From a virus: a DNA stretch of 38,496 nucleotides. This document shows, piece after piece, positions 1 to 38,496 of this stretch; positions within the stretch are counted from its first letter, which is position 1; the number at the start of each line of letters is the position of its first letter. The notes under the pieces were generated by a model. That model was given only the letters and a program-made list of their open reading frames with translations, made no database searches and was not told where the DNA came from. The translations under genes were made by a program, and so were the position numbers. The stretch lies in the IMG/VR virus record IMGVR_UViG_3300045988_142547. The stretch is one strand, 5' to 3'.

Positions 1-55
1 GGTCCAGGCGCTGCTGCCCGGTCAGACCGAATTTACTCCCTATGTGGAATACATT
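1..55. repeat. Terminal direct repeat, copy 1 (identical to 38442..38496); most likely the assembly overlap of a circular or circularly permuted genome
   Basis: The 55-nt string ggtccaggcgctgctgcccggtcagaccgaatttactccctatgtggaatacatt occurs at both contig ends. An ORF continues in frame across the junction. Confidence 0.9.
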
Positions 56-214
56 GACAACTACATCGGCGGTGACCCGCTGCGCTTTGCTCACGCGGTC
101 GACCGATTACGCACGACCGGTCCAGAGCTCGTTAAGTTCCTGCGCTCTCCCGAATCCGTGCATCCTGCGACACGTGAAAATATTATCGACAATATACAAA
201 ATTTAAATGAATGA
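2..214 (+). CDS. Hypothetical protein, C-terminal part of the gene that starts at 38203 and wraps the contig junction (about 150 aa in total)
   Basis: The frame that is open from ATG 38203 to the contig end continues from position 2 (codons gtc cag gcg ...) to TGA at 212..214. Residues 2..55 duplicate the end of the contig. Confidence 0.7.
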   Translation, partial: VQALLPGQTEFTPYVEYIDNYIGGDPLRFAHAVDRLRTTGPELVKFLRSPESVHPATRENIIDNIQNLNE

Positions 215-225
215 GGGGCGTTTTT

Positions 226-1104
226 ATGCGAATCAAAAATACTAAAAAAATAATGCAAATAATCGCAAAATTGGACGAATTTCTCGACCTGCTCGATGAG
301 CAAAAATTTATTGAGTTTTCTAAAAAATACGAAGCGTGGGACCATCACTTAGCTCTTTTATCATCTTGCTTCAGCGAAAAAGCCGACCCAGTTATCCCAG
401 GAGCTAAGAGCCTGGTAGAAAAAAGAACGCTGTTGAAAAATGTTGCGGTCCAGGAGGCGTATGTTCGTGGATTCGTGGCTGCGTTTCAGAACTTGGGTAT
501 CGCATTTAATTTCACGCCGTCCGGACTCGAAATCATGGCAAAACTAGGCAGCGACAAATCAACACTACCACAAGACGGTGAGTTCGGCGCTCAGGCGGTC
601 GACCTGCCTTATATCCCTAAAAACTTGGAGCATTGGCGCAAAGCTGCAGAAGCCGGCGAGACCGTTTCAGTGGTAACTGACGCGTATGGTCGTTCTTGTA
701 TACTCGATGAATCGAAATTAAAAAAAGGTAGTAAAAACCATACCATTGGACCGGATGATGCGTATCGTGCTCATATACTTGACGCAGTGTTATATCCGCA
801 GGAAGCTGCGCTTGATGAATCTGCAGTCGCTGATTCTATTCCTACCGATTCAGCGGTCCATTCTCCGGCGCATTACGTGGGCACACTCGGGCTTGAAGTG
901 TCACAGGTCCTGTTGGAGTTCGTGAAAAATAAAAGCGGCCTAGAAGCCCACCATTGGTGCTCAGCGGTCGAATACTTGCTGCGCTATGCTGAGAAAAATG
1001 GAGCCGAGGACCTAGAAAAAGCAAAAGTGAACCTTGAGTGGTTACTCGAGGACGTCTATGCTGCAGAAGCTACGGGAGGGGGCAATCACGCATGGAGGAG
1101 TTAA
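226..1104 (+). CDS. Hypothetical early protein with a C-terminal DUF3310-like domain
   Basis: ORF 211..1104. ATG 226 lies 7 nt after GAGGGG (214..219). The C-terminus (SPAHYVG...WCSAVEYLLRYAEKNGAEDLEKAKVNLEWLL) resembles the phage DUF3310 signature (HY...KYL.R...K...EDL.KA..YL..L). Confidence 0.6.
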   Translation: MRIKNTKKIMQIIAKLDEFLDLLDEQKFIEFSKKYEAWDHHLALLSSCFSEKADPVIPGAKSLVEKRTLLKNVAVQEAYVRGFVAAFQNLGIAFNFTPSGLEIMAKLGSDKSTLPQDGEFGAQAVDLPYIPKNLEHWRKAAEAGETVSVVTDAYGRSCILDESKLKKGSKNHTIGPDDAYRAHILDAVLYPQEAALDESAVADSIPTDSAVHSPAHYVGTLGLEVSQVLLEFVKNKSGLEAHHWCSAVEYLLRYAEKNGAEDLEKAKVNLEWLLEDVYAAEATGGGNHAWRS

Positions 1105-1334
1105 AAGTTAGCCCGTTTGAAACCTTCAATACTGATTTTGGCCTAGTGGCCGTTAATGTGAATCGGATTATCGCTGTGAAGCAACGAGCGAAAGGCACGG
1201 AGATATGTTTGGAAGGGTCCGCAGGTTATATAATTGTTGAGTATTCATTCGACAGCGTAATGCGTTGGATTGAGGAGCGGACTAGAAAATCCGTAAAAAG
1301 TCAAAGTGAAATCTTTTTTAATAAAAACGAATAG
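1092..1334 (+). CDS. Hypothetical protein (80 aa)
   Basis: ORF 1038..1334. The internal ATG 1092 is preceded by GGGAGGGGG and overlaps the upstream stop, as expected for a translationally coupled phage gene. Confidence 0.55.
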   Translation: MEELKVSPFETFNTDFGLVAVNVNRIIAVKQRAKGTEICLEGSAGYIIVEYSFDSVMRWIEERTRKSVKSQSEIFFNKNE

Positions 1335-1346
1335 GAGCGTAAAAAA

Positions 1347-1544
1347 ATGAAAGTAAAAGTAAAAATAAAAATGCTATGGCTGCGCTTTTGGCTCGCACTT
1401 GCATTTGTCGTTATCGTGGCTAATGTGTTGGGATGGTCCACGGTCCATGTGGGCTGGTCTGTGCTGTTTCTGTTCCTGGCTGGGGTGGTCAGCTATATCT
1501 CTCCGGAGGACCTGGCCGCTCTCATGTTAGAAGGGAATGTGTAG
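1347..1544 (+). CDS. Small membrane protein (65 aa, two hydrophobic segments)
   Basis: AGGAG at 1333..1337 lies 9 nt upstream of the ATG. Hydrophobic stretches: LWLRFWLALAFVVIVANVLGW and VLFLFLAGVVSYI. Confidence 0.6.
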   Translation: MKVKVKIKMLWLRFWLALAFVVIVANVLGWSTVHVGWSVLFLFLAGVVSYISPEDLAALMLEGNV

Positions 1545-1547
1545 ACT

Positions 1548-1787
1548 ATGGCTTACACTGTCAGATTATATAAAAATAATGGAAACCTGGCCCGGATTTA
1601 TACCAATGTTCACACGGTCCATTTTACCAGGAATGAATCGCTCGTTTTAACCGGGCGGTTCGGCCCTAAGTATAACCAGGCGGAGATATGGTGGCGCAAG
1701 TTGGGCTTTCATCATGTCACTATTACTGAGGAGGAATCTTCTATCGATGACGATTCGCCTTACGTCGTAAAAACTGAACTCATATAG
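1548..1787 (+). CDS. Hypothetical protein (79 aa)
   Basis: Tightly packed + strand ORF starting 4 nt after the previous stop. No recognisable motif. Confidence 0.5.
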   Translation: MAYTVRLYKNNGNLARIYTNVHTVHFTRNESLVLTGRFGPKYNQAEIWWRKLGFHHVTITEEESSIDDDSPYVVKTELI

Positions 1788-1800
1788 GAGGAGTGTATCT

Positions 1801-2244
1801 ATGAAAAAAATAGTTATTGAATTAAGAGAAAATGGCGGTTATGAAATAAAAGGCATGGGTGATATCCGTGAGCATGCTGATTGCGTGTGGGCCATTTTAG
1901 CTGCTAGGCGTTTAGAAGATGCAATGATTGAGCAAGGCTATCTGCGTGAAATAAGCAATGGCATTGAGAATCGACTTGATACGAGTAAAATCCAGTTGTT
2001 AGCTAAAGGAGCCGAAGTGGGCGACCCGGTTCCTCCGACCTATATTCAAATTGAGCTGCCTAGTAATGTGCCATCTAAAATTAAACCAGTTGTAATTCTG
2101 CCCGATGTGGAGTGTGAAAGTGTCAATGTGAAAGTGAAGCAGTATGGTAAAAATCATGCATCGTTTTATTCATCGTTTGAATTTTTCGCTAACCTTAATG
2201 AATCGAAAATTATTAACTTAAATACGGGGAGTGTGAATCGATGA
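1801..2244 (+). CDS. Hypothetical protein (147 aa)
   Basis: Strong RBS TAGGAGGAG upstream of the ATG. Followed by a terminator-like hairpin. Confidence 0.6.
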   Translation: MKKIVIELRENGGYEIKGMGDIREHADCVWAILAARRLEDAMIEQGYLREISNGIENRLDTSKIQLLAKGAEVGDPVPPTYIQIELPSNVPSKIKPVVILPDVECESVNVKVKQYGKNHASFYSSFEFFANLNESKIINLNTGSVNR

Positions 2245-2268
2245 ATATTTTTTTCGTCACGATCAATA

Positions 2269-2295
2269 GCGCCCTTTTTCCAGGGCGTACTTTTT
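2269..2295 (+). terminator. Putative intrinsic terminator
   Basis: Stem gcgccc / gggcgt (one G-U pair) with an 8-nt loop, followed by acTTTTT. Located in the 64-nt gap after ORF 1801..2244. Confidence 0.45.
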
Positions 2296-2308
2296 AGGAG
2301 GTAAAATT

Positions 2309-2665
2309 ATGAATAGCGATGTTATTCAAAAAATCGCGGATATGTTCCAGGTCAGCTTTGAAAAAGCGACCGAGCTCTATCCGCTTATCAGAACCCAGTA
2401 TACTATCTATACGATTTTTGATTTTATTGGTACTGTATTAATCGCTTTGTTGTTTGCTGCGTTAATCTTTGGTGGGATGTATTTCTTCATGAAGTCGCAG
2501 GATTATGAGCTTAGCGATACGGATGAAGAAACTCTCGCGTTTAAATCGATGTTGAAGTTGTTTATTAAAGCCGTGCTCGCTTTGGTCCTTTTAATTGTCA
2601 CTGTGTTTGTGCTGCGCACGGTCCTAGCTCCGGATATTTCGTTTATCCGTGATATTTTAAAATAA
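2309..2665 (+). CDS. Membrane protein (118 aa, two transmembrane segments)
   Basis: RBS TTAGGAGG. Hydrophobic segments: IFDFIGTVLIALLFAALIFGGMYFF and LFIKAVLALVLLIVTVFVL. Confidence 0.6.
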   Translation: MNSDVIQKIADMFQVSFEKATELYPLIRTQYTIYTIFDFIGTVLIALLFAALIFGGMYFFMKSQDYELSDTDEETLAFKSMLKLFIKAVLALVLLIVTVFVLRTVLAPDISFIRDILK

Positions 2666-2677
2666 GGGGTGTATACT

Positions 2678-3169
2678 ATGAATGACGATAATACGGTTCA
2701 GCTTGAAGCTGCTGTGTTGAGTTTTAAAAAAATGCGGCTCGGAACGTTTGAAATGGATTATCAGTTTACTGACGGCCAGGATGTGTTTATCCTAGAAAGT
2801 GACGGCATGATTGTACCGATGAAATGGAGAGCTACTCCTTATCAATGCATGATGCATCATCATGGTGTGGTCTTTCTCGATGTAGAAGCTGCACTCGCTG
2901 CTAGGGATAAGCGCCTGTTATTGGTATCAATCAATGAGTTCAGAAAGCTGCGCAATGATGGCTGGGAGCCGTCCTTTGGTGGGTCTAGTTTAAAAGATGC
3001 AGAACCTAAGTGGTGCATCGGGTTCCTAGATGGTGACCTGTTCACCCGGATGGATGTCACAAATTGCTCTTTCCCTATGTTTGGCTATTTTAAAAATAGG
3101 GATGATGTAAGGATGGCCATCATGTTATTTGGTAAAGAAATTAAGCGCCTATTCTGCGGCGAGTTCTAA
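2678..3169 (+). CDS. Hypothetical protein (163 aa)
   Basis: ORF 2669..3169. ATG 2678 lies 8 nt after AAGGGG (2664..2669). Confidence 0.55.
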   Translation: MNDDNTVQLEAAVLSFKKMRLGTFEMDYQFTDGQDVFILESDGMIVPMKWRATPYQCMMHHHGVVFLDVEAALAARDKRLLLVSINEFRKLRNDGWEPSFGGSSLKDAEPKWCIGFLDGDLFTRMDVTNCSFPMFGYFKNRDDVRMAIMLFGKEIKRLFCGEF

Positions 3170-3179
3170 GGAGTGTACT

Positions 3180-3320
3180 ATGATTACAATGTTAAAACGG
3201 TTTTTATGCATCTTTTGGTACGGGAACCATCAAGCAAAGTTGGAGTTTGGTCTGAATAATGAGGGTCAGATTCGTTTGGTTTTTCGCTGCGCTAGGTGCG
3301 GTAAAATAATAATCAAGTAA
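3180..3320 (+). CDS. Small hypothetical protein (46 aa) with a C-terminal CxxC
   Basis: ORF 3129..3320. ATG 3180 is preceded by AAGGAG. Sequence ends ...RCARCGKIIIK. Confidence 0.4.
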   Translation: MITMLKRFLCIFWYGNHQAKLEFGLNNEGQIRLVFRCARCGKIIIK

Positions 3321-3332
3321 GGAGGAGGGCTC

Positions 3333-3572
3333 ATGGCGCTTGTTGTTTACTCACGGGATAATTGCCCACAGTGTAATTTCACTAAGGAATTTTTAAAAAA
3401 TCATAATATCCCGTTTGAAACGGTCAATGTGGAAGTTCAGGACGGCGCATTGGAAATCTTACGGCATTACGGCTTCCAGTCGCTGCCGGTCGTATCGATT
3501 GACGATGAACTGTCCGACCAAACGAAGACCTGGTTCGGGTTCAGACCGGACCGCTTAGAATCTTTATTGTAG
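3333..3572 (+). CDS. nrdH: NrdH-type glutaredoxin-like redoxin
   Basis: 79 aa. Has the CPQC active site near the N-terminus and WFGFRPDRL, which matches the NrdH WSGFRP(D/E) signature. RBS AAGGAGGAGG. Confidence 0.85.
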   Translation: MALVVYSRDNCPQCNFTKEFLKNHNIPFETVNVEVQDGALEILRHYGFQSLPVVSIDDELSDQTKTWFGFRPDRLESLL

Positions 3573-3584
3573 GAGGTTAGGTTT

Positions 3585-3983
3585 TTGCGTTATAAAAAAA
3601 TAGCCGAGCAGCGGCTGCGTGATTATCCAAATTATGACAGGGAGATTGCTGCTCATCGCATGAGCTGGTTATGGCATGACCCGGATTGTAATGCTTGGAT
3701 TAAGGGGAAGGGCTCGAACTCGAAAGCAATCGAAAATGAAATGCTAAAAGTCGAATCATCGCGCTATATCCAAAATCGACTATTTTGGCAGCAATGCGTG
3801 AATGAAGTATTGGATGAACTCGACCCGAATCAGCGCATGTACGTATCGGAGTATTATTTCGAAAATGTCTACGATTACCGCTCTTTGGCTAAAAAGCACT
3901 TTACGAATAAAAATGTCATCATGAGGGCGTGTGACCGAGCGTGCATGCTGCTGCTTGAAAAATTAGGCGAAAATGTGGACTAA
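3585..3983 (+). CDS. rinA: RinA-family late-gene transcriptional activator
   Basis: 132 aa, TTG start 7 nt after AGGAGG. LRDYPNYDREI matches staphylococcal RinA LCDYPNYHKQL. The SEYYFEN block matches RinA QEYYFNK. The C-terminus looks like a sigma-70 region-4 HTH. Confidence 0.75.
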   Translation: MRYKKIAEQRLRDYPNYDREIAAHRMSWLWHDPDCNAWIKGKGSNSKAIENEMLKVESSRYIQNRLFWQQCVNEVLDELDPNQRMYVSEYYFENVYDYRSLAKKHFTNKNVIMRACDRACMLLLEKLGENVD

Positions 3984-4006
3984 TTTCACGAAGGGACAAA
4001 AATCGC

Positions 4007-4035
4007 TTGTTGTCCCAGCTTTTATGTGATATATT
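4007..4035 (+). promoter_or_regulatory. Sigma-A-type promoter with extended -10 (P4)
   Basis: -35 TTGTTG (4007..4012), 17-nt spacer, TGa + TATATT (4027..4035). The downstream sequence gctagtgtggaaag resembles the initial transcribed region of P1/P2 (agacagtgaagg). Confidence 0.6.
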
Positions 4036-4041
4036 GCTAGT

Positions 4042-4320
4042 GTGGAAAGTTGCGAGAGCGTACTTCCTGCACAGATGTCATAGGTTTGACACTCCTACAG
4101 TTTCGGGGGCTTTGGTGCAGCTCCCGTTTATGCCCTTTACTGGTACAACGTGGATTTTCTTTTTTTCCTTTGTAAAATCCTTTGCCCAGGTTTATTTTTT
4201 GCCACGTTGAGCCGTTCGATTCGGCTGTGGGGCTTTCAAGGCATCCATCCTTGGTGCAATATCATTTTAACAAAACTAAAAAAGAAAGGAGCCCGGAGCG
4301 ATTTTATATCGCTCTTTTTT
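4042..4320 (+). ncRNA. Candidate ~280-nt structured non-coding transcript, or cis-acting leader of the methyltransferase gene
   Basis: Bounded by promoter P4 and an intrinsic terminator, with no RBS-preceded ORF. Hairpins: 4152..4158/4174..4180 (ggatttt/aaaatcc) and 4210..4226 (agccg-TTCGATT-cggct, like a tRNA T-arm). There is also caagg/ccttg. A possible pseudoknot is ctgcac 4067 / gtgcag 4115 interleaved with cggggg 4104 / ctcccg 4121. Confidence 0.4.
4296..4320 (+). terminator. Intrinsic terminator
   Basis: Perfect 7-bp stem gagcgat / atcgctc with loop tttat, followed by TTTTTT (4315..4320). It ends 24 nt before the methyltransferase ATG. Confidence 0.6.
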
Positions 4321-4343
4321 ATTGGCTCGGATAGGTAAAAACA

Positions 4344-5615
4344 ATGCAGATAGAAAAAGTGAAAATTTCGGATTTATTGGAATATAAAAACAATGCAAAA
4401 GAGCACCCTCAGTGGCAAATCGAGCAAATCGTTGAATCTATCGAAAAATTCGGATTTAATGACCCGATTGCGATAGACGAAAATAATACGATAATCGAAG
4501 GGCACGGTCGTCTTTACGCGCTGCAAGAAATGGGTGCGGAAGAGGTGGAATGCATCCGCCTGTCGCACTTGGGCGAAAATGAAAAAAAAGCATACATACT
4601 CGCTCATAATAAGTTGACTATGAATACCGAGTTCGATGCGGACCTGCTCGCTCAGGAGCTGGGCGAAATCGAAGGAATCGACATGAGCTCATTCGGTTTC
4701 CTTATGGACCCGCTCATCGAAGTAGTCGAGGATGACTTTGACGATGAAGCAGCTATCGAGCAGCCGGAGCCGATTGCAAAGCTCGGGGATGTGTATCAGC
4801 TCGGGGAGCACTTCCTTATGTGTGGGGACAGCACTGATTTCATCGCTGTGAAAAAATTATGCGGTGAGGCTCTTATGGACTTACTTGTTACGGACCCACC
4901 TTATAATGTGGCCTATGAGGGCAAAACCGAGGACGCGCTTACGATTGAGAATGATAATATGGACGATGCTAAATTCCGCGAATTCTTAAAAGCTGCATTT
5001 GCGTGTGCCGATGGCGTTATGCGCCCAGGCGCTGCGTTCTATATTTGGCATGCGGATTCGGAAGGATTCAACTTCCGCGGTGCCTGCCGTGATATTGGTT
5101 GGACTGTTCGACAATGTCTGATATGGAATAAGAACCAAATGGTCCTAGGCCGCCAGGATTATCAATGGAAGCATGAGCCCTGCCTTTACGGTTGGAAGGA
5201 TGGAGCTGCTCATTATTTCGTTGATGACCGGAACCTGCTCACGGTACTAGAAGAAGAATCGGAATTAAAGAAAATGTCAAAAGCGGAACTCATTAATTAT
5301 ATCCTGGAAATCCAGGAGCAAACCGCGACCACTGTGATTAACGAAGTGAAGCCTAGTCGTAATGGTCTACACCCTACGATGAAGCCGCTGCGCCTAATCG
5401 AGCGCCTGGTTCGTAACTCTAGTAAAAAAGGCGAGAATGTACTGGACTTGTTTAATGGCAGTGGGTCCACTCTTATGGTCTGCGAGCAGTTGGGCCGCCG
5501 TTATTATGGCATGGAGCTTGACCCTCGTTATGTGGATGCTACCATCGAGCGCTGGGAAGAATTCACGGGTAAAAAAGCAGTGAAGATATTTTCAAACAAT
5601 CAAGACAGCGAATAG
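4344..5615 (+). CDS. ParB-like nuclease domain fused to a beta-class N6-adenine/N4-cytosine DNA methyltransferase (orphan, no cognate endonuclease)
   Basis: The N-terminus (NDPIAIDENNTIIEGHGRLYAL) looks like a ParB/Sulfiredoxin-type domain. Motif IV is TDPPYNV. The SAM-binding motif I, VLDLFNGSGST, lies near the C-terminus, giving the IV-then-I order typical of the N6_N4_Mtase family. Confidence 0.85.
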   Translation: MQIEKVKISDLLEYKNNAKEHPQWQIEQIVESIEKFGFNDPIAIDENNTIIEGHGRLYALQEMGAEEVECIRLSHLGENEKKAYILAHNKLTMNTEFDADLLAQELGEIEGIDMSSFGFLMDPLIEVVEDDFDDEAAIEQPEPIAKLGDVYQLGEHFLMCGDSTDFIAVKKLCGEALMDLLVTDPPYNVAYEGKTEDALTIENDNMDDAKFREFLKAAFACADGVMRPGAAFYIWHADSEGFNFRGACRDIGWTVRQCLIWNKNQMVLGRQDYQWKHEPCLYGWKDGAAHYFVDDRNLLTVLEEESELKKMSKAELINYILEIQEQTATTVINEVKPSRNGLHPTMKPLRLIERLVRNSSKKGENVLDLFNGSGSTLMVCEQLGRRYYGMELDPRYVDATIERWEEFTGKKAVKIFSNNQDSE

Positions 5616-6482
5616 GAGTTTTTTTTGTGAATGGTTATTTTATCAAGGTTTATTTAATGCAAAACATTTCTAAAAGAGAACGTTTAAAGCTTTGCAAACC
5701 TTGATTTTACGCCATTTGTAGGCGTTTATAAACGTGAGGAGAGTTAGTGCAGAGTGTGAAAAGAGTTTATATGAAGAATTGGCTTGTGAATAAATTTATC
5801 GTTTTTCGCAAAGGTCAAAAGTTTTGAAAAGGTCGAAAAATTTTTAAACACAAAACATTTCATTTTTTCACGGTTTTTCGAGATTTCTTTGTGAATCGTT
5901 ATGAACTTACTTTTTAAGGTTTCATAGAGACTTTTTTTACGAGATTTAAGGGTTTGAAAACCTTGATTTTATGCGGTTTTCAGGCTCTTGATAACGTTAA
6001 ACATTTCAACAACGTTTTTTGAACAGACGTTTTGTGTTTCCATTTGTGAAAAAATCGCATTTAAACGGGAAAAAGCTGCCAAGACTTTTTTTGACAACGT
6101 AACAGTTTTTTAAAACCTTGATTTGGCGCCATTTCTACGGGGTGCATTTTCGCAAGGTTTTACAAGAAACAGAGCAATAAAAGTTATAAATGTTATTTTT
6201 GTGCTTATTGTGAAAAATTCTCATGCGTTTGTGGTCTTTTGGCACAAAGAGAGATATTTTTTAACAATGAGTTTTTAGCCTTGTGCATTTTTCGTGTTAT
6301 CACGATCTAAAATCGCAAAGGTTTTTTATAAGATTTCAGAACCCTATAACGGCGCCTTTTCTCGGGTGTCGTTTTTCTGTTTTTACCGCGCAAGAGTTTC
6401 CAAGAGGTTGGGCGTCCTTTTCGCTTGTGAACCGTTTGCGCGTAAAACAACCACAGATACAAAAGACTAGCAAAAAAAGGAA
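5616..6482 (+). repeat. 867-bp ORF-free, T/A-tract-rich region with reiterated motifs; candidate packaging-recognition or late-promoter region, or a large non-coding RNA
   Basis: TGTGAA occurs 7 times, all on the + strand (5626, 5755, 5785, 5890, 6045, 6209, 6426). AAACCTTGATTT occurs 3 times (5696, 5957, 6112), with inverted partners ATCAAGGTTT (5642) and CAAGGTTTT (6153). AAACATTTC occurs 3 times (5662, 5853, 5999). The only ORF here (6283..6486) has no RBS. Confidence 0.7.
6349..6384 (+). terminator. Terminator-like hairpin about 100 nt upstream of terS
   Basis: 8-bp stem acggcgcc / ggtgtcgt (two G-U pairs) with an 8-nt loop, followed by TTTTcTgTTTTT. Confidence 0.4.
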
Positions 6483-6935
6483 GTGAGGCGGTTGGCTAGT
6501 GGAAATGAAAAAAATTTAATACCTAACTCCCAGCGAACTCCCGAGGAATTGCGAGAAATGACTCGCAAAGGTGGCATTGCTAGTGGTAAGGCAAGGCGTC
6601 AAAAAGCGAACCTTAAAAAAGCCATGGTGACCTTGCTGTCGATGAATGTACAAAGTGATAAATCGCGCGCGTTGCTGGAGTCTATGGGTCTAGAGCCCAC
6701 GAATGAGATGCTGCTCGCTGTGACTACGTTTCAGCAAGCGGTCAAGGGTAACCAGCGCGCCATGGAGAATGTCATGAAGCTGTCTACTACTGAGAAGGAT
6801 AGACTGGATGAGTCTGAGCAACGGGAACGAATCAAGGCTGCTAAAATGAAAAACCAGCAGCTGGCTGAGAATGGTGGCCGTGAGGCTGTAATAGAGACGG
6901 TGGTGTTTATGAATGAAGCGAACATACCAGATTGA
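6483..6935 (+). CDS. terS: Putative terminase small subunit
   Basis: 150 aa, overlapping the terL start by 23 nt. Basic N-terminal segment: RTPEELREMTRKGGIASGKARRQK. Called from position and size. The start is uncertain (GTG 6483 or TTG 6492). Confidence 0.55.
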   Translation: MRRLASGNEKNLIPNSQRTPEELREMTRKGGIASGKARRQKANLKKAMVTLLSMNVQSDKSRALLESMGLEPTNEMLLAVTTFQQAVKGNQRAMENVMKLSTTEKDRLDESEQRERIKAAKMKNQQLAENGGREAVIETVVFMNEANIPD

Positions 6936-8193
6936 TTTACCGTCTATGGTCGGGAGCGGTTATGGTGCTTTCTGGCGCTCTCAAAATTTTTATAGAGTTG
7001 TTAAGGGGTCGCGTGGTTCGAAGAAATCAAAAACGACCGCTCTTAATTTTATTATACGTTTATTGAAGCACCCCTGGTCTAACCTGCTGGTGGTCCGGCG
7101 ATATTCAAATACAAATAGACAATCCACTTTTACTGATTTCAAGTGGGCCGCTAATCGGTTAAAGGTCACGCACTTATTTAAATTTAATGAGTCGCTGCCG
7201 GAGATTACCGTTCGGGCTACTGGTCAGAAGATTCTGTTTAGGGGTCTTGATGATGATTTAAAAATCACTTCTATCACGGTGGATGTCGGGGTCTTATGTT
7301 GGGCCTGGTTCGAAGAAGCGTATCAAATAGAAAATGAAGAAAAGTTCAGCACGGTCGTTGAGTCCATTCGTGGGTCCTACGATTCCCCGGACTTCTTCAA
7401 ACAAATCACTGTTACATTTAACCCATGGAATGAGCGCCACTGGTTGAAGGCTGCATTCTTCGACCGGGAGACGAGCCGTGCGGATACGCTGGCTATTACC
7501 ACGACCTTTAGGTGTAATGAGTGGCTTGATGATGTCGATATCCAGCGATATATGGATTTATACGAAACCAATCCACGACGTGCTCGTATCGTGTGCGATG
7601 GTGAGTGGGGTGTCGCGGAAGGTCTTATTTATGAGAATGTTAAAATCCGGGACTTCGATGTGGCGCTGCTGGCTAAGGATAAGGATAACCAGTTAGCGGT
7701 CGGACTCGACTTCGGGTTTATCCATGACCCCACTGCGCTGTGTGTCAGCTATATCAATGAATCTAAAAAAGAGATATATATCTTTGATGAATTCTACGAG
7801 AAGGGGCTGGTCACTCGTCAAGTGGCGGATATGCTGCAGAAAAAAGGATATGCTAAAGCACCAATCATTGCCGATAGTGCTGAGGCTCGCCTTATCTATG
7901 AACTAAAAACTGAGCATGGTATCACTCGTATCAAGCCGAGTCGTAAGGGTCGGGACAGTGTAAAAGCTGGGATTTCCAAGCTGCAGGGTTATAAAATTTA
8001 TGTGCATCCTAAGTGCACCAGTATCATGGATGAGTTTTATAGTTATTGTTATGTTAGGGACAAAGATGGCAAGTGGACCAATGAGCCGGAAGATGCGAAC
8101 AACCACTTGATGGATGCGCTGCGGTACAGTTTACAAGTCATCGAAGTTCAGAAGGTCAAAGTACGAAACAAAGAAAGGATGGGATTCTATTGA
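6913..8193 (+). CDS. terL: Terminase large subunit (PBSX/Terminase_3-like)
   Basis: 426 aa. Has a Walker-A-like KGSRGSKKSKT, a Walker-B-like LCWAWFEEA, and a C-terminal nuclease region with acidic motifs (GLDFGF..DPTA, IADSAE). Lies between terS and the portal gene. Confidence 0.9.
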   Translation: MKRTYQIDLPSMVGSGYGAFWRSQNFYRVVKGSRGSKKSKTTALNFIIRLLKHPWSNLLVVRRYSNTNRQSTFTDFKWAANRLKVTHLFKFNESLPEITVRATGQKILFRGLDDDLKITSITVDVGVLCWAWFEEAYQIENEEKFSTVVESIRGSYDSPDFFKQITVTFNPWNERHWLKAAFFDRETSRADTLAITTTFRCNEWLDDVDIQRYMDLYETNPRRARIVCDGEWGVAEGLIYENVKIRDFDVALLAKDKDNQLAVGLDFGFIHDPTALCVSYINESKKEIYIFDEFYEKGLVTRQVADMLQKKGYAKAPIIADSAEARLIYELKTEHGITRIKPSRKGRDSVKAGISKLQGYKIYVHPKCTSIMDEFYSYCYVRDKDGKWTNEPEDANNHLMDALRYSLQVIEVQKVKVRNKERMGFY

Positions 8194-9578
8194 TGTATAC
8201 TTACCCACGCGAAGGGTACGATGAGCACTCGTTGAATCGCGGAGCCATTGCGGCTCTTATATTAAAGCATCGCTCTGCAGCGATGAATTTAAAAAAGAAT
8301 TTGGATTATTATTTAGCGAAGCAGAAGGAGGACCTGGTCAGTAATCATGCCAAGGATATATCGGACACGGCCACTGGTTACTTCCTGGGCAATGCTATTA
8401 CTTATAAAAATACAGGGGACGTGGACATCGACCCGTTGCTCGAAGCGTTCGATGCGGCCGAGGTAGATGAAAATGACCACGATAACGCGTTCGATATGTC
8501 CATCTTCGGCGTGGCCTATGAATATATTTACGCTAAGGAAGGCGCCAATGAATTGGATATAAAATCGCTTGAACCAACTAATACGTTTATTGTGTATGAT
8601 GATTCGATTGAGCAAAAGCCGCTTTTTGCTGTTTATTATTACGAGCGTACCAACTCGAAAAATGACACGACCATGTATTATGCGAATGTGTTCACTGAAA
8701 ATCTGCATTATTCATTCTTATTGAGTATGAGTGGCACGGTCCTAGTCAATGATACAGTTGCGAAAGTGGAGCCCCATTATATGGGTGAGATTCCGGTCGT
8801 TGAGTATCAGAATAATAAATTCAAAATCGGGGACTTTGAGCAACAAATCAATCTTATTGATGCATATAATAAATTGAGCATTACTCGCTTGAAGGATAAG
8901 GAGCAATTTGTGGATGCTATCCTGTTAATCTATGGCAGCCAGTTTGCGGATACGCCGGAGGAGATGAGCGAGTTTGCTAAGGTCCTACGTGAGGAGCGCA
9001 TGCTGGAACTGCCTACTGACGCGAAAGCGGAGTACCTAATTCGCACCCTGGATGAAGCCGGTGTCGAAATTCTGCGCAAAGCCATCAAGGATGACATTTA
9101 TACGTTCAGCCATGTTCCGAACCTATCGGATGAGAATTTCGCTGGTAATACTTCGGGTGTTGCTATGGAATATAAAATTCTTGGATTGGCTATGATTACC
9201 AAAACGAAGGAGCGCTACTACAGAAAGGGGCTGCGCAAGCGCATCAGAATTTTCTGTCATCGCTTGGGTCTGAACTCAATTGCTATGGAAGCGAAGAATA
9301 TCGTTCCGCAGTTCAGTCGTGGCTTACCTAAGAATTTACTTGAGCTTTCTCAAATCGTGGCGAACCTTGACGGTCGTGTTACGAGTGAGACTGCGTTGGG
9401 CTTGCTGCCATTCGTTGAGGACCCTGCTGAGGAAGTAGAAAAACTTAAGGAAGAAAAAGCGGAAGCGCAGGAGCGTGAGCGCTCGTTCTTTGCGAATACT
9501 CCAATAGAAACCGATAATAATTTCGTGAGTGGAAATGCGGAGGAACGATTCGGGGGCGAGGTAAATGAAGCCGAATAG
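8193..9578 (+). CDS. Portal protein, SPP1 gp6-like
   Basis: About 461 aa, with ATG 8193 overlapping the terL stop (tTGATG). The block TGYFLGNAITYK and the overall length fit SPP1-type portals. Position is directly after terL. Confidence 0.85.
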   Translation: MYTYPREGYDEHSLNRGAIAALILKHRSAAMNLKKNLDYYLAKQKEDLVSNHAKDISDTATGYFLGNAITYKNTGDVDIDPLLEAFDAAEVDENDHDNAFDMSIFGVAYEYIYAKEGANELDIKSLEPTNTFIVYDDSIEQKPLFAVYYYERTNSKNDTTMYYANVFTENLHYSFLLSMSGTVLVNDTVAKVEPHYMGEIPVVEYQNNKFKIGDFEQQINLIDAYNKLSITRLKDKEQFVDAILLIYGSQFADTPEEMSEFAKVLREERMLELPTDAKAEYLIRTLDEAGVEILRKAIKDDIYTFSHVPNLSDENFAGNTSGVAMEYKILGLAMITKTKERYYRKGLRKRIRIFCHRLGLNSIAMEAKNIVPQFSRGLPKNLLELSQIVANLDGRVTSETALGLLPFVEDPAEEVEKLKEEKAEAQERERSFFANTPIETDNNFVSGNAEERFGGEVNEAE

Positions 9579-10560
9579 TGAGCTGTGGATTCATGAGAAG
9601 GCGCGTTTTATGGTCGGGCAAATGGCTAAGGCTGAGGATACGGCTGCAATCATGAACCAGGGTTATTACCTGGCGCAGAAGCGGTTGGAGCAAGAAGCGG
9701 ATAAAATATTCGCGCGTTTCCAGTCCGCTTATGGTCTTACCGAAGACGAGGCTCGGGAAATTTTATCACGATCAGGACTGGACATAGATGCTGCAGTACG
9801 GGCATTAGCGGCTAGTGAAAAAGGTGGGCGTAATATTTTGGCCGAGTTGAATGGTCCAGCGTATGCTCACAGGATTCAAGCGCTGCGTGAGTCTAGTGTG
9901 GAAATTGACCGGCTCATGGAGCAATTGATTAAGCGTGACCGTAAGCTGCTTACTAATCACTTGAAACGGTCAGCTAAGGATGCATATCTTCACAGCGTGT
10001 ATCTGACCCAGCAGCAAGCTGGCGTATCGTTTAAATTTAAGGACTACGACCCCGAGCATGTGGACAAGCTGCTTCGGGTCAAGTGGTCCAAGAAGCATTT
10101 TAAGGATGCCATCGGGGATAATATCCACGGGCTTGGGGCTGCCATCAAGGAGGAGTTCCTGGTTAATTATTTAACCGGCAGGTCCACTGAAGCTGCTGCG
10201 GATAGTATCGCCCAACGATTCAATTTTAGTTATTATCAAGCGCGGCGTTTGGTCCGGACTGAAAGTACGTATATTGAAGCCGAGATGGAAGCCCAGGGGT
10301 ACGAGGCATGCCATATTGATAAATATGAATATGTTTCTATCCTGGATAATCGTACATCGGAGCTATGTCAGCAGCATGACGGGAAAATCTACAAAGTATC
10401 AGAGCGAATGCCTGGTGTGAATTTTCCGCCGCTTCATGTGTGGTGCCGGTCCACGACCATTGCGCATATCCCGGATGATTACCTGGAGCAGGCTCCTGCT
10501 GGAGCTGTGGCCCGGTCCGGTCAGCGTGTATCGTTTAATGACTGGAAAAAGAATTTTTAA
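9565..10560 (+). CDS. Minor head / head morphogenesis protein (SPP1 gp7 / Mu F family)
   Basis: 331 aa. The C-terminal block RLVRTESTYIEAEMEAQGY...LDNRTSELCQQHDGKIY...PPLHVWCRSTT is typical of the Phage_Mu_F domain. Confidence 0.85.
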   Translation: MKPNSELWIHEKARFMVGQMAKAEDTAAIMNQGYYLAQKRLEQEADKIFARFQSAYGLTEDEAREILSRSGLDIDAAVRALAASEKGGRNILAELNGPAYAHRIQALRESSVEIDRLMEQLIKRDRKLLTNHLKRSAKDAYLHSVYLTQQQAGVSFKFKDYDPEHVDKLLRVKWSKKHFKDAIGDNIHGLGAAIKEEFLVNYLTGRSTEAAADSIAQRFNFSYYQARRLVRTESTYIEAEMEAQGYEACHIDKYEYVSILDNRTSELCQQHDGKIYKVSERMPGVNFPPLHVWCRSTTIAHIPDDYLEQAPAGAVARSGQRVSFNDWKKNF

Positions 10561-10577
10561 AAAGTCGATGATAAGTG

Positions 10578-10606
10578 TTGCAATCAACCCCATTCAGAGT
10601 TACTAT
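10578..10606 (+). promoter_or_regulatory. Sigma-A-type promoter (P3) of the P1/P2 family, located inside the morphogenesis region
   Basis: -35 TTGCAA, 17-nt spacer ending cAGAGT, -10 TACTAT followed by ATA. About 19 of 26 positions match the P1/P2 core cagagttattatatagacagtgaagg. Confidence 0.6.
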
Positions 10607-10659
10607 ATACATGTAAAGGAAAACCTTACAAAAAAGTAAACCGAAGGGGTAATGAAAAA

Positions 10660-10875
10660 ATGGATACACTAAATCTTGAAGGACTAAATAAAAAGCAAAT
10701 CTTTAAAAAAGCTATGAAAGCTAAAAAGGATAAATTAGCCGCTCGCTACGAAAAAGAACCGGAATTGAAATTATACGATGAAGGTAAAATTACATATACG
10801 GAATATGTAAGACGTGCCGTTGCCCGTGAAAAAGCTGAGGGCAAAGATGATGTATGGTGGTACGAAGGCGAGTAA
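10660..10875 (+). CDS. Small highly charged hypothetical protein (71 aa) in a stand-alone promoter/terminator cassette
   Basis: RBS GAAGGGG lies 8 nt before the ATG. Own promoter (P3) and own terminator (10895..10923). Confidence 0.6.
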   Translation: MDTLNLEGLNKKQIFKKAMKAKKDKLAARYEKEPELKLYDEGKITYTEYVRRAVAREKAEGKDDVWWYEGE

Positions 10876-10894
10876 TTAAAAACGAATTAAAATG

Positions 10895-10923
10895 AAGCTG
10901 GTTGCTTAGGCAGCCGGCTTTTT
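10895..10923 (+). terminator. Intrinsic terminator
   Basis: 9-bp stem gctggttgc / gcagccggc (two G-U pairs), loop ttag, then TTTTT. Flanking AA..TT extends the stem. Confidence 0.7.
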
Positions 10924-11002
10924 AATTTGCCCAGGCTTGGATGGCATAAAAAGCTAAGGATTACATAGTCGGGGACGACTTAAAAAATAGGAGGTTTTCA
11001 GT

Positions 11003-11599
11003 ATGGAAAACGAAGAAAAAAATGTAAATGTCAACCTGGATGAACCAGCAGCGCCTGAGGAGTCTGCAGAACCAAAAGCGCCCGAAGTGAACCCGGATGA
11101 CGAGAAAAAATACACTGACGCGGATGTCAATGCTATCATTGATAAAAAATTCGCGAAGTGGAAGCAAGACCTCGAGCGCAAGGAGACCGAAGCTAAAAAA
11201 TTGGCGAAAATGAACGCCGATGAAAAAGCGAAGTATGAGCGTGAAAAAGCTGAGCGTGAATTGGCCGACCGTGAAGCTGCAATCACTAGACGTGAGCTTG
11301 CTGCCACTGCTAAGGAGACCCTAGCCGAGAAAGGGCTGCCGTCTGACCTTGCTAGTGTGTTAGATTATACGGATGCGGAATCGTGCCAGGCATCAATTGC
11401 TGCGGTCGAGAAAGCATTCAGCGCTGCTGTCAATAAGGCAGTAGAAAGTAAACTAAAGGGTGGCGCCCCTATTCCAAAAGCGCCGGAAGCTGGTGGGGTA
11501 TCTCATGAGCAATTCTTACGAATGACAGCGAATGAGCGCATTGCTTTGAAAATGTCTGACCCCGAATTATACGAATCTTTAAAATCGAAAGGAAGATAA
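11003..11599 (+). CDS. Capsid scaffolding protein (DUF4355-like)
   Basis: 198 aa, acidic and coiled-coil rich (KKYTDADVNAIIDKKFAKWKQDLERKETEAKK...). Lies directly upstream of the major capsid gene. Strong RBS TAGGAGG. Confidence 0.75.
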   Translation: MENEEKNVNVNLDEPAAPEESAEPKAPEVNPDDEKKYTDADVNAIIDKKFAKWKQDLERKETEAKKLAKMNADEKAKYEREKAERELADREAAITRRELAATAKETLAEKGLPSDLASVLDYTDAESCQASIAAVEKAFSAAVNKAVESKLKGGAPIPKAPEAGGVSHEQFLRMTANERIALKMSDPELYESLKSKGR

Positions 11600-11605
11600 A
11601 AAATT

Positions 11606-12445
11606 ATGCCACAAGGACAAACTAAAATTACAAATTTATTCGACCCAGAAGTATTAGCGGATATGCTAAACGAGCAAACTGGTAAGCACATCAAATTCGC
11701 GCCTTTAGCGGATGTAGATAAAACTTTAGAAGGTACACCAGGGGACACGCTTACTGTGCCACAATGGAACTATATTGGTGACGCTGCGGAAGTTGCAGAA
11801 GGAGCTGCGATTCCAGTTGAGCAATTAGGTCATACAACTACTAAAATGAAAGTTAAAAAAGCAGCGAAAGGTGTGGAAATCACTGACGAAGCATTGCTTT
11901 CAGGCTATGGTGACCCTAAAGGCACAGCCGTTCGTCAATTGGCGAAATCAATCGACCAAAAAGTCGACCAAGATGTGTTAGAAGCAGCTCGCACTGCAAC
12001 TCAAGCGCATACTACTAAAAAAGGACTAAAAATCGAAGATATCAATGCAGCGCAAAATGTGCTTAACTCTGAATCTGACGATGATGTTTATGTATTATTG
12101 TGCAATACTAAGTATGCGAACGACTTACGTTTGGAAGCTGGTAAGGACTTCTTAAGCGGCTCTCAATTAGGAGCAGAAGCGTTTGTAAAAGGTACTTATG
12201 GTGCCATCTTAAATACTCAAATCGTTAAATCTAATAAATTAGCGGATACAGAAGCTATCCTTGTATTAACTAACAAGGATGAGGAAGATGGAACTAAAGC
12301 ATTCAAAATCGTTTCTAAGCGTGATACGCTCTTAGAAATTGAGCGTTATGCTTCTAAAAAATCAACAGGTTTATTCGCTGACCGTCACTATGGTGCGTAC
12401 TTACAAAATGCGAAGAAAGTTGTTAAAATTACAATCACAAAATAG
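11606..12445 (+). CDS. Major capsid protein
   Basis: 279 aa, starting 7 nt after the scaffold stop. Codon usage looks highly expressed. The position between scaffold and connector genes is conserved. Confidence 0.8.
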   Translation: MPQGQTKITNLFDPEVLADMLNEQTGKHIKFAPLADVDKTLEGTPGDTLTVPQWNYIGDAAEVAEGAAIPVEQLGHTTTKMKVKKAAKGVEITDEALLSGYGDPKGTAVRQLAKSIDQKVDQDVLEAARTATQAHTTKKGLKIEDINAAQNVLNSESDDDVYVLLCNTKYANDLRLEAGKDFLSGSQLGAEAFVKGTYGAILNTQIVKSNKLADTEAILVLTNKDEEDGTKAFKIVSKRDTLLEIERYASKKSTGLFADRHYGAYLQNAKKVVKITITK

Positions 12446-12465
12446 GACAGGGGGGCTGGGTTTAA

Positions 12466-12681
12466 ATGAAGTATAAAGTTCTTAATCCAGTATACCTGGA
12501 ACGCGAAGATTTCCATTGCCCAGTTGGAGCCGTTATCGATTTATCTGAGGACCGTGTTCTTGAGCTGGTCCAAAAGTTAGAGCGTATTGACGAGCCATTC
12601 AGTTCTTATTTTGCAGTTATCGGAGGGGATGATGATGAGCAATCTATTGACCCAGTTGAAGCTGTTGACGAAGGAGAGTAA
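12466..12681 (+). CDS. Hypothetical protein (71 aa, acidic C-terminus)
   Basis: RBS CAGGGGGG. Small ORF after the capsid gene. Function unknown. Confidence 0.5.
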   Translation: MKYKVLNPVYLEREDFHCPVGAVIDLSEDRVLELVQKLERIDEPFSSYFAVIGGDDDEQSIDPVEAVDEGE

Positions 12682-12949
12682 CGAGGAGTTACTCTCTCTT
12701 TACTTGGAGCAAGCTGAGCAAATGATTCTACTTGAAACGAACCGGACTCATGTTCCGTTGTCGCTTCGAATGACTCAGTTACAATTGGCGCAATACTTAA
12801 TGGAGCGTAATGGTAATGCCGGGGAAGTCAGCCGCAGTGAGGGAGGTATCTCCATTACCTATTCGGATGAATTGCCTGTTAATATCATGAAGCCTATTAA
12901 GGCAGCCAGGTTAGTGAGGTGCGGTGGCCGTGTATTTGAAAAACCTTAA
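12635..12949 (+). CDS. Head-tail connector protein (gp6-like / SPP1 gp15-like)
   Basis: ORF 12587..12949. GGAGGGG (12622..12628) is followed by three ATG codons. The N-terminus LLTQLKLLTKESNEELLSLYLEQAEQMILLETNR fits the gp6-like connector pattern. Confidence 0.65.
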   Translation: MSNLLTQLKLLTKESNEELLSLYLEQAEQMILLETNRTHVPLSLRMTQLQLAQYLMERNGNAGEVSRSEGGISITYSDELPVNIMKPIKAARLVRCGGRVFEKP

Positions 12950-13250
12950 ATCATATAAAGTTTTTCCGCGGACCGTCACGATCGATAGCGAAGGCGGAAG
13001 GTATGCCGATTACAGCAGCGAGCCTATTGTGTGCGAGTTGGAGACCTGGCCTGCAGGAGGCAGGGTCCAGGCTGCTATGTACGGGGAGCGCCTGCAGTAC
13101 ATGCGGAATGCGAACTGTTACCTAAGCGAACCAATCAAGGAGAACGATGGCGTGGCTGTGTTTTCGGATGATGCGCCGGATTATAAAGTAGTAAGTGTTC
13201 AGAGCTACACTGAGCATAAAGTGCTATTACTGGAGGCGATTGATAAATGA
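12924..13250 (+). CDS. Head closure / head-tail adaptor protein
   Basis: 108 aa, called from position and size. The start is uncertain: GTG 12924 or GTG 12930, the latter with better spacing to GAGGTG. Confidence 0.55.
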   Translation: MAVYLKNLKSYKVFPRTVTIDSEGGRYADYSSEPIVCELETWPAGGRVQAAMYGERLQYMRNANCYLSEPIKENDGVAVFSDDAPDYKVVSVQSYTEHKVLLLEAIDK

Positions 13251-13768
13251 GTGACGGCTGGGCGAGTCTATCTCACAAACTGGGGGAGCTGCCCTGGGCC
13301 ACTCAAGCTGCTATCAAGAAAATAGCAATGGGGCAAGCCACCAAGAAGGTACAGGGGACAGCTAAACGAAAAGCTCCAGGATTCAGTGGGGACCTGCGAA
13401 AGCAGATTTATACCAAAACTAAATTTGAAGCGGATGCCATTGTCGGGGTCGTATACTCCAATAATGAGCATGCTGCTTTTGTTGAGTTTGGTACCGGTCC
13501 GGAAGGTGCTGCAAATCATTCCGGCATCAGTCCGAATGTGAGTGTGTCTTATCGAACGGACCCGTGGATGATTCCCGGGGCGCTACTTAGCAGAAAGGCT
13601 GTTAATAAATACTGGGCAGGTCGGAAGTATGACCCGGAGGCTTTGTATTGGACTGACGGTCAGCGAGCGCAGCCGTTCTTATATCCTGCATTGAAGCAGA
13701 ATGAAGAAAAGCTGCCGCGTATTTTTGCTAAAGTAGTCAAGGACGAATTGAGGAGGCTGTCTATATGA
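13247..13768 (+). CDS. HK97 gp10-family tail component
   Basis: 173 aa. AKRKAPGFSGDLRKQIY...NEHAAFVEFGTGP matches the HK97-gp10 family pattern (aP..tG.Lr.si ... a.fvEfGT). The start forms an ATGA overlap with the upstream gene. Confidence 0.8.
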   Translation: MSDGWASLSHKLGELPWATQAAIKKIAMGQATKKVQGTAKRKAPGFSGDLRKQIYTKTKFEADAIVGVVYSNNEHAAFVEFGTGPEGAANHSGISPNVSVSYRTDPWMIPGALLSRKAVNKYWAGRKYDPEALYWTDGQRAQPFLYPALKQNEEKLPRIFAKVVKDELRRLSI

Positions 13769-14136
13769 TTAATGTAAAACCGGAGGTGTTCGAAGCACTC
13801 AAAAAAATAGTGCCTAACGTAACGGACGCCTATCCCAAGGACTGGACGAACTTTCCGGTAGTCGTTTACCTGGAGGACGAGAATAAACCGAGCGATGTTA
13901 CTAGCTCGGGCGAGGCATCGTCTGATATCAGTTATACGGTTCATATTTGGGATAAAAAATCGATTTCGGATATCGCGGTCAAGATTGACGCTGCGTTTGT
14001 GGCTCTAGGCTTCAAGCGTACCACTTGCCAGGATGTACCGGATAACCAGGAGCTACGCCATAAGCTCATGAGGTTTAATGGCGTGGTCGATGTGGACACG
14101 CTGCGTGTCTACCACAAAAATTATTACAATGATTAA
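13765..14136 (+). CDS. Putative tail completion / tail terminator protein
   Basis: 123 aa, overlapping start. Its position immediately upstream of the major tail protein gene is conserved. Confidence 0.5.
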   Translation: MINVKPEVFEALKKIVPNVTDAYPKDWTNFPVVVYLEDENKPSDVTSSGEASSDISYTVHIWDKKSISDIAVKIDAAFVALGFKRTTCQDVPDNQELRHKLMRFNGVVDVDTLRVYHKNYYND

Positions 14137-14164
14137 AAATCCAATCATGAAAGGAAGTAAATAA

Positions 14165-14584
14165 ATGTTAGCTAATGGGATTAAGTTAAAATGGGGCGAT
14201 AGTGAAGCCGCTGTTAATGAAGTTATCAAAGAATTGAAGGAAGTGCCAGAAATTGGTATTGAGCCTGAAAAAGTTGAGAATACAACTTTAGCGGACCCAG
14301 TAAAAATGTATGAGTTCGGTATCGGGGACGCTGGTGAGCTTGAGTATAAATTAAAATACGAAAATGGCACAGCGCAATCTTCATACCGTAAATTACGCCA
14401 AGCAATGGAAGCGAAAGCTAAGAAGTACTGGGAGCAAGAATATCCGGATGGTACTAAGGTTAAATTTGCCGGTCAACCATCTGTTAAAATTTCCGGTGGT
14501 GGTGTGAACTCAGCGATTGAAGTTACACTTAAAATCGCATTACAGTCTGAATTAAAAATTACGGACGGCGAATTATCTTTATAA
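14165..14584 (+). CDS. Major tail protein
   Basis: 139 aa with a strong RBS (GAAAGGAAG). Lies directly upstream of the chaperone pair and the tape measure gene. Confidence 0.65.
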   Translation: MLANGIKLKWGDSEAAVNEVIKELKEVPEIGIEPEKVENTTLADPVKMYEFGIGDAGELEYKLKYENGTAQSSYRKLRQAMEAKAKKYWEQEYPDGTKVKFAGQPSVKISGGGVNSAIEVTLKIALQSELKITDGELSL

Positions 14585-14612
14585 TCAATTAAAAAACTAA
14601 GGGGGACTTTAA

Positions 14613-15068
14613 ATGTTCGAAGATGAAAATCAAAACGAGAGTAATGTAGTGTCATTAGATGCTGCGCTTGAACTCGAAAAAGAAGAAGCACCAACTCCGG
14701 AGAAGCCTAAGCGCAAACCGTTTGCGGTGTGGTCAGTAGGCGGTACCGAGTACCACCTTAAATTAACTACAGATGGCATTGTTGCACTTGAAAGTAAAAC
14801 TAAAAAGAATTTACTCAGCCTAATCGATGAGCTCCCACCATTGAATGTAATGTGTGGAATTATCCAGGCATCTATGCAACGTTATCATCATGGAATTAAA
14901 TATAACCAAGTTAAAGCGTTAATCGATGAATATATCGATGAGGGCGGTTCGCAGTTGGAGCTGTTCACGGATGTTATCCTTCCAATCTTCCAAGTATCGG
15001 GTTTTTTCTCAGTGGAGATGGCCGAAGCGATGGACGAAACAGTCGAAACGGCCAAGTCGAGCATGTAG
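14613..15068 (+). CDS. Tail assembly chaperone (gpG analogue)
   Basis: 151 aa, RBS AAGGGGG. Sits upstream of the tape measure gene and contains the slippery site near its 3' end. Confidence 0.75.
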   Translation: MFEDENQNESNVVSLDAALELEKEEAPTPEKPKRKPFAVWSVGGTEYHLKLTTDGIVALESKTKKNLLSLIDELPPLNVMCGIIQASMQRYHHGIKYNQVKALIDEYIDEGGSQLELFTDVILPIFQVSGFFSVEMAEAMDETVETAKSSM

Positions 15069-15466
15069 AGCGAACCCTTACCGAGCGAATCTATGACCTT
15101 TACCCCATTGCATTAGACTGTGGGGTGGAGGTCATTTCTTTTTGGACTTATTCCCTGGACGAGTTGGAGGATATCTTCGAAGCGTTCGAGCGGAGTGAGC
15201 GCCGGAGGTTTAAAGCTAAAATTTCCATGAATTATGCTTTGGCTCGTCATATCCAGGACCATGTCGCTGCGCTATTGGTTGAGAACCATAAAACCAAGAG
15301 CTTATACGACCTATATCCGGACTTCTTTTCTGCAGAAGATAAAGAGGAAGCTGCTGGCCTAGTCAGCGAGCGTATGAAGCAGCTAGAGCTAGAAAAGCAT
15401 AAAGAAGCGATGCGTGCGTTTGCTGCTCGTTTTAATGCAAATATGAAAAATGCGAAAGGGGGCTAA
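14613..15466 (+). CDS. Tail assembly chaperone -1 frameshift fusion (gpG-T analogue); join(14613..15005,15005..15466)
   Basis: I translated the -1 frame by hand. It is open without a stop from 15005 through GTG 15125 to the stop at 15464..15466. ORF 15125..15466 has no RBS or ATG of its own. Confidence 0.7.
14999..15005 (+). promoter_or_regulatory. Programmed -1 ribosomal frameshift slippery heptamer G_GGT_TTT
   Basis: The zero-frame reading is tcG GGT TTT ttc, a canonical X_XXY_YYZ pattern. The -1 frame is the downstream T-like ORF. Confidence 0.7.
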
Positions 15467-15469
15467 TGC

Positions 15470-18400
15470 ATGGCATTAACCTTGGAGCAGGTCCAAGTGC
15501 TGATTAAAGCTGAGACGGGTCCTTATAAAAAGGCTCTGAAAGAAATTCAGAATCAAACCGATAATGCTCAGAAGGTGGTAAACCAAAAGGTAGGCGGCAT
15601 GAATGAAACGTTCTCTAAAATAGGGAACGCCATAAAAATTGCAGCTATTACTGGGGCACTATATAAAGTAGGTAGTTACGGGACTCAGATGGCTTTGGAA
15701 GTCAGCGCGGCTATGAACCAAATCAAGCGGACCATGGGAGAGAGCTCGCAGTCGTTCTTGAAGTGGGCCGATAATGGAGCCATCGCTTACAATATCGCAA
15801 AGGCAGACGCCTTGAAGTATGGAGCGGTATACTCCAATTTGTTTAGTAACTTTATCAAGGATTCAGACCAATTGGCTGGCTATACTGTGAAAATGCTTGA
15901 GGCGTCTTCAGTCATTGCCAGCGCTACTGGTCGAACGATGGACGATGTAATGAACCGAATCCGAAGCGGTATGCTCGGTAGTACTGAAGCCATTGAGGAC
16001 CTTGGAATCAATGTGAATGTAGCTATGTTAGAAGCCACGGACGCGTTCCAGCAATTCGCGAACGGTCGTTCCTGGGCTCAGCTAGATTTCAATACACAAC
16101 AAGCCATCCGCATGATGGCTATCCTGGAGCAAGCATCGAAAAAATACGGGACGACTCTCATGCAGGGTCCGACCACGAGTCTTGCTTACTTTGTAGCGCT
16201 GTTAAAAAATAGCGCGCTTAATATCGGGAATGCATTTCTCCCGATTCTTAATGCTATGATGCCAGCTCTGAACACGTTTGCTTCATTCTTGAATACAGCA
16301 ACGAGTGCCCTTGCTACGTTTACTCAGCTCTTATTCGGTAAGACTGTAAATACGAGCGGTGGCTTAGGTGGAGCCATGAGCGGAGTGCAGGATGCTGCAG
16401 GCGGTATCGCCGACAACCTGGGCGATGCTGGAACTGGTGCCGGTAAGCTGGGCGATGGTATCGGTAAAGCTGGGAAAGCTGCCAAGCAGGCAGCAAAGGA
16501 AATGCTTGGACTTCTAAAATTTGACGAGATTAACTCGCTGAGCAAAAAAGCTGCTGGCGGCGGAGATGATGACTCCGGCGGTGGTGGCGGAGGCGGCGGC
16601 GGAGGCGGCGGTGGTGGCCGTGGGGGCGGAGCTCCTGGCGGTGGCGCACTAACTCTTCCAAAGGTGTCGTTTTCTGATGCATTCAATGAAGAGGACTCGG
16701 GTCCTATCGTTAAATTTTTAGAAAAACTCAAAGAATTGTTACAGCCTACAATCGAGGCGCTGGGTCGACTAGCGGAAGCACTGGAGCCATTGAAGCAATT
16801 TGTGGCCACTGCACTCATTGATTTTTATGAGCGCTTTTTAGTTCCGGTAGGGTCCTGGGTCCTAGGGGAAGGGCTGCCACGATTCATTGATATTATCACT
16901 AAAACCTTGAATAATATTGACTTCCCTAAAATCAACGAAGCGCTCCGTCAGTTTTGGGACGCCTTAGCTCCATTCTCGATTACTATCGGGGAAGGCTTGC
17001 TGTGGTTCTTGGATAATGTAATGAGCCCATTAGTGAGTTACACGATTTCGGATATCGTTCCGGAGTTTATTCGTGGACTAGCTGGTGCGGTTAAAATTGC
17101 GGACGGTGTATTGCGTGGAGCTGGTGACGCGTTTGCGTGGTTGTTCGATAGTTTCTTAGCTCCGATTGCACAGTGGACCGGTGGGGTCATTGTTGAAGTC
17201 CTTAAGCGACTAGCCGATGCGCTCCAAGTCATTGGGGATTGGTGCAAGAATAATACAGGGGTCATCTCCGGAATCACTAAAGTTGTTGGTGCGTTTTGGG
17301 GAGCATGGAAGGTCATGCAGTTCGCTGCGTACATTGAGCAGCTCGGAGGATTAGGCGCTGTATTTGTCACTCTGAAGAATGCCCTGGTCGGATTATCAAT
17401 CGGGAACTTGAAGTCGTTTGGTGAGTCGTTGTATCTAACGGCCCTATATGCGAAGGACTTTGTTGTCAATAGCGCGAGCATGATTGGTAGCTTAGTGGCG
17501 CAAGGCTGGCAGTGGGTAACCACTGCAGGGTCCATGGCACTTCACACGGCTGCATCGACTGCTGCTGCTGCTGCAACGTGGCTACTGAATGGAGCGCTCG
17601 CGGTCCTAACCAGTCCGATTACATTAGTTATTGCGGCCATCGCTGCATTGGTAGCGATTGGGATTGCGTTGATTGCGAACTGGGATACTGTGTCACAGGT
17701 AGCGACTCAAGTATGGCAGGCCATCTGTGATTTCATCGGTGGGGTATGTAATGCCATCGGTCAGTTCTTTGCTCAGTTATGGCAGGGCATTGTTGATGTG
17801 TTCAGTCAAGCTCCAGCCTGGTTCGGTACTGTATTTAAGCAGGCATGGGATGCAATTGTTAATATCTTCAAATCGTTAGGTCAATGGTATCTTCAAAGAT
17901 GGCAGGATGTGATAAACGCCTTGAGTGGTGTCGCATCATGGTTTGGCAACATGTTCCGTCAAGCATGGACGTTAGTGACTGGCATATTCGCTGGCATCGG
18001 TTCATGGTTCGGAGCTCGCTGGCATGATGTGACGAGTATCTTGGGCGGTGTCGCTTCCTGGTTCGGTGGAATCTTCCGCAGTGCATATAGTGCAGTACAG
18101 GGAGCGTTCAGTGGCATCGGGTCATTCTTCAGTGGCGTGTGGTCCACTGTGAAGGGTATCTTTGTTAATGCCGGACAAATGATTGGGTCAGCAGTTGGAG
18201 GTGCGTTCCGTGGAGCCGTGAATGCTGTTCTTGGAACGATTGAAAATGTAGTAAATGGATTTATTGGCATGATTAATGGTGTTATTGGTCTAATCAATAA
18301 AATCCCAGGTGTATCGCTCGGAAGCATTCCGTATGTGAATCTGCCACGACTCGCTCGTGGGGGTATCGTTGACAGTGCCACTCTCGCAATCGTGGGGGAA

Positions 18401-18622
18401 GCCGGACGAGAAGCCGTTATGCCATTAGAAAATAACACAGGCTGGATTACTGATTTAGCTGGTAAGGTCGCAGCTCGTATGCCGGAAGGCTCGGGCGGTG
18501 GTAATGCTCCGGTAATCAGAGAGCTAGTGCTTAAGGTCGGGGATGATGAGTTCGGTCGTTGGACGATTGATAAAATCAACCAGGCACAGGCGCAAGCTGG
18601 CCGCTTGTTATTGAATGTTTAG
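15470..18622 (+). CDS. Tape measure protein
   Basis: 1050 aa, the largest gene. Has hydrophobic/helical segments, a glycine run and C-terminal W/F-G tandem repeats (ASWFGNMFRQAW.., GSWFGARW.., ASWFGGIFRSAY..). Follows the G/G-T chaperones. Confidence 0.9.
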   Translation: MALTLEQVQVLIKAETGPYKKALKEIQNQTDNAQKVVNQKVGGMNETFSKIGNAIKIAAITGALYKVGSYGTQMALEVSAAMNQIKRTMGESSQSFLKWADNGAIAYNIAKADALKYGAVYSNLFSNFIKDSDQLAGYTVKMLEASSVIASATGRTMDDVMNRIRSGMLGSTEAIEDLGINVNVAMLEATDAFQQFANGRSWAQLDFNTQQAIRMMAILEQASKKYGTTLMQGPTTSLAYFVALLKNSALNIGNAFLPILNAMMPALNTFASFLNTATSALATFTQLLFGKTVNTSGGLGGAMSGVQDAAGGIADNLGDAGTGAGKLGDGIGKAGKAAKQAAKEMLGLLKFDEINSLSKKAAGGGDDDSGGGGGGGGGGGGGGRGGGAPGGGALTLPKVSFSDAFNEEDSGPIVKFLEKLKELLQPTIEALGRLAEALEPLKQFVATALIDFYERFLVPVGSWVLGEGLPRFIDIITKTLNNIDFPKINEALRQFWDALAPFSITIGEGLLWFLDNVMSPLVSYTISDIVPEFIRGLAGAVKIADGVLRGAGDAFAWLFDSFLAPIAQWTGGVIVEVLKRLADALQVIGDWCKNNTGVISGITKVVGAFWGAWKVMQFAAYIEQLGGLGAVFVTLKNALVGLSIGNLKSFGESLYLTALYAKDFVVNSASMIGSLVAQGWQWVTTAGSMALHTAASTAAAAATWLLNGALAVLTSPITLVIAAIAALVAIGIALIANWDTVSQVATQVWQAICDFIGGVCNAIGQFFAQLWQGIVDVFSQAPAWFGTVFKQAWDAIVNIFKSLGQWYLQRWQDVINALSGVASWFGNMFRQAWTLVTGIFAGIGSWFGARWHDVTSILGGVASWFGGIFRSAYSAVQGAFSGIGSFFSGVWSTVKGIFVNAGQMIGSAVGGAFRGAVNAVLGTIENVVNGFIGMINGVIGLINKIPGVSLGSIPYVNLPRLARGGIVDSATLAIVGEAGREAVMPLENNTGWITDLAGKVAARMPEGSGGGNAPVIRELVLKVGDDEFGRWTIDKINQAQAQAGRLLLNV
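16577..16618 (+). repeat. Uninterrupted glycine-codon run (GGN x 13-14) inside the tape measure gene
   Basis: ggcggtggtggcggaggcggcggcggaggcggcggtggtggc. It creates the spurious poly-Pro ORF on the minus strand (16324..16818). Confidence 0.9.
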
Positions 18623-18638
18623 AAAGGAGCACGATTGA

Positions 18639-18986
18639 ATGTCGTTGATAATTAACGGGGTGACGGTTGTTGCTCCTAAATCTTTCAAAGTTTCCATCTC
18701 GGATGTGGATGGTGAGACGGGTCGTAATGCTCGAGGGGACATGGTCCGGGACCGTGTCGCTGTAAAAAGAAAGCTCGAGTGTGAGTGGGGTCTATTATCC
18801 CAGGCAGAAATGTCAACCTTGTTGAAAGCTGTAAAAAGTGAATTTTTCACGGTCAGCTATCCGGACCCCGAAGTGGGGATTGTTAGTCGAACTTTTTATG
18901 TCGGAGACCGAAGCGCTCCGGCTTACTCCTGGGCTAATAACTTGAAGCCTTGGAGCGGTTTAAGTATGAATTTCATTGAAAGGTAG
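18639..18986 (+). CDS. Small tail protein at the distal-tail (Dit) position
   Basis: 115 aa, RBS AAAGGAG, immediately downstream of the tape measure gene. It is shorter than classical Dit proteins, so the role is tentative. Confidence 0.4.
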   Translation: MSLIINGVTVVAPKSFKVSISDVDGETGRNARGDMVRDRVAVKRKLECEWGLLSQAEMSTLLKAVKSEFFTVSYPDPEVGIVSRTFYVGDRSAPAYSWANNLKPWSGLSMNFIER

Positions 18987-18989
18987 GCG

Positions 18990-20957
18990 GTGCGCATGTA
19001 TCAAGTAACGGATGAATATAAAGAAGCCATCCAGGCTGCGGCTCGCACTTTTAAGTGCAGGCTAGAAATACAAGGCACTGAATACACTGAAAGTGACATC
19101 ATCTCTATCGACTTGGACGATGGTCTAGCCACTGGGGATAAATTTCTCCCTGGTGGTGGATTCGTTAATACGCTGCAGATTGAAATCGGGCGGATTGTGG
19201 AAGGCCTGCAGGAAGGCTCCAAATGTAAAGCGTTCATCTCGATAAATGTTCATGACGATCATTACGAGTCCATCCCGTTGGGCGTGTTCTATGCGAAGGA
19301 CATCGTATTAAATCGAAATAGTAAGCGTACTAAAATAACAGCAGTTGATGGAATGGACCGTTTGAATGGTCCATTCGTCAGCTCGTTGGATTATCCATCG
19401 AATACCAGGGCTATTGTAGAAGAAATTGCCAGGATTGCTGAGTTGGAGCTTGCTCCTAATCTGCTGGTTGCTGATTATCCGGTCCAGGTAAAAATGGATA
19501 AGGTGACGGTCCGTGAAGCACTGGTATACATTGCCCAATTAAATGGCAGCTTTGTTCGATTCGACCGTTTGGGTCGACTTGAATTTATCCTGCTTACGAA
19601 CTCGAACCGCCGCGTTCCAAAGTCAAACTATTATCTGAATGGACTTGAAAAAAACGAGGTCCTTTACCGTGTGAATGGTGCAAGTAATGAAATAACCGGA
19701 GAGGGGAATAAAAAAGTCGTGTTCCATGAAGGGTCCACGACCGGTAATATTATTACCTTTAAAAATCCGCTCATGACCCAGGCTATCCTAAGCCGGGTAT
19801 ATAATGAGTATCGTGATTTCAACTTCTACCCGTACACATTAAAGTGGCAGGGGGACATGGCAATCCTATCCGGGGAATGGCTCAGCGTTGAGTCTTACGA
19901 TGGCCAGTTCGTGGCTCTGCCGATTTTCTCTCAGAAGATTTCATTTCGTGGTGGCTTAAGTGTCACTTCGAGTGGTAAATCTGCTACGGTCAGCCAGGGC
20001 ACGAAAGAGTACCGGGGTACGCTAACGCAGCAAGTGGAGTACCTTAATGCCATGATTACCAGTCAAGGTAATGTGTTTTCGGATATCACTGAGCCGGTCG
20101 AACCTAAAAACGGGGACACCTGGTTTAAGCCGAACGGTGGCTATGTGGAACTTTACGAACGGCAGAATGGCGAATGGGTCAAAAAAGCGGACACGGCAGA
20201 CATGGAACGAATCATTCAAACCATGACTACCGATGAAGTGATTGCTAAAAAAATCAGCGCTGCGGTCGCTCAGATTATTGAGCTTAATGCGAATAAAATC
20301 GTGGCCGGGTCCATCGACTTGAATCGAGTGCGTGTGGTCCAGGGCACCAAGGAAATATTGGGCGTGCGTGATGGCAAGGTGTTCATCGATACTTCTTCCA
20401 TCGAGGACTTTAAAAAACCATTGAAGGACCTTGAGGATAAGCTGACCGCGAAAATCGAAGCGAAAATTGATAAAGGTATCACTGAGGACCAGTTGAAGCT
20501 GCTTAGGGACCAAAACCTGGTAATCGCCCAGGAACTAAAAGCGAAAGCGAGCCTTGAGACCACTATCGAGTGGCGTGCTAAATTTGACGCCCTGGTAAAT
20601 GCTAGGGAAGAAGATAAAAAGCAAGCTGAGCGTGACCTGGTCGAATTATCACAGCGCATGGTCGGAATCCAGGCGGACCTTGGAGCAATGAGTGCGGTAT
20701 GGAGTACGGTGGACCGGAACATGCGTTTTGGTAATGAGGGGCTATCTATCGGGAACCCACAAAGCGATACTTCGGTACTGATTACGGATGACCGAATTTC
20801 TCTAATTAGTGCAGGTAAGGAAGTTATGAGTATCTCGCAAGGGGTCATTCATATCGATAACGGGGTATTTACGAAATCGATTCAAATCGGTTATTATATT
20901 GAATCTCAGTATAATGTGAACCCTAAATTTAATGTAATACGGTATGTGGGACCGTAA
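18990..20957 (+). CDS. Tail-associated (Tal-like) tail tip / minor structural protein with a C-terminal coiled coil
   Basis: 655 aa. Called from position after tape measure and Dit. Has a coiled-coil stretch (KPLKDLEDKLTAKIEAKIDK...REEDKKQAERDLVELSQR). The start is GTG 18990 or ATG 18996. Confidence 0.6.
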   Translation: MRMYQVTDEYKEAIQAAARTFKCRLEIQGTEYTESDIISIDLDDGLATGDKFLPGGGFVNTLQIEIGRIVEGLQEGSKCKAFISINVHDDHYESIPLGVFYAKDIVLNRNSKRTKITAVDGMDRLNGPFVSSLDYPSNTRAIVEEIARIAELELAPNLLVADYPVQVKMDKVTVREALVYIAQLNGSFVRFDRLGRLEFILLTNSNRRVPKSNYYLNGLEKNEVLYRVNGASNEITGEGNKKVVFHEGSTTGNIITFKNPLMTQAILSRVYNEYRDFNFYPYTLKWQGDMAILSGEWLSVESYDGQFVALPIFSQKISFRGGLSVTSSGKSATVSQGTKEYRGTLTQQVEYLNAMITSQGNVFSDITEPVEPKNGDTWFKPNGGYVELYERQNGEWVKKADTADMERIIQTMTTDEVIAKKISAAVAQIIELNANKIVAGSIDLNRVRVVQGTKEILGVRDGKVFIDTSSIEDFKKPLKDLEDKLTAKIEAKIDKGITEDQLKLLRDQNLVIAQELKAKASLETTIEWRAKFDALVNAREEDKKQAERDLVELSQRMVGIQADLGAMSAVWSTVDRNMRFGNEGLSIGNPQSDTSVLITDDRISLISAGKEVMSISQGVIHIDNGVFTKSIQIGYYIESQYNVNPKFNVIRYVGP

Positions 20958-20972
20958 GGAAGGAGGAGTTGA

Positions 20973-23027
20973 ATGGCTTATAAATATTTTAGTGGTAACT
21001 GGCAGGCCTATGTTGAGTACAATGTTAAAACCAAAAGCCAGGACCGGGTCAGCAATTTAACGACTGCCACGGTCGATGTATATATCGGGAATGACCCCGG
21101 CGGATATGAAATCGACTTTCCGAACACTTACGGGGCCTATTTTAATGTACGAATCGCCGGCATTACTAAGTGGCTGTACATCGGTTCATTGTATATCGCC
21201 GGTAGTAAGAAGTATTTAGGTTCTTTAGAATTTACGTTCCCGAATGACGATGACGGGGCTGCCACTCGTAATGTCGAAGTGTGGAGTGTAGATACAGAAG
21301 GCATCGCTTATGGTGAATGGGTCCTTGGGTCAGTATCTGCCAGCACGAGTGTTGATTTTCCTAAAATTCCACGAATGTCACAAATCGCAAGTGTGAGCGG
21401 TGGCCGCCGCTTAGGTAGTGAAGTGACTGTTACGTTGGATAAAAAAATTGAGTCTTTCACGCACCAGGTATGGTACAAAGTGTGGGGTTCTGATTGGATT
21501 GATGTAGGGTCCGGACTAGGTACCACGATTAAGTTCACGCCTGCGGTCGAGCATGCTGCGCGTAATATTAACGCCATGACTGGCACGCTTGATTTATGCA
21601 TCCGCACTTATGATGGCAACAATCAAATCGGGTCGGATGTGTATAAGTATGGATACGACATCGGGCTGCCTGCTGGTACTCAGCCTAAGCTGGCCGGAAT
21701 TGAGCTAACCGATAAAGCGAAAGCCACAAAGGACATAGTGGGTAAAAATATTTTTGTTCAGACCTTTTCGGAAATGATGTGTAAGTTCTTAGGATTCGAG
21801 GGCACTTACGGGTCCACCTTAAAAGGCTATTATGCAGAAGTGGTAGGTCAGAAAAATGTAATCACTAAGGACGGCGCTGCTTTTAATATATTCAAGAATC
21901 ACGGTAATTTCGAAGTGAGGGCCTATATCACGGACAGCCGTGGTCTGACTTCTAATGTGGTCACTGTTCCGATTCAAGTGCTGCAGTACTTTGCGCCGGT
22001 TATTGAGTTTTCAGTGGTCCGAAGCGGTGGCGACCTGCAGACTCTTACGGTCCGCAGAAATATTCGAATCGCTCCACTCATTGTGAATGGTGTTCAGAAA
22101 AATACACTGAAGCTAAAGTTTCAGGTAAAACCTGCGAATGATGGCTACTTCTCAGATAATGCTGGGGGTGGGATTACTTCTTCCACGGTCCATACGTTGA
22201 CGAATTCAAACGCGGACCTGGTCGGGAAATTCTCAGCGGCATCATCTTGGGAGGTCCATGGTATCATTTCGGATGCATATACTGAAGCTAAGTTCACGGC
22301 TCCGATTGTGGGTCCGGAGCGAGTAGTCATGTGTAAGGCTCCAAATGGCGTGGGTATTAACAAAGTGTGGGAACGTGGCGCGCTTGATGTGGGTGGCGAT
22401 ATCTACTCAAATGGGGAGCTGGTCCAAGTCGGGAAGCTCACGCAGCCTAATGGTAAATCATTAAAAATTACCGGGTCAGCGAATGATTTCATGAAGACCG
22501 GTTTGTACTATTCCCACAATATGGACGACCTGCCGGATGGACTGAATATGTATCAAAAGTACGGTTATTTACAAGTGAATACTCATCCGGATGATGCGAG
22601 TTTTGCCCTGCAGATTTATATTCCGCATAATACGGACATTATGTTCATGCGGCGTAAAACGAACTATGGCTGGCAGAAGTGGGTTCAGTTCACTCCGAGC
22701 GATAGTTCGACCACTCTTAAATGGACCGATGCTGCATTAACAAGTGGCTGGAGGAATACAATCGACTATGGCGCTGTGCAATTCTCGAAGTCAGTTGATG
22801 GCACTGTGTACTTCCGTGGAACTGCTAGGGGTGGAAATACCACGCAGGAGACGGTCATCTTTACGCTCCCGGAAGGATACAGACCCGGGAAGCAGTTGTA
22901 TTTATCTGCGTTGAATAATAGTTACGGTGTAGCCATCTTAAGCATTCGATCTGATGGCGCTGTAGTGGTAAAATCGAATGTTGATTCGCAATGGTTAAAT
23001 TTCGATAATGTCAACTTTAGAATTTAG
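20973..23027 (+). CDS. Large tail fibre / receptor-binding protein candidate
   Basis: 684 aa, strong RBS GGAAGGAGG. It is the last large structural gene before the lysis cassette. No specific motif recognised. Confidence 0.55.
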   Translation: MAYKYFSGNWQAYVEYNVKTKSQDRVSNLTTATVDVYIGNDPGGYEIDFPNTYGAYFNVRIAGITKWLYIGSLYIAGSKKYLGSLEFTFPNDDDGAATRNVEVWSVDTEGIAYGEWVLGSVSASTSVDFPKIPRMSQIASVSGGRRLGSEVTVTLDKKIESFTHQVWYKVWGSDWIDVGSGLGTTIKFTPAVEHAARNINAMTGTLDLCIRTYDGNNQIGSDVYKYGYDIGLPAGTQPKLAGIELTDKAKATKDIVGKNIFVQTFSEMMCKFLGFEGTYGSTLKGYYAEVVGQKNVITKDGAAFNIFKNHGNFEVRAYITDSRGLTSNVVTVPIQVLQYFAPVIEFSVVRSGGDLQTLTVRRNIRIAPLIVNGVQKNTLKLKFQVKPANDGYFSDNAGGGITSSTVHTLTNSNADLVGKFSAASSWEVHGIISDAYTEAKFTAPIVGPERVVMCKAPNGVGINKVWERGALDVGGDIYSNGELVQVGKLTQPNGKSLKITGSANDFMKTGLYYSHNMDDLPDGLNMYQKYGYLQVNTHPDDASFALQIYIPHNTDIMFMRRKTNYGWQKWVQFTPSDSSTTLKWTDAALTSGWRNTIDYGAVQFSKSVDGTVYFRGTARGGNTTQETVIFTLPEGYRPGKQLYLSALNNSYGVAILSIRSDGAVVVKSNVDSQWLNFDNVNFRI

Positions 23028-23037
23028 GAGGTAATGT

Positions 23038-23331
23038 ATGGTCACGATCGATTTAGAAAAATTGAACCGTGTGTCATCCGAGTTCGATACGCAGTTGGAA
23101 TCGCTGCAGGAAGCGGTGGATGAGCTATACGGTAAAAAAGCGGTGTTAGAATCTCAATTAAAAAATGTGGATTCTAAAATTACAGAAAAAATCAACGAAA
23201 TGTCAGCCATCCAATTAAGCAAGCTAGACCTTGCTAATGCGATGGAATGGTTGAAAGAGCACGCGGAGCCTGGTGGGGCTGCTGCCGAAGTGGGGGGGAG
23301 TCTGAATGATGAAAAAATACAGAGCCATTAA
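23038..23331 (+). CDS. Hypothetical coiled-coil protein (97 aa)
   Basis: RBS TAGGAGG. Heptad-like sequence. Confidence 0.5.
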   Translation: MVTIDLEKLNRVSSEFDTQLESLQEAVDELYGKKAVLESQLKNVDSKITEKINEMSAIQLSKLDLANAMEWLKEHAEPGGAAAEVGGSLNDEKIQSH

Positions 23332-23349
23332 CGCACCCGGTGTTTTAAT

Positions 23350-23760
23350 GTGTTAGCTCCCTGGGTTTCTGACGCAGTATTAATTGCGTTAATTGGTGGG
23401 ACGGTCAGTGTGGTCACTGCTTATATGTCCAACCAAGCAAAAAAGAACGCTGACGATATTCTTCGGGAGCTGTCTAAAATGGCCGGGCGCATCGAAGAAG
23501 TGAAAGCGGAAGTTGCGGAATCTAAAAAAGAAATAAAGGAAGTAAAAGGTATCGGATTGGATAATCGCAGCGGTATTAAAAATACACAGCGTTATCGTCT
23601 TTATGCCGATATGAAAGCGGAGTTGCAGCGCGGTTACACTACTGTGAGCCATGCTGCAGAAATTGGTAAGCTGTTCGAGTCATATACCCATCTCGGGGGG
23701 AATGGTGAGATTCAGGACTTACATGCATTATATTTAAAATTACCGGTCAAACCGGACTAA
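23350..23760 (+). CDS. Membrane-anchored protein (N-terminal TM plus coiled coil); possible holin-associated or lysis accessory protein
   Basis: 136 aa. TM segment VLIALIGGTVSVVTAYM. The GTG start has no clear RBS, so the start is uncertain. Confidence 0.4.
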   Translation: MLAPWVSDAVLIALIGGTVSVVTAYMSNQAKKNADDILRELSKMAGRIEEVKAEVAESKKEIKEVKGIGLDNRSGIKNTQRYRLYADMKAELQRGYTTVSHAAEIGKLFESYTHLGGNGEIQDLHALYLKLPVKPD

Positions 23761-23781
23761 TCAGAAAAGGGGTTTATTATT

Positions 23782-24141
23782 ATGCTAAATTTATACGATT
23801 CATTAATTCAAGGTGTTGTTAGCGTGCTAGCGATTCTCATTACTATCTTATTCACTGGGTTGCGTGGATATCTTCAGACTAAAGTTAGCGCGTTGAAAGC
23901 TAAAACTGAAGCTCGCAATTATGAGCTTGCGAAAAATATTACAACTACAGTAGTAGAAGCGGTTGAGCAAATCTTCCGCCATGTGGCCGATGCTGGTGGC
24001 AAGGAAAAATTCGAAGCTGCAGAGCGTTTGGTCATTGCTGAGCTAGAAAAAGCCGGAATCACTTTAGATGCGGAATCTCGCAAGGCGTTAATTGAAGCTG
24101 CTGTTAATGGCATGAACTCATTGAAAAATATTGAAGGTTAA
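23782..24141 (+). CDS. Holin, LL-H family-like
   Basis: 119 aa. A single N-terminal TM segment (VVSVLAILITILFTGL) is followed by a long amphipathic helical tail, as in Holin_LLH proteins of Lactobacillales phages. Lies in the lysis region. Confidence 0.6.
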   Translation: MLNLYDSLIQGVVSVLAILITILFTGLRGYLQTKVSALKAKTEARNYELAKNITTTVVEAVEQIFRHVADAGGKEKFEAAERLVIAELEKAGITLDAESRKALIEAAVNGMNSLKNIEG

Positions 24142-24194
24142 AAATTCGAAGGGGGCTCTTTGTGGGCCCTTTTCTATTTTGAAAGGAGGAGCGC

Positions 24195-25844
24195 ATGGAA
24201 AAAGTAATTAAAAAGCATTTAACTATTTCTTCAGCTAATCGTGAAGCTGATAAATTGTGGCATGAAATTTACAGTAAGGATAAAGGCACGGCTGCGTTTA
24301 AGTTTACTGTGGATGAGTTGACCGCGACCAAAGTTCTATGCTTGTTCTATTTCAAAAATACAAAGCGTTATAAAACCATCGAAGCTGCCATTGATGGCAA
24401 TACCATTACAGTGCCATTCGATAGTTCTTTAATCGTTGAAAGCGAGCCGGTCATCGGTTATATCTATTTTGAAAAAGTGGAGCAATCGATGGATGTTTAC
24501 TCGTTTACATTTAACGTGAAAGTGAGCGCGATTGATACAGCCCAGGAGGCTCCACTCGTTGAGCGAGTGACGGGTCGTTTGGTTGATGTCGATAGTATCG
24601 TAACGAAGCAAGAACTCGATGAGCTGTTTGCAAAAATCAAAGCGCAAGGCGGCACTTATGATGATACTGGTCTACGGTCTGAAATCCACCAAATCTCAGC
24701 CGATGTGGAATCATTAAAATCAAGAACCGATAATGATACGGTGTATGACGATAGCGCTTTGAAGCAGCGAGTGGAAGCCTTGGAAAATAGACCGAGCGTT
24801 GATGTGAGTCAGCTCGCTACCAAGGAAGAATTAAGAACCATCTCTCTTACTCCAGGACCAAAAGGAGACAAAGGTGAGCCTGGTGAGCGTGGTCCACAAG
24901 GTGCCCCTGGGCAACAAGGCGAACGCGGTCCACAGGGTGATGTAGGTCCTAGAGGAGCGGACGGTGTTCCGGGTCCTACGGGTCCACAGGGTCCTACAGG
25001 TCAGCAGGGCGTTCCTGGTCCACAAGGTCTACAAGGAGCCACGGGCGAAACTGGCCCAAGGGGTGCCGATGGTTTGCCTGGTCCGGTAGGTCCAGCAGGT
25101 CCAGCGGGTCCAGCGGGTCCTGTCGGGTTAACTGGTCCAAAAGGAGCGGACGGCGTGGGTATTCCACAAAAAATCAGTATCGCTGGTAATGTGGTGACCT
25201 TATCGGATGGCGGCGGAAGCATTACACTTCCGAGTGCTGCAGCGGCTCCTAGTGGAACGCCTGGGCAAGTGAATGAGTATGAAATCCACGGCACTGGCAT
25301 GCCTAATGGGAAGGTAGCGGCTCCTGTCGGGACTACTTATGTGGATACTGCTGTGACTAATGGCGCTCTTAAATGGATTAAAATGAAGGGTAATGATAAC
25401 CGTGGATGGGAGATTCTAATCGGTGATACTGGCTGGCGTACACTCAATATTTCATCTAAGTTCGGAGCTTCGTTCCTAAAAGTTAAACGTCAAAATAACA
25501 CGGTCACCTATCAGTTTGGGGGGCTTTCTTGGGGCTGGTTCGGGATTGTCCGCCGTGGCGGTCCTGGTTACAGCATCCAGCCGTCTGATAAAGAAAGAAA
25601 TGTGTTCATTCTCGGACTGAGCGGTGTTCCAGTGGGATTCCGTTCCGAAGGTTCATTGATTGGACCTATCTACAACGATAAAGGGATTCAATATGGGACG
25701 TGGTACTTGGGCGGAAATGGTGACAGTAATATGCTGCGTTTCCAGTTCACGGACCCAGTGCCTACCGATAGGGACATCGGGGATATCCGTGTAAGTCAAA
25801 TCATGTATCTAACGAGCGAGCCTTGGCCTGAGCGCTTGCCGTAA
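24195..25844 (+). CDS. Collagen-like tail fibre protein (BppU-N-like N-terminus, 34 Gly-X-Y triplets, globular C-terminal domain)
   Basis: 549 aa, [28 protein letters not shown]...[22 protein letters not shown] gives uninterrupted G-X-Y. The N-terminal ~115 aa resemble the Ig-like BppU_N pattern (weak, by eye). Confidence 0.7.
24855..25160 (+). repeat. Collagen triple-helix repeat coding region (34 x G-X-Y), including a 9-nt tandem repeat ggtccagc(a/g) x3
   Basis: Read directly from the translation and DNA. Locally dense in GGTCC because of GGT-CCN codon pairs. Confidence 0.9.
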
Positions 25845-25866
25845 TTAAAGGAGGAAATATATAAAT

Positions 25867-26745
25867 ATGGCTACATTAAAAGAAGTACTTGATTTTTATA
25901 AATATCTAGCGAATAACGGGCTAGGTATCGACAACGATGGAGCTTACGGCTACCAATGCGCGGATGTTCCAGCTTACTTGGCATACCATTATTTTGGCAA
26001 GTGGTTGTGGGGTAATGCGATTAATTTATTAGACTCTGCTGCTGCGCAAGGATTCGAGGTCATCTATGAAGGCCCGGGCGTAATTGCAAAAGCTGGGGAC
26101 GTTTTCGTCATGGAAGTGCCAGGGTCACCTTATGGTCATACTGGTCTAGTCATCGAGGATTCGGACGGCTATACGTTGAAAACCATTGAGCAAAATATAG
26201 ACGGGAACTGGGACTTCCTTGAAGTGGGCGGTCCGGCTCGTTATAACACACGCTCTTACAGCGGCATGGTCGGATTTATCCGTTTCCCTTACGGGTCAGA
26301 AACTCCGGAAGTGAAGGAGGGCTGGGTTAAGGATGACCAGGGCTGGTGGTATCGTAACCAGGACGGGTCTTATCCTAAGAACCAATGGAAGACCATTGGG
26401 GGCAATCTGTTCCGATTCGATGGCAATGGCTACATCTTAGAAAAGCAGTGGTTTAAGGACGAAGAGGACGGTCAGTGGTACTGGCTGCGCGAAGGAGGCT
26501 ATATGGCGACCGGTTGGGTTCGAATCGGAGAGTCATGGTACTTCTTCAACTCTGACGGGTCCATGAAGACCGGTTGGGTTTCTTACTTCGATAAATGGTA
26601 CTATCTCAAGGAGTCTAATGGCGCGATGGTATCTGAAGAAGTGCGCAATGTGGACGGGGACTGGTATTACTTCGATAAAAACGGCGAAATGCTAAGCAAG
26701 GCAACCGTGTATGTCGATGATTCAGGTCGTATGCATTTTAAATAA
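25867..26745 (+). CDS. Endolysin: N-terminal CHAP peptidase/amidase domain plus C-terminal choline/cell-wall-binding repeats (CW_binding_1)
   Basis: The catalytic Cys context is GAYGYQCADVPAY, with GHTGLV as the His motif. About six C-terminal ~20-aa aromatic repeats follow (GWVKDDQGWWYRNQDGS, GWVRIGESWYFFNSDGSMKTGW, DKWYYLKESNGAM, GDWYYFDKNGEM). Confidence 0.9.
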   Translation: MATLKEVLDFYKYLANNGLGIDNDGAYGYQCADVPAYLAYHYFGKWLWGNAINLLDSAAAQGFEVIYEGPGVIAKAGDVFVMEVPGSPYGHTGLVIEDSDGYTLKTIEQNIDGNWDFLEVGGPARYNTRSYSGMVGFIRFPYGSETPEVKEGWVKDDQGWWYRNQDGSYPKNQWKTIGGNLFRFDGNGYILEKQWFKDEEDGQWYWLREGGYMATGWVRIGESWYFFNSDGSMKTGWVSYFDKWYYLKESNGAMVSEEVRNVDGDWYYFDKNGEMLSKATVYVDDSGRMHFK

Positions 26746-26755
26746 AAAAAATCGT

Positions 26756-26789
26756 GTGGGTCGCTCCAAGTGGGCGGCCCACTTTTTTT
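26756..26789 (+). terminator. Strong intrinsic terminator ending the late operon
   Basis: 9-bp GC-rich stem gtgggtcgc / gcggcccac (one G-U pair) with a 9-nt loop. Followed by seven T residues and preceded by an A-run. Confidence 0.85.
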
Positions 26790-26957
26790 GTGCTCTCTTT
26801 TCACGCTGCGTGACCGCTGCGAGATTTTACACGGTCCGGCATGTGTTTATATGTCCAGGGTCCTATCGAGCAAATAGGTCGGTTTTTGTGCCAATTATCA
26901 ATACATAATATAGAAGCAAAAAAAATAAAAAATAATTGAATTTATGTAAATTAACTG

Positions 26958-26986
26958 TTGACAAAAATGTAAACCAGAGTTATTAT
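26958..26986 (+). promoter_or_regulatory. Consensus sigma-A early promoter P1
   Basis: -35 TTGACA, 17-nt spacer, -10 TATTAT. An A/T-rich UP-like tract lies upstream. A 34-nt block (26967..27000) matches P2 at 32 of 34 positions. Confidence 0.8.
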
Positions 26987-27032
26987 ATAGACAGTGAAGG
27001 GGACGACCCCTACCAAAGGAGGAAAAAAGAAA

Positions 27033-27572
27033 ATGATTAATTTTGTAGAAGATATGGAGCGTATTTTGGAATTGATGGAGGACTACGTGGACGAATACAA
27101 GGGCACACCGATTGAAAGTGAAATCGCTGAGTTTCATCGCGTGGCAGTTGAATTATCTGAGCACCAATACTTGAGCGAACAAGAAGCGTATGAAGCAGTT
27201 AAGCGTATCTTACACGACCAAGAAGCTCTAGTAAGCAGCAATTGGAAAATGAAGGACCGCATGAAAACTGAAAGCGCGGCAAAAGCTGACAAGCTCATGA
27301 AAGAAATCAAAAGCCTATTAAGCAACGCTCGCATCGAATTATCAAAAAAAGTTTTTGATGCAACTAACGGCATGAACGGCAGTTTCTTCAATCAAGCATC
27401 TAACTACTTATTCAAATTAACTACTCGCTTAGATGGAGCCACTAGCCTAATGAATGAAAAAGAAATCGATGAGTTGCATATCGTGCGCCGCCTATCTGAG
27501 TACTTGAAGGACGCACAGGAAGATTATAAAAATCTAATGCACTATACAGCTAAGATGGAGGAATACAAATAA
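27033..27572 (+). CDS. Hypothetical early protein (179 aa, helical)
   Basis: ORF 26994..27572. ATG 27033 is preceded by AAAGGAGG (27016..27023). First gene after P1. Confidence 0.6.
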   Translation: MINFVEDMERILELMEDYVDEYKGTPIESEIAEFHRVAVELSEHQYLSEQEAYEAVKRILHDQEALVSSNWKMKDRMKTESAAKADKLMKEIKSLLSNARIELSKKVFDATNGMNGSFFNQASNYLFKLTTRLDGATSLMNEKEIDELHIVRRLSEYLKDAQEDYKNLMHYTAKMEEYK

Positions 27573-27817
27573 TGACTAATATTTACGCCGAATTTAGAAC
27601 CAAAACCATCCCACAAATAAATGATATCATCGAGCACTATTTGGTGCTCGGTGCCTTCGAAGAGATAGAAGTGGCCGCAGAATACGGGTCCTATGGTCAG
27701 TGCATTTGCCGCTACCACGAAGCGGACTGCAATGAGTTCTTTGAGGATAAATTGGTTGAAATCATTGATAGAGTGAATGTATGGCATGACCGAATTTACA
27801 TAAAAAAAGTTTACTAA
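27572..27817 (+). CDS. Hypothetical early protein (81 aa, Cys-containing)
   Basis: The ATG overlaps the upstream stop (aaaTAATGa). Cys/His residues occur in QCICRYHEADC. Confidence 0.5.
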   Translation: MTNIYAEFRTKTIPQINDIIEHYLVLGAFEEIEVAAEYGSYGQCICRYHEADCNEFFEDKLVEIIDRVNVWHDRIYIKKVY

Positions 27818-27832
27818 AATTCAAGATAATAG

Positions 27833-27861
27833 TTGACTATTATGTAAATGAGAGTTATTAT
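27833..27861 (+). promoter_or_regulatory. Consensus sigma-A early promoter P2 with an overlapping inverted repeat (possible operator)
   Basis: -35 TTGACT, 17-nt spacer, -10 TATTAT. The inverted repeat ataatag-ttga-ctattat (27826..27843) spans the -35. Confidence 0.8.
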
Positions 27862-27910
27862 ATAGACAGTGAAGGACGGGTAAGGTCCTAGCGAAAGGGG
27901 AAAAAAGAAA

Positions 27911-28345
27911 ATGAAAATTACTAAAAAATTAGCGAAGGAAATCTTCCAAGGAAATTTTAAAAATATCGATTGGGGTCGCTTGAATAGCGAAAAAGTTGGA
28001 AATGACAACCGCATGTATTCAGTGAACTGCTTCCCACCACGTGTTGAATTCGTTGAGGCTCTATACCACAGACCCGATTTCATCACTGATAAAGAATTCG
28101 ATAAATTGACAGGTATGCGCATTGTATATCTTCCAGGAAAGCGCCAAAGCCTAAAAGGTAAAAAGCACTATGAATGGACCGATGTATTATCAATGCGCAA
28201 AGCAGTTGATGGTCATTACTACTTACAAATTGAACGCTGCAAAGCAGACCGATTCCGTGCTCATTGTGTATTCGATTTCGATATGAATACCCGTGCAGTG
28301 CTACTCGAAAGAATGGCAAAAATGGACGACCGCTTTGGATTCTAA
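27911..28345 (+). CDS. Hypothetical early protein (144 aa)
   Basis: RBS AAAGGGG. First gene after P2. No recognisable motif. Confidence 0.6.
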   Translation: MKITKKLAKEIFQGNFKNIDWGRLNSEKVGNDNRMYSVNCFPPRVEFVEALYHRPDFITDKEFDKLTGMRIVYLPGKRQSLKGKKHYEWTDVLSMRKAVDGHYYLQIERCKADRFRAHCVFDFDMNTRAVLLERMAKMDDRFGF

Positions 28346-28373
28346 AAATTATACACTGAAAGGGGGTGAGCGT

Positions 28374-28610
28374 TTGAGTAATGTTACATTCAAACCATTT
28401 GACGACTTGATTCAAAATTCCGGACTGAAGTTGGATGCGGTAGCCAGCCGCATGGATGTGAGCCGTCAGCGTTTATACGAGTTCAGAAAAGACCCAGCAT
28501 GTATGAGCGTGGACCAGTTGAAAAAGATGGCGGATATTTTAGGAGTGGAATTCGCGGACATGTATAATCTGCGTGAAGCGTACCAAAATGAGACGAAGGA
28601 GGACCTATGA
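28374..28610 (+). CDS. XRE/Cro-type helix-turn-helix DNA-binding protein (78 aa)
   Basis: ORF 28293..28610. TTG 28374 lies 7 nt after AAAGGGGG. The HTH pattern is LKLDAVASRMDVSRQRLYEFRK...SVDQLKKMADILGV. Confidence 0.7.
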   Translation: MSNVTFKPFDDLIQNSGLKLDAVASRMDVSRQRLYEFRKDPACMSVDQLKKMADILGVEFADMYNLREAYQNETKEDL

Positions 28611-28840
28611 TGCGAAGCAAAAAACACAAAAAAGTTAAAATCCAAATGAAGTATTTTATACCTTACATTATGAGCTGGTACATCATATTCTTTGGAGCCG
28701 TTGCTGCAATACTGTCATGCGCTGTTTATATCAATAAAGCGATTGTGCAGCACGATGGAATAGTACAGCAGCATATAGACGGCACTTATGTGGAGCCAGA
28801 TTTCATGGACTCTTGGGGTCAAGCAAAAAAACAAAAATAA
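28607..28840 (+). CDS. Small membrane protein (77 aa, one TM)
   Basis: The ATG overlaps the upstream stop. TM segment YIMSWYIIFFGAVAAILSCAVYI. Confidence 0.55.
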   Translation: MMRSKKHKKVKIQMKYFIPYIMSWYIIFFGAVAAILSCAVYINKAIVQHDGIVQQHIDGTYVEPDFMDSWGQAKKQK

Positions 28841-28853
28841 GGGGAGTTAGCCT

Positions 28854-29069
28854 ATGACAAAAGAAGAATATCAATTTATTGAAGCCGTAATTTCAGAAAT
28901 GAAAAAAGGGTACTTTAGCATCGATGATGCGCTCACTGCTTTGAGAGCATTATCCTGCACACTTGTTATCCTTTCAGAGCCGCGCGGATTTACATTAACC
29001 GCCAAGGATTTGGATGATGTTCTAAAATCATTCAGAAATGGAATGGAGCACCAAAATGAAAAAGAATGA
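28854..29069 (+). CDS. Hypothetical protein (71 aa), paralogue of the next ORF
   Basis: RBS GGGGAG. Shares the pattern F..AV....KK..S.D.A..AL.A...TLV with 29056..29250. Confidence 0.5.
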   Translation: MTKEEYQFIEAVISEMKKGYFSIDDALTALRALSCTLVILSEPRGFTLTAKDLDDVLKSFRNGMEHQNEKE

Positions 29070-29250
29070 ATTGAATTTCACGAGGGCCGTTTTTAATTCA
29101 ATAAAAAAGTATGAATTGAGCAATGATGAAGCCATGGGCGCATTAGTTGCCATTGTCAAAACTTTAGTTACTATGACAAAGGTGCTAGAGCTCGAAGTGA
29201 AAAATATTGATGATATTGATGAATTAATCGCACAATTGGATATTAATTAA
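29056..29250 (+). CDS. Hypothetical protein (64 aa), paralogue of the previous ORF
   Basis: ORF 29038..29250. ATG 29056 follows GGAG. Roughly 30% identity by eye to 28854..29069. Confidence 0.5.
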   Translation: MKKNELNFTRAVFNSIKKYELSNDEAMGALVAIVKTLVTMTKVLELEVKNIDDIDELIAQLDIN

Positions 29251-29263
29251 AGGAGTGTTATCT

Positions 29264-29644
29264 ATGACAAAAACGATTGATTTTAATACGGATGAATTTT
29301 TCAAAAAAATGACGAATGCAGAAAGCGATAAAAAAGAACTATATGCCACTATGCGCTGCCTAACCAGTGAAGCCTGGTTAAGTGGTGCCCGTTGGAACTC
29401 TGAGGACGAAGGCGCAGGCTTTCTTGAAATGTTGAGCTTCATGGAGGACCTATGCACTTACAATCGAATCATGGCCCAGTATTTATTGGAAAAAATGGAC
29501 GCTGACGAAGCACTCGCTCACTTAAAAACGAAATCTCGCAAATTCTTCATTGAAACTGTATGTCCAGAAGAAGCTGCGTATTTGAAGCGTATGTTTTCGA
29601 ATGCGGACGTGAATACCGCAGAATTAGAGAGCGTGTTGGGTTAA
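29264..29644 (+). CDS. Hypothetical protein (126 aa)
   Basis: ORF 29255..29644. ATG 29264 follows AAAGGAG (29250..29256). Confidence 0.55.
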   Translation: MTKTIDFNTDEFFKKMTNAESDKKELYATMRCLTSEAWLSGARWNSEDEGAGFLEMLSFMEDLCTYNRIMAQYLLEKMDADEALAHLKTKSRKFFIETVCPEEAAYLKRMFSNADVNTAELESVLG

Positions 29645-29659
29645 TGGAAGGAGTGCACC

Positions 29660-30967
29660 ATGGCAGTTAAAATTAATAAATTAGAAATCGAAAATGTGAA
29701 GCGTGTAAAAGCCGTAATGATTGAGCCTACCGCTAACGGGCTGACTATCCTAGGCGGCAATAATAACCAAGGTAAAACCAGTGTGTTGGATTCCATCGCT
29801 TGGGCCTTGGGTGGTAATAAATTCAAACCGAGCAAGCCTACCCGTGAAGGGTCCATGAATCCACCAAGCCTACGAGTGGAGCTGTCTAACGGCTTAATCG
29901 TGGAGCGTAAGGGTAAGAACTCAGATTTGAAAGTGACGGACCCAGCCGGTGGTCGTGCCGGTCAGCAATTGCTCGATTCATTCGTTGAGGAGTTTGCGTT
30001 GAATCTACCTAAGTTCATGGAGTCTACTCCAAAGGAAAAGGCAGCGACCTTGCTGCGCATCATCGGGGTCGGGGACAAGCTGTACGCTCTAGACAATCAA
30101 GAATCGCAATTATATAATGAGCGATTGACCATCGGGCGCGTTGCGGACCAAAAGAAAAAGTTTGCAGCCGAACAGCCGCAGTACCCGGAAGCGCCGAACG
30201 ACCTGGTCAGCATTGCCGACCTTATCAATGAGCAGCAGGCCATCCTTGCTCGTAATGGTGAGAATGCTCAGAAGCGTTTGAACCAGGAAAAAATCAAGAA
30301 TGAGCTGCATCAGTCTGAAGCGCGCCTTGCTCAGTTGAAGGAGGCCCTTGCTGCAGAAGAAGCAGTACATGAAAAGTTGATGGGCGATTATATCATCGCG
30401 AATAAATCGATTGAGGACCTTGTTGATGAATCAACCGCTGAGATTGAGCAATCAATCGCTAATATAGAAGAAATCAATCGCAAGGTCAGAGCAAACCTTG
30501 ATAAAGCGAAAGCAGAAGAAGATGCTGCGGAATTCGCTACTAAGTATGAAGCGCTAAGCGTTGAAATTCAGAAAGTTAGGGACGAGCGTTCACAGTTGCT
30601 CGAAAGTGCTGACCTGCCATTGCCTGGTCTATCCGTGGAAGATGGCGAGCTAGTGTTCGAAGGTCAAAAGTGGGACAATATGTCCGGCTCTCAGCAGCTT
30701 AGAATCTCGACCGCTATTGTTAGAAAATTGAAGCCGGATTGCGGCTTTGTGTTACTCGATAAACTAGAGCAGATGGATTTACCTACTTTGACCGAGTTCG
30801 GTCAATGGCTCGAAAGTGTGGGGCTTCAAGCAATCGCCACTCGCGTATCAAGCGGCGAGGAGTGCCAGATTATTATCGAGGATGGATATGTTAAAAGTGA
30901 CACTGTGACCCCTTTCCAAAACCCAGCACCTACCGCACCAGTTAAGGATTGGACACAGGAGTTCTAA
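29660..30967 (+). CDS. SMC/RecN/SbcC-like AAA ATPase (recombination/replication module)
   Basis: 435 aa. Walker A in ILGGNNNQGKTSVLD, a long central coiled coil, a signature-like MSGSQQ, and Walker B in FVLLDKLEQMD. Confidence 0.75.
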   Translation: MAVKINKLEIENVKRVKAVMIEPTANGLTILGGNNNQGKTSVLDSIAWALGGNKFKPSKPTREGSMNPPSLRVELSNGLIVERKGKNSDLKVTDPAGGRAGQQLLDSFVEEFALNLPKFMESTPKEKAATLLRIIGVGDKLYALDNQESQLYNERLTIGRVADQKKKFAAEQPQYPEAPNDLVSIADLINEQQAILARNGENAQKRLNQEKIKNELHQSEARLAQLKEALAAEEAVHEKLMGDYIIANKSIEDLVDESTAEIEQSIANIEEINRKVRANLDKAKAEEDAAEFATKYEALSVEIQKVRDERSQLLESADLPLPGLSVEDGELVFEGQKWDNMSGSQQLRISTAIVRKLKPDCGFVLLDKLEQMDLPTLTEFGQWLESVGLQAIATRVSSGEECQIIIEDGYVKSDTVTPFQNPAPTAPVKDWTQEF

Positions 30968-30989
30968 AAATAGAAAGGAGTAAAAATCT

Positions 30990-32114
30990 ATGAATATAGA
31001 AATCACAAAAGGAAAGCAGGCCCGTGCTCAGCGTGTGGTCATCTACGGTACCGAAGGCATCGGGAAGTCCACGCTCGCTGCGCAATTCCCGGACCCTGTT
31101 TTCATTGACACCGAAGGGTCCACATCGAATATGGATGTGAAGCGCTTTGGTAAACCAACCAGTTGGACGATGCTCATGAATGAAATTGCATTTGTGAAGG
31201 CGAATCCTGGCTGCTGCAAAACTCTAGTAATCGACACGGTCGACTGGGCGGAGCAGTTATGTGTGGAGCATGTGTGTGCATTCCATGGTAAGAAAGGCAT
31301 CGAGGACTTTGGGTATGGTAACGGCTATACGTATGTACGCGAAGAAATGGGCCGCTTACTGAACAAGCTGCAGGAGCTAGTGGACTCGGGAGTCCATGTA
31401 GTGCTGACCGCTCACTCGCAGTTGCGCAAGTTCGAACGCCCGGAAGAAGAGGGAGCGTATGACCGCTACGAGTTGAAGCTCGGGAAAAAAACCGGCTCTC
31501 AAACTTCCCCACTGATTAAGGAGTGGGCGGACATCGTCTTATTCTGTAATTACCAGTTAATGGTCGTTAAGTCTGAGACGAACAAAGCGAAGGCTTACGG
31601 TGGCGAGCGATTCATGTATACTACGCACCACCCAGCCTGGGACGCGAAGAACCGACACGGTCTACCGCCTAAGCTGCCAATGGACTATTCAGCAATTGCT
31701 CATATCTTCGAAGCGCCAGCTGCGCCTACTGAAGAGCCGCAGTTAATGAAAGCTGCAGAACCAATCCAGGAAGCTGCGCCGGTCGCTACGGGTCCAGCCG
31801 TTCCGGTCCAGGAAGCAGTTGCATCAGTGGATACGGTCGTACAGGCTGCCGCTCCAGCCGAGCCAGTTACAAGTGACCCGTTTGCGGAATCATCAACGAT
31901 TAATATCCCGGATATTATTCCGGCCGCTCTGAAGGACTTAATGCTGCAGAACTCAGTATCAGTGGACGAGCTGCAACTCATGGCATTCACTCGTGGTCAT
32001 TTCCCACAGGATACGCCGATTGAAAATTTCCCACAGGAATACTGGGGAGCCATCGTCAGCCATTGGGACCAATCAATGGAAGAAATTTTGAAAAATCGAA
32101 ATACTAAAAATTAG
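30990..32114 (+). CDS. Sak4-like RecA-fold ATPase (AAA_24 family) with a Pro/Ala-rich C-terminal extension
   Basis: VVIYGTEGIGKSTLAAQFPDPVFIDTEGS matches the AAA_24 N-terminal pattern. Walker B is LVIDTVD. Followed by a DUF669-type gene, as is usual for this family. Confidence 0.75.
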   Translation: MNIEITKGKQARAQRVVIYGTEGIGKSTLAAQFPDPVFIDTEGSTSNMDVKRFGKPTSWTMLMNEIAFVKANPGCCKTLVIDTVDWAEQLCVEHVCAFHGKKGIEDFGYGNGYTYVREEMGRLLNKLQELVDSGVHVVLTAHSQLRKFERPEEEGAYDRYELKLGKKTGSQTSPLIKEWADIVLFCNYQLMVVKSETNKAKAYGGERFMYTTHHPAWDAKNRHGLPPKLPMDYSAIAHIFEAPAAPTEEPQLMKAAEPIQEAAPVATGPAVPVQEAVASVDTVVQAAAPAEPVTSDPFAESSTINIPDIIPAALKDLMLQNSVSVDELQLMAFTRGHFPQDTPIENFPQEYWGAIVSHWDQSMEEILKNRNTKN

Positions 32115-32136
32115 AAAATGAAAGAGGTATAAAATT

Positions 32137-32679
32137 ATGACAACTTACAACCAACCAATGAACCAACCTGACCGCGTGCTATCTTGGGATGATACAATTC
32201 AAAAGGATTCAGAATTCGTCCTATTACCCGAAGGGGTCTACTATTTCACTGTATCGGGTTTAGAGCGTGCCCAATACACGCCGGGTCCAAATAGTAAAAT
32301 CCCAGCCTGCCCTCAAGCTAAAATCACAATCAAAATCCCATCAGCGCAGGGTGAGGCTACTGTACGCCATAACTTATTCTTATATAGCTCTAATGAAGGT
32401 CTATTATCTGCTTTCTTTGGTGCTATCGGTTTGAAGAAAAAAAATGCGCCGCTTCAAATGGATTTCAATAATATCATGGGTAAGAGTGGCTATTGCCGTA
32501 TTAAAATGCGCACTTACAATGGCGACCAATACAACGAAGTAAAAGCGATGTTATATCCGGATGAAGTGAACCCAGCGCAAGTCTTAAATGCTCAGTTTGT
32601 GAATGGTGGAATCCAGCAAGCTGCTCCTACAATGCAAGCTGCGCCTGCTGCTGGTCCATGGAATAACGGCGCATTCTAA
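32137..32679 (+). CDS. DUF669-like protein (putative ssDNA-binding partner of Sak4)
   Basis: 180 aa. The N-terminal pattern WDDTIQKDSEFVLLPEGVYYFTV and its position directly after the AAA_24 gene support the call. Confidence 0.55.
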   Translation: MTTYNQPMNQPDRVLSWDDTIQKDSEFVLLPEGVYYFTVSGLERAQYTPGPNSKIPACPQAKITIKIPSAQGEATVRHNLFLYSSNEGLLSAFFGAIGLKKKNAPLQMDFNNIMGKSGYCRIKMRTYNGDQYNEVKAMLYPDEVNPAQVLNAQFVNGGIQQAAPTMQAAPAAGPWNNGAF

Positions 32680-32691
32680 GGGGTGTAATGA

Positions 32692-34287
32692 ATGGAACTC
32701 AGACCCTATCAAACCGAGGCACGTGAGTCCATTCAAAAAGAATGGGCCGCTGGCAATAAAAAGACGCTGCTGGTCCTACCGACCGGATGTGGTAAAACGA
32801 TTGTATTCTCTAAAGTGATAGAGGACCGAGTAAGGCTAGGCGAGCGCGTGCTCGTCCTGGCTCATCGCTCGGAGCTGCTCGACCAAGCAAGCGACAAGCT
32901 GCTACAAGCGACCGGTCTGCAGACTTCACTTGAAAAGGCGGAATCTACCAGTCTAGGTTCATGGAACCGGGTTGTCGTTGGGTCTGTTCAGACCTTGCAG
33001 CAGCCTAAGCGGCTGGCGAAGTTCGACCCGGACCATTTCGACTCTATCGTGGTAGATGAAGCGCACCATTGCATCTCCGATGGTTATCAGCGTGTGCTCT
33101 CTCATTTTGAAAGTGCGAATGTGCTCGGGGTGACCGCTACTCCGGACCGTGGGGATATGAAAAACTTAGGAACCTATTTTGATTCACTAGCGTATGAATA
33201 CACGCTGCCGAAGGCTATCCGTGAAGGATATCTCAGCCCAATTAAGGCATTAACGATTCCGTTATCACTCGACCTGGCTGGCGTTGGAATGTCGCAAGGC
33301 GATTTTAAGGCCAGCGATGTCGGGACGGCGCTTGACCCTTACTTGGAGCAAATAGCCGAGGAAATGAAGCAGCACTGTATGGACAAAAAAACAGTCGTAT
33401 TCCTGCCGCTGGTTAAAACTTCACAAAAGTTCCGCGATATCCTAAATGAAAAAGGATTCAAAGCTGCGGAAGTCAATGGCGAATCGAAGGACCGAGCGGA
33501 AGTGCTCGAGGCGTTTGAGCGTGGTGATTACAATGTGTTATGTAATTCTATGCTACTGACCGAAGGGTGGGATTGCCCATCCGTGGATTGTGTGGTCGTA
33601 CTTCGGCCGACTAAGGTCCGGGCGCTCTATTCTCAAATGGTCGGAAGGGGGACTCGCTTGTTCCCTGGTAAAACTCATTTGTTGCTGCTCGATTTCTTAT
33701 GGCATACCGAGAAGCACGAGCTATGCCGCCCAGCGCACCTTATCGCTGAGAATGAAGAAGTGGCTAAGGCTATGGTAGCTAAAACCGAGGAGCAGACCGG
33801 AGTAGAGTTAGACCTTGATGACCTAGAAGCTGCAGCGAAGGAAGACGTGACCGCTCAGCGTGAAGAAGCCCTTGCTAATAAGCTGGCAGAAATGCGTAAG
33901 CGTAAGCGTAAGCTAGTGGACCCACTACAGTTTGAAATGAGCATCCATGCTGAGGACCTAACCAGTTACGTTCCGGCCTTTGGGTGGGAAATGGAAAAAC
34001 CAACCGAGAAGCAAAATATCGCCCTTGAAAAATTGGGCATCTTTCCGGATGAGATTGATTCCGCTGGTAAGGCTCAGCGAATGCTTGACCGCTTATCGAA
34101 GCGCCAAACTGAAGGACTTACTACTCCGAAGCAAATCCGTTTCTTGGAGCAGCGTGGTTTCCGTAATGTGGGCATGTGGCCGTTTGAAGCTGCTTCAAAT
34201 ATGATTAATCGAATAGCAGCGAACGGGTGGCGAATCCCACGAGGTATCGTTGCTAAAAATTACAAACCGGAGAATATTAATGTGTAA
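32692..34287 (+). CDS. Superfamily 2 DEAD/DEAH-box DNA helicase
   Basis: Motif I LPTGCGKT, motif II VVDEAHH, motif III GVTATP, motif VI QMVGRGTR. Confidence 0.9.
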   Translation: MELRPYQTEARESIQKEWAAGNKKTLLVLPTGCGKTIVFSKVIEDRVRLGERVLVLAHRSELLDQASDKLLQATGLQTSLEKAESTSLGSWNRVVVGSVQTLQQPKRLAKFDPDHFDSIVVDEAHHCISDGYQRVLSHFESANVLGVTATPDRGDMKNLGTYFDSLAYEYTLPKAIREGYLSPIKALTIPLSLDLAGVGMSQGDFKASDVGTALDPYLEQIAEEMKQHCMDKKTVVFLPLVKTSQKFRDILNEKGFKAAEVNGESKDRAEVLEAFERGDYNVLCNSMLLTEGWDCPSVDCVVVLRPTKVRALYSQMVGRGTRLFPGKTHLLLLDFLWHTEKHELCRPAHLIAENEEVAKAMVAKTEEQTGVELDLDDLEAAAKEDVTAQREEALANKLAEMRKRKRKLVDPLQFEMSIHAEDLTSYVPAFGWEMEKPTEKQNIALEKLGIFPDEIDSAGKAQRMLDRLSKRQTEGLTTPKQIRFLEQRGFRNVGMWPFEAASNMINRIAANGWRIPRGIVAKNYKPENINV

Positions 34288-34326
34288 ATGTCAAATTCAA
34301 AAAGTTAAAAACGAGGGGGTGAGTTA

Positions 34327-36582
34327 ATGGCAGAAAGTATACAAACCGATTTTTTAGAAATCCTTGAAAATGTCGACCCTGCGATGTTGGATTACCAGGA
34401 ATGGGTCAACGTGGGGATGGCTCTTAAATATGAGGGCTATACTGCTTCAGATTGGGACAAATGGTCGCAGCGTGATTCGGGCCGTTATCACCCAGGGGAG
34501 TGTTACTCGAAGTGGGATACATTCCAAGGCACAGGCTCGCCTGTTACGGGTGGAACTATCTTTCATCTTGCTACTGAGCAGGGGTGGGAGCCATCGGGCG
34601 CTCACGATCGATACGATGACGGTCGGGGCGTACTCGATTGGAACTCGTACATCCAATATGATAATGGATATAAATTTCTAGATAAAGCCTATGTTGATGG
34701 CAAGGAGTTCCATGAGCCGACTCACTTTAATCCAGTGCAAGAAATCATTCGGTACTTGGATACGCTGTTCATGTCGGATGACATCGTGGCCTACTCTATG
34801 GAAAGTTACCCCAAGTATGGCGAGAACGGCGCAGTCGAGAAGTATCTGCCAAATAAAGGCAGCTACTATCGTACAGCCGGGGAGCTCATTCGCGAGTTGA
34901 ATCGATACCAAAGTATAGACGCTGCGCTCGGGTCCTACAATCCCGAAGCTGGCGCTTGGGTCCGATTTAATCCTATGGACGGCCAAGGCGTGAAAAATGA
35001 AAATGTGACGAACTTTAGATATGCGCTCGTTGAATCTGATAATATGGACCTCGAAAAGCAGAACGCCATCATGCGTGAGCTTGAGCTGCCAATTGCAGCC
35101 ATGGTCTACAGCGGCGGCAAGTCCATTCATGCTATCGTTCGAATCGAAGCTGCCAATAAAGATGAGTACAAAACCCGAGTGGATTACTTGTATAAAATCT
35201 GTAAAAAAAATGGTCTGAATGTCGATGAGCAAAACAAAAACCCGAGCCGATTGAGTAGGCTACCGGGGGTTATGCGTGGAAAAAATAAGCAGTACATCAT
35301 CGACACGAATATCGGGCAGGCTTCTTGGGATGAATGGTACCAGTACATCGAGGATTTAAATGATGAGCTGCCGGACCCGGAAGGCTTGAGCGATTCTTGG
35401 GATAATATGCCCGAGCTCGCTCCGGAGCTAATCCAGGGCGTGCTGCGCCAGGGTCACAAAATGTTAATCGCTGGCCCATCAAAAGCTGGTAAATCATTTC
35501 TATTAATTGACATGACCATTGCTATCGCGGAAGGGTCCAAGTGGCTAGGATGGCCATGTACGCAGGGCCGGGTCCTATATGTGAACCTTGAGCTCGACCG
35601 TGCATCGTGCTTGCATCGTTTTAAGGATGTATATACAGCCAGGGGCGTTGAACCGAATCATGTTTCAAATATTGATATATGGAACCTACGGGGTAAAACC
35701 GTACCAATGGACAAGCTGGCACCTAAGCTCATCAGACGGGCCCATAAAAAAGGGTACATCGCAGTTATCATCGACCCGATTTATAAAGTACTGACCGGGG
35801 ATGAAAACTCTGCAGACCAAATGGCCCACTTCACGAACCAATTTGACAAAGTGGCCACTGAGCTAGGCTGCTCAGTTATCTACTGCCACCACCACTCAAA
35901 AGGTGCGCAGGGAGGTAAAAAATCCATGGACCGTGCTAGTGGGTCGGGCGTATTCGCTCGGGACCCGGACGCTCTAATTGACCTGGTAGAGCTTGAAGTG
36001 ACTGAAGAAGTCATGAAGCAGCGCACTGAGCGTGTTGCGTGTGGTATCTACAAGGACGCTATTAATCGAATGAATCGACCTTACATGGAGCAATATGTGG
36101 GGCTCGATGACCTACAGTCTAGGGTCCAAATGCGCGACCATTTCGAGCGTGCAGTCGTTAATATCAAGGATAGATGGGAAACGAACGAGCTCGTAAAAAT
36201 CTCTATGGAAAAAACCAAATCAAGCACAGCCTGGCGCGTGGATGGTACGCTGCGTGAATTCGCGAAATTCAAACCTAAAAATATATGGTTCAGCTATCCG
36301 CTGCATAGCGTGGACGAGTCCGGTATCTTGACCGATATCGAAGTAGATGATGCGACTCCACCTTGGAAGAAAAACTTCCAAAAGAAAGCCGACCCGGATA
36401 AGCGCAAGGAGGAACGAGCAGCCGCTTTTGAGGAGGCGTATGCTTCGGTTTTTGATGGCGTGAACCCGGTCACTAAAAATGATATGTGTGAGGCTTTGGG
36501 AATTTCTTCACGAACTTTCAAGCGCAGAATCGATGAAAATCCTGCCTATAAAATGGATGGAGATTACGTTCTAAAAGCGTAG
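34327..36582 (+). CDS. DNA primase / replicative helicase fusion (PriCT-like N-terminus, C-terminal RepA/AAA_25-type ATPase)
   Basis: 751 aa. The N-terminal block is YQEWVNVGMALKYEGYTASDWDKWSQ. Walker A is IAGPSKAGKSFL and Walker B is AVIIDPIY. Iterons lie immediately downstream. Confidence 0.8.
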   Translation: MAESIQTDFLEILENVDPAMLDYQEWVNVGMALKYEGYTASDWDKWSQRDSGRYHPGECYSKWDTFQGTGSPVTGGTIFHLATEQGWEPSGAHDRYDDGRGVLDWNSYIQYDNGYKFLDKAYVDGKEFHEPTHFNPVQEIIRYLDTLFMSDDIVAYSMESYPKYGENGAVEKYLPNKGSYYRTAGELIRELNRYQSIDAALGSYNPEAGAWVRFNPMDGQGVKNENVTNFRYALVESDNMDLEKQNAIMRELELPIAAMVYSGGKSIHAIVRIEAANKDEYKTRVDYLYKICKKNGLNVDEQNKNPSRLSRLPGVMRGKNKQYIIDTNIGQASWDEWYQYIEDLNDELPDPEGLSDSWDNMPELAPELIQGVLRQGHKMLIAGPSKAGKSFLLIDMTIAIAEGSKWLGWPCTQGRVLYVNLELDRASCLHRFKDVYTARGVEPNHVSNIDIWNLRGKTVPMDKLAPKLIRRAHKKGYIAVIIDPIYKVLTGDENSADQMAHFTNQFDKVATELGCSVIYCHHHSKGAQGGKKSMDRASGSGVFARDPDALIDLVELEVTEEVMKQRTERVACGIYKDAINRMNRPYMEQYVGLDDLQSRVQMRDHFERAVVNIKDRWETNELVKISMEKTKSSTAWRVDGTLREFAKFKPKNIWFSYPLHSVDESGILTDIEVDDATPPWKKNFQKKADPDKRKEERAAAFEEAYASVFDGVNPVTKNDMCEALGISSRTFKRRIDENPAYKMDGDYVLKA

Positions 36583-36585
36583 ATT

Positions 36586-36886
36586 TTACACCTGGCAGGT
36601 GTATTGGACAAAGACAAACTCGAGGACATGTCATTGGACAAAATGGACAAAACACCGAGTTTGTCCATTTGTCCATCGGTCATTCGTTGCACCTTTTAGG
36701 TGTAAAAAAATCGTTTTGGACATGGACAAACTCGAGGCATTTGTCCATTTGTCCATGGACAGGCACCCTGTACCCCTAACTGGGGGTAAAAAGGGAAGTT
36801 GTCCAAAATTGGCCAAGTCCACGAATGGGTCAGTCAGGGGGGCATTACATGCTGCCCCCCCTGGCCTGCCCACTCAATCATGGACA
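36586..36886. repeat. Iteron array / probable origin of replication
   Basis: TGGACA occurs 7 times on the + strand (36605, 36635, 36644, 36717, 36723, 36756, 36881). TGTCCA occurs 5 times (36662, 36670, 36742, 36750, 36800). These form two large inverted repeats. There are two similar hairpins, cacct-NNN-aggtg (36586..36603 and 36690..36706). The block gacaaactcgagg is duplicated. A GC hairpin lies at about 36832..36864. Confidence 0.75.
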
Positions 36887-36944
36887 ATCGCGAAAATGAA
36901 AAATAAAAGAATGTGAAAAAATCACAAACTAATGAGGTAAAAAT

Positions 36945-37196
36945 ATGGCACGTAAAAAACGTAAAAAATCGGCACTGTTAGAAGTGGCAAAAAATATGCC
37001 GATGAACTTTCATAGGCTCCCGGGTATGGGATACGACCCGGATAAATCGAAGGTACTTGATTGGATTGCAAATCAACCCGAATTGCTCGAGTGGGTTTTT
37101 CAGCAGCTACGCTCGACCGGTTATATCGTCTATGACCCTCAATGGCAAGCGTGGCACGGTGTCGATTTCAGAAAGGTGGATGATGAGTCATTATGA
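36945..37196 (+). CDS. Hypothetical protein (83 aa, basic N-terminus)
   Basis: RBS TGAGGTAAAAAT precedes the ATG. First ORF after the iteron region. Confidence 0.55.
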   Translation: MARKKRKKSALLEVAKNMPMNFHRLPGMGYDPDKSKVLDWIANQPELLEWVFQQLRSTGYIVYDPQWQAWHGVDFRKVDDESL

Positions 37197-37588
37197 TGGT
37201 TGAATTCTTCGTTCCTATGGAACTACCTACAACTACACATCAGCAGAAAAAGGTTGCGGTCAAAAATGGCCAGCCCCGATTCTACGAGCCGGACGATGTG
37301 GTCGCTGCTCGGGCTAAGTTCATGGCTTACTTCTCGCACTTCGTTCCGCCCGATAAATTGAAGGCTCCGCTGCGCTTAACCACTAAGTGGATTTACCCTA
37401 TGAAAAAAGGTACCTATAATGGCCAGTGGAAAACGACAAAGCCCGACACGGATAATATTATCAAGCTGCCGCAGGATTGCCTGGCCGAGTTGGGGTTCTT
37501 TGAAAATGATGCAGGTATCGCTTCGAATATCATTGAAAAATTTTGGGGCGACCCGTGCGGCGTTTATGTTAAATTAGAGGAGTTGTAA
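37193..37588 (+). CDS. rusA: RusA-family Holliday junction resolvase
   Basis: 131 aa. KPDTDNIIKLPQDCLAELGFFENDAGI matches the RusA pattern kPD.DN..K...D.L......DD..i. The start forms an ATGA overlap with the upstream gene. Confidence 0.75.
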   Translation: MMVEFFVPMELPTTTHQQKKVAVKNGQPRFYEPDDVVAARAKFMAYFSHFVPPDKLKAPLRLTTKWIYPMKKGTYNGQWKTTKPDTDNIIKLPQDCLAELGFFENDAGIASNIIEKFWGDPCGVYVKLEEL

Positions 37589-37594
37589 CAACCT

Positions 37595-37852
37595 ATGGAT
37601 TATCAAGCACTATATACGGATGTAGGGCTGTGGATTTTAGAGCAGCAACGCCAAGCCCAGCAGCTTGGATTCGGGTCCGCTGCCTACCTTGATTGGGTCA
37701 TCTTATCCGGTGGCCAGTTATGCGATAAATATTATAACGATAATTTCGTACTGAAACAGGTTGGTTTCCTGTGGGACCATATCGATGAGGCGTTAAAAAA
37801 GCAAGGAAGGGGTACAATCCATGAGCGAGTCAAAAGAAATCAAAATATATAG
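37595..37852 (+). CDS. Hypothetical protein (85 aa)
   Basis: Compact + strand ORF. No motif recognised. Confidence 0.5.
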   Translation: MDYQALYTDVGLWILEQQRQAQQLGFGSAAYLDWVILSGGQLCDKYYNDNFVLKQVGFLWDHIDEALKKQGRGTIHERVKRNQNI

Positions 37853-38222
37853 AGAGGCATACGAATACGAAAATATAGTAATCGTTTCTGTCGCTGGTGA
37901 AAATCGCGTAATGCGTAAAGCTGACCGGTCTATCGTGGGGCCTACTCCGGAGCTGCTAAAAAGCACCCGGGTCCAGCTGCCTGAGCTCCCGGAAGTCGAA
38001 CGGTCCAGGACCGCTCCTAGGTTCCAGGATACTACTTTACGTATGGAGCTCGCGGAGTGCTTGAAGGCGAATGAGCTCGCATTGTCGGACTTTGTAAAAC
38101 AATCAGATATTTTGAGCTACCATCCGACCTATAATTTTCTAAAAAAGGGCACTCGCATGACCCTGCAAGACTTGAACGAAATAAAAAGGATAGTGAATCA
38201 ATATGTACGTAATTCAAAATAA
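37821..38222 (+). CDS. Hypothetical protein (133 aa)
   Basis: The ATG is preceded by AAGGAAGGGG. Overlaps the upstream ORF by 32 nt. Confidence 0.5.
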   Translation: MSESKEIKIYREAYEYENIVIVSVAGENRVMRKADRSIVGPTPELLKSTRVQLPELPEVERSRTAPRFQDTTLRMELAECLKANELALSDFVKQSDILSYHPTYNFLKKGTRMTLQDLNEIKRIVNQYVRNSK

Positions 38223-38496
38223 GGACGGGTGGTTCTTTAGTGGTCTGAAGTCTTATGCGACCATTTTCGGTTACTACTCATCGGACCATCCTATGACGAC
38301 TCACGTATATAAGCGCTACTTGGAAGACGCTGCCTTGTTTGGTGGTGTCATCGTGGCCCTGCTCTATATGCAGGAGCATGGCATCCAGGGTCGTATCATA
38401 CGTGTAAACAATTCAAACAAACGAAACAATCAGCCGGTTATGGTCCAGGCGCTGCTGCCCGGTCAGACCGAATTTACTCCCTATGTGGAATACATT
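38203..38496 (+). CDS. Hypothetical protein, N-terminal part of the junction-spanning gene (continues at 56..214)
   Basis: From ATG 38203 the frame is open for exactly 98 codons to the contig end, and continues in frame after the 55-nt overlap. Confidence 0.65.
   Translation, partial: MYVIQNKDGWFFSGLKSYATIFGYYSSDHPMTTHVYKRYLEDAALFGGVIVALLYMQEHGIQGRIIRVNNSNKRNNQPVMVQALLPGQTEFTPYVEYI
38442..38496. repeat. Terminal direct repeat, copy 2 (identical to 1..55)
   Basis: Exact 55-nt identity with the contig start. Confidence 0.9.

Follow-up and report, generated by a model that had tools for sequence, protein, structure and literature searches.

Palindrome avoidance in phage genomes has been covered by general surveys, and staphylococcal phage K, which faces Sau3AI, has reportedly lost GATC. 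The pac region of phage P1 contains TGATC(A/G) hexamers in a cluster, and their methylation by Dam permits cleavage. In T5/BF23, phiKMV and the Pseudomonas phage tf, single-strand nicks occur at a consensus sequence and only on one of the strands, and none of these phages is known to combine nick sites with avoidance of the core tetramer. In T7, the sites for the type III enzyme EcoP15I are said, after Meisel et al. 1992, to lie all in one orientation, and the enzyme, which needs inverse pairs, cannot cut.

The window, by which we mean the whole 38,496-nt stretch of viral DNA analysed here, resembles restriction-site avoidance of the phage K/Sau3AI type in that GATC is 17-fold rare, having been removed by synonymous codons, and in that its relatives on the same host group are also depleted. 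It differs from classical avoidance, which does not predict that an exempt subset of sites should share an asymmetric 8-11 nt motif that is conserved, over-represented and newly created. With T7/EcoP15I it shares the placement of every asymmetric site on one strand and the logic of one-strand methylation and its fate after replication, but here the sub-words CACGA, ACGAT and TCACG show no strand bias, the motif is enriched, and the restriction pressure falls on palindromic GATC. Like Chi, KOPS and SRS, the motif is a strand-specific, over-represented and co-oriented octamer; unlike Chi, it shows no enrichment in the host, belongs to a single phage lineage and has a far more regular spacing. 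The interruptions of T5/BF23, phiKMV and tf likewise follow an asymmetric ~9-11 nt consensus with a few occurrences per genome, all on the same strand, but in the window no nickase was recognised. Short GATC-containing repeats as a phage cis signal, methylation-dependent in P1, recall pac, although in P1 they sit together at a single locus, occupying both halves of pac, whereas the copies in the window are dispersed genome-wide. Finally, a ParB-fold domain is encoded here and dispersed specific sites could be loading points as in ParB-parS, but parS is a 16-bp palindrome clustered near the origin, while these sites are asymmetric, evenly dispersed and GATC-containing.

GATC depletion in a phage of mitis-group Streptococcus

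The window is very probably the complete genome (~38.4 kb) of a siphovirus from mitis-group Streptococcus, purged of GATC by synonymous and near-synonymous changes. Its exact terminal repeat (Table 1) indicates that the genome is complete, circular or permuted, with a length of 38,441 bp, and the closest relatives of its endolysin are found in genomes of Streptococcus sp., S. mitis, S. infantis, S. oralis and S. pseudopneumoniae. The genome is transcribed in one direction, with all motif copies on the sense strand, and its GC skew is positive throughout without a switch, which is consistent with one-directional replication.

GATC occurs 8 times in the window, against 133.8 expected under a maximal-order Markov model and 144.6 from composition. 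The ratio of observed to expected, 0.06, is the lowest among all 256 tetramers (~17-fold depletion; Poisson P(<=8) = 2e-46). The preliminary description had reported this scarcity and placed the sites at 2261, 6304, 9770, 12980, 19257, 22948, 23046 and 34606; every position is exact, an exact search yields no further site, and the depletion holds against the Markov expectation. The tetramers GATA, GATG and GATT, which it called abundant, number 169, 244 and 228, and over-representation is among the strongest for GGTC and GACC, each one transition away from GATC. Since synonymous codon choice shifts next to C or G, GATC is actively avoided at the DNA level: the Asp codons GAT:GAC stand at 389:171 overall versus 2:113 before C, and ATC makes up 310 of 545 Ile codons overall versus 2 of 104 after G.

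Related phages are also GATC-depleted, and several of them contain no GATC whatever, so the sites are not generally required. The mitis group is known to carry both the methyl-dependent DpnI and the methyl-sensitive DpnII, which are about equally frequent in pneumococci and both present in S. mitis (PMC3573125). Codon context, depleted relatives and these enzymes together uphold the strong selection against GATC that had been proposed. Within host populations, DpnI, directed against methylated GATC, coexists with DpnII and DpnIII, directed against the unmethylated form; with either form open to cutting, loss of GATC is very probably the sole safe course. The host DNA itself is far less depleted than the phage (observed/expected 0.39, ~2.5-fold, in mitis-group flanks, versus 17-fold), and the selection reading therefore stands.

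An asymmetric motif around the surviving sites

The eight survivors share their context: all follow C, seven are ACGATC, six are TCACGATC, and TCACGATCGAT occurs three times (12976, 23042 and 34602). Exact recounting returned the same figures as those first given, and confirmed that the reverse complement GATCGTGA, like GATCGT, has 0 occurrences on the + strand of the window. TCACGAT is followed by C, and CACGATC preceded by T, in 6/6 cases each. Order 0-2 models predict 0.34-0.41 copies of TCACGATC, and 0.034 when GATC depletion is modelled, against the 6 observed; the probability that 6 of the 8 sites would share the same 4-nt context is ~1e-10. On the + strand, ACGATC is seen 7 times versus ~7.6 expected without depletion, and GATCGT 0 times versus ~9. 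Positions -4/-3 are T followed by C or G in 7/7 motif sites. The information of the motif spans ~11-15 nt, longer than the usual type II methyltransferase site and more like the site of a DNA-binding protein, and the surroundings of the copies share no RNA secondary structure.

Table 1. Motif copies and other features of the window
Feature	Coordinates	Strand	Remarks
TCACGATC copy, intergenic	2257..2264	+	5 nt upstream of terminator-like hairpin 2269-2288; 45 nt upstream of ATG 2309
TCACGATC copy, 868-nt non-coding region upstream of terS	6300..6307	+	41 nt upstream of terminator-like hairpin 6348-6373
TCACGATC copy, ORF 9565-10560	9766..9773	+	Frame TCA-CGA-TC; fractional gene position 0.20
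TCACGATC(GAT) copy, ORF 12924-13250	12976..12983	+	Frame GTC-ACG-ATC-GAT (V-T-I-D); 17-mer common with copy 2257
TGACGATC variant copy, tail gene 18990-20957	19253..19260	+	
TCACGATC(GAT) copy, codons 2-4 of ORF 23038-23331 (M-V-T-I-D)	23042..23049	+	
TCACGATC(GATACGA) copy, primase-helicase gene	34602..34609	+	
Non-motif GATC (TTCGATC), near 3' end of tail gene 20973-23027	22948..22951	+	
Decayed copy AAACGATT	29271..29278	+	GATC lost in window
ParB-like N-terminal domain fused to beta-class N6/N4 DNA methyltransferase	4344..5615	+	Catalytic motif TDPPYN (adenine-type)
868-nt non-coding region between methyltransferase gene and terS	5616..6482	.	Lineage-specific
Endolysin, CHAP domain and choline-binding repeats	25867..26745	+	Host indicator: mitis-group Streptococcus
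Exact 55-nt repeat of bases 1-55	38442..38496	.	Assembly overlap

Two details of the earlier account needed correction. The shared 17-mer, CGTCACGATC(A/G)ATAGCG, does exist, with start positions of 2255 and 12974 rather than 2256 and 12972. That the sites lie in different reading frames holds only in part: two copies of the window are non-coding and the five coding T(C/G)ACGATC sites use all three frames, but with the sites of relatives added, xTC-ACG-ATC (Thr-Ile) is the frame of 5 of 8 coding copies. Codon context was rightly dismissed as the explanation, as synonymous alternatives are used everywhere else and no copy is forced.

Conservation and gain of copies in the lineage

Conservation of the T(C/G)ACGATC sites extends across nine related contigs (88-95% identical), with a change at only 1 of 56 motif bases, compared with 72 of 560 (13%) in the flanks (P=0.004). 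Copy 2257 is kept in 4/4 covering relatives, with diverged upstream flanks, copy 6300 in relatives 042_38 and 162097, and copy 23042 in 7/7 covering relatives, 162097 included. Non-motif GATCs are singletons, each found in one genome only; that at 22948 is unique to the window and represents a young mutation, since 6/6 relatives carry GACC. At 29271..29278, five relatives have AAACGATC and one (173696) has TGACGATC, so that AAACGATC, a poor match to the motif at 29275, either disappeared, as in the window, or turned into TGACGATC.

Copies have also been gained. Site 19253 reads GAC-GGT-C in outgroups and TCACGATCGATACGA in 162097, where 15 nt are identical to the primase copy. In the primase gene, 34606-34614 (GAT CGA TAC, coding for D-R-Y) is a 9-nt in-frame insertion specific to the lineage and missing in all outgroup homologues (67-77% identity). 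The genome of 162097 has two extra copies, each at ~4 positions different from other genomes. A complete relative, 88% identical, contains 9 copies of TCACGATC versus 0.38 expected, all on the + strand and with gaps of 2.6-6.3 kb (P ~1e-4). The reverse complement is found in none of the lineage members, the strand bias of copies being 10:0. Spacing is regular in 162097 (coefficient of variation (CV) of gaps 0.285, P=1.4e-4; minimum-gap P=2e-5) and 042_38 (CV 0.256, P=5e-4), and the minimum-gap test gives P=0.005 in the window. Nine of the 10 lineage sites are intergenic or in about the first fifth of a gene, by a statistic chosen post hoc. Since the lineage genomes are all close relatives (>=88% identity), independent evolutionary events are few.

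About ten evenly spaced, same-strand copies have been kept and even newly built, so that the retained sites represent a signal under selection rather than remnants. We conclude with good confidence that the persisting GATCs are copies of one asymmetric element under purifying selection, with consensus T(C/G)ACGATC-R-A-T(A), also created anew by substitutions and a 9-nt insertion, lying on the + (coding) strand only, about every 3-4 kb, where proteins tolerate copies (between genes and in their first fifth). The preliminary description had offered a methyltransferase-modified context and a strand-specific functional cis element as alternatives; conservation above flanks, a 15-25 fold excess, co-orientation, even spacing and new creation favour the latter, and mere tolerance of one context cannot explain excess, strand bias and spacing.

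Candidate readers of the motif

The identification of 4344-5615 as a ParB-methyltransferase is correct, given its DPPY motif and its ParB-like N-terminal domain, to which PHROGs gives the label ParB-like partition protein or nuclease. The methyltransferase shows 95-99% identity only within the lineage, and this allele is found solely in motif-carrying contigs; the next homologues reach <=74% and full-length ones 66-70%. It is the candidate reader or modifier of the motif, and it may plausibly modify the T(C/G)ACGATC context. The adjacent region 5616..6482 has no ORF >=70 aa and no Rfam or tRNA match, and is homologous only in lineage members. In a sister clade, which shares tail, lysis and replication genes with the lineage, this locus is occupied by a C5-methyltransferase-like gene, and 88-100% of the surviving GATCs are CGGATC or GATCCG. 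This different exempt context with a different methyltransferase-like gene suggests that phage methylation may define exempt contexts; one CGGATC-type contig (L309) is without the C5-methyltransferase-like gene at the usual place, and homologues of both methyltransferases also occur in phages without an exempt context.

The CGGATC sites of the sister clade number 2-4 times what is expected, face either way and are spread uniformly within genes, the behaviour of a passive context. T(C/G)ACGATC could likewise be such a context without further function, exempted by methyltransferase protection or a nuclease blind spot, in which copies accumulate as flank mutations rescue some GATCs. The fate of site 29275, settled by GATC loss or context change, and the near-expected number of + strand ACGATC agree with such passivity; it is nevertheless rather improbable, given the missing GATCGT, the 10:0 strand bias, the constant T then C/G at -4/-3, the regular spacing (P 1e-4 to 5e-3) and the copies that arose, one by insertion, where relatives have no GATC. 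Somewhat less unlikely is a non-methyltransferase reader, acting on the coding (non-template) strand or RNA, whose specificity imposes the GATC core, for instance an ops/nut-like signal at which a factor for antitermination or elongation is loaded, or a target for regulators of translation or RNA processing. All copies lie on the sense strand of a unidirectionally transcribed genome, the motif is long, the intergenic copies precede terminator-like hairpins by 5 and 41 nt, and the bias to intergenic and early gene positions is not seen for the uniform CGGATC. However, the copies have no shared RNA structure or Rfam match, a start-site role hardly suits those that lie at +200 to +900 within genes, N-termini and spacers that tolerate the motif could give the same (post hoc) position bias, and no antiterminator candidate was identified.

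Co-orientation, gaps of 2.6-6.3 kb, unswitched GC skew and the fused ParB-like partition or nuclease domain would also suit a DNA signal for a directional chromosome process (strand-specific nicks like those of T5 and tf, lagging-strand priming, packaging or recombination), with the ParB-like nuclease-fold domain or another phage enzyme acting at each copy. We regard this as unlikely too, slightly more so than a coding-strand reader: the ORFs scanned included no recognisable HNH or nickase gene, and a primase recognition site is disfavoured because the sister clade, whose primase is 77% identical, is entirely without the motif. A polar motif dictated by the host and borrowed by the phage, such as a RexAB/AddAB Chi site or a KOPS/SRS-like signal, would formally be a strand-specific, over-represented 8-mer; but 234 kb of mitis-group chromosomal flank contain TCACGATC 0 times and GATCGTGA once, versus ~2.4 expected per strand, and there is no enrichment in hundreds of related streptococcal phage loci, where the one copy present is a coding coincidence in TerL. 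With no enrichment in host DNA the motif is not Chi-like, and for mitis-group hosts this origin is effectively refuted. Equally improbable is chance with shared ancestry, or an assembly or adapter artefact. Close kinship means that conserved sites are partly inherited, and TCACGATCAG resembles the junction of a TruSeq index-9 adapter, with copy 9766 matching 10 nt of it, yet copies lie in frame within ORFs and recur in independent assemblies (HMP, IMG 3300045988, ERZ773072, OEAO, ODNI), and neither the shared contexts nor the motif-versus-flank difference fits chance.

If methylation did no more than protect the sites, the 15-25-fold excess and the regular spacing would not be predicted. Our best reading is a selected cis element whose reader, tentatively, would be the ParB-methyltransferase, binding it or methylating it on one strand. 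The lineage-specific ParB-like/N6-adenine enzyme would bind the asymmetric sites and methylate the GATC adenine on one strand only. Hemimethylated DNA is not cleavable by DpnII (PMC3573125), and hemimethylated GATC would also be a poor DpnI substrate, so that motif sites would be shielded; the shield would be incomplete, because DpnM in a DpnII host should finish the methylation and make the sites DpnI-sensitive. Same-strand copies would place all methyl groups on one parental strand, and after replication one daughter duplex would remain fully protected. Their regular spacing suggests a second role for the sites, as points where the ParB-domain enzyme would enter or mark the genome.

GATC avoidance in the phage and in its host group

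The preliminary description had counted eight GATC tetramers by eye. That count and its coordinates are exact, the window holds no further sites, and the depletion is real: a maximal-order Markov model of the whole window expects 133.8 (observed/expected 0.06, the lowest ratio among the 256 tetramers; Poisson P = 2e-46). Of the 560 Asp codons followed by a codon that does not begin with C, 389 are GAT (GAT:GAC 389:171); of the 115 followed by one that does, 2 are (2:113). Likewise, ATC is used for 310 of 545 Ile residues after a codon not ending in G, and for 2 of 104 after a G-ending codon. This codon context is direct proof of selection against GATC at the DNA level, independent of the protein sequence. 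We rejected codon constraint as the cause of the surviving sites, since synonymous alternatives exist for all GATC-forming codon pairs and are chosen in about 98% of cases. The transition neighbours of GATC, GGTC and GACC, belong with the tetramers in greatest excess (observed/expected 1.8 and 1.45), and this persists when the collagen-like (Gly-X-Y) tail-fibre gene is left out.

The window also shows other word biases. The collagen-like gene itself produces much of the excess of GGTCC/GGGTCC among hexamers and octamers. On the + strand there are 7 CCTC against 60 expected and 133 copies of its complement GAGG, and there are 30 CGTC against 120 GACG. Since the depletion of CCTC and CGTC is strand-specific, it is not due to restriction; for CCTC, one possibility is the avoidance of anti-Shine-Dalgarno-like CCUC(C) in mRNA.

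The two ends of the window repeat each other exactly over 55 nt, and the relative at 88% nucleotide identity, IMGVR_UViG_3300045988_162097 (hereafter 162097), also has a 55-nt overlap. Because an exact terminal repeat of this length is typical of k=55 circular assembly, we take the window to be a complete circular genome of 38,441 bp. All its genes lie on the + strand and GC skew is positive along the whole length. They include structural genes (terminase large subunit, SPP1-type portal, capsid, tape-measure and tail proteins, collagen-like fibre), a lysis gene (CHAP endolysin with choline-binding repeats) and replication or regulatory genes (AAA_23, AAA_24, helicase, primase-helicase, RusA and an ArpU/DUF1492-like regulator); the window ORFs scanned included no integrase. 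The stretch between the methyltransferase gene and terS, present only in this lineage, contains no ORF of at least 70 aa, no Rfam match and no tRNA, and may be the site of pac, a late promoter or a non-coding RNA. Downstream of the endolysin gene a strong terminator precedes a near-consensus promoter (TTGACA, 17 nt, TATTAT), and together they probably mark the late/early boundary.

No close phage at the DNA level was found among deposited phages. The nearest relatives of the endolysin belong to S. mitis phages and to genomes of Streptococcus sp., S. mitis, S. infantis, S. oralis and S. pseudopneumoniae, which points to a mitis-group Streptococcus as the host, at the level of the group rather than the strain. 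DpnI cuts methylated and DpnII unmethylated GATC; in pneumococci the two systems have about the same frequency, both are known from S. mitis, and hemimethylated DNA is not cut by DpnII (PMC3573125). A third system, DpnIII, also has GATC as its target (PMC12630141). For a host with either member of this complementary pair, the absence of GATC would be the only safe state. Mitis-group host-flank DNA has a GATC ratio of 0.39 over 234 kb, against 0.06 in the phage, so that the host is not as GATC-poor as the phage; S. pneumoniae R6 carries 3567 GATC. The restriction-driven avoidance put forward in the preliminary description is thus supported by both the ratio and the codon context, which show that GATC has been purged, probably under restriction pressure. 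Such avoidance is textbook knowledge and in itself nothing new.

A one-strand element under purifying and positive selection

The surviving sites had been described as sharing CGATC, ACGATC and the octamer TCACGATC, on the + strand only. This holds for 8, 7 and 6 of the 8 sites respectively, with no reverse complement (GATCGTGA and GATCGT are both absent from the + strand). In the window TCACGAT is always followed by C, and CACGATC always preceded by T. The expected number of TCACGATC is 0.34-0.41 under models of order 0-2, and 0.034 when GATC depletion is modelled. The information of the motif reaches beyond the octamer, as TCACGATC-R-A-T-(A) with conserved A, T and A at +2, +3 and +4, and pairs of copies have 15-17 nt in common. 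The word CACGGTC, one transition from CACGATC, has 13 copies on the + strand, where 1.2 are expected, and 6 on the - strand; ACGGTC has 28 copies (6.3 expected). We rejected CACGGTC as a decayed motif, as it is found on both strands and without the TCAC-type extension.

The lineage was sampled with nine IMG/VR contigs and two from metagenome assemblies, at 88-95% nucleotide identity, and the nine IMG/VR contigs were compared site by site. The six TCACGATC copies of the window are kept in every genome covering them, and the TGACGATC copy is conserved in the 95% group and reads TCACGATCGATACGA in 162097. Between the window and 162097, 1 of 56 motif bases has changed, against 72 of 560 flanking bases (P = 0.004). 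The window's GATC outside the motif (TTCGATC) is GACC in all six relatives, and two more such GATCs are private to contig 173696; judging from these alignments, the GATCs outside the motif are young. In 162097, codon 2 has changed from Val to Ile (GTC to ATC), making a second GATC, ATGATCACGATC; this singleton lies outside the motif, 6 nt upstream of the motif's own GATC.

Copies have also been gained. The complete circular genome 162097 has 11 GATC against 121 expected, with TCACGATC nine times (0.38 expected), never in reverse orientation, and TCACGATCGAT six times. Two of its copies stand at places without GATC in the other genomes, and about four positions differ. The copy in the primase gene lies on a 9-nt in-frame insertion (GAT CGA TAC) absent from all outgroup primases (67-77% identity). 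A weak match, AAACGATC, has lost its GATC in the window and has become TGACGATC in 173696. The T(C/G)ACGATC(RAT) element is thus shown to be under both purifying and positive selection, on one strand.

The spacing of the motif is regular. ACGATC-type copies number from 7 in the window to 10 in 162097, at 10 distinct lineage positions, all on the + strand. The gaps in 162097 measure 2.6-6.3 kb, with a coefficient of variation (CV) of 0.285 (P = 1.4e-4 for the CV and 2e-5 for the minimum gap). In contig 042_38 eight sites lie 3.2-6.3 kb apart (CV 0.256, P = 5e-4 for the CV), and the seven of the window 3.2-11.6 kb apart (CV 0.50, P = 0.005 for the minimum gap). By a statistic chosen post hoc, nine of the ten lineage positions fall between genes or within about the first fifth of one.

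Coordinates of features in the window and in related phages (GATC positions for motif copies)
Feature	Genome or locus	Position	Strand	Remark
Terminal repeat	window	1-55 = 38442-38496		55 nt
ParB-methyltransferase ORF	window	4344-5615	+	
Stretch before terS	window	5616-6482		868 nt
TCACGATC	window	2261, 6304, 9770, 12980, 23046, 34606	+	
TGACGATC	window	19257	+	
GATC outside motif	window	22948		
Site of weak match AAACGATC (GATC lost in the window)	window	29275		
CACGGTC	window	1439, 1613, 2617, 4503, 7350, 8735, 18848, 21068, 22184, 25499, 26830, 31235, 31656	+	
Collagen-like tail-fibre gene	window	24195-25844	+	
Terminator	window	26756-26782		
Promoter	window	26958-26986		
ATGATCACGATC	162097	36539-36548		= window 23040-23049
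Sister-clade example	L247+L089			IMGVR_UViG_3300007316_000018
Sister-clade example	L277+L298			3300008472_000015
Sister-clade example	L083/L261/L292			7000000622_000034
255-aa ORF	L083	11736-12503		in place of the window's ParB-methyltransferase; also L090, L293, L294, L297, L305, L306, L310

Candidate functions of the element

The preliminary description had left two options, a context modified by the phage methyltransferase or a strand-specific cis element. The cis element is the better supported, by conservation, strand, spacing and new copies; modification by the methyltransferase is plausible. This enzyme joins a ParB-like N-terminal domain to a beta-class methyltransferase (PF01555, E = 5e-35) with an intact adenine-type TDPPYN motif, and is similar to CcrM-like structures. 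Its allele, at 95-99% identity, always accompanies the motif, and homologues at 70% or less occur without it, an association confounded by shared ancestry. In phages carrying the 66-70% homologue no analogous motif was found, and neither IMG/VR nor the metagenome collection held lineage members with a methyltransferase identity between 95% and 74%. A literature search on the specificity of ParB-methyltransferases returned nothing usable.

We tentatively propose a mechanism in which the predicted methyltransferase reads the element and marks one strand. The lineage-specific ParB-like/N6-adenine enzyme would recognise the asymmetric element and methylate the GATC adenine on one strand only. The hemimethylated GATC would then be refractory to DpnII and a poor substrate for DpnI; such GATC is said, from the work of Vovis and Lacks in 1977, to be cut poorly by DpnI. 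Co-orientation would keep all methyl groups on one parental strand, so that after replication one daughter duplex would stay fully protected. Regular spacing and surplus copies may mean that the sites serve in another way too, for instance as points where the ParB-domain enzyme enters or marks the genome. The mechanism has weak points: the motif carries more information than the usual methyltransferase site of 4-8 bp, extending outside it; in DpnII hosts the host methylase DpnM should complete the methylation of the sites; and GATC-free related phages are viable.

Several other functions would also suit a one-strand element. An ops/nut-like signal, acting on the non-template strand or in RNA, is rather unlikely. 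In its favour, the copies share the strand of all window genes; against it, no common RNA structure was found at them (folding energies are at background level), nor any Rfam family or tRNA. A nick, priming or packaging signal is a little less likely still; like the T5/tf nick-site consensus, the motif is asymmetric, with few copies per genome and on one strand only, and the sole nickase-type candidate found in the window is the ParB-like (nuclease-fold) domain. A promoter element was rejected, as the copies have no consistent -10/-35 partner and promoter-like matches do not exceed the shuffled control. We give low probability to a purely passive exempt context, in which the sites would simply be tolerated; the one-strand orientation, regular spacing and newly created copies of the motif speak against it. 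A type III-style orientation effect was also rejected, since short words show no bias between the two strands (CACGA 34/32, ACGAT 50/47, TCACG 30/41): unlike the T7/EcoP15I orientation bias, the strand bias here is confined to the full GATC-bearing word.

A host Chi/KOPS-like motif was rejected as highly improbable: 234 kb of mitis-group DNA contains 0 forward copies and 1 reverse copy, and the known Chi/KOPS words GCGCGTG, GAAGCGG and GAAGAAG are unremarkable in the window. Equally improbable is chance or artefact. In the literature search the octamer turned up only in primers and adapters; an adapter or assembly artefact was rejected because the copies keep the reading frame and appear again in independent assemblies. 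No enrichment of the motif was seen across hundreds of related phage loci, and the lone TCACGATC among about 50 distant relatives, absent from the window, arises by coincidence from the TerL coding sequence (T-H-D-P).

Exempt contexts in related phages and their meaning

A sister clade of streptococcal phages has tail, lysis and replication genes in common with the window (57-86% amino-acid identity). Its members are 5-7-fold depleted in GATC, and of the sites that survive, 88-100% read CGGATC or GATCCG (28/30 and 29/30 in two genomes; all of 12-24 in many loci). CGGATCCA makes up about one third of all surviving sister-clade GATCs. There is roughly one site per kb; the sites lie in both orientations (about 2:1), are spread uniformly within genes and are spaced more evenly than by chance (P about 0.001-0.002). 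Upstream of terS these phages carry a 255-aa ORF that looks like a C5-cytosine methyltransferase and has PPC and ENP motifs (ASPPCESWS, IENPERS). Loci with this gene at 75% identity or more are all of the CGGATC type, and those with 57-64% homologues are not; one locus of the CGGATC type, L309, lacks the gene at the usual position. That phage methylation may define the exempt GATC context is best supported, indirectly, by the sister clade, through a correlation confounded by ancestry.

Among related or methyltransferase-bearing phages, several contigs of 9-21 kb are GATC-free with 26-72 expected (loci L003, L005, L006, L077, L175, L176, L380 and L404). In some phages with a primase 63-65% identical to that of the window (L096-L113 group of loci, e.g. 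L098, L104), GATC is not depleted and is even enriched (observed/expected about 1.4); their hosts presumably lack GATC restriction. S. pneumoniae gyrase prefers GATC for cleavage, with consensus gGATCc, and methylation lowers cleavage (PMC12630141); a need for spaced, putative gyrase sites could contribute to GATC retention in both clades.

A broader reading, which we regard as doubtful, is that the ParB-fold/methyltransferase fusion is a site-loaded genome marker and that clade-specific exempt words are a general, so far undescribed counter-strategy to DpnI/DpnII. The enzyme would enter at TCACGATCGAT sites, which are co-oriented and evenly spaced and would play the part of parS, although parS is palindromic, about 16 bp long and clustered near the origin, whereas the motif is asymmetric and dispersed every 2.6-6.3 kb. 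It would mark one strand by m6A, or possibly by a nick, and perhaps spread from the sites. The outcome would be a strand-coherent epigenetic 'self' pattern, invisible to methyl-dependent and methyl-sensitive GATC nucleases alike, and each streptococcal phage clade would keep GATC only in its own exempt word (TCACGATC here, CGGATC in the sister clade).

The initial observation is confirmed and strengthened. Our literature searches turned up no account of clade-specific exempt contexts or of an exempt motif that is conserved, co-oriented and evenly spaced, and both seem to be new variants. Despite extreme pressure to lose GATC, the phage conserves a small set of motif copies, regularly spaced and all on one strand, and creates new ones. 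In a neighbouring clade both the exempt context, again all-or-none, and the methyltransferase-like gene are different. ParB-methyltransferase fusions are widespread in phages, and the motif offers a concrete way to assign their function. It also hints at how phages might cope with the DpnI/DpnII pair, where neither methylation state is safe, and at a potential sequence rule by which exempt contexts could be read from metagenomic phage genomes.

Follow-up and report, generated by a model that had tools for sequence, protein, structure and literature searches.

A lineage-specific non-coding tract upstream of terS in a Streptococcus siphophage carries conserved reiterated motifs and terminators and may be an accessory regulatory cassette

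Why a phage of mitis-group Streptococcus keeps a long stretch without genes directly upstream of its terminase small-subunit position is the question raised by the tract at positions 5616 to 6482 of the genome analyzed here. The window, by which we mean the whole stretch of 38,496 nucleotides (IMG/VR record IMGVR_UViG_3300045988_142547), was assembled as a circle and has a terminal repeat of 55 nt, which is silent on the virion termini; it represents a siphophage of ∼38.4 kb whose genes all lie on one strand and in which a lysogeny module was not seen. The tract, referred to below as gapB, is the entire non-coding interval on the + strand between the stop codon of a ParB-N6/N4 methyltransferase gene (4344 to 5615) and the start of the gene in the terS position (6483 to 6935). 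A first reading of the letters alone (the sequence-only reading) had described it as free of open reading frames and as the largest non-coding segment of the genome. Both descriptions are accurate: ORFs in every frame are 67 amino acids or shorter, and the next largest gap, which we call gapA, spans 360 nt (3984 to 4343). The GC content of gapB is 0.33 to 0.37, compared to ∼0.46 genome-wide and 0.46 to 0.49 in the flanks. A stem formed by ACTAGC and GCTAGT (6466 to 6500, + strand) surrounds the ribosome-binding site and start codon of terS (GTG at 6483 or TTG at 6492) and is without counterpart in sister phages.

Comparison of the ORF fragments of gapB with Pfam and PHROGs gave zero matches, and no translated similarity was found between gapB and the genes of related loci. 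One variant, L003, has a longer, F-rich gapB ORF of 116 amino acids, which is interrupted by stops in the other variants and which we regard as chance read-through; a hidden or decayed gene is ruled out by these results taken together. Small ORFs starting from the GTG inside TTGTGAA were also considered, but in our reading of the sequence they show no conservation from module to module. A tRNA/tmRNA search found none.

The tract carries short reiterated motifs, which the sequence-only reading had counted and placed correctly. All seven copies of TGTGAA lie on the + strand and the − strand has zero; six of them are TTGTGAA (5625 to 5631, 5784 to 5790, 5889 to 5895, 6044 to 6050, 6208 to 6214, and 6425 to 6431), listed together with a single TGTGAA at 5755 to 5760. 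The 7-mer is always oriented with transcription and is present in 6 to 8 copies among variants, most of which have an additional TTGTGAA about 10 nt past the 5889 copy. Genome-wide its frequency is ordinary (10 copies against 7.4 expected from shuffles), and 6 of those 10 copies fall within 2.25% of the genome (binomial P of about 3e-8 by our own arithmetic). Two further + strand motifs occur three times each, and gapB holds every genome copy of both: the 12-mer AAACCTTGATTT (5696 to 5707, 5958 to 5969, and 6113 to 6124) and AAACATTTC (5662 to 5670, 5853 to 5861, and 5999 to 6007). There are also two inverted partial copies of the 12-mer, ATCAAGGTTT at 5642 to 5651 and CAAGGTTTT at 6153 to 6161. 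No second cluster of the motifs exists elsewhere in the genome.

The proposal that the motifs recur in the same order and spacing as a degenerate unit of ∼150 nt was confirmed, with four recognizable modules on the + strand. Module I (5616 to 5740) consists of TTGTGAA, an inverted partial 12-mer, AAACATTTC, and AAACCTTGATTT, followed by a small hairpin; Module II (5841 to 5997) consists of AAACATTTC, TTGTGAA, a 62-nt spacer, and AAACCTTGATTT; Module III (5998 to 6165) has the same order and the same 62-nt spacer; and the degenerate Module IV (6200 to 6330) has kept TTGTGAA while its 12-mer has decayed. The start-to-start distances from TTGTGAA to AAACCTTGATTT are 71, 69, and 69 nt. This arrangement shows that gapB grew by duplication of a module of ∼150 bp, of which four degenerate copies are left and whose number differs between variants. 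In variant L123 one 164-nt unit is missing (equivalent to 6044 to 6207 or 6064 to 6227 of the window) through recombination between the direct repeats 6044 to 6060 and 6208 to 6224, and variants L001 and L002 carry a 10-nt repeat insertion. A larger core, 5670 to 6417, is missing from variant L122; because its junction has only TTT(C) microhomology, this loss resembles an illegitimate deletion and not a precise excision.

A comparison of eight gapB variants that are 88 to 97% identical allowed us to ask which of these elements are maintained. None of the 78 alignment columns occupied by the 7-mer and the 12-mer is variable, against 15.2 expected from a background in which 19.5% of columns vary (P = 1.9e-8); all copies of TTGTGAA are invariant, and the 12-mer is invariant while its flanks vary. 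By this measure purifying selection on both the 7-mer and the 12-mer is strong, and the initial impression that the tract is not random AT-rich filler is borne out. In L003, about 9 substitutions within 6418 to 6445 surround an unchanged TTGTGAA, and in L001 and L002 the motif that is gone at 5755 reappears about 11 nt away. AAACATTTC is conserved no more than background. The inverted partial 12-mers had been suggested to form long-range stems of 9 to 10 bp, but they drift at the background rate, so these stems are not under selection. The claim that small hairpins are conserved held in part: ACGCC...GGCGT (5709 to 5725) is destroyed in L001 and L002, whereas the GCGCC/GGTGC stem that follows the third 12-mer copy (6126 to 6145, + strand) is invariant and its loop varies at two positions.

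The 3' part of gapB contains three hairpins with T-runs on the + strand. The first (6218 to 6262, about −8 kcal/mol) is kept in the L003 lineage although its inner sequence has been replaced, and the second (6278 to 6330, about −14 kcal/mol) lies inside the most invariant stretch, including 31 nt within Module IV (6299 to 6329) that are identical in all variants. The third (6348 to 6383, about −13 kcal/mol) combines the GC-rich hairpin, U-tract, and preserved stem of a Rho-independent terminator: a stem of 8 to 10 bp with two G.U pairs is followed by TTTTTCTGTTTTT, its core of 8 bp is invariant in the 8 variants, its loop differs in nearly every one, and each of the two loop-proximal pairs is lost in one variant. 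Because this stem is invariant and includes two G.U pairs while its loop is hypervariable, the + strand of gapB is, on this comparative evidence, evidently transcribed, at least at its 3' end. Other internal terminators are present in the late operon, so the cluster in gapB need not mark a separate unit. Overall, the alignment shows apparent selection for two short motifs and a 3' cluster of three hairpin and T-run structures, rather than for a global fold.

Outside this lineage the tract disappears. The only carriers of gapB are the 88 to 97% identical variants of one lineage, while in sister phages just 17 to 56 nt, without the motifs, separate the upstream gene from terS; the sister spacer ends in the ribosome-binding site AAAAGGAAGTGAGGCG, as in the gapB lineage. 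No gapB homolog was found downstream of 78 relatives of this type of methyltransferase, and gapB has no homology to the 640- to 840-nt gaps that follow the regulator in sister phages. Searches with gapB returned no match among GenBank phages (blastn and megablast) or plasmids (blastn). Among viral contigs, a paired 12-mer pattern recovered its own lineage only, besides unrelated coding repeats with 9-nt periodicity; the pair of 7-mer and 12-mer recovered 38 chance-level singletons, with nhmmer confirming none; and an invariant-core pattern recovered the same three contigs. A metagenome scan with the invariant core returned four contigs, each from the gapB lineage. As far as these comparisons reach, gapB is a lineage-specific insertion.

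Insertions of this kind recall morons, which were defined for lambdoid phages as autonomous accessory elements inserted between conserved genes. Like them, gapB separates two genes that are neighbors in close relatives, has a deviant composition, ends with an intrinsic terminator, and is probably dispensable for core functions. Unlike morons, which have their own promoter and terminator around a protein-coding payload, it has only the terminator, with no ORF payload, no recognizable promoter, and an internally degenerate repeat array.

The same distribution could be read as a sign that the tract does nothing, being non-functional or near-neutral DNA left by local duplications or an old insertion that is now drifting and being deleted. 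Restriction to a single shallow lineage, the natural deletions in L122 and L123, the lack of the tract in sister phages, and an overall identity among gapB variants close to that seen in the flanking genes would all fit such a remnant. Against this, the motif columns are invariant over a 19.5% variable background (P of about 2e-8), the terminator stem is invariant next to a variable loop, and complete ∼38-kb genomes recovered from several independent samples still carry the tract even though packaging-size pressure acts on phage genomes. We therefore consider neutral drift unlikely.

The location of gapB directly upstream of terS, the reiteration of its motifs on a single strand, and a Terminase_3 TerL, SPP1-type portal, and Mu F-like head protein (related loci) that suggest headful packaging make a pac recognition or TerS-loading region, as first proposed, an obvious candidate. 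In SPP1, TerS binds repeated boxes of the pac region (pacL, pacC, and pacR) at the 5' end of its own gene, and gapB resembles this region in having short boxes reiterated beside terS in a headful-type packaging module. Sister phages, however, have TerS proteins that are 70 to 91% identical and whose N-terminal 60 residues are virtually identical, yet they lack the tract, and no motifs occur from −3 to +2 kb of their terS. Since gapB is missing from phages that share the same DNA-binding half of TerS, it cannot be the pac or TerS-loading site of this terminase family. Within the lineage itself, L122 has lost the core despite a TerS that is 96% identical, and L123 is one module short. A packaging function for gapB is thus very unlikely.

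An AT-rich tract with repeated direct motifs could also be a replication origin or iteron array recognized by a lineage-specific early protein. L122, which lacks the core, has a different early region, as would fit dependence on a trans-acting factor encoded there. The helicase/primase module, however, lies 23 kb away at 29.6 to 37.6 kb, the motifs are not in or near any replication gene, and no homology to plasmid or phage origins was found. Whereas iteron-type origins carry phased iterons of 17 to 22 bp by an initiator gene, along with an AT-rich unwinding element, gapB has 7- and 12-bp repeats at irregular spacings of 105 to 262 bp. Bent A/T tracts had also been suspected, but helical phasing is not significant, with AA/TT power at 10 to 11 bp no higher than about the 95th percentile of the shuffles. 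An origin in gapB is quite improbable.

Several known short elements were considered as sources of the motifs. The streptococcal Chi site is GCGCGTG (PMC5959072 Table 3). A Chi cluster was rejected, as the reiterated motif is TTGTGAA and the only near match, at 6 of 7 positions, is GCGCGTA at 6439 to 6445. We know of no correspondence with DnaA boxes, CiaR, ComE, or WalR boxes, the IHF consensus, rrn boxA/nut, or CRISPR repeats and tracrRNA, all of which, by eye, agree in few bases or have the wrong spacing. The Rfam tracrRNA and CRISPR-DR models likewise gave no match.

The sequence-only reading had offered a large, ornate non-coding RNA of the GOLLD/ROOL class as its second interpretation, and the size and phage context of gapB, together with a fold energy better than that of shuffles, are all that speak for it. 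Rfam models gave no matches at the gathering threshold across the window and nothing at that threshold in 7 sister loci, and a permissive scan of 3900 to 6600 reached a best E-value of about 1, with unrelated small families. Of 143 predicted pairs, 3 changed on both sides against 1.6 expected, a value reached by 71 of 500 shuffles in variants that are too similar for this comparison to have power, and the alifold covariation term for the eight close variants was +1.6. Unlike GOLLD and ROOL RNAs, gapB is T-rich (34% GC) and loses whole modules in natural variants, which argues against a single fold. Its long-range stem partners are not conserved. A GOLLD/ROOL-class RNA is extremely unlikely and already largely refuted.

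A less elaborate RNA has better prospects. In this alternative, the + strand would yield at least one RNA that ends at the 6348 to 6383 terminator and acts in trans in a regulatory, sponge, or anti-defence role; candidates are a long RNA derived from the 3' UTR of the methyltransferase transcript and an RNA of ∼185 nt from about 6198 to 6383. The selected + strand terminator and the invariant 31-nt block within a predicted hairpin are consistent with this, as are many one-sided substitutions in predicted pairs that are G.U compatible. Compared to shuffles, the whole tract has fold energy z-scores of −5.3 (+ strand) and −3.8 (− strand), and the best local value is −5.0 at 6200 to 6399 on the + strand (genome mean, −0.9 ± 1.3), so room is left for an RNA role. 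On the other side, no Rfam family matches, the number of double changes lies within controls, and no conserved sigma-A-type promoter is recognizable either downstream of the terminators (6384 to 6482) or elsewhere on the gapB + strand. The three 12-mer copies fall in three different predicted hairpin contexts, and the 7-mer and 12-mer show no preference for unpaired positions when folding of the + strand RNA is predicted, which we count in favor of recognition on duplex DNA over RNA.

An RNA sponge, for which motif accessibility would be raised, was rejected on that point. Repeat-bearing RNAs include the CsrB-type sponges and RsaC of S. aureus, the length of which varies through repeats. They share with gapB the reiteration of motifs on one strand, a variable repeat number, and a 3' terminator, but structure prediction does not place the gapB motifs in single-stranded positions, and gapB has no homology to these RNAs. 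Overall, we judge an RNA payload to be possible though somewhat unlikely.

Transcription in the opposite direction is also conceivable, with − strand promoters in Modules I and II producing antisense RNAs against the methyltransferase gene and late leader; the 12-mer would in this case comprise the −10 box and the first transcribed nucleotides. Promoter-like sequences are found on the − strand at 5704 to 5732 (TTTATA-17-TAAAAT) and 5966 to 5994 (TTATCA-17-TAAAAT). Apart from one weak, non-conserved + strand match, no other gapB sequence matches a promoter at 9 of 12 positions. Both sites lie in repeated units, their 17-nt spacers have 3 to 6 substitutions between variants whereas their hexamers are conserved, and a terminator-like hairpin is present on the − strand at 6098 to 6065. 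Such promoter-like sites nevertheless occur at chance frequency (6 found, 5.3 ± 2.4 expected), Module III has the 12-mer but no −10 box, and both the orientation of TTGTGAA and the selected terminator favor the + strand, leaving antisense promoters distinctly unlikely.

The placement of a RinA-dependent late promoter in gapB by the sequence-only reading was not upheld. Activators of the Ltr/RinA/ArpU type bind 7-nt direct repeats just distal to their own gene, beyond which lie a terminator and then the late promoter (PMC3753634). In this genome the ltr-like gene is at 3585 to 3983, gapB begins 1.6 kb downstream of it, and the position next to it is occupied by gapA (3984 to 4343), the expected place of the late promoter, which is conserved in sister phages. 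gapA also shows compensatory base changes, and its two presumptive boxes, TGTGATA (4026) and TGTGGAA (4041), have changed in concert with each other when compared to the sister clade (CGTGATA and CGTGGAT).

These presumptive boxes resemble gapB TGTGAA(T/A), and gapA AGTGTGGAAAG resembles gapB AGTGTGAAAAG at 5752 when read directly from the sequence. As in Ltr-responsive regions (PMC3753634), gapB has 7-nt direct repeats along the direction of transcription, a terminator nearby, and a location upstream of terS, and a TGTG core is common to the presumptive gapA boxes and the gapB 7-mer. Known Ltr boxes, however, number 2 to 4 and are closely spaced within about 59 nt past the ltr gene (PMC3753634), whereas the 7-mer is present in 6 to 8 copies spread over 800 bp at 1.6 to 2.4 kb from that gene; moreover, the canonical place is already filled by gapA, and gapB has no identified promoter. 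TTGTGAA as an additional set of putative Ltr sites is only a lead. Several observations weigh against a regulatory cassette of this kind: the link to Ltr sites is putative, as likeness in a TGTG core carries little information; the 7-mer copies in gapB are mostly 105 to 217 bp apart, while known Ltr boxes lie close together; sister phages with an Ltr that is ∼85% identical do without gapB; and the missing + strand promoter, the other terminators of the late operon, and the low fold energy described above also count against it.

The explanation that we prefer, tentatively and at a probability of about 0.35, is that gapB is a non-coding accessory cassette of the moron type, whose protein-recognition sites and terminators modulate expression of the late operon. 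Such a cassette would have entered the leader of the late operon at the boundary of the methyltransferase gene and terS. Its motifs would be recognition sites on duplex DNA for one or more sequence-specific proteins; for the 7-mer, the leading candidate is Ltr, the late activator of the ArpU/RinA family that the phage itself encodes. In combination with its terminators, the cassette may tune or insulate transcription that passes from the methyltransferase gene into the terS and morphogenesis operon, and it would probably not be needed for packaging or for basic late transcription.

The array of 7-mers and 12-mers might alternatively serve, as DNA or as + strand RNA, as a decoy that titrates a nucleic-acid-binding factor of host or phage, such as a defence sensor or regulator. 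We think this unlikely, but if true, the lineage would gain an advantage in anti-defence or host range with no protein encoded.

For annotation, these results mean that neither a pac site nor a GOLLD/ROOL-like RNA should be assigned to 5616 to 6482, and that in this phage group the late promoter and leader are now expected in gapA, a conserved, structured leader ending in a terminator that merits a study of its own. If gapB is merely a drifting remnant, it is ordinary. If it is functional, it would be an accessory phage insertion with a purely non-coding payload, in which short reiterated motifs and terminators are the targets of selection and a protein or globular RNA is not. Cassettes of this sort form a class that annotation pipelines ignore and could hold regulatory or anti-defence functions.

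The 867-nt gene-free tract gapB (window 5616 to 6482), which lies between a ParB-N6/N4 DNA methyltransferase gene (4344 to 5615, + strand) and the gene in the terS position, has no homolog outside a single shallow phage lineage and fits no described family. We searched IMG/VR, GTDB genomes, and a 5.8-billion-protein collection, together with the encoding contigs, using the terS-position protein as the query; a second route, in which DNA patterns were searched against viral and metagenome contigs, had the same outcome. The tract was found only in variants 88 to 97% identical to the window (L001 to L003, L123, L124, and L168 to L171). Relatives with TerS proteins 90 to 91% (L107 and L125 to L129), 78 to 80% (L110 to L117), 70% (L118 to L121), and 54 to 66% identical (L004 to L015 and the S. 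equinus prophage L081) all lack it; the spacer between terS and its upstream gene in these classes is 1 to 64 nt (17 to 56 nt in the 70 to 91% classes), and most of these short spacers terminate in a AAAAGGAAGTGAGGCG ribosome-binding site, as in the window. The gene preceding terS differs among relatives (L004, L107, L110, L015/L081, and L118), with occupants including two C-terminal types of ParB-methyltransferase, ParB-DUF4417 with a 178-aa protein, a 173-aa ParB plus ORFs of 99 and 118 aa, and a methyltransferase without a ParB domain, so this site, directly 5' of terS, is a hot spot for cassettes. Among 78 relatives of the methyltransferase type found in the window, none carries gapB-like sequence downstream of that gene, and nothing similar was recovered from GenBank phages and plasmids. 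gapB is a lineage-specific insertion.

The genome is about 38.44 kb, complete and circularly assembled, because window positions 1 to 55 recur exactly at 38442 to 38496 as a 55-nt terminal direct repeat; an ORF apparently spans the end-to-start junction. Every credible gene lies on the + strand. A glutaredoxin-like gene (3333 to 3572) and an ArpU/RinA-type late regulator, Ltr (phrog_36; 3585 to 3983), precede a 360-nt gap, gapA (3984 to 4343), and the methyltransferase gene; gapB is followed by genes for a 150-aa terS-position protein (phrog_2412; 6483 to 6935), a Terminase_3 TerL (6913 to 8193), and an SPP1-type portal (8190 to 9578). The TerL is 75% identical to terminases from pneumococcal and S. 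oralis prophages, so the host is a mitis-group Streptococcus, and no integrase was seen in the genome. A simple scan located strong terminator-like + strand hairpins both within the late operon and at its end (10895 to 10928, 15093 to 15144, 24152 to 24179, and 26756 to 26791), so late transcription must traverse several terminators.

A sequence-only reading had suggested, as part of one of two alternatives, a RinA-dependent late promoter in gapB. Ltr-family activators bind two to four 7-nt repeats in direct orientation that lie no more than about 59 nt past their own gene, and these repeats are followed by a terminator and then the late promoter (PMC3753634); since such sites adjoin the 3' end of the regulator gene, the expected position by analogy is gapA, not gapB. 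gapA is about 78% identical at the nucleotide level in sister phages that lack gapB; these points count against gapB as the primary late promoter. From 5' to 3', gapA has a hairpin directly after the regulator stop codon; a pair of direct boxes, which read TGTGATA and TGTGGAA in the window lineage and CGTGATA and CGTGGAT in sister-clade phages; an extended −10-like TGATATATT; a leader of about 270 nt, 4 of whose 54 predicted pairs show compensatory double changes; and a terminator (4295 to 4322) about 20 nt 5' of the methyltransferase start whose stem is invariant and whose loop is replaced. This looks like a late promoter and structured leader, an arrangement that would imply control by terminator read-through or antitermination. 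No Rfam family matches it. ORF-poor gaps of 630 to 840 nt also lie directly after DUF1492- or DUF722-type late regulator genes in sister phages (L107, 1725 to 2412; L118, 1640 to 2404; L119/L120; L125, 769 to 1411; L129, 785 to 1412; L122, 2012 to 2687), and these have no homology to gapA or gapB, show no reiterated motif, and match no Rfam family. Late leaders that are long and non-coding appear general across this group of phages.

Within gapB, where GC falls to 0.33 to 0.37, no ORF exceeds 67 aa, the ORF fragments match nothing in Pfam or PHROGs, and there is no protein-level resemblance to genes of 160 related loci. The motif counts and coordinates first noticed by eye all proved exact on recount. 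TTGTGAA is not over-represented genome-wide (10 copies versus 7.4 expected), but six of the 10, all on the + strand, sit within the 2.25% of the genome that is gapB, and all three copies each of the 12-mer AAACCTTGATTT (5696 to 5707, 5958 to 5969, and 6113 to 6124) and of AAACATTTC are confined to it; no motif clusters occur elsewhere in the genome. The proposed repeat unit of about 150 nt was upheld and extends to four modules with starts near 5616, 5841, 5998, and 6200. In two of them an identical 62-nt spacer, which includes a common GACTTTTTTT(A/G)AC block, separates the 7-mer from the 12-mer; the modules share ancestry through duplication. Unrelated viral contigs (L103, 8086 to 13639; also L099, L102, and L104), retrieved solely through the common 12-mer, carry AACCTTGA-bearing repeats at spacings that are multiples of 9 nt, a sign of tandem repeats in coding sequence. 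Reiterated motifs would also suit an origin with iterons, which we consider very unlikely here; the helicase/primase/Sak4/RusA module is at 29.6 to 37.6 kb.

Natural variants can lose entire modules. In L123 one 164-nt unit is gone (equivalently 6044 to 6207 or 6064 to 6227), lost by recombination between direct repeats TTGTGAAAAA(A/T)TC(G/T)CAT. L122 (TerS 96% identical) has undergone microhomology deletions that removed window 5670 to 6417 along with most of the methyltransferase gene, its positions 2688 to 3000 aligning to window 4128 to 4231, 5457 to 5669, and 6418 onward. It retains a gapA fragment, a methyltransferase pseudogene remnant made up of only the final ~160 nt, and about 119 nt of gapB with two TTGTGAA copies. 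L122 is a recombinant, deleted relative whose early region and regulator differ from the window's and whose terS ORF is lengthened to 168 aa. The location beside terS had suggested a pac or TerS-loading site, a reading that we now reject as highly improbable: the 90% and 78% sister classes share practically the same first 60 TerS residues with the window, yet these classes have neither the tract nor a TTGTGAA or AACCTTGA cluster from −3 to +2 kb around terS. Since gapB is missing in most TerS-family members, with its core lost in L122 and a unit lost in L123, it cannot be the packaging-specificity site of that family.

Across variants, 19.5% of gapB columns are variable, whereas the columns of six TTGTGAA and three AAACCTTGATTT copies include 0 of 78 variable positions (15.2 expected; hypergeometric P = 1.9e-8). 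Motif flanks vary freely, and AAACATTTC and the inverted partial copies have no protection. In L003 about nine substitutions fall in 6418 to 6445 and leave the TTGTGAA inside untouched; L001 and L002 have lost the TGTGAA at 5755 and gained another about 11 nt downstream, and most variants have an additional TTGTGAA about 10 nt past 5889. A neutral remnant, which would accord with the deletions, is unlikely beside this motif-level constraint.

On either strand, the full tract has a better predicted fold than shuffled sequences (z = −5.3 for + and −3.8 for −), mainly because of its inverted repeats, with a local peak of −5.0 at 6200 to 6399 (+) against a genome mean of −0.9 ± 1.3. The long-range stems once proposed from inverted partners did not hold up, as these partners vary at the background rate. 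Covariation among eight variants, too similar for a powerful test, added nothing to the consensus structure, its term being +1.6, with three double-change pairs versus 1.6 expected, a count reached by 71 of 500 shuffles. The suggested cmsearch for GOLLD- or ROOL-like RNAs, run against Rfam, returned no family at threshold (best permissive E-value, about 1). With this result, three 12-mer copies each in a different hairpin context, deletable modules, and unprotected stem partners, we reject such an ornate RNA as scarcely credible.

Three hairpins with T-runs (6218 to 6262, 6278 to 6330, and 6348 to 6382) all lie on the + strand in the final 170 nt of gapB. The third has a core stem of 8 bp that is the same in all variants and contains two G.U pairs formable only in + strand RNA, each of the two pairs nearest the loop is missing from one variant, and the loop differs in nearly every variant; evidently, on this pattern of variation, the + strand is transcribed at least at its 3' end and the hairpin is used. 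Beside this + strand signature, modules acting as antisense promoters are quite unlikely. A predicted long-range helix (6237 to 6245/6453 to 6461) spans the terminator cluster; in the L003/L124 lineage two pairs changed on both sides (G.U to U.G and G-C to A-U) and two others are broken, and the double changes, being a single evolutionary event, are not significant. Every variant with gapB, but no sister phage, has a stem ACTAGC/GCTAGT (6466 to 6500) around the ribosome-binding site and start codon of terS, and this stem may modulate translation; the true start is ambiguous between GTG at 6483 and TTG at 6492. A + strand non-coding RNA as the payload of gapB is a tentative second possibility that would suit the used hairpin; no preferential single-strandedness of the motifs was found in the predicted + strand RNA.

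Our preferred reading, to which we give a probability of roughly 35%, is that gapB is a moron-like accessory cassette, non-coding, which was inserted in the late leader and then grew as its modules were duplicated. It would bear sequence-specific recognition sites, most simply for one or more duplex-DNA-binding proteins, and these sites together with the terminator cluster would act on transcription that enters the terS operon from the methyltransferase gene, modulating or insulating it. The best candidate binder of the 7-mer, a lead from sequence resemblance, is the phage's own Ltr: its family binds 7-nt direct repeats, the gapB 7-mers are of the same length and orientation, their TGTG core matches the gapA boxes of the window lineage, and AGTGTGGAAAG in gapA is similar to AGTGTGAAAAG at 5752 in gapB. 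Their spacing and distance from the ltr gene, however, are atypical of known Ltr boxes, and no recognizable promoter lies 3' of the gapB terminators. Sister phages also manage without the cassette. The narrow distribution and putative function limit what can be claimed for gapB, and regulatory or accessory non-coding insertions in phage late leaders are already familiar; what is unusual is selection at the level of motifs in a 0.85-kb cassette that has no genes and varies in copy number, within a genome that is tightly packed.
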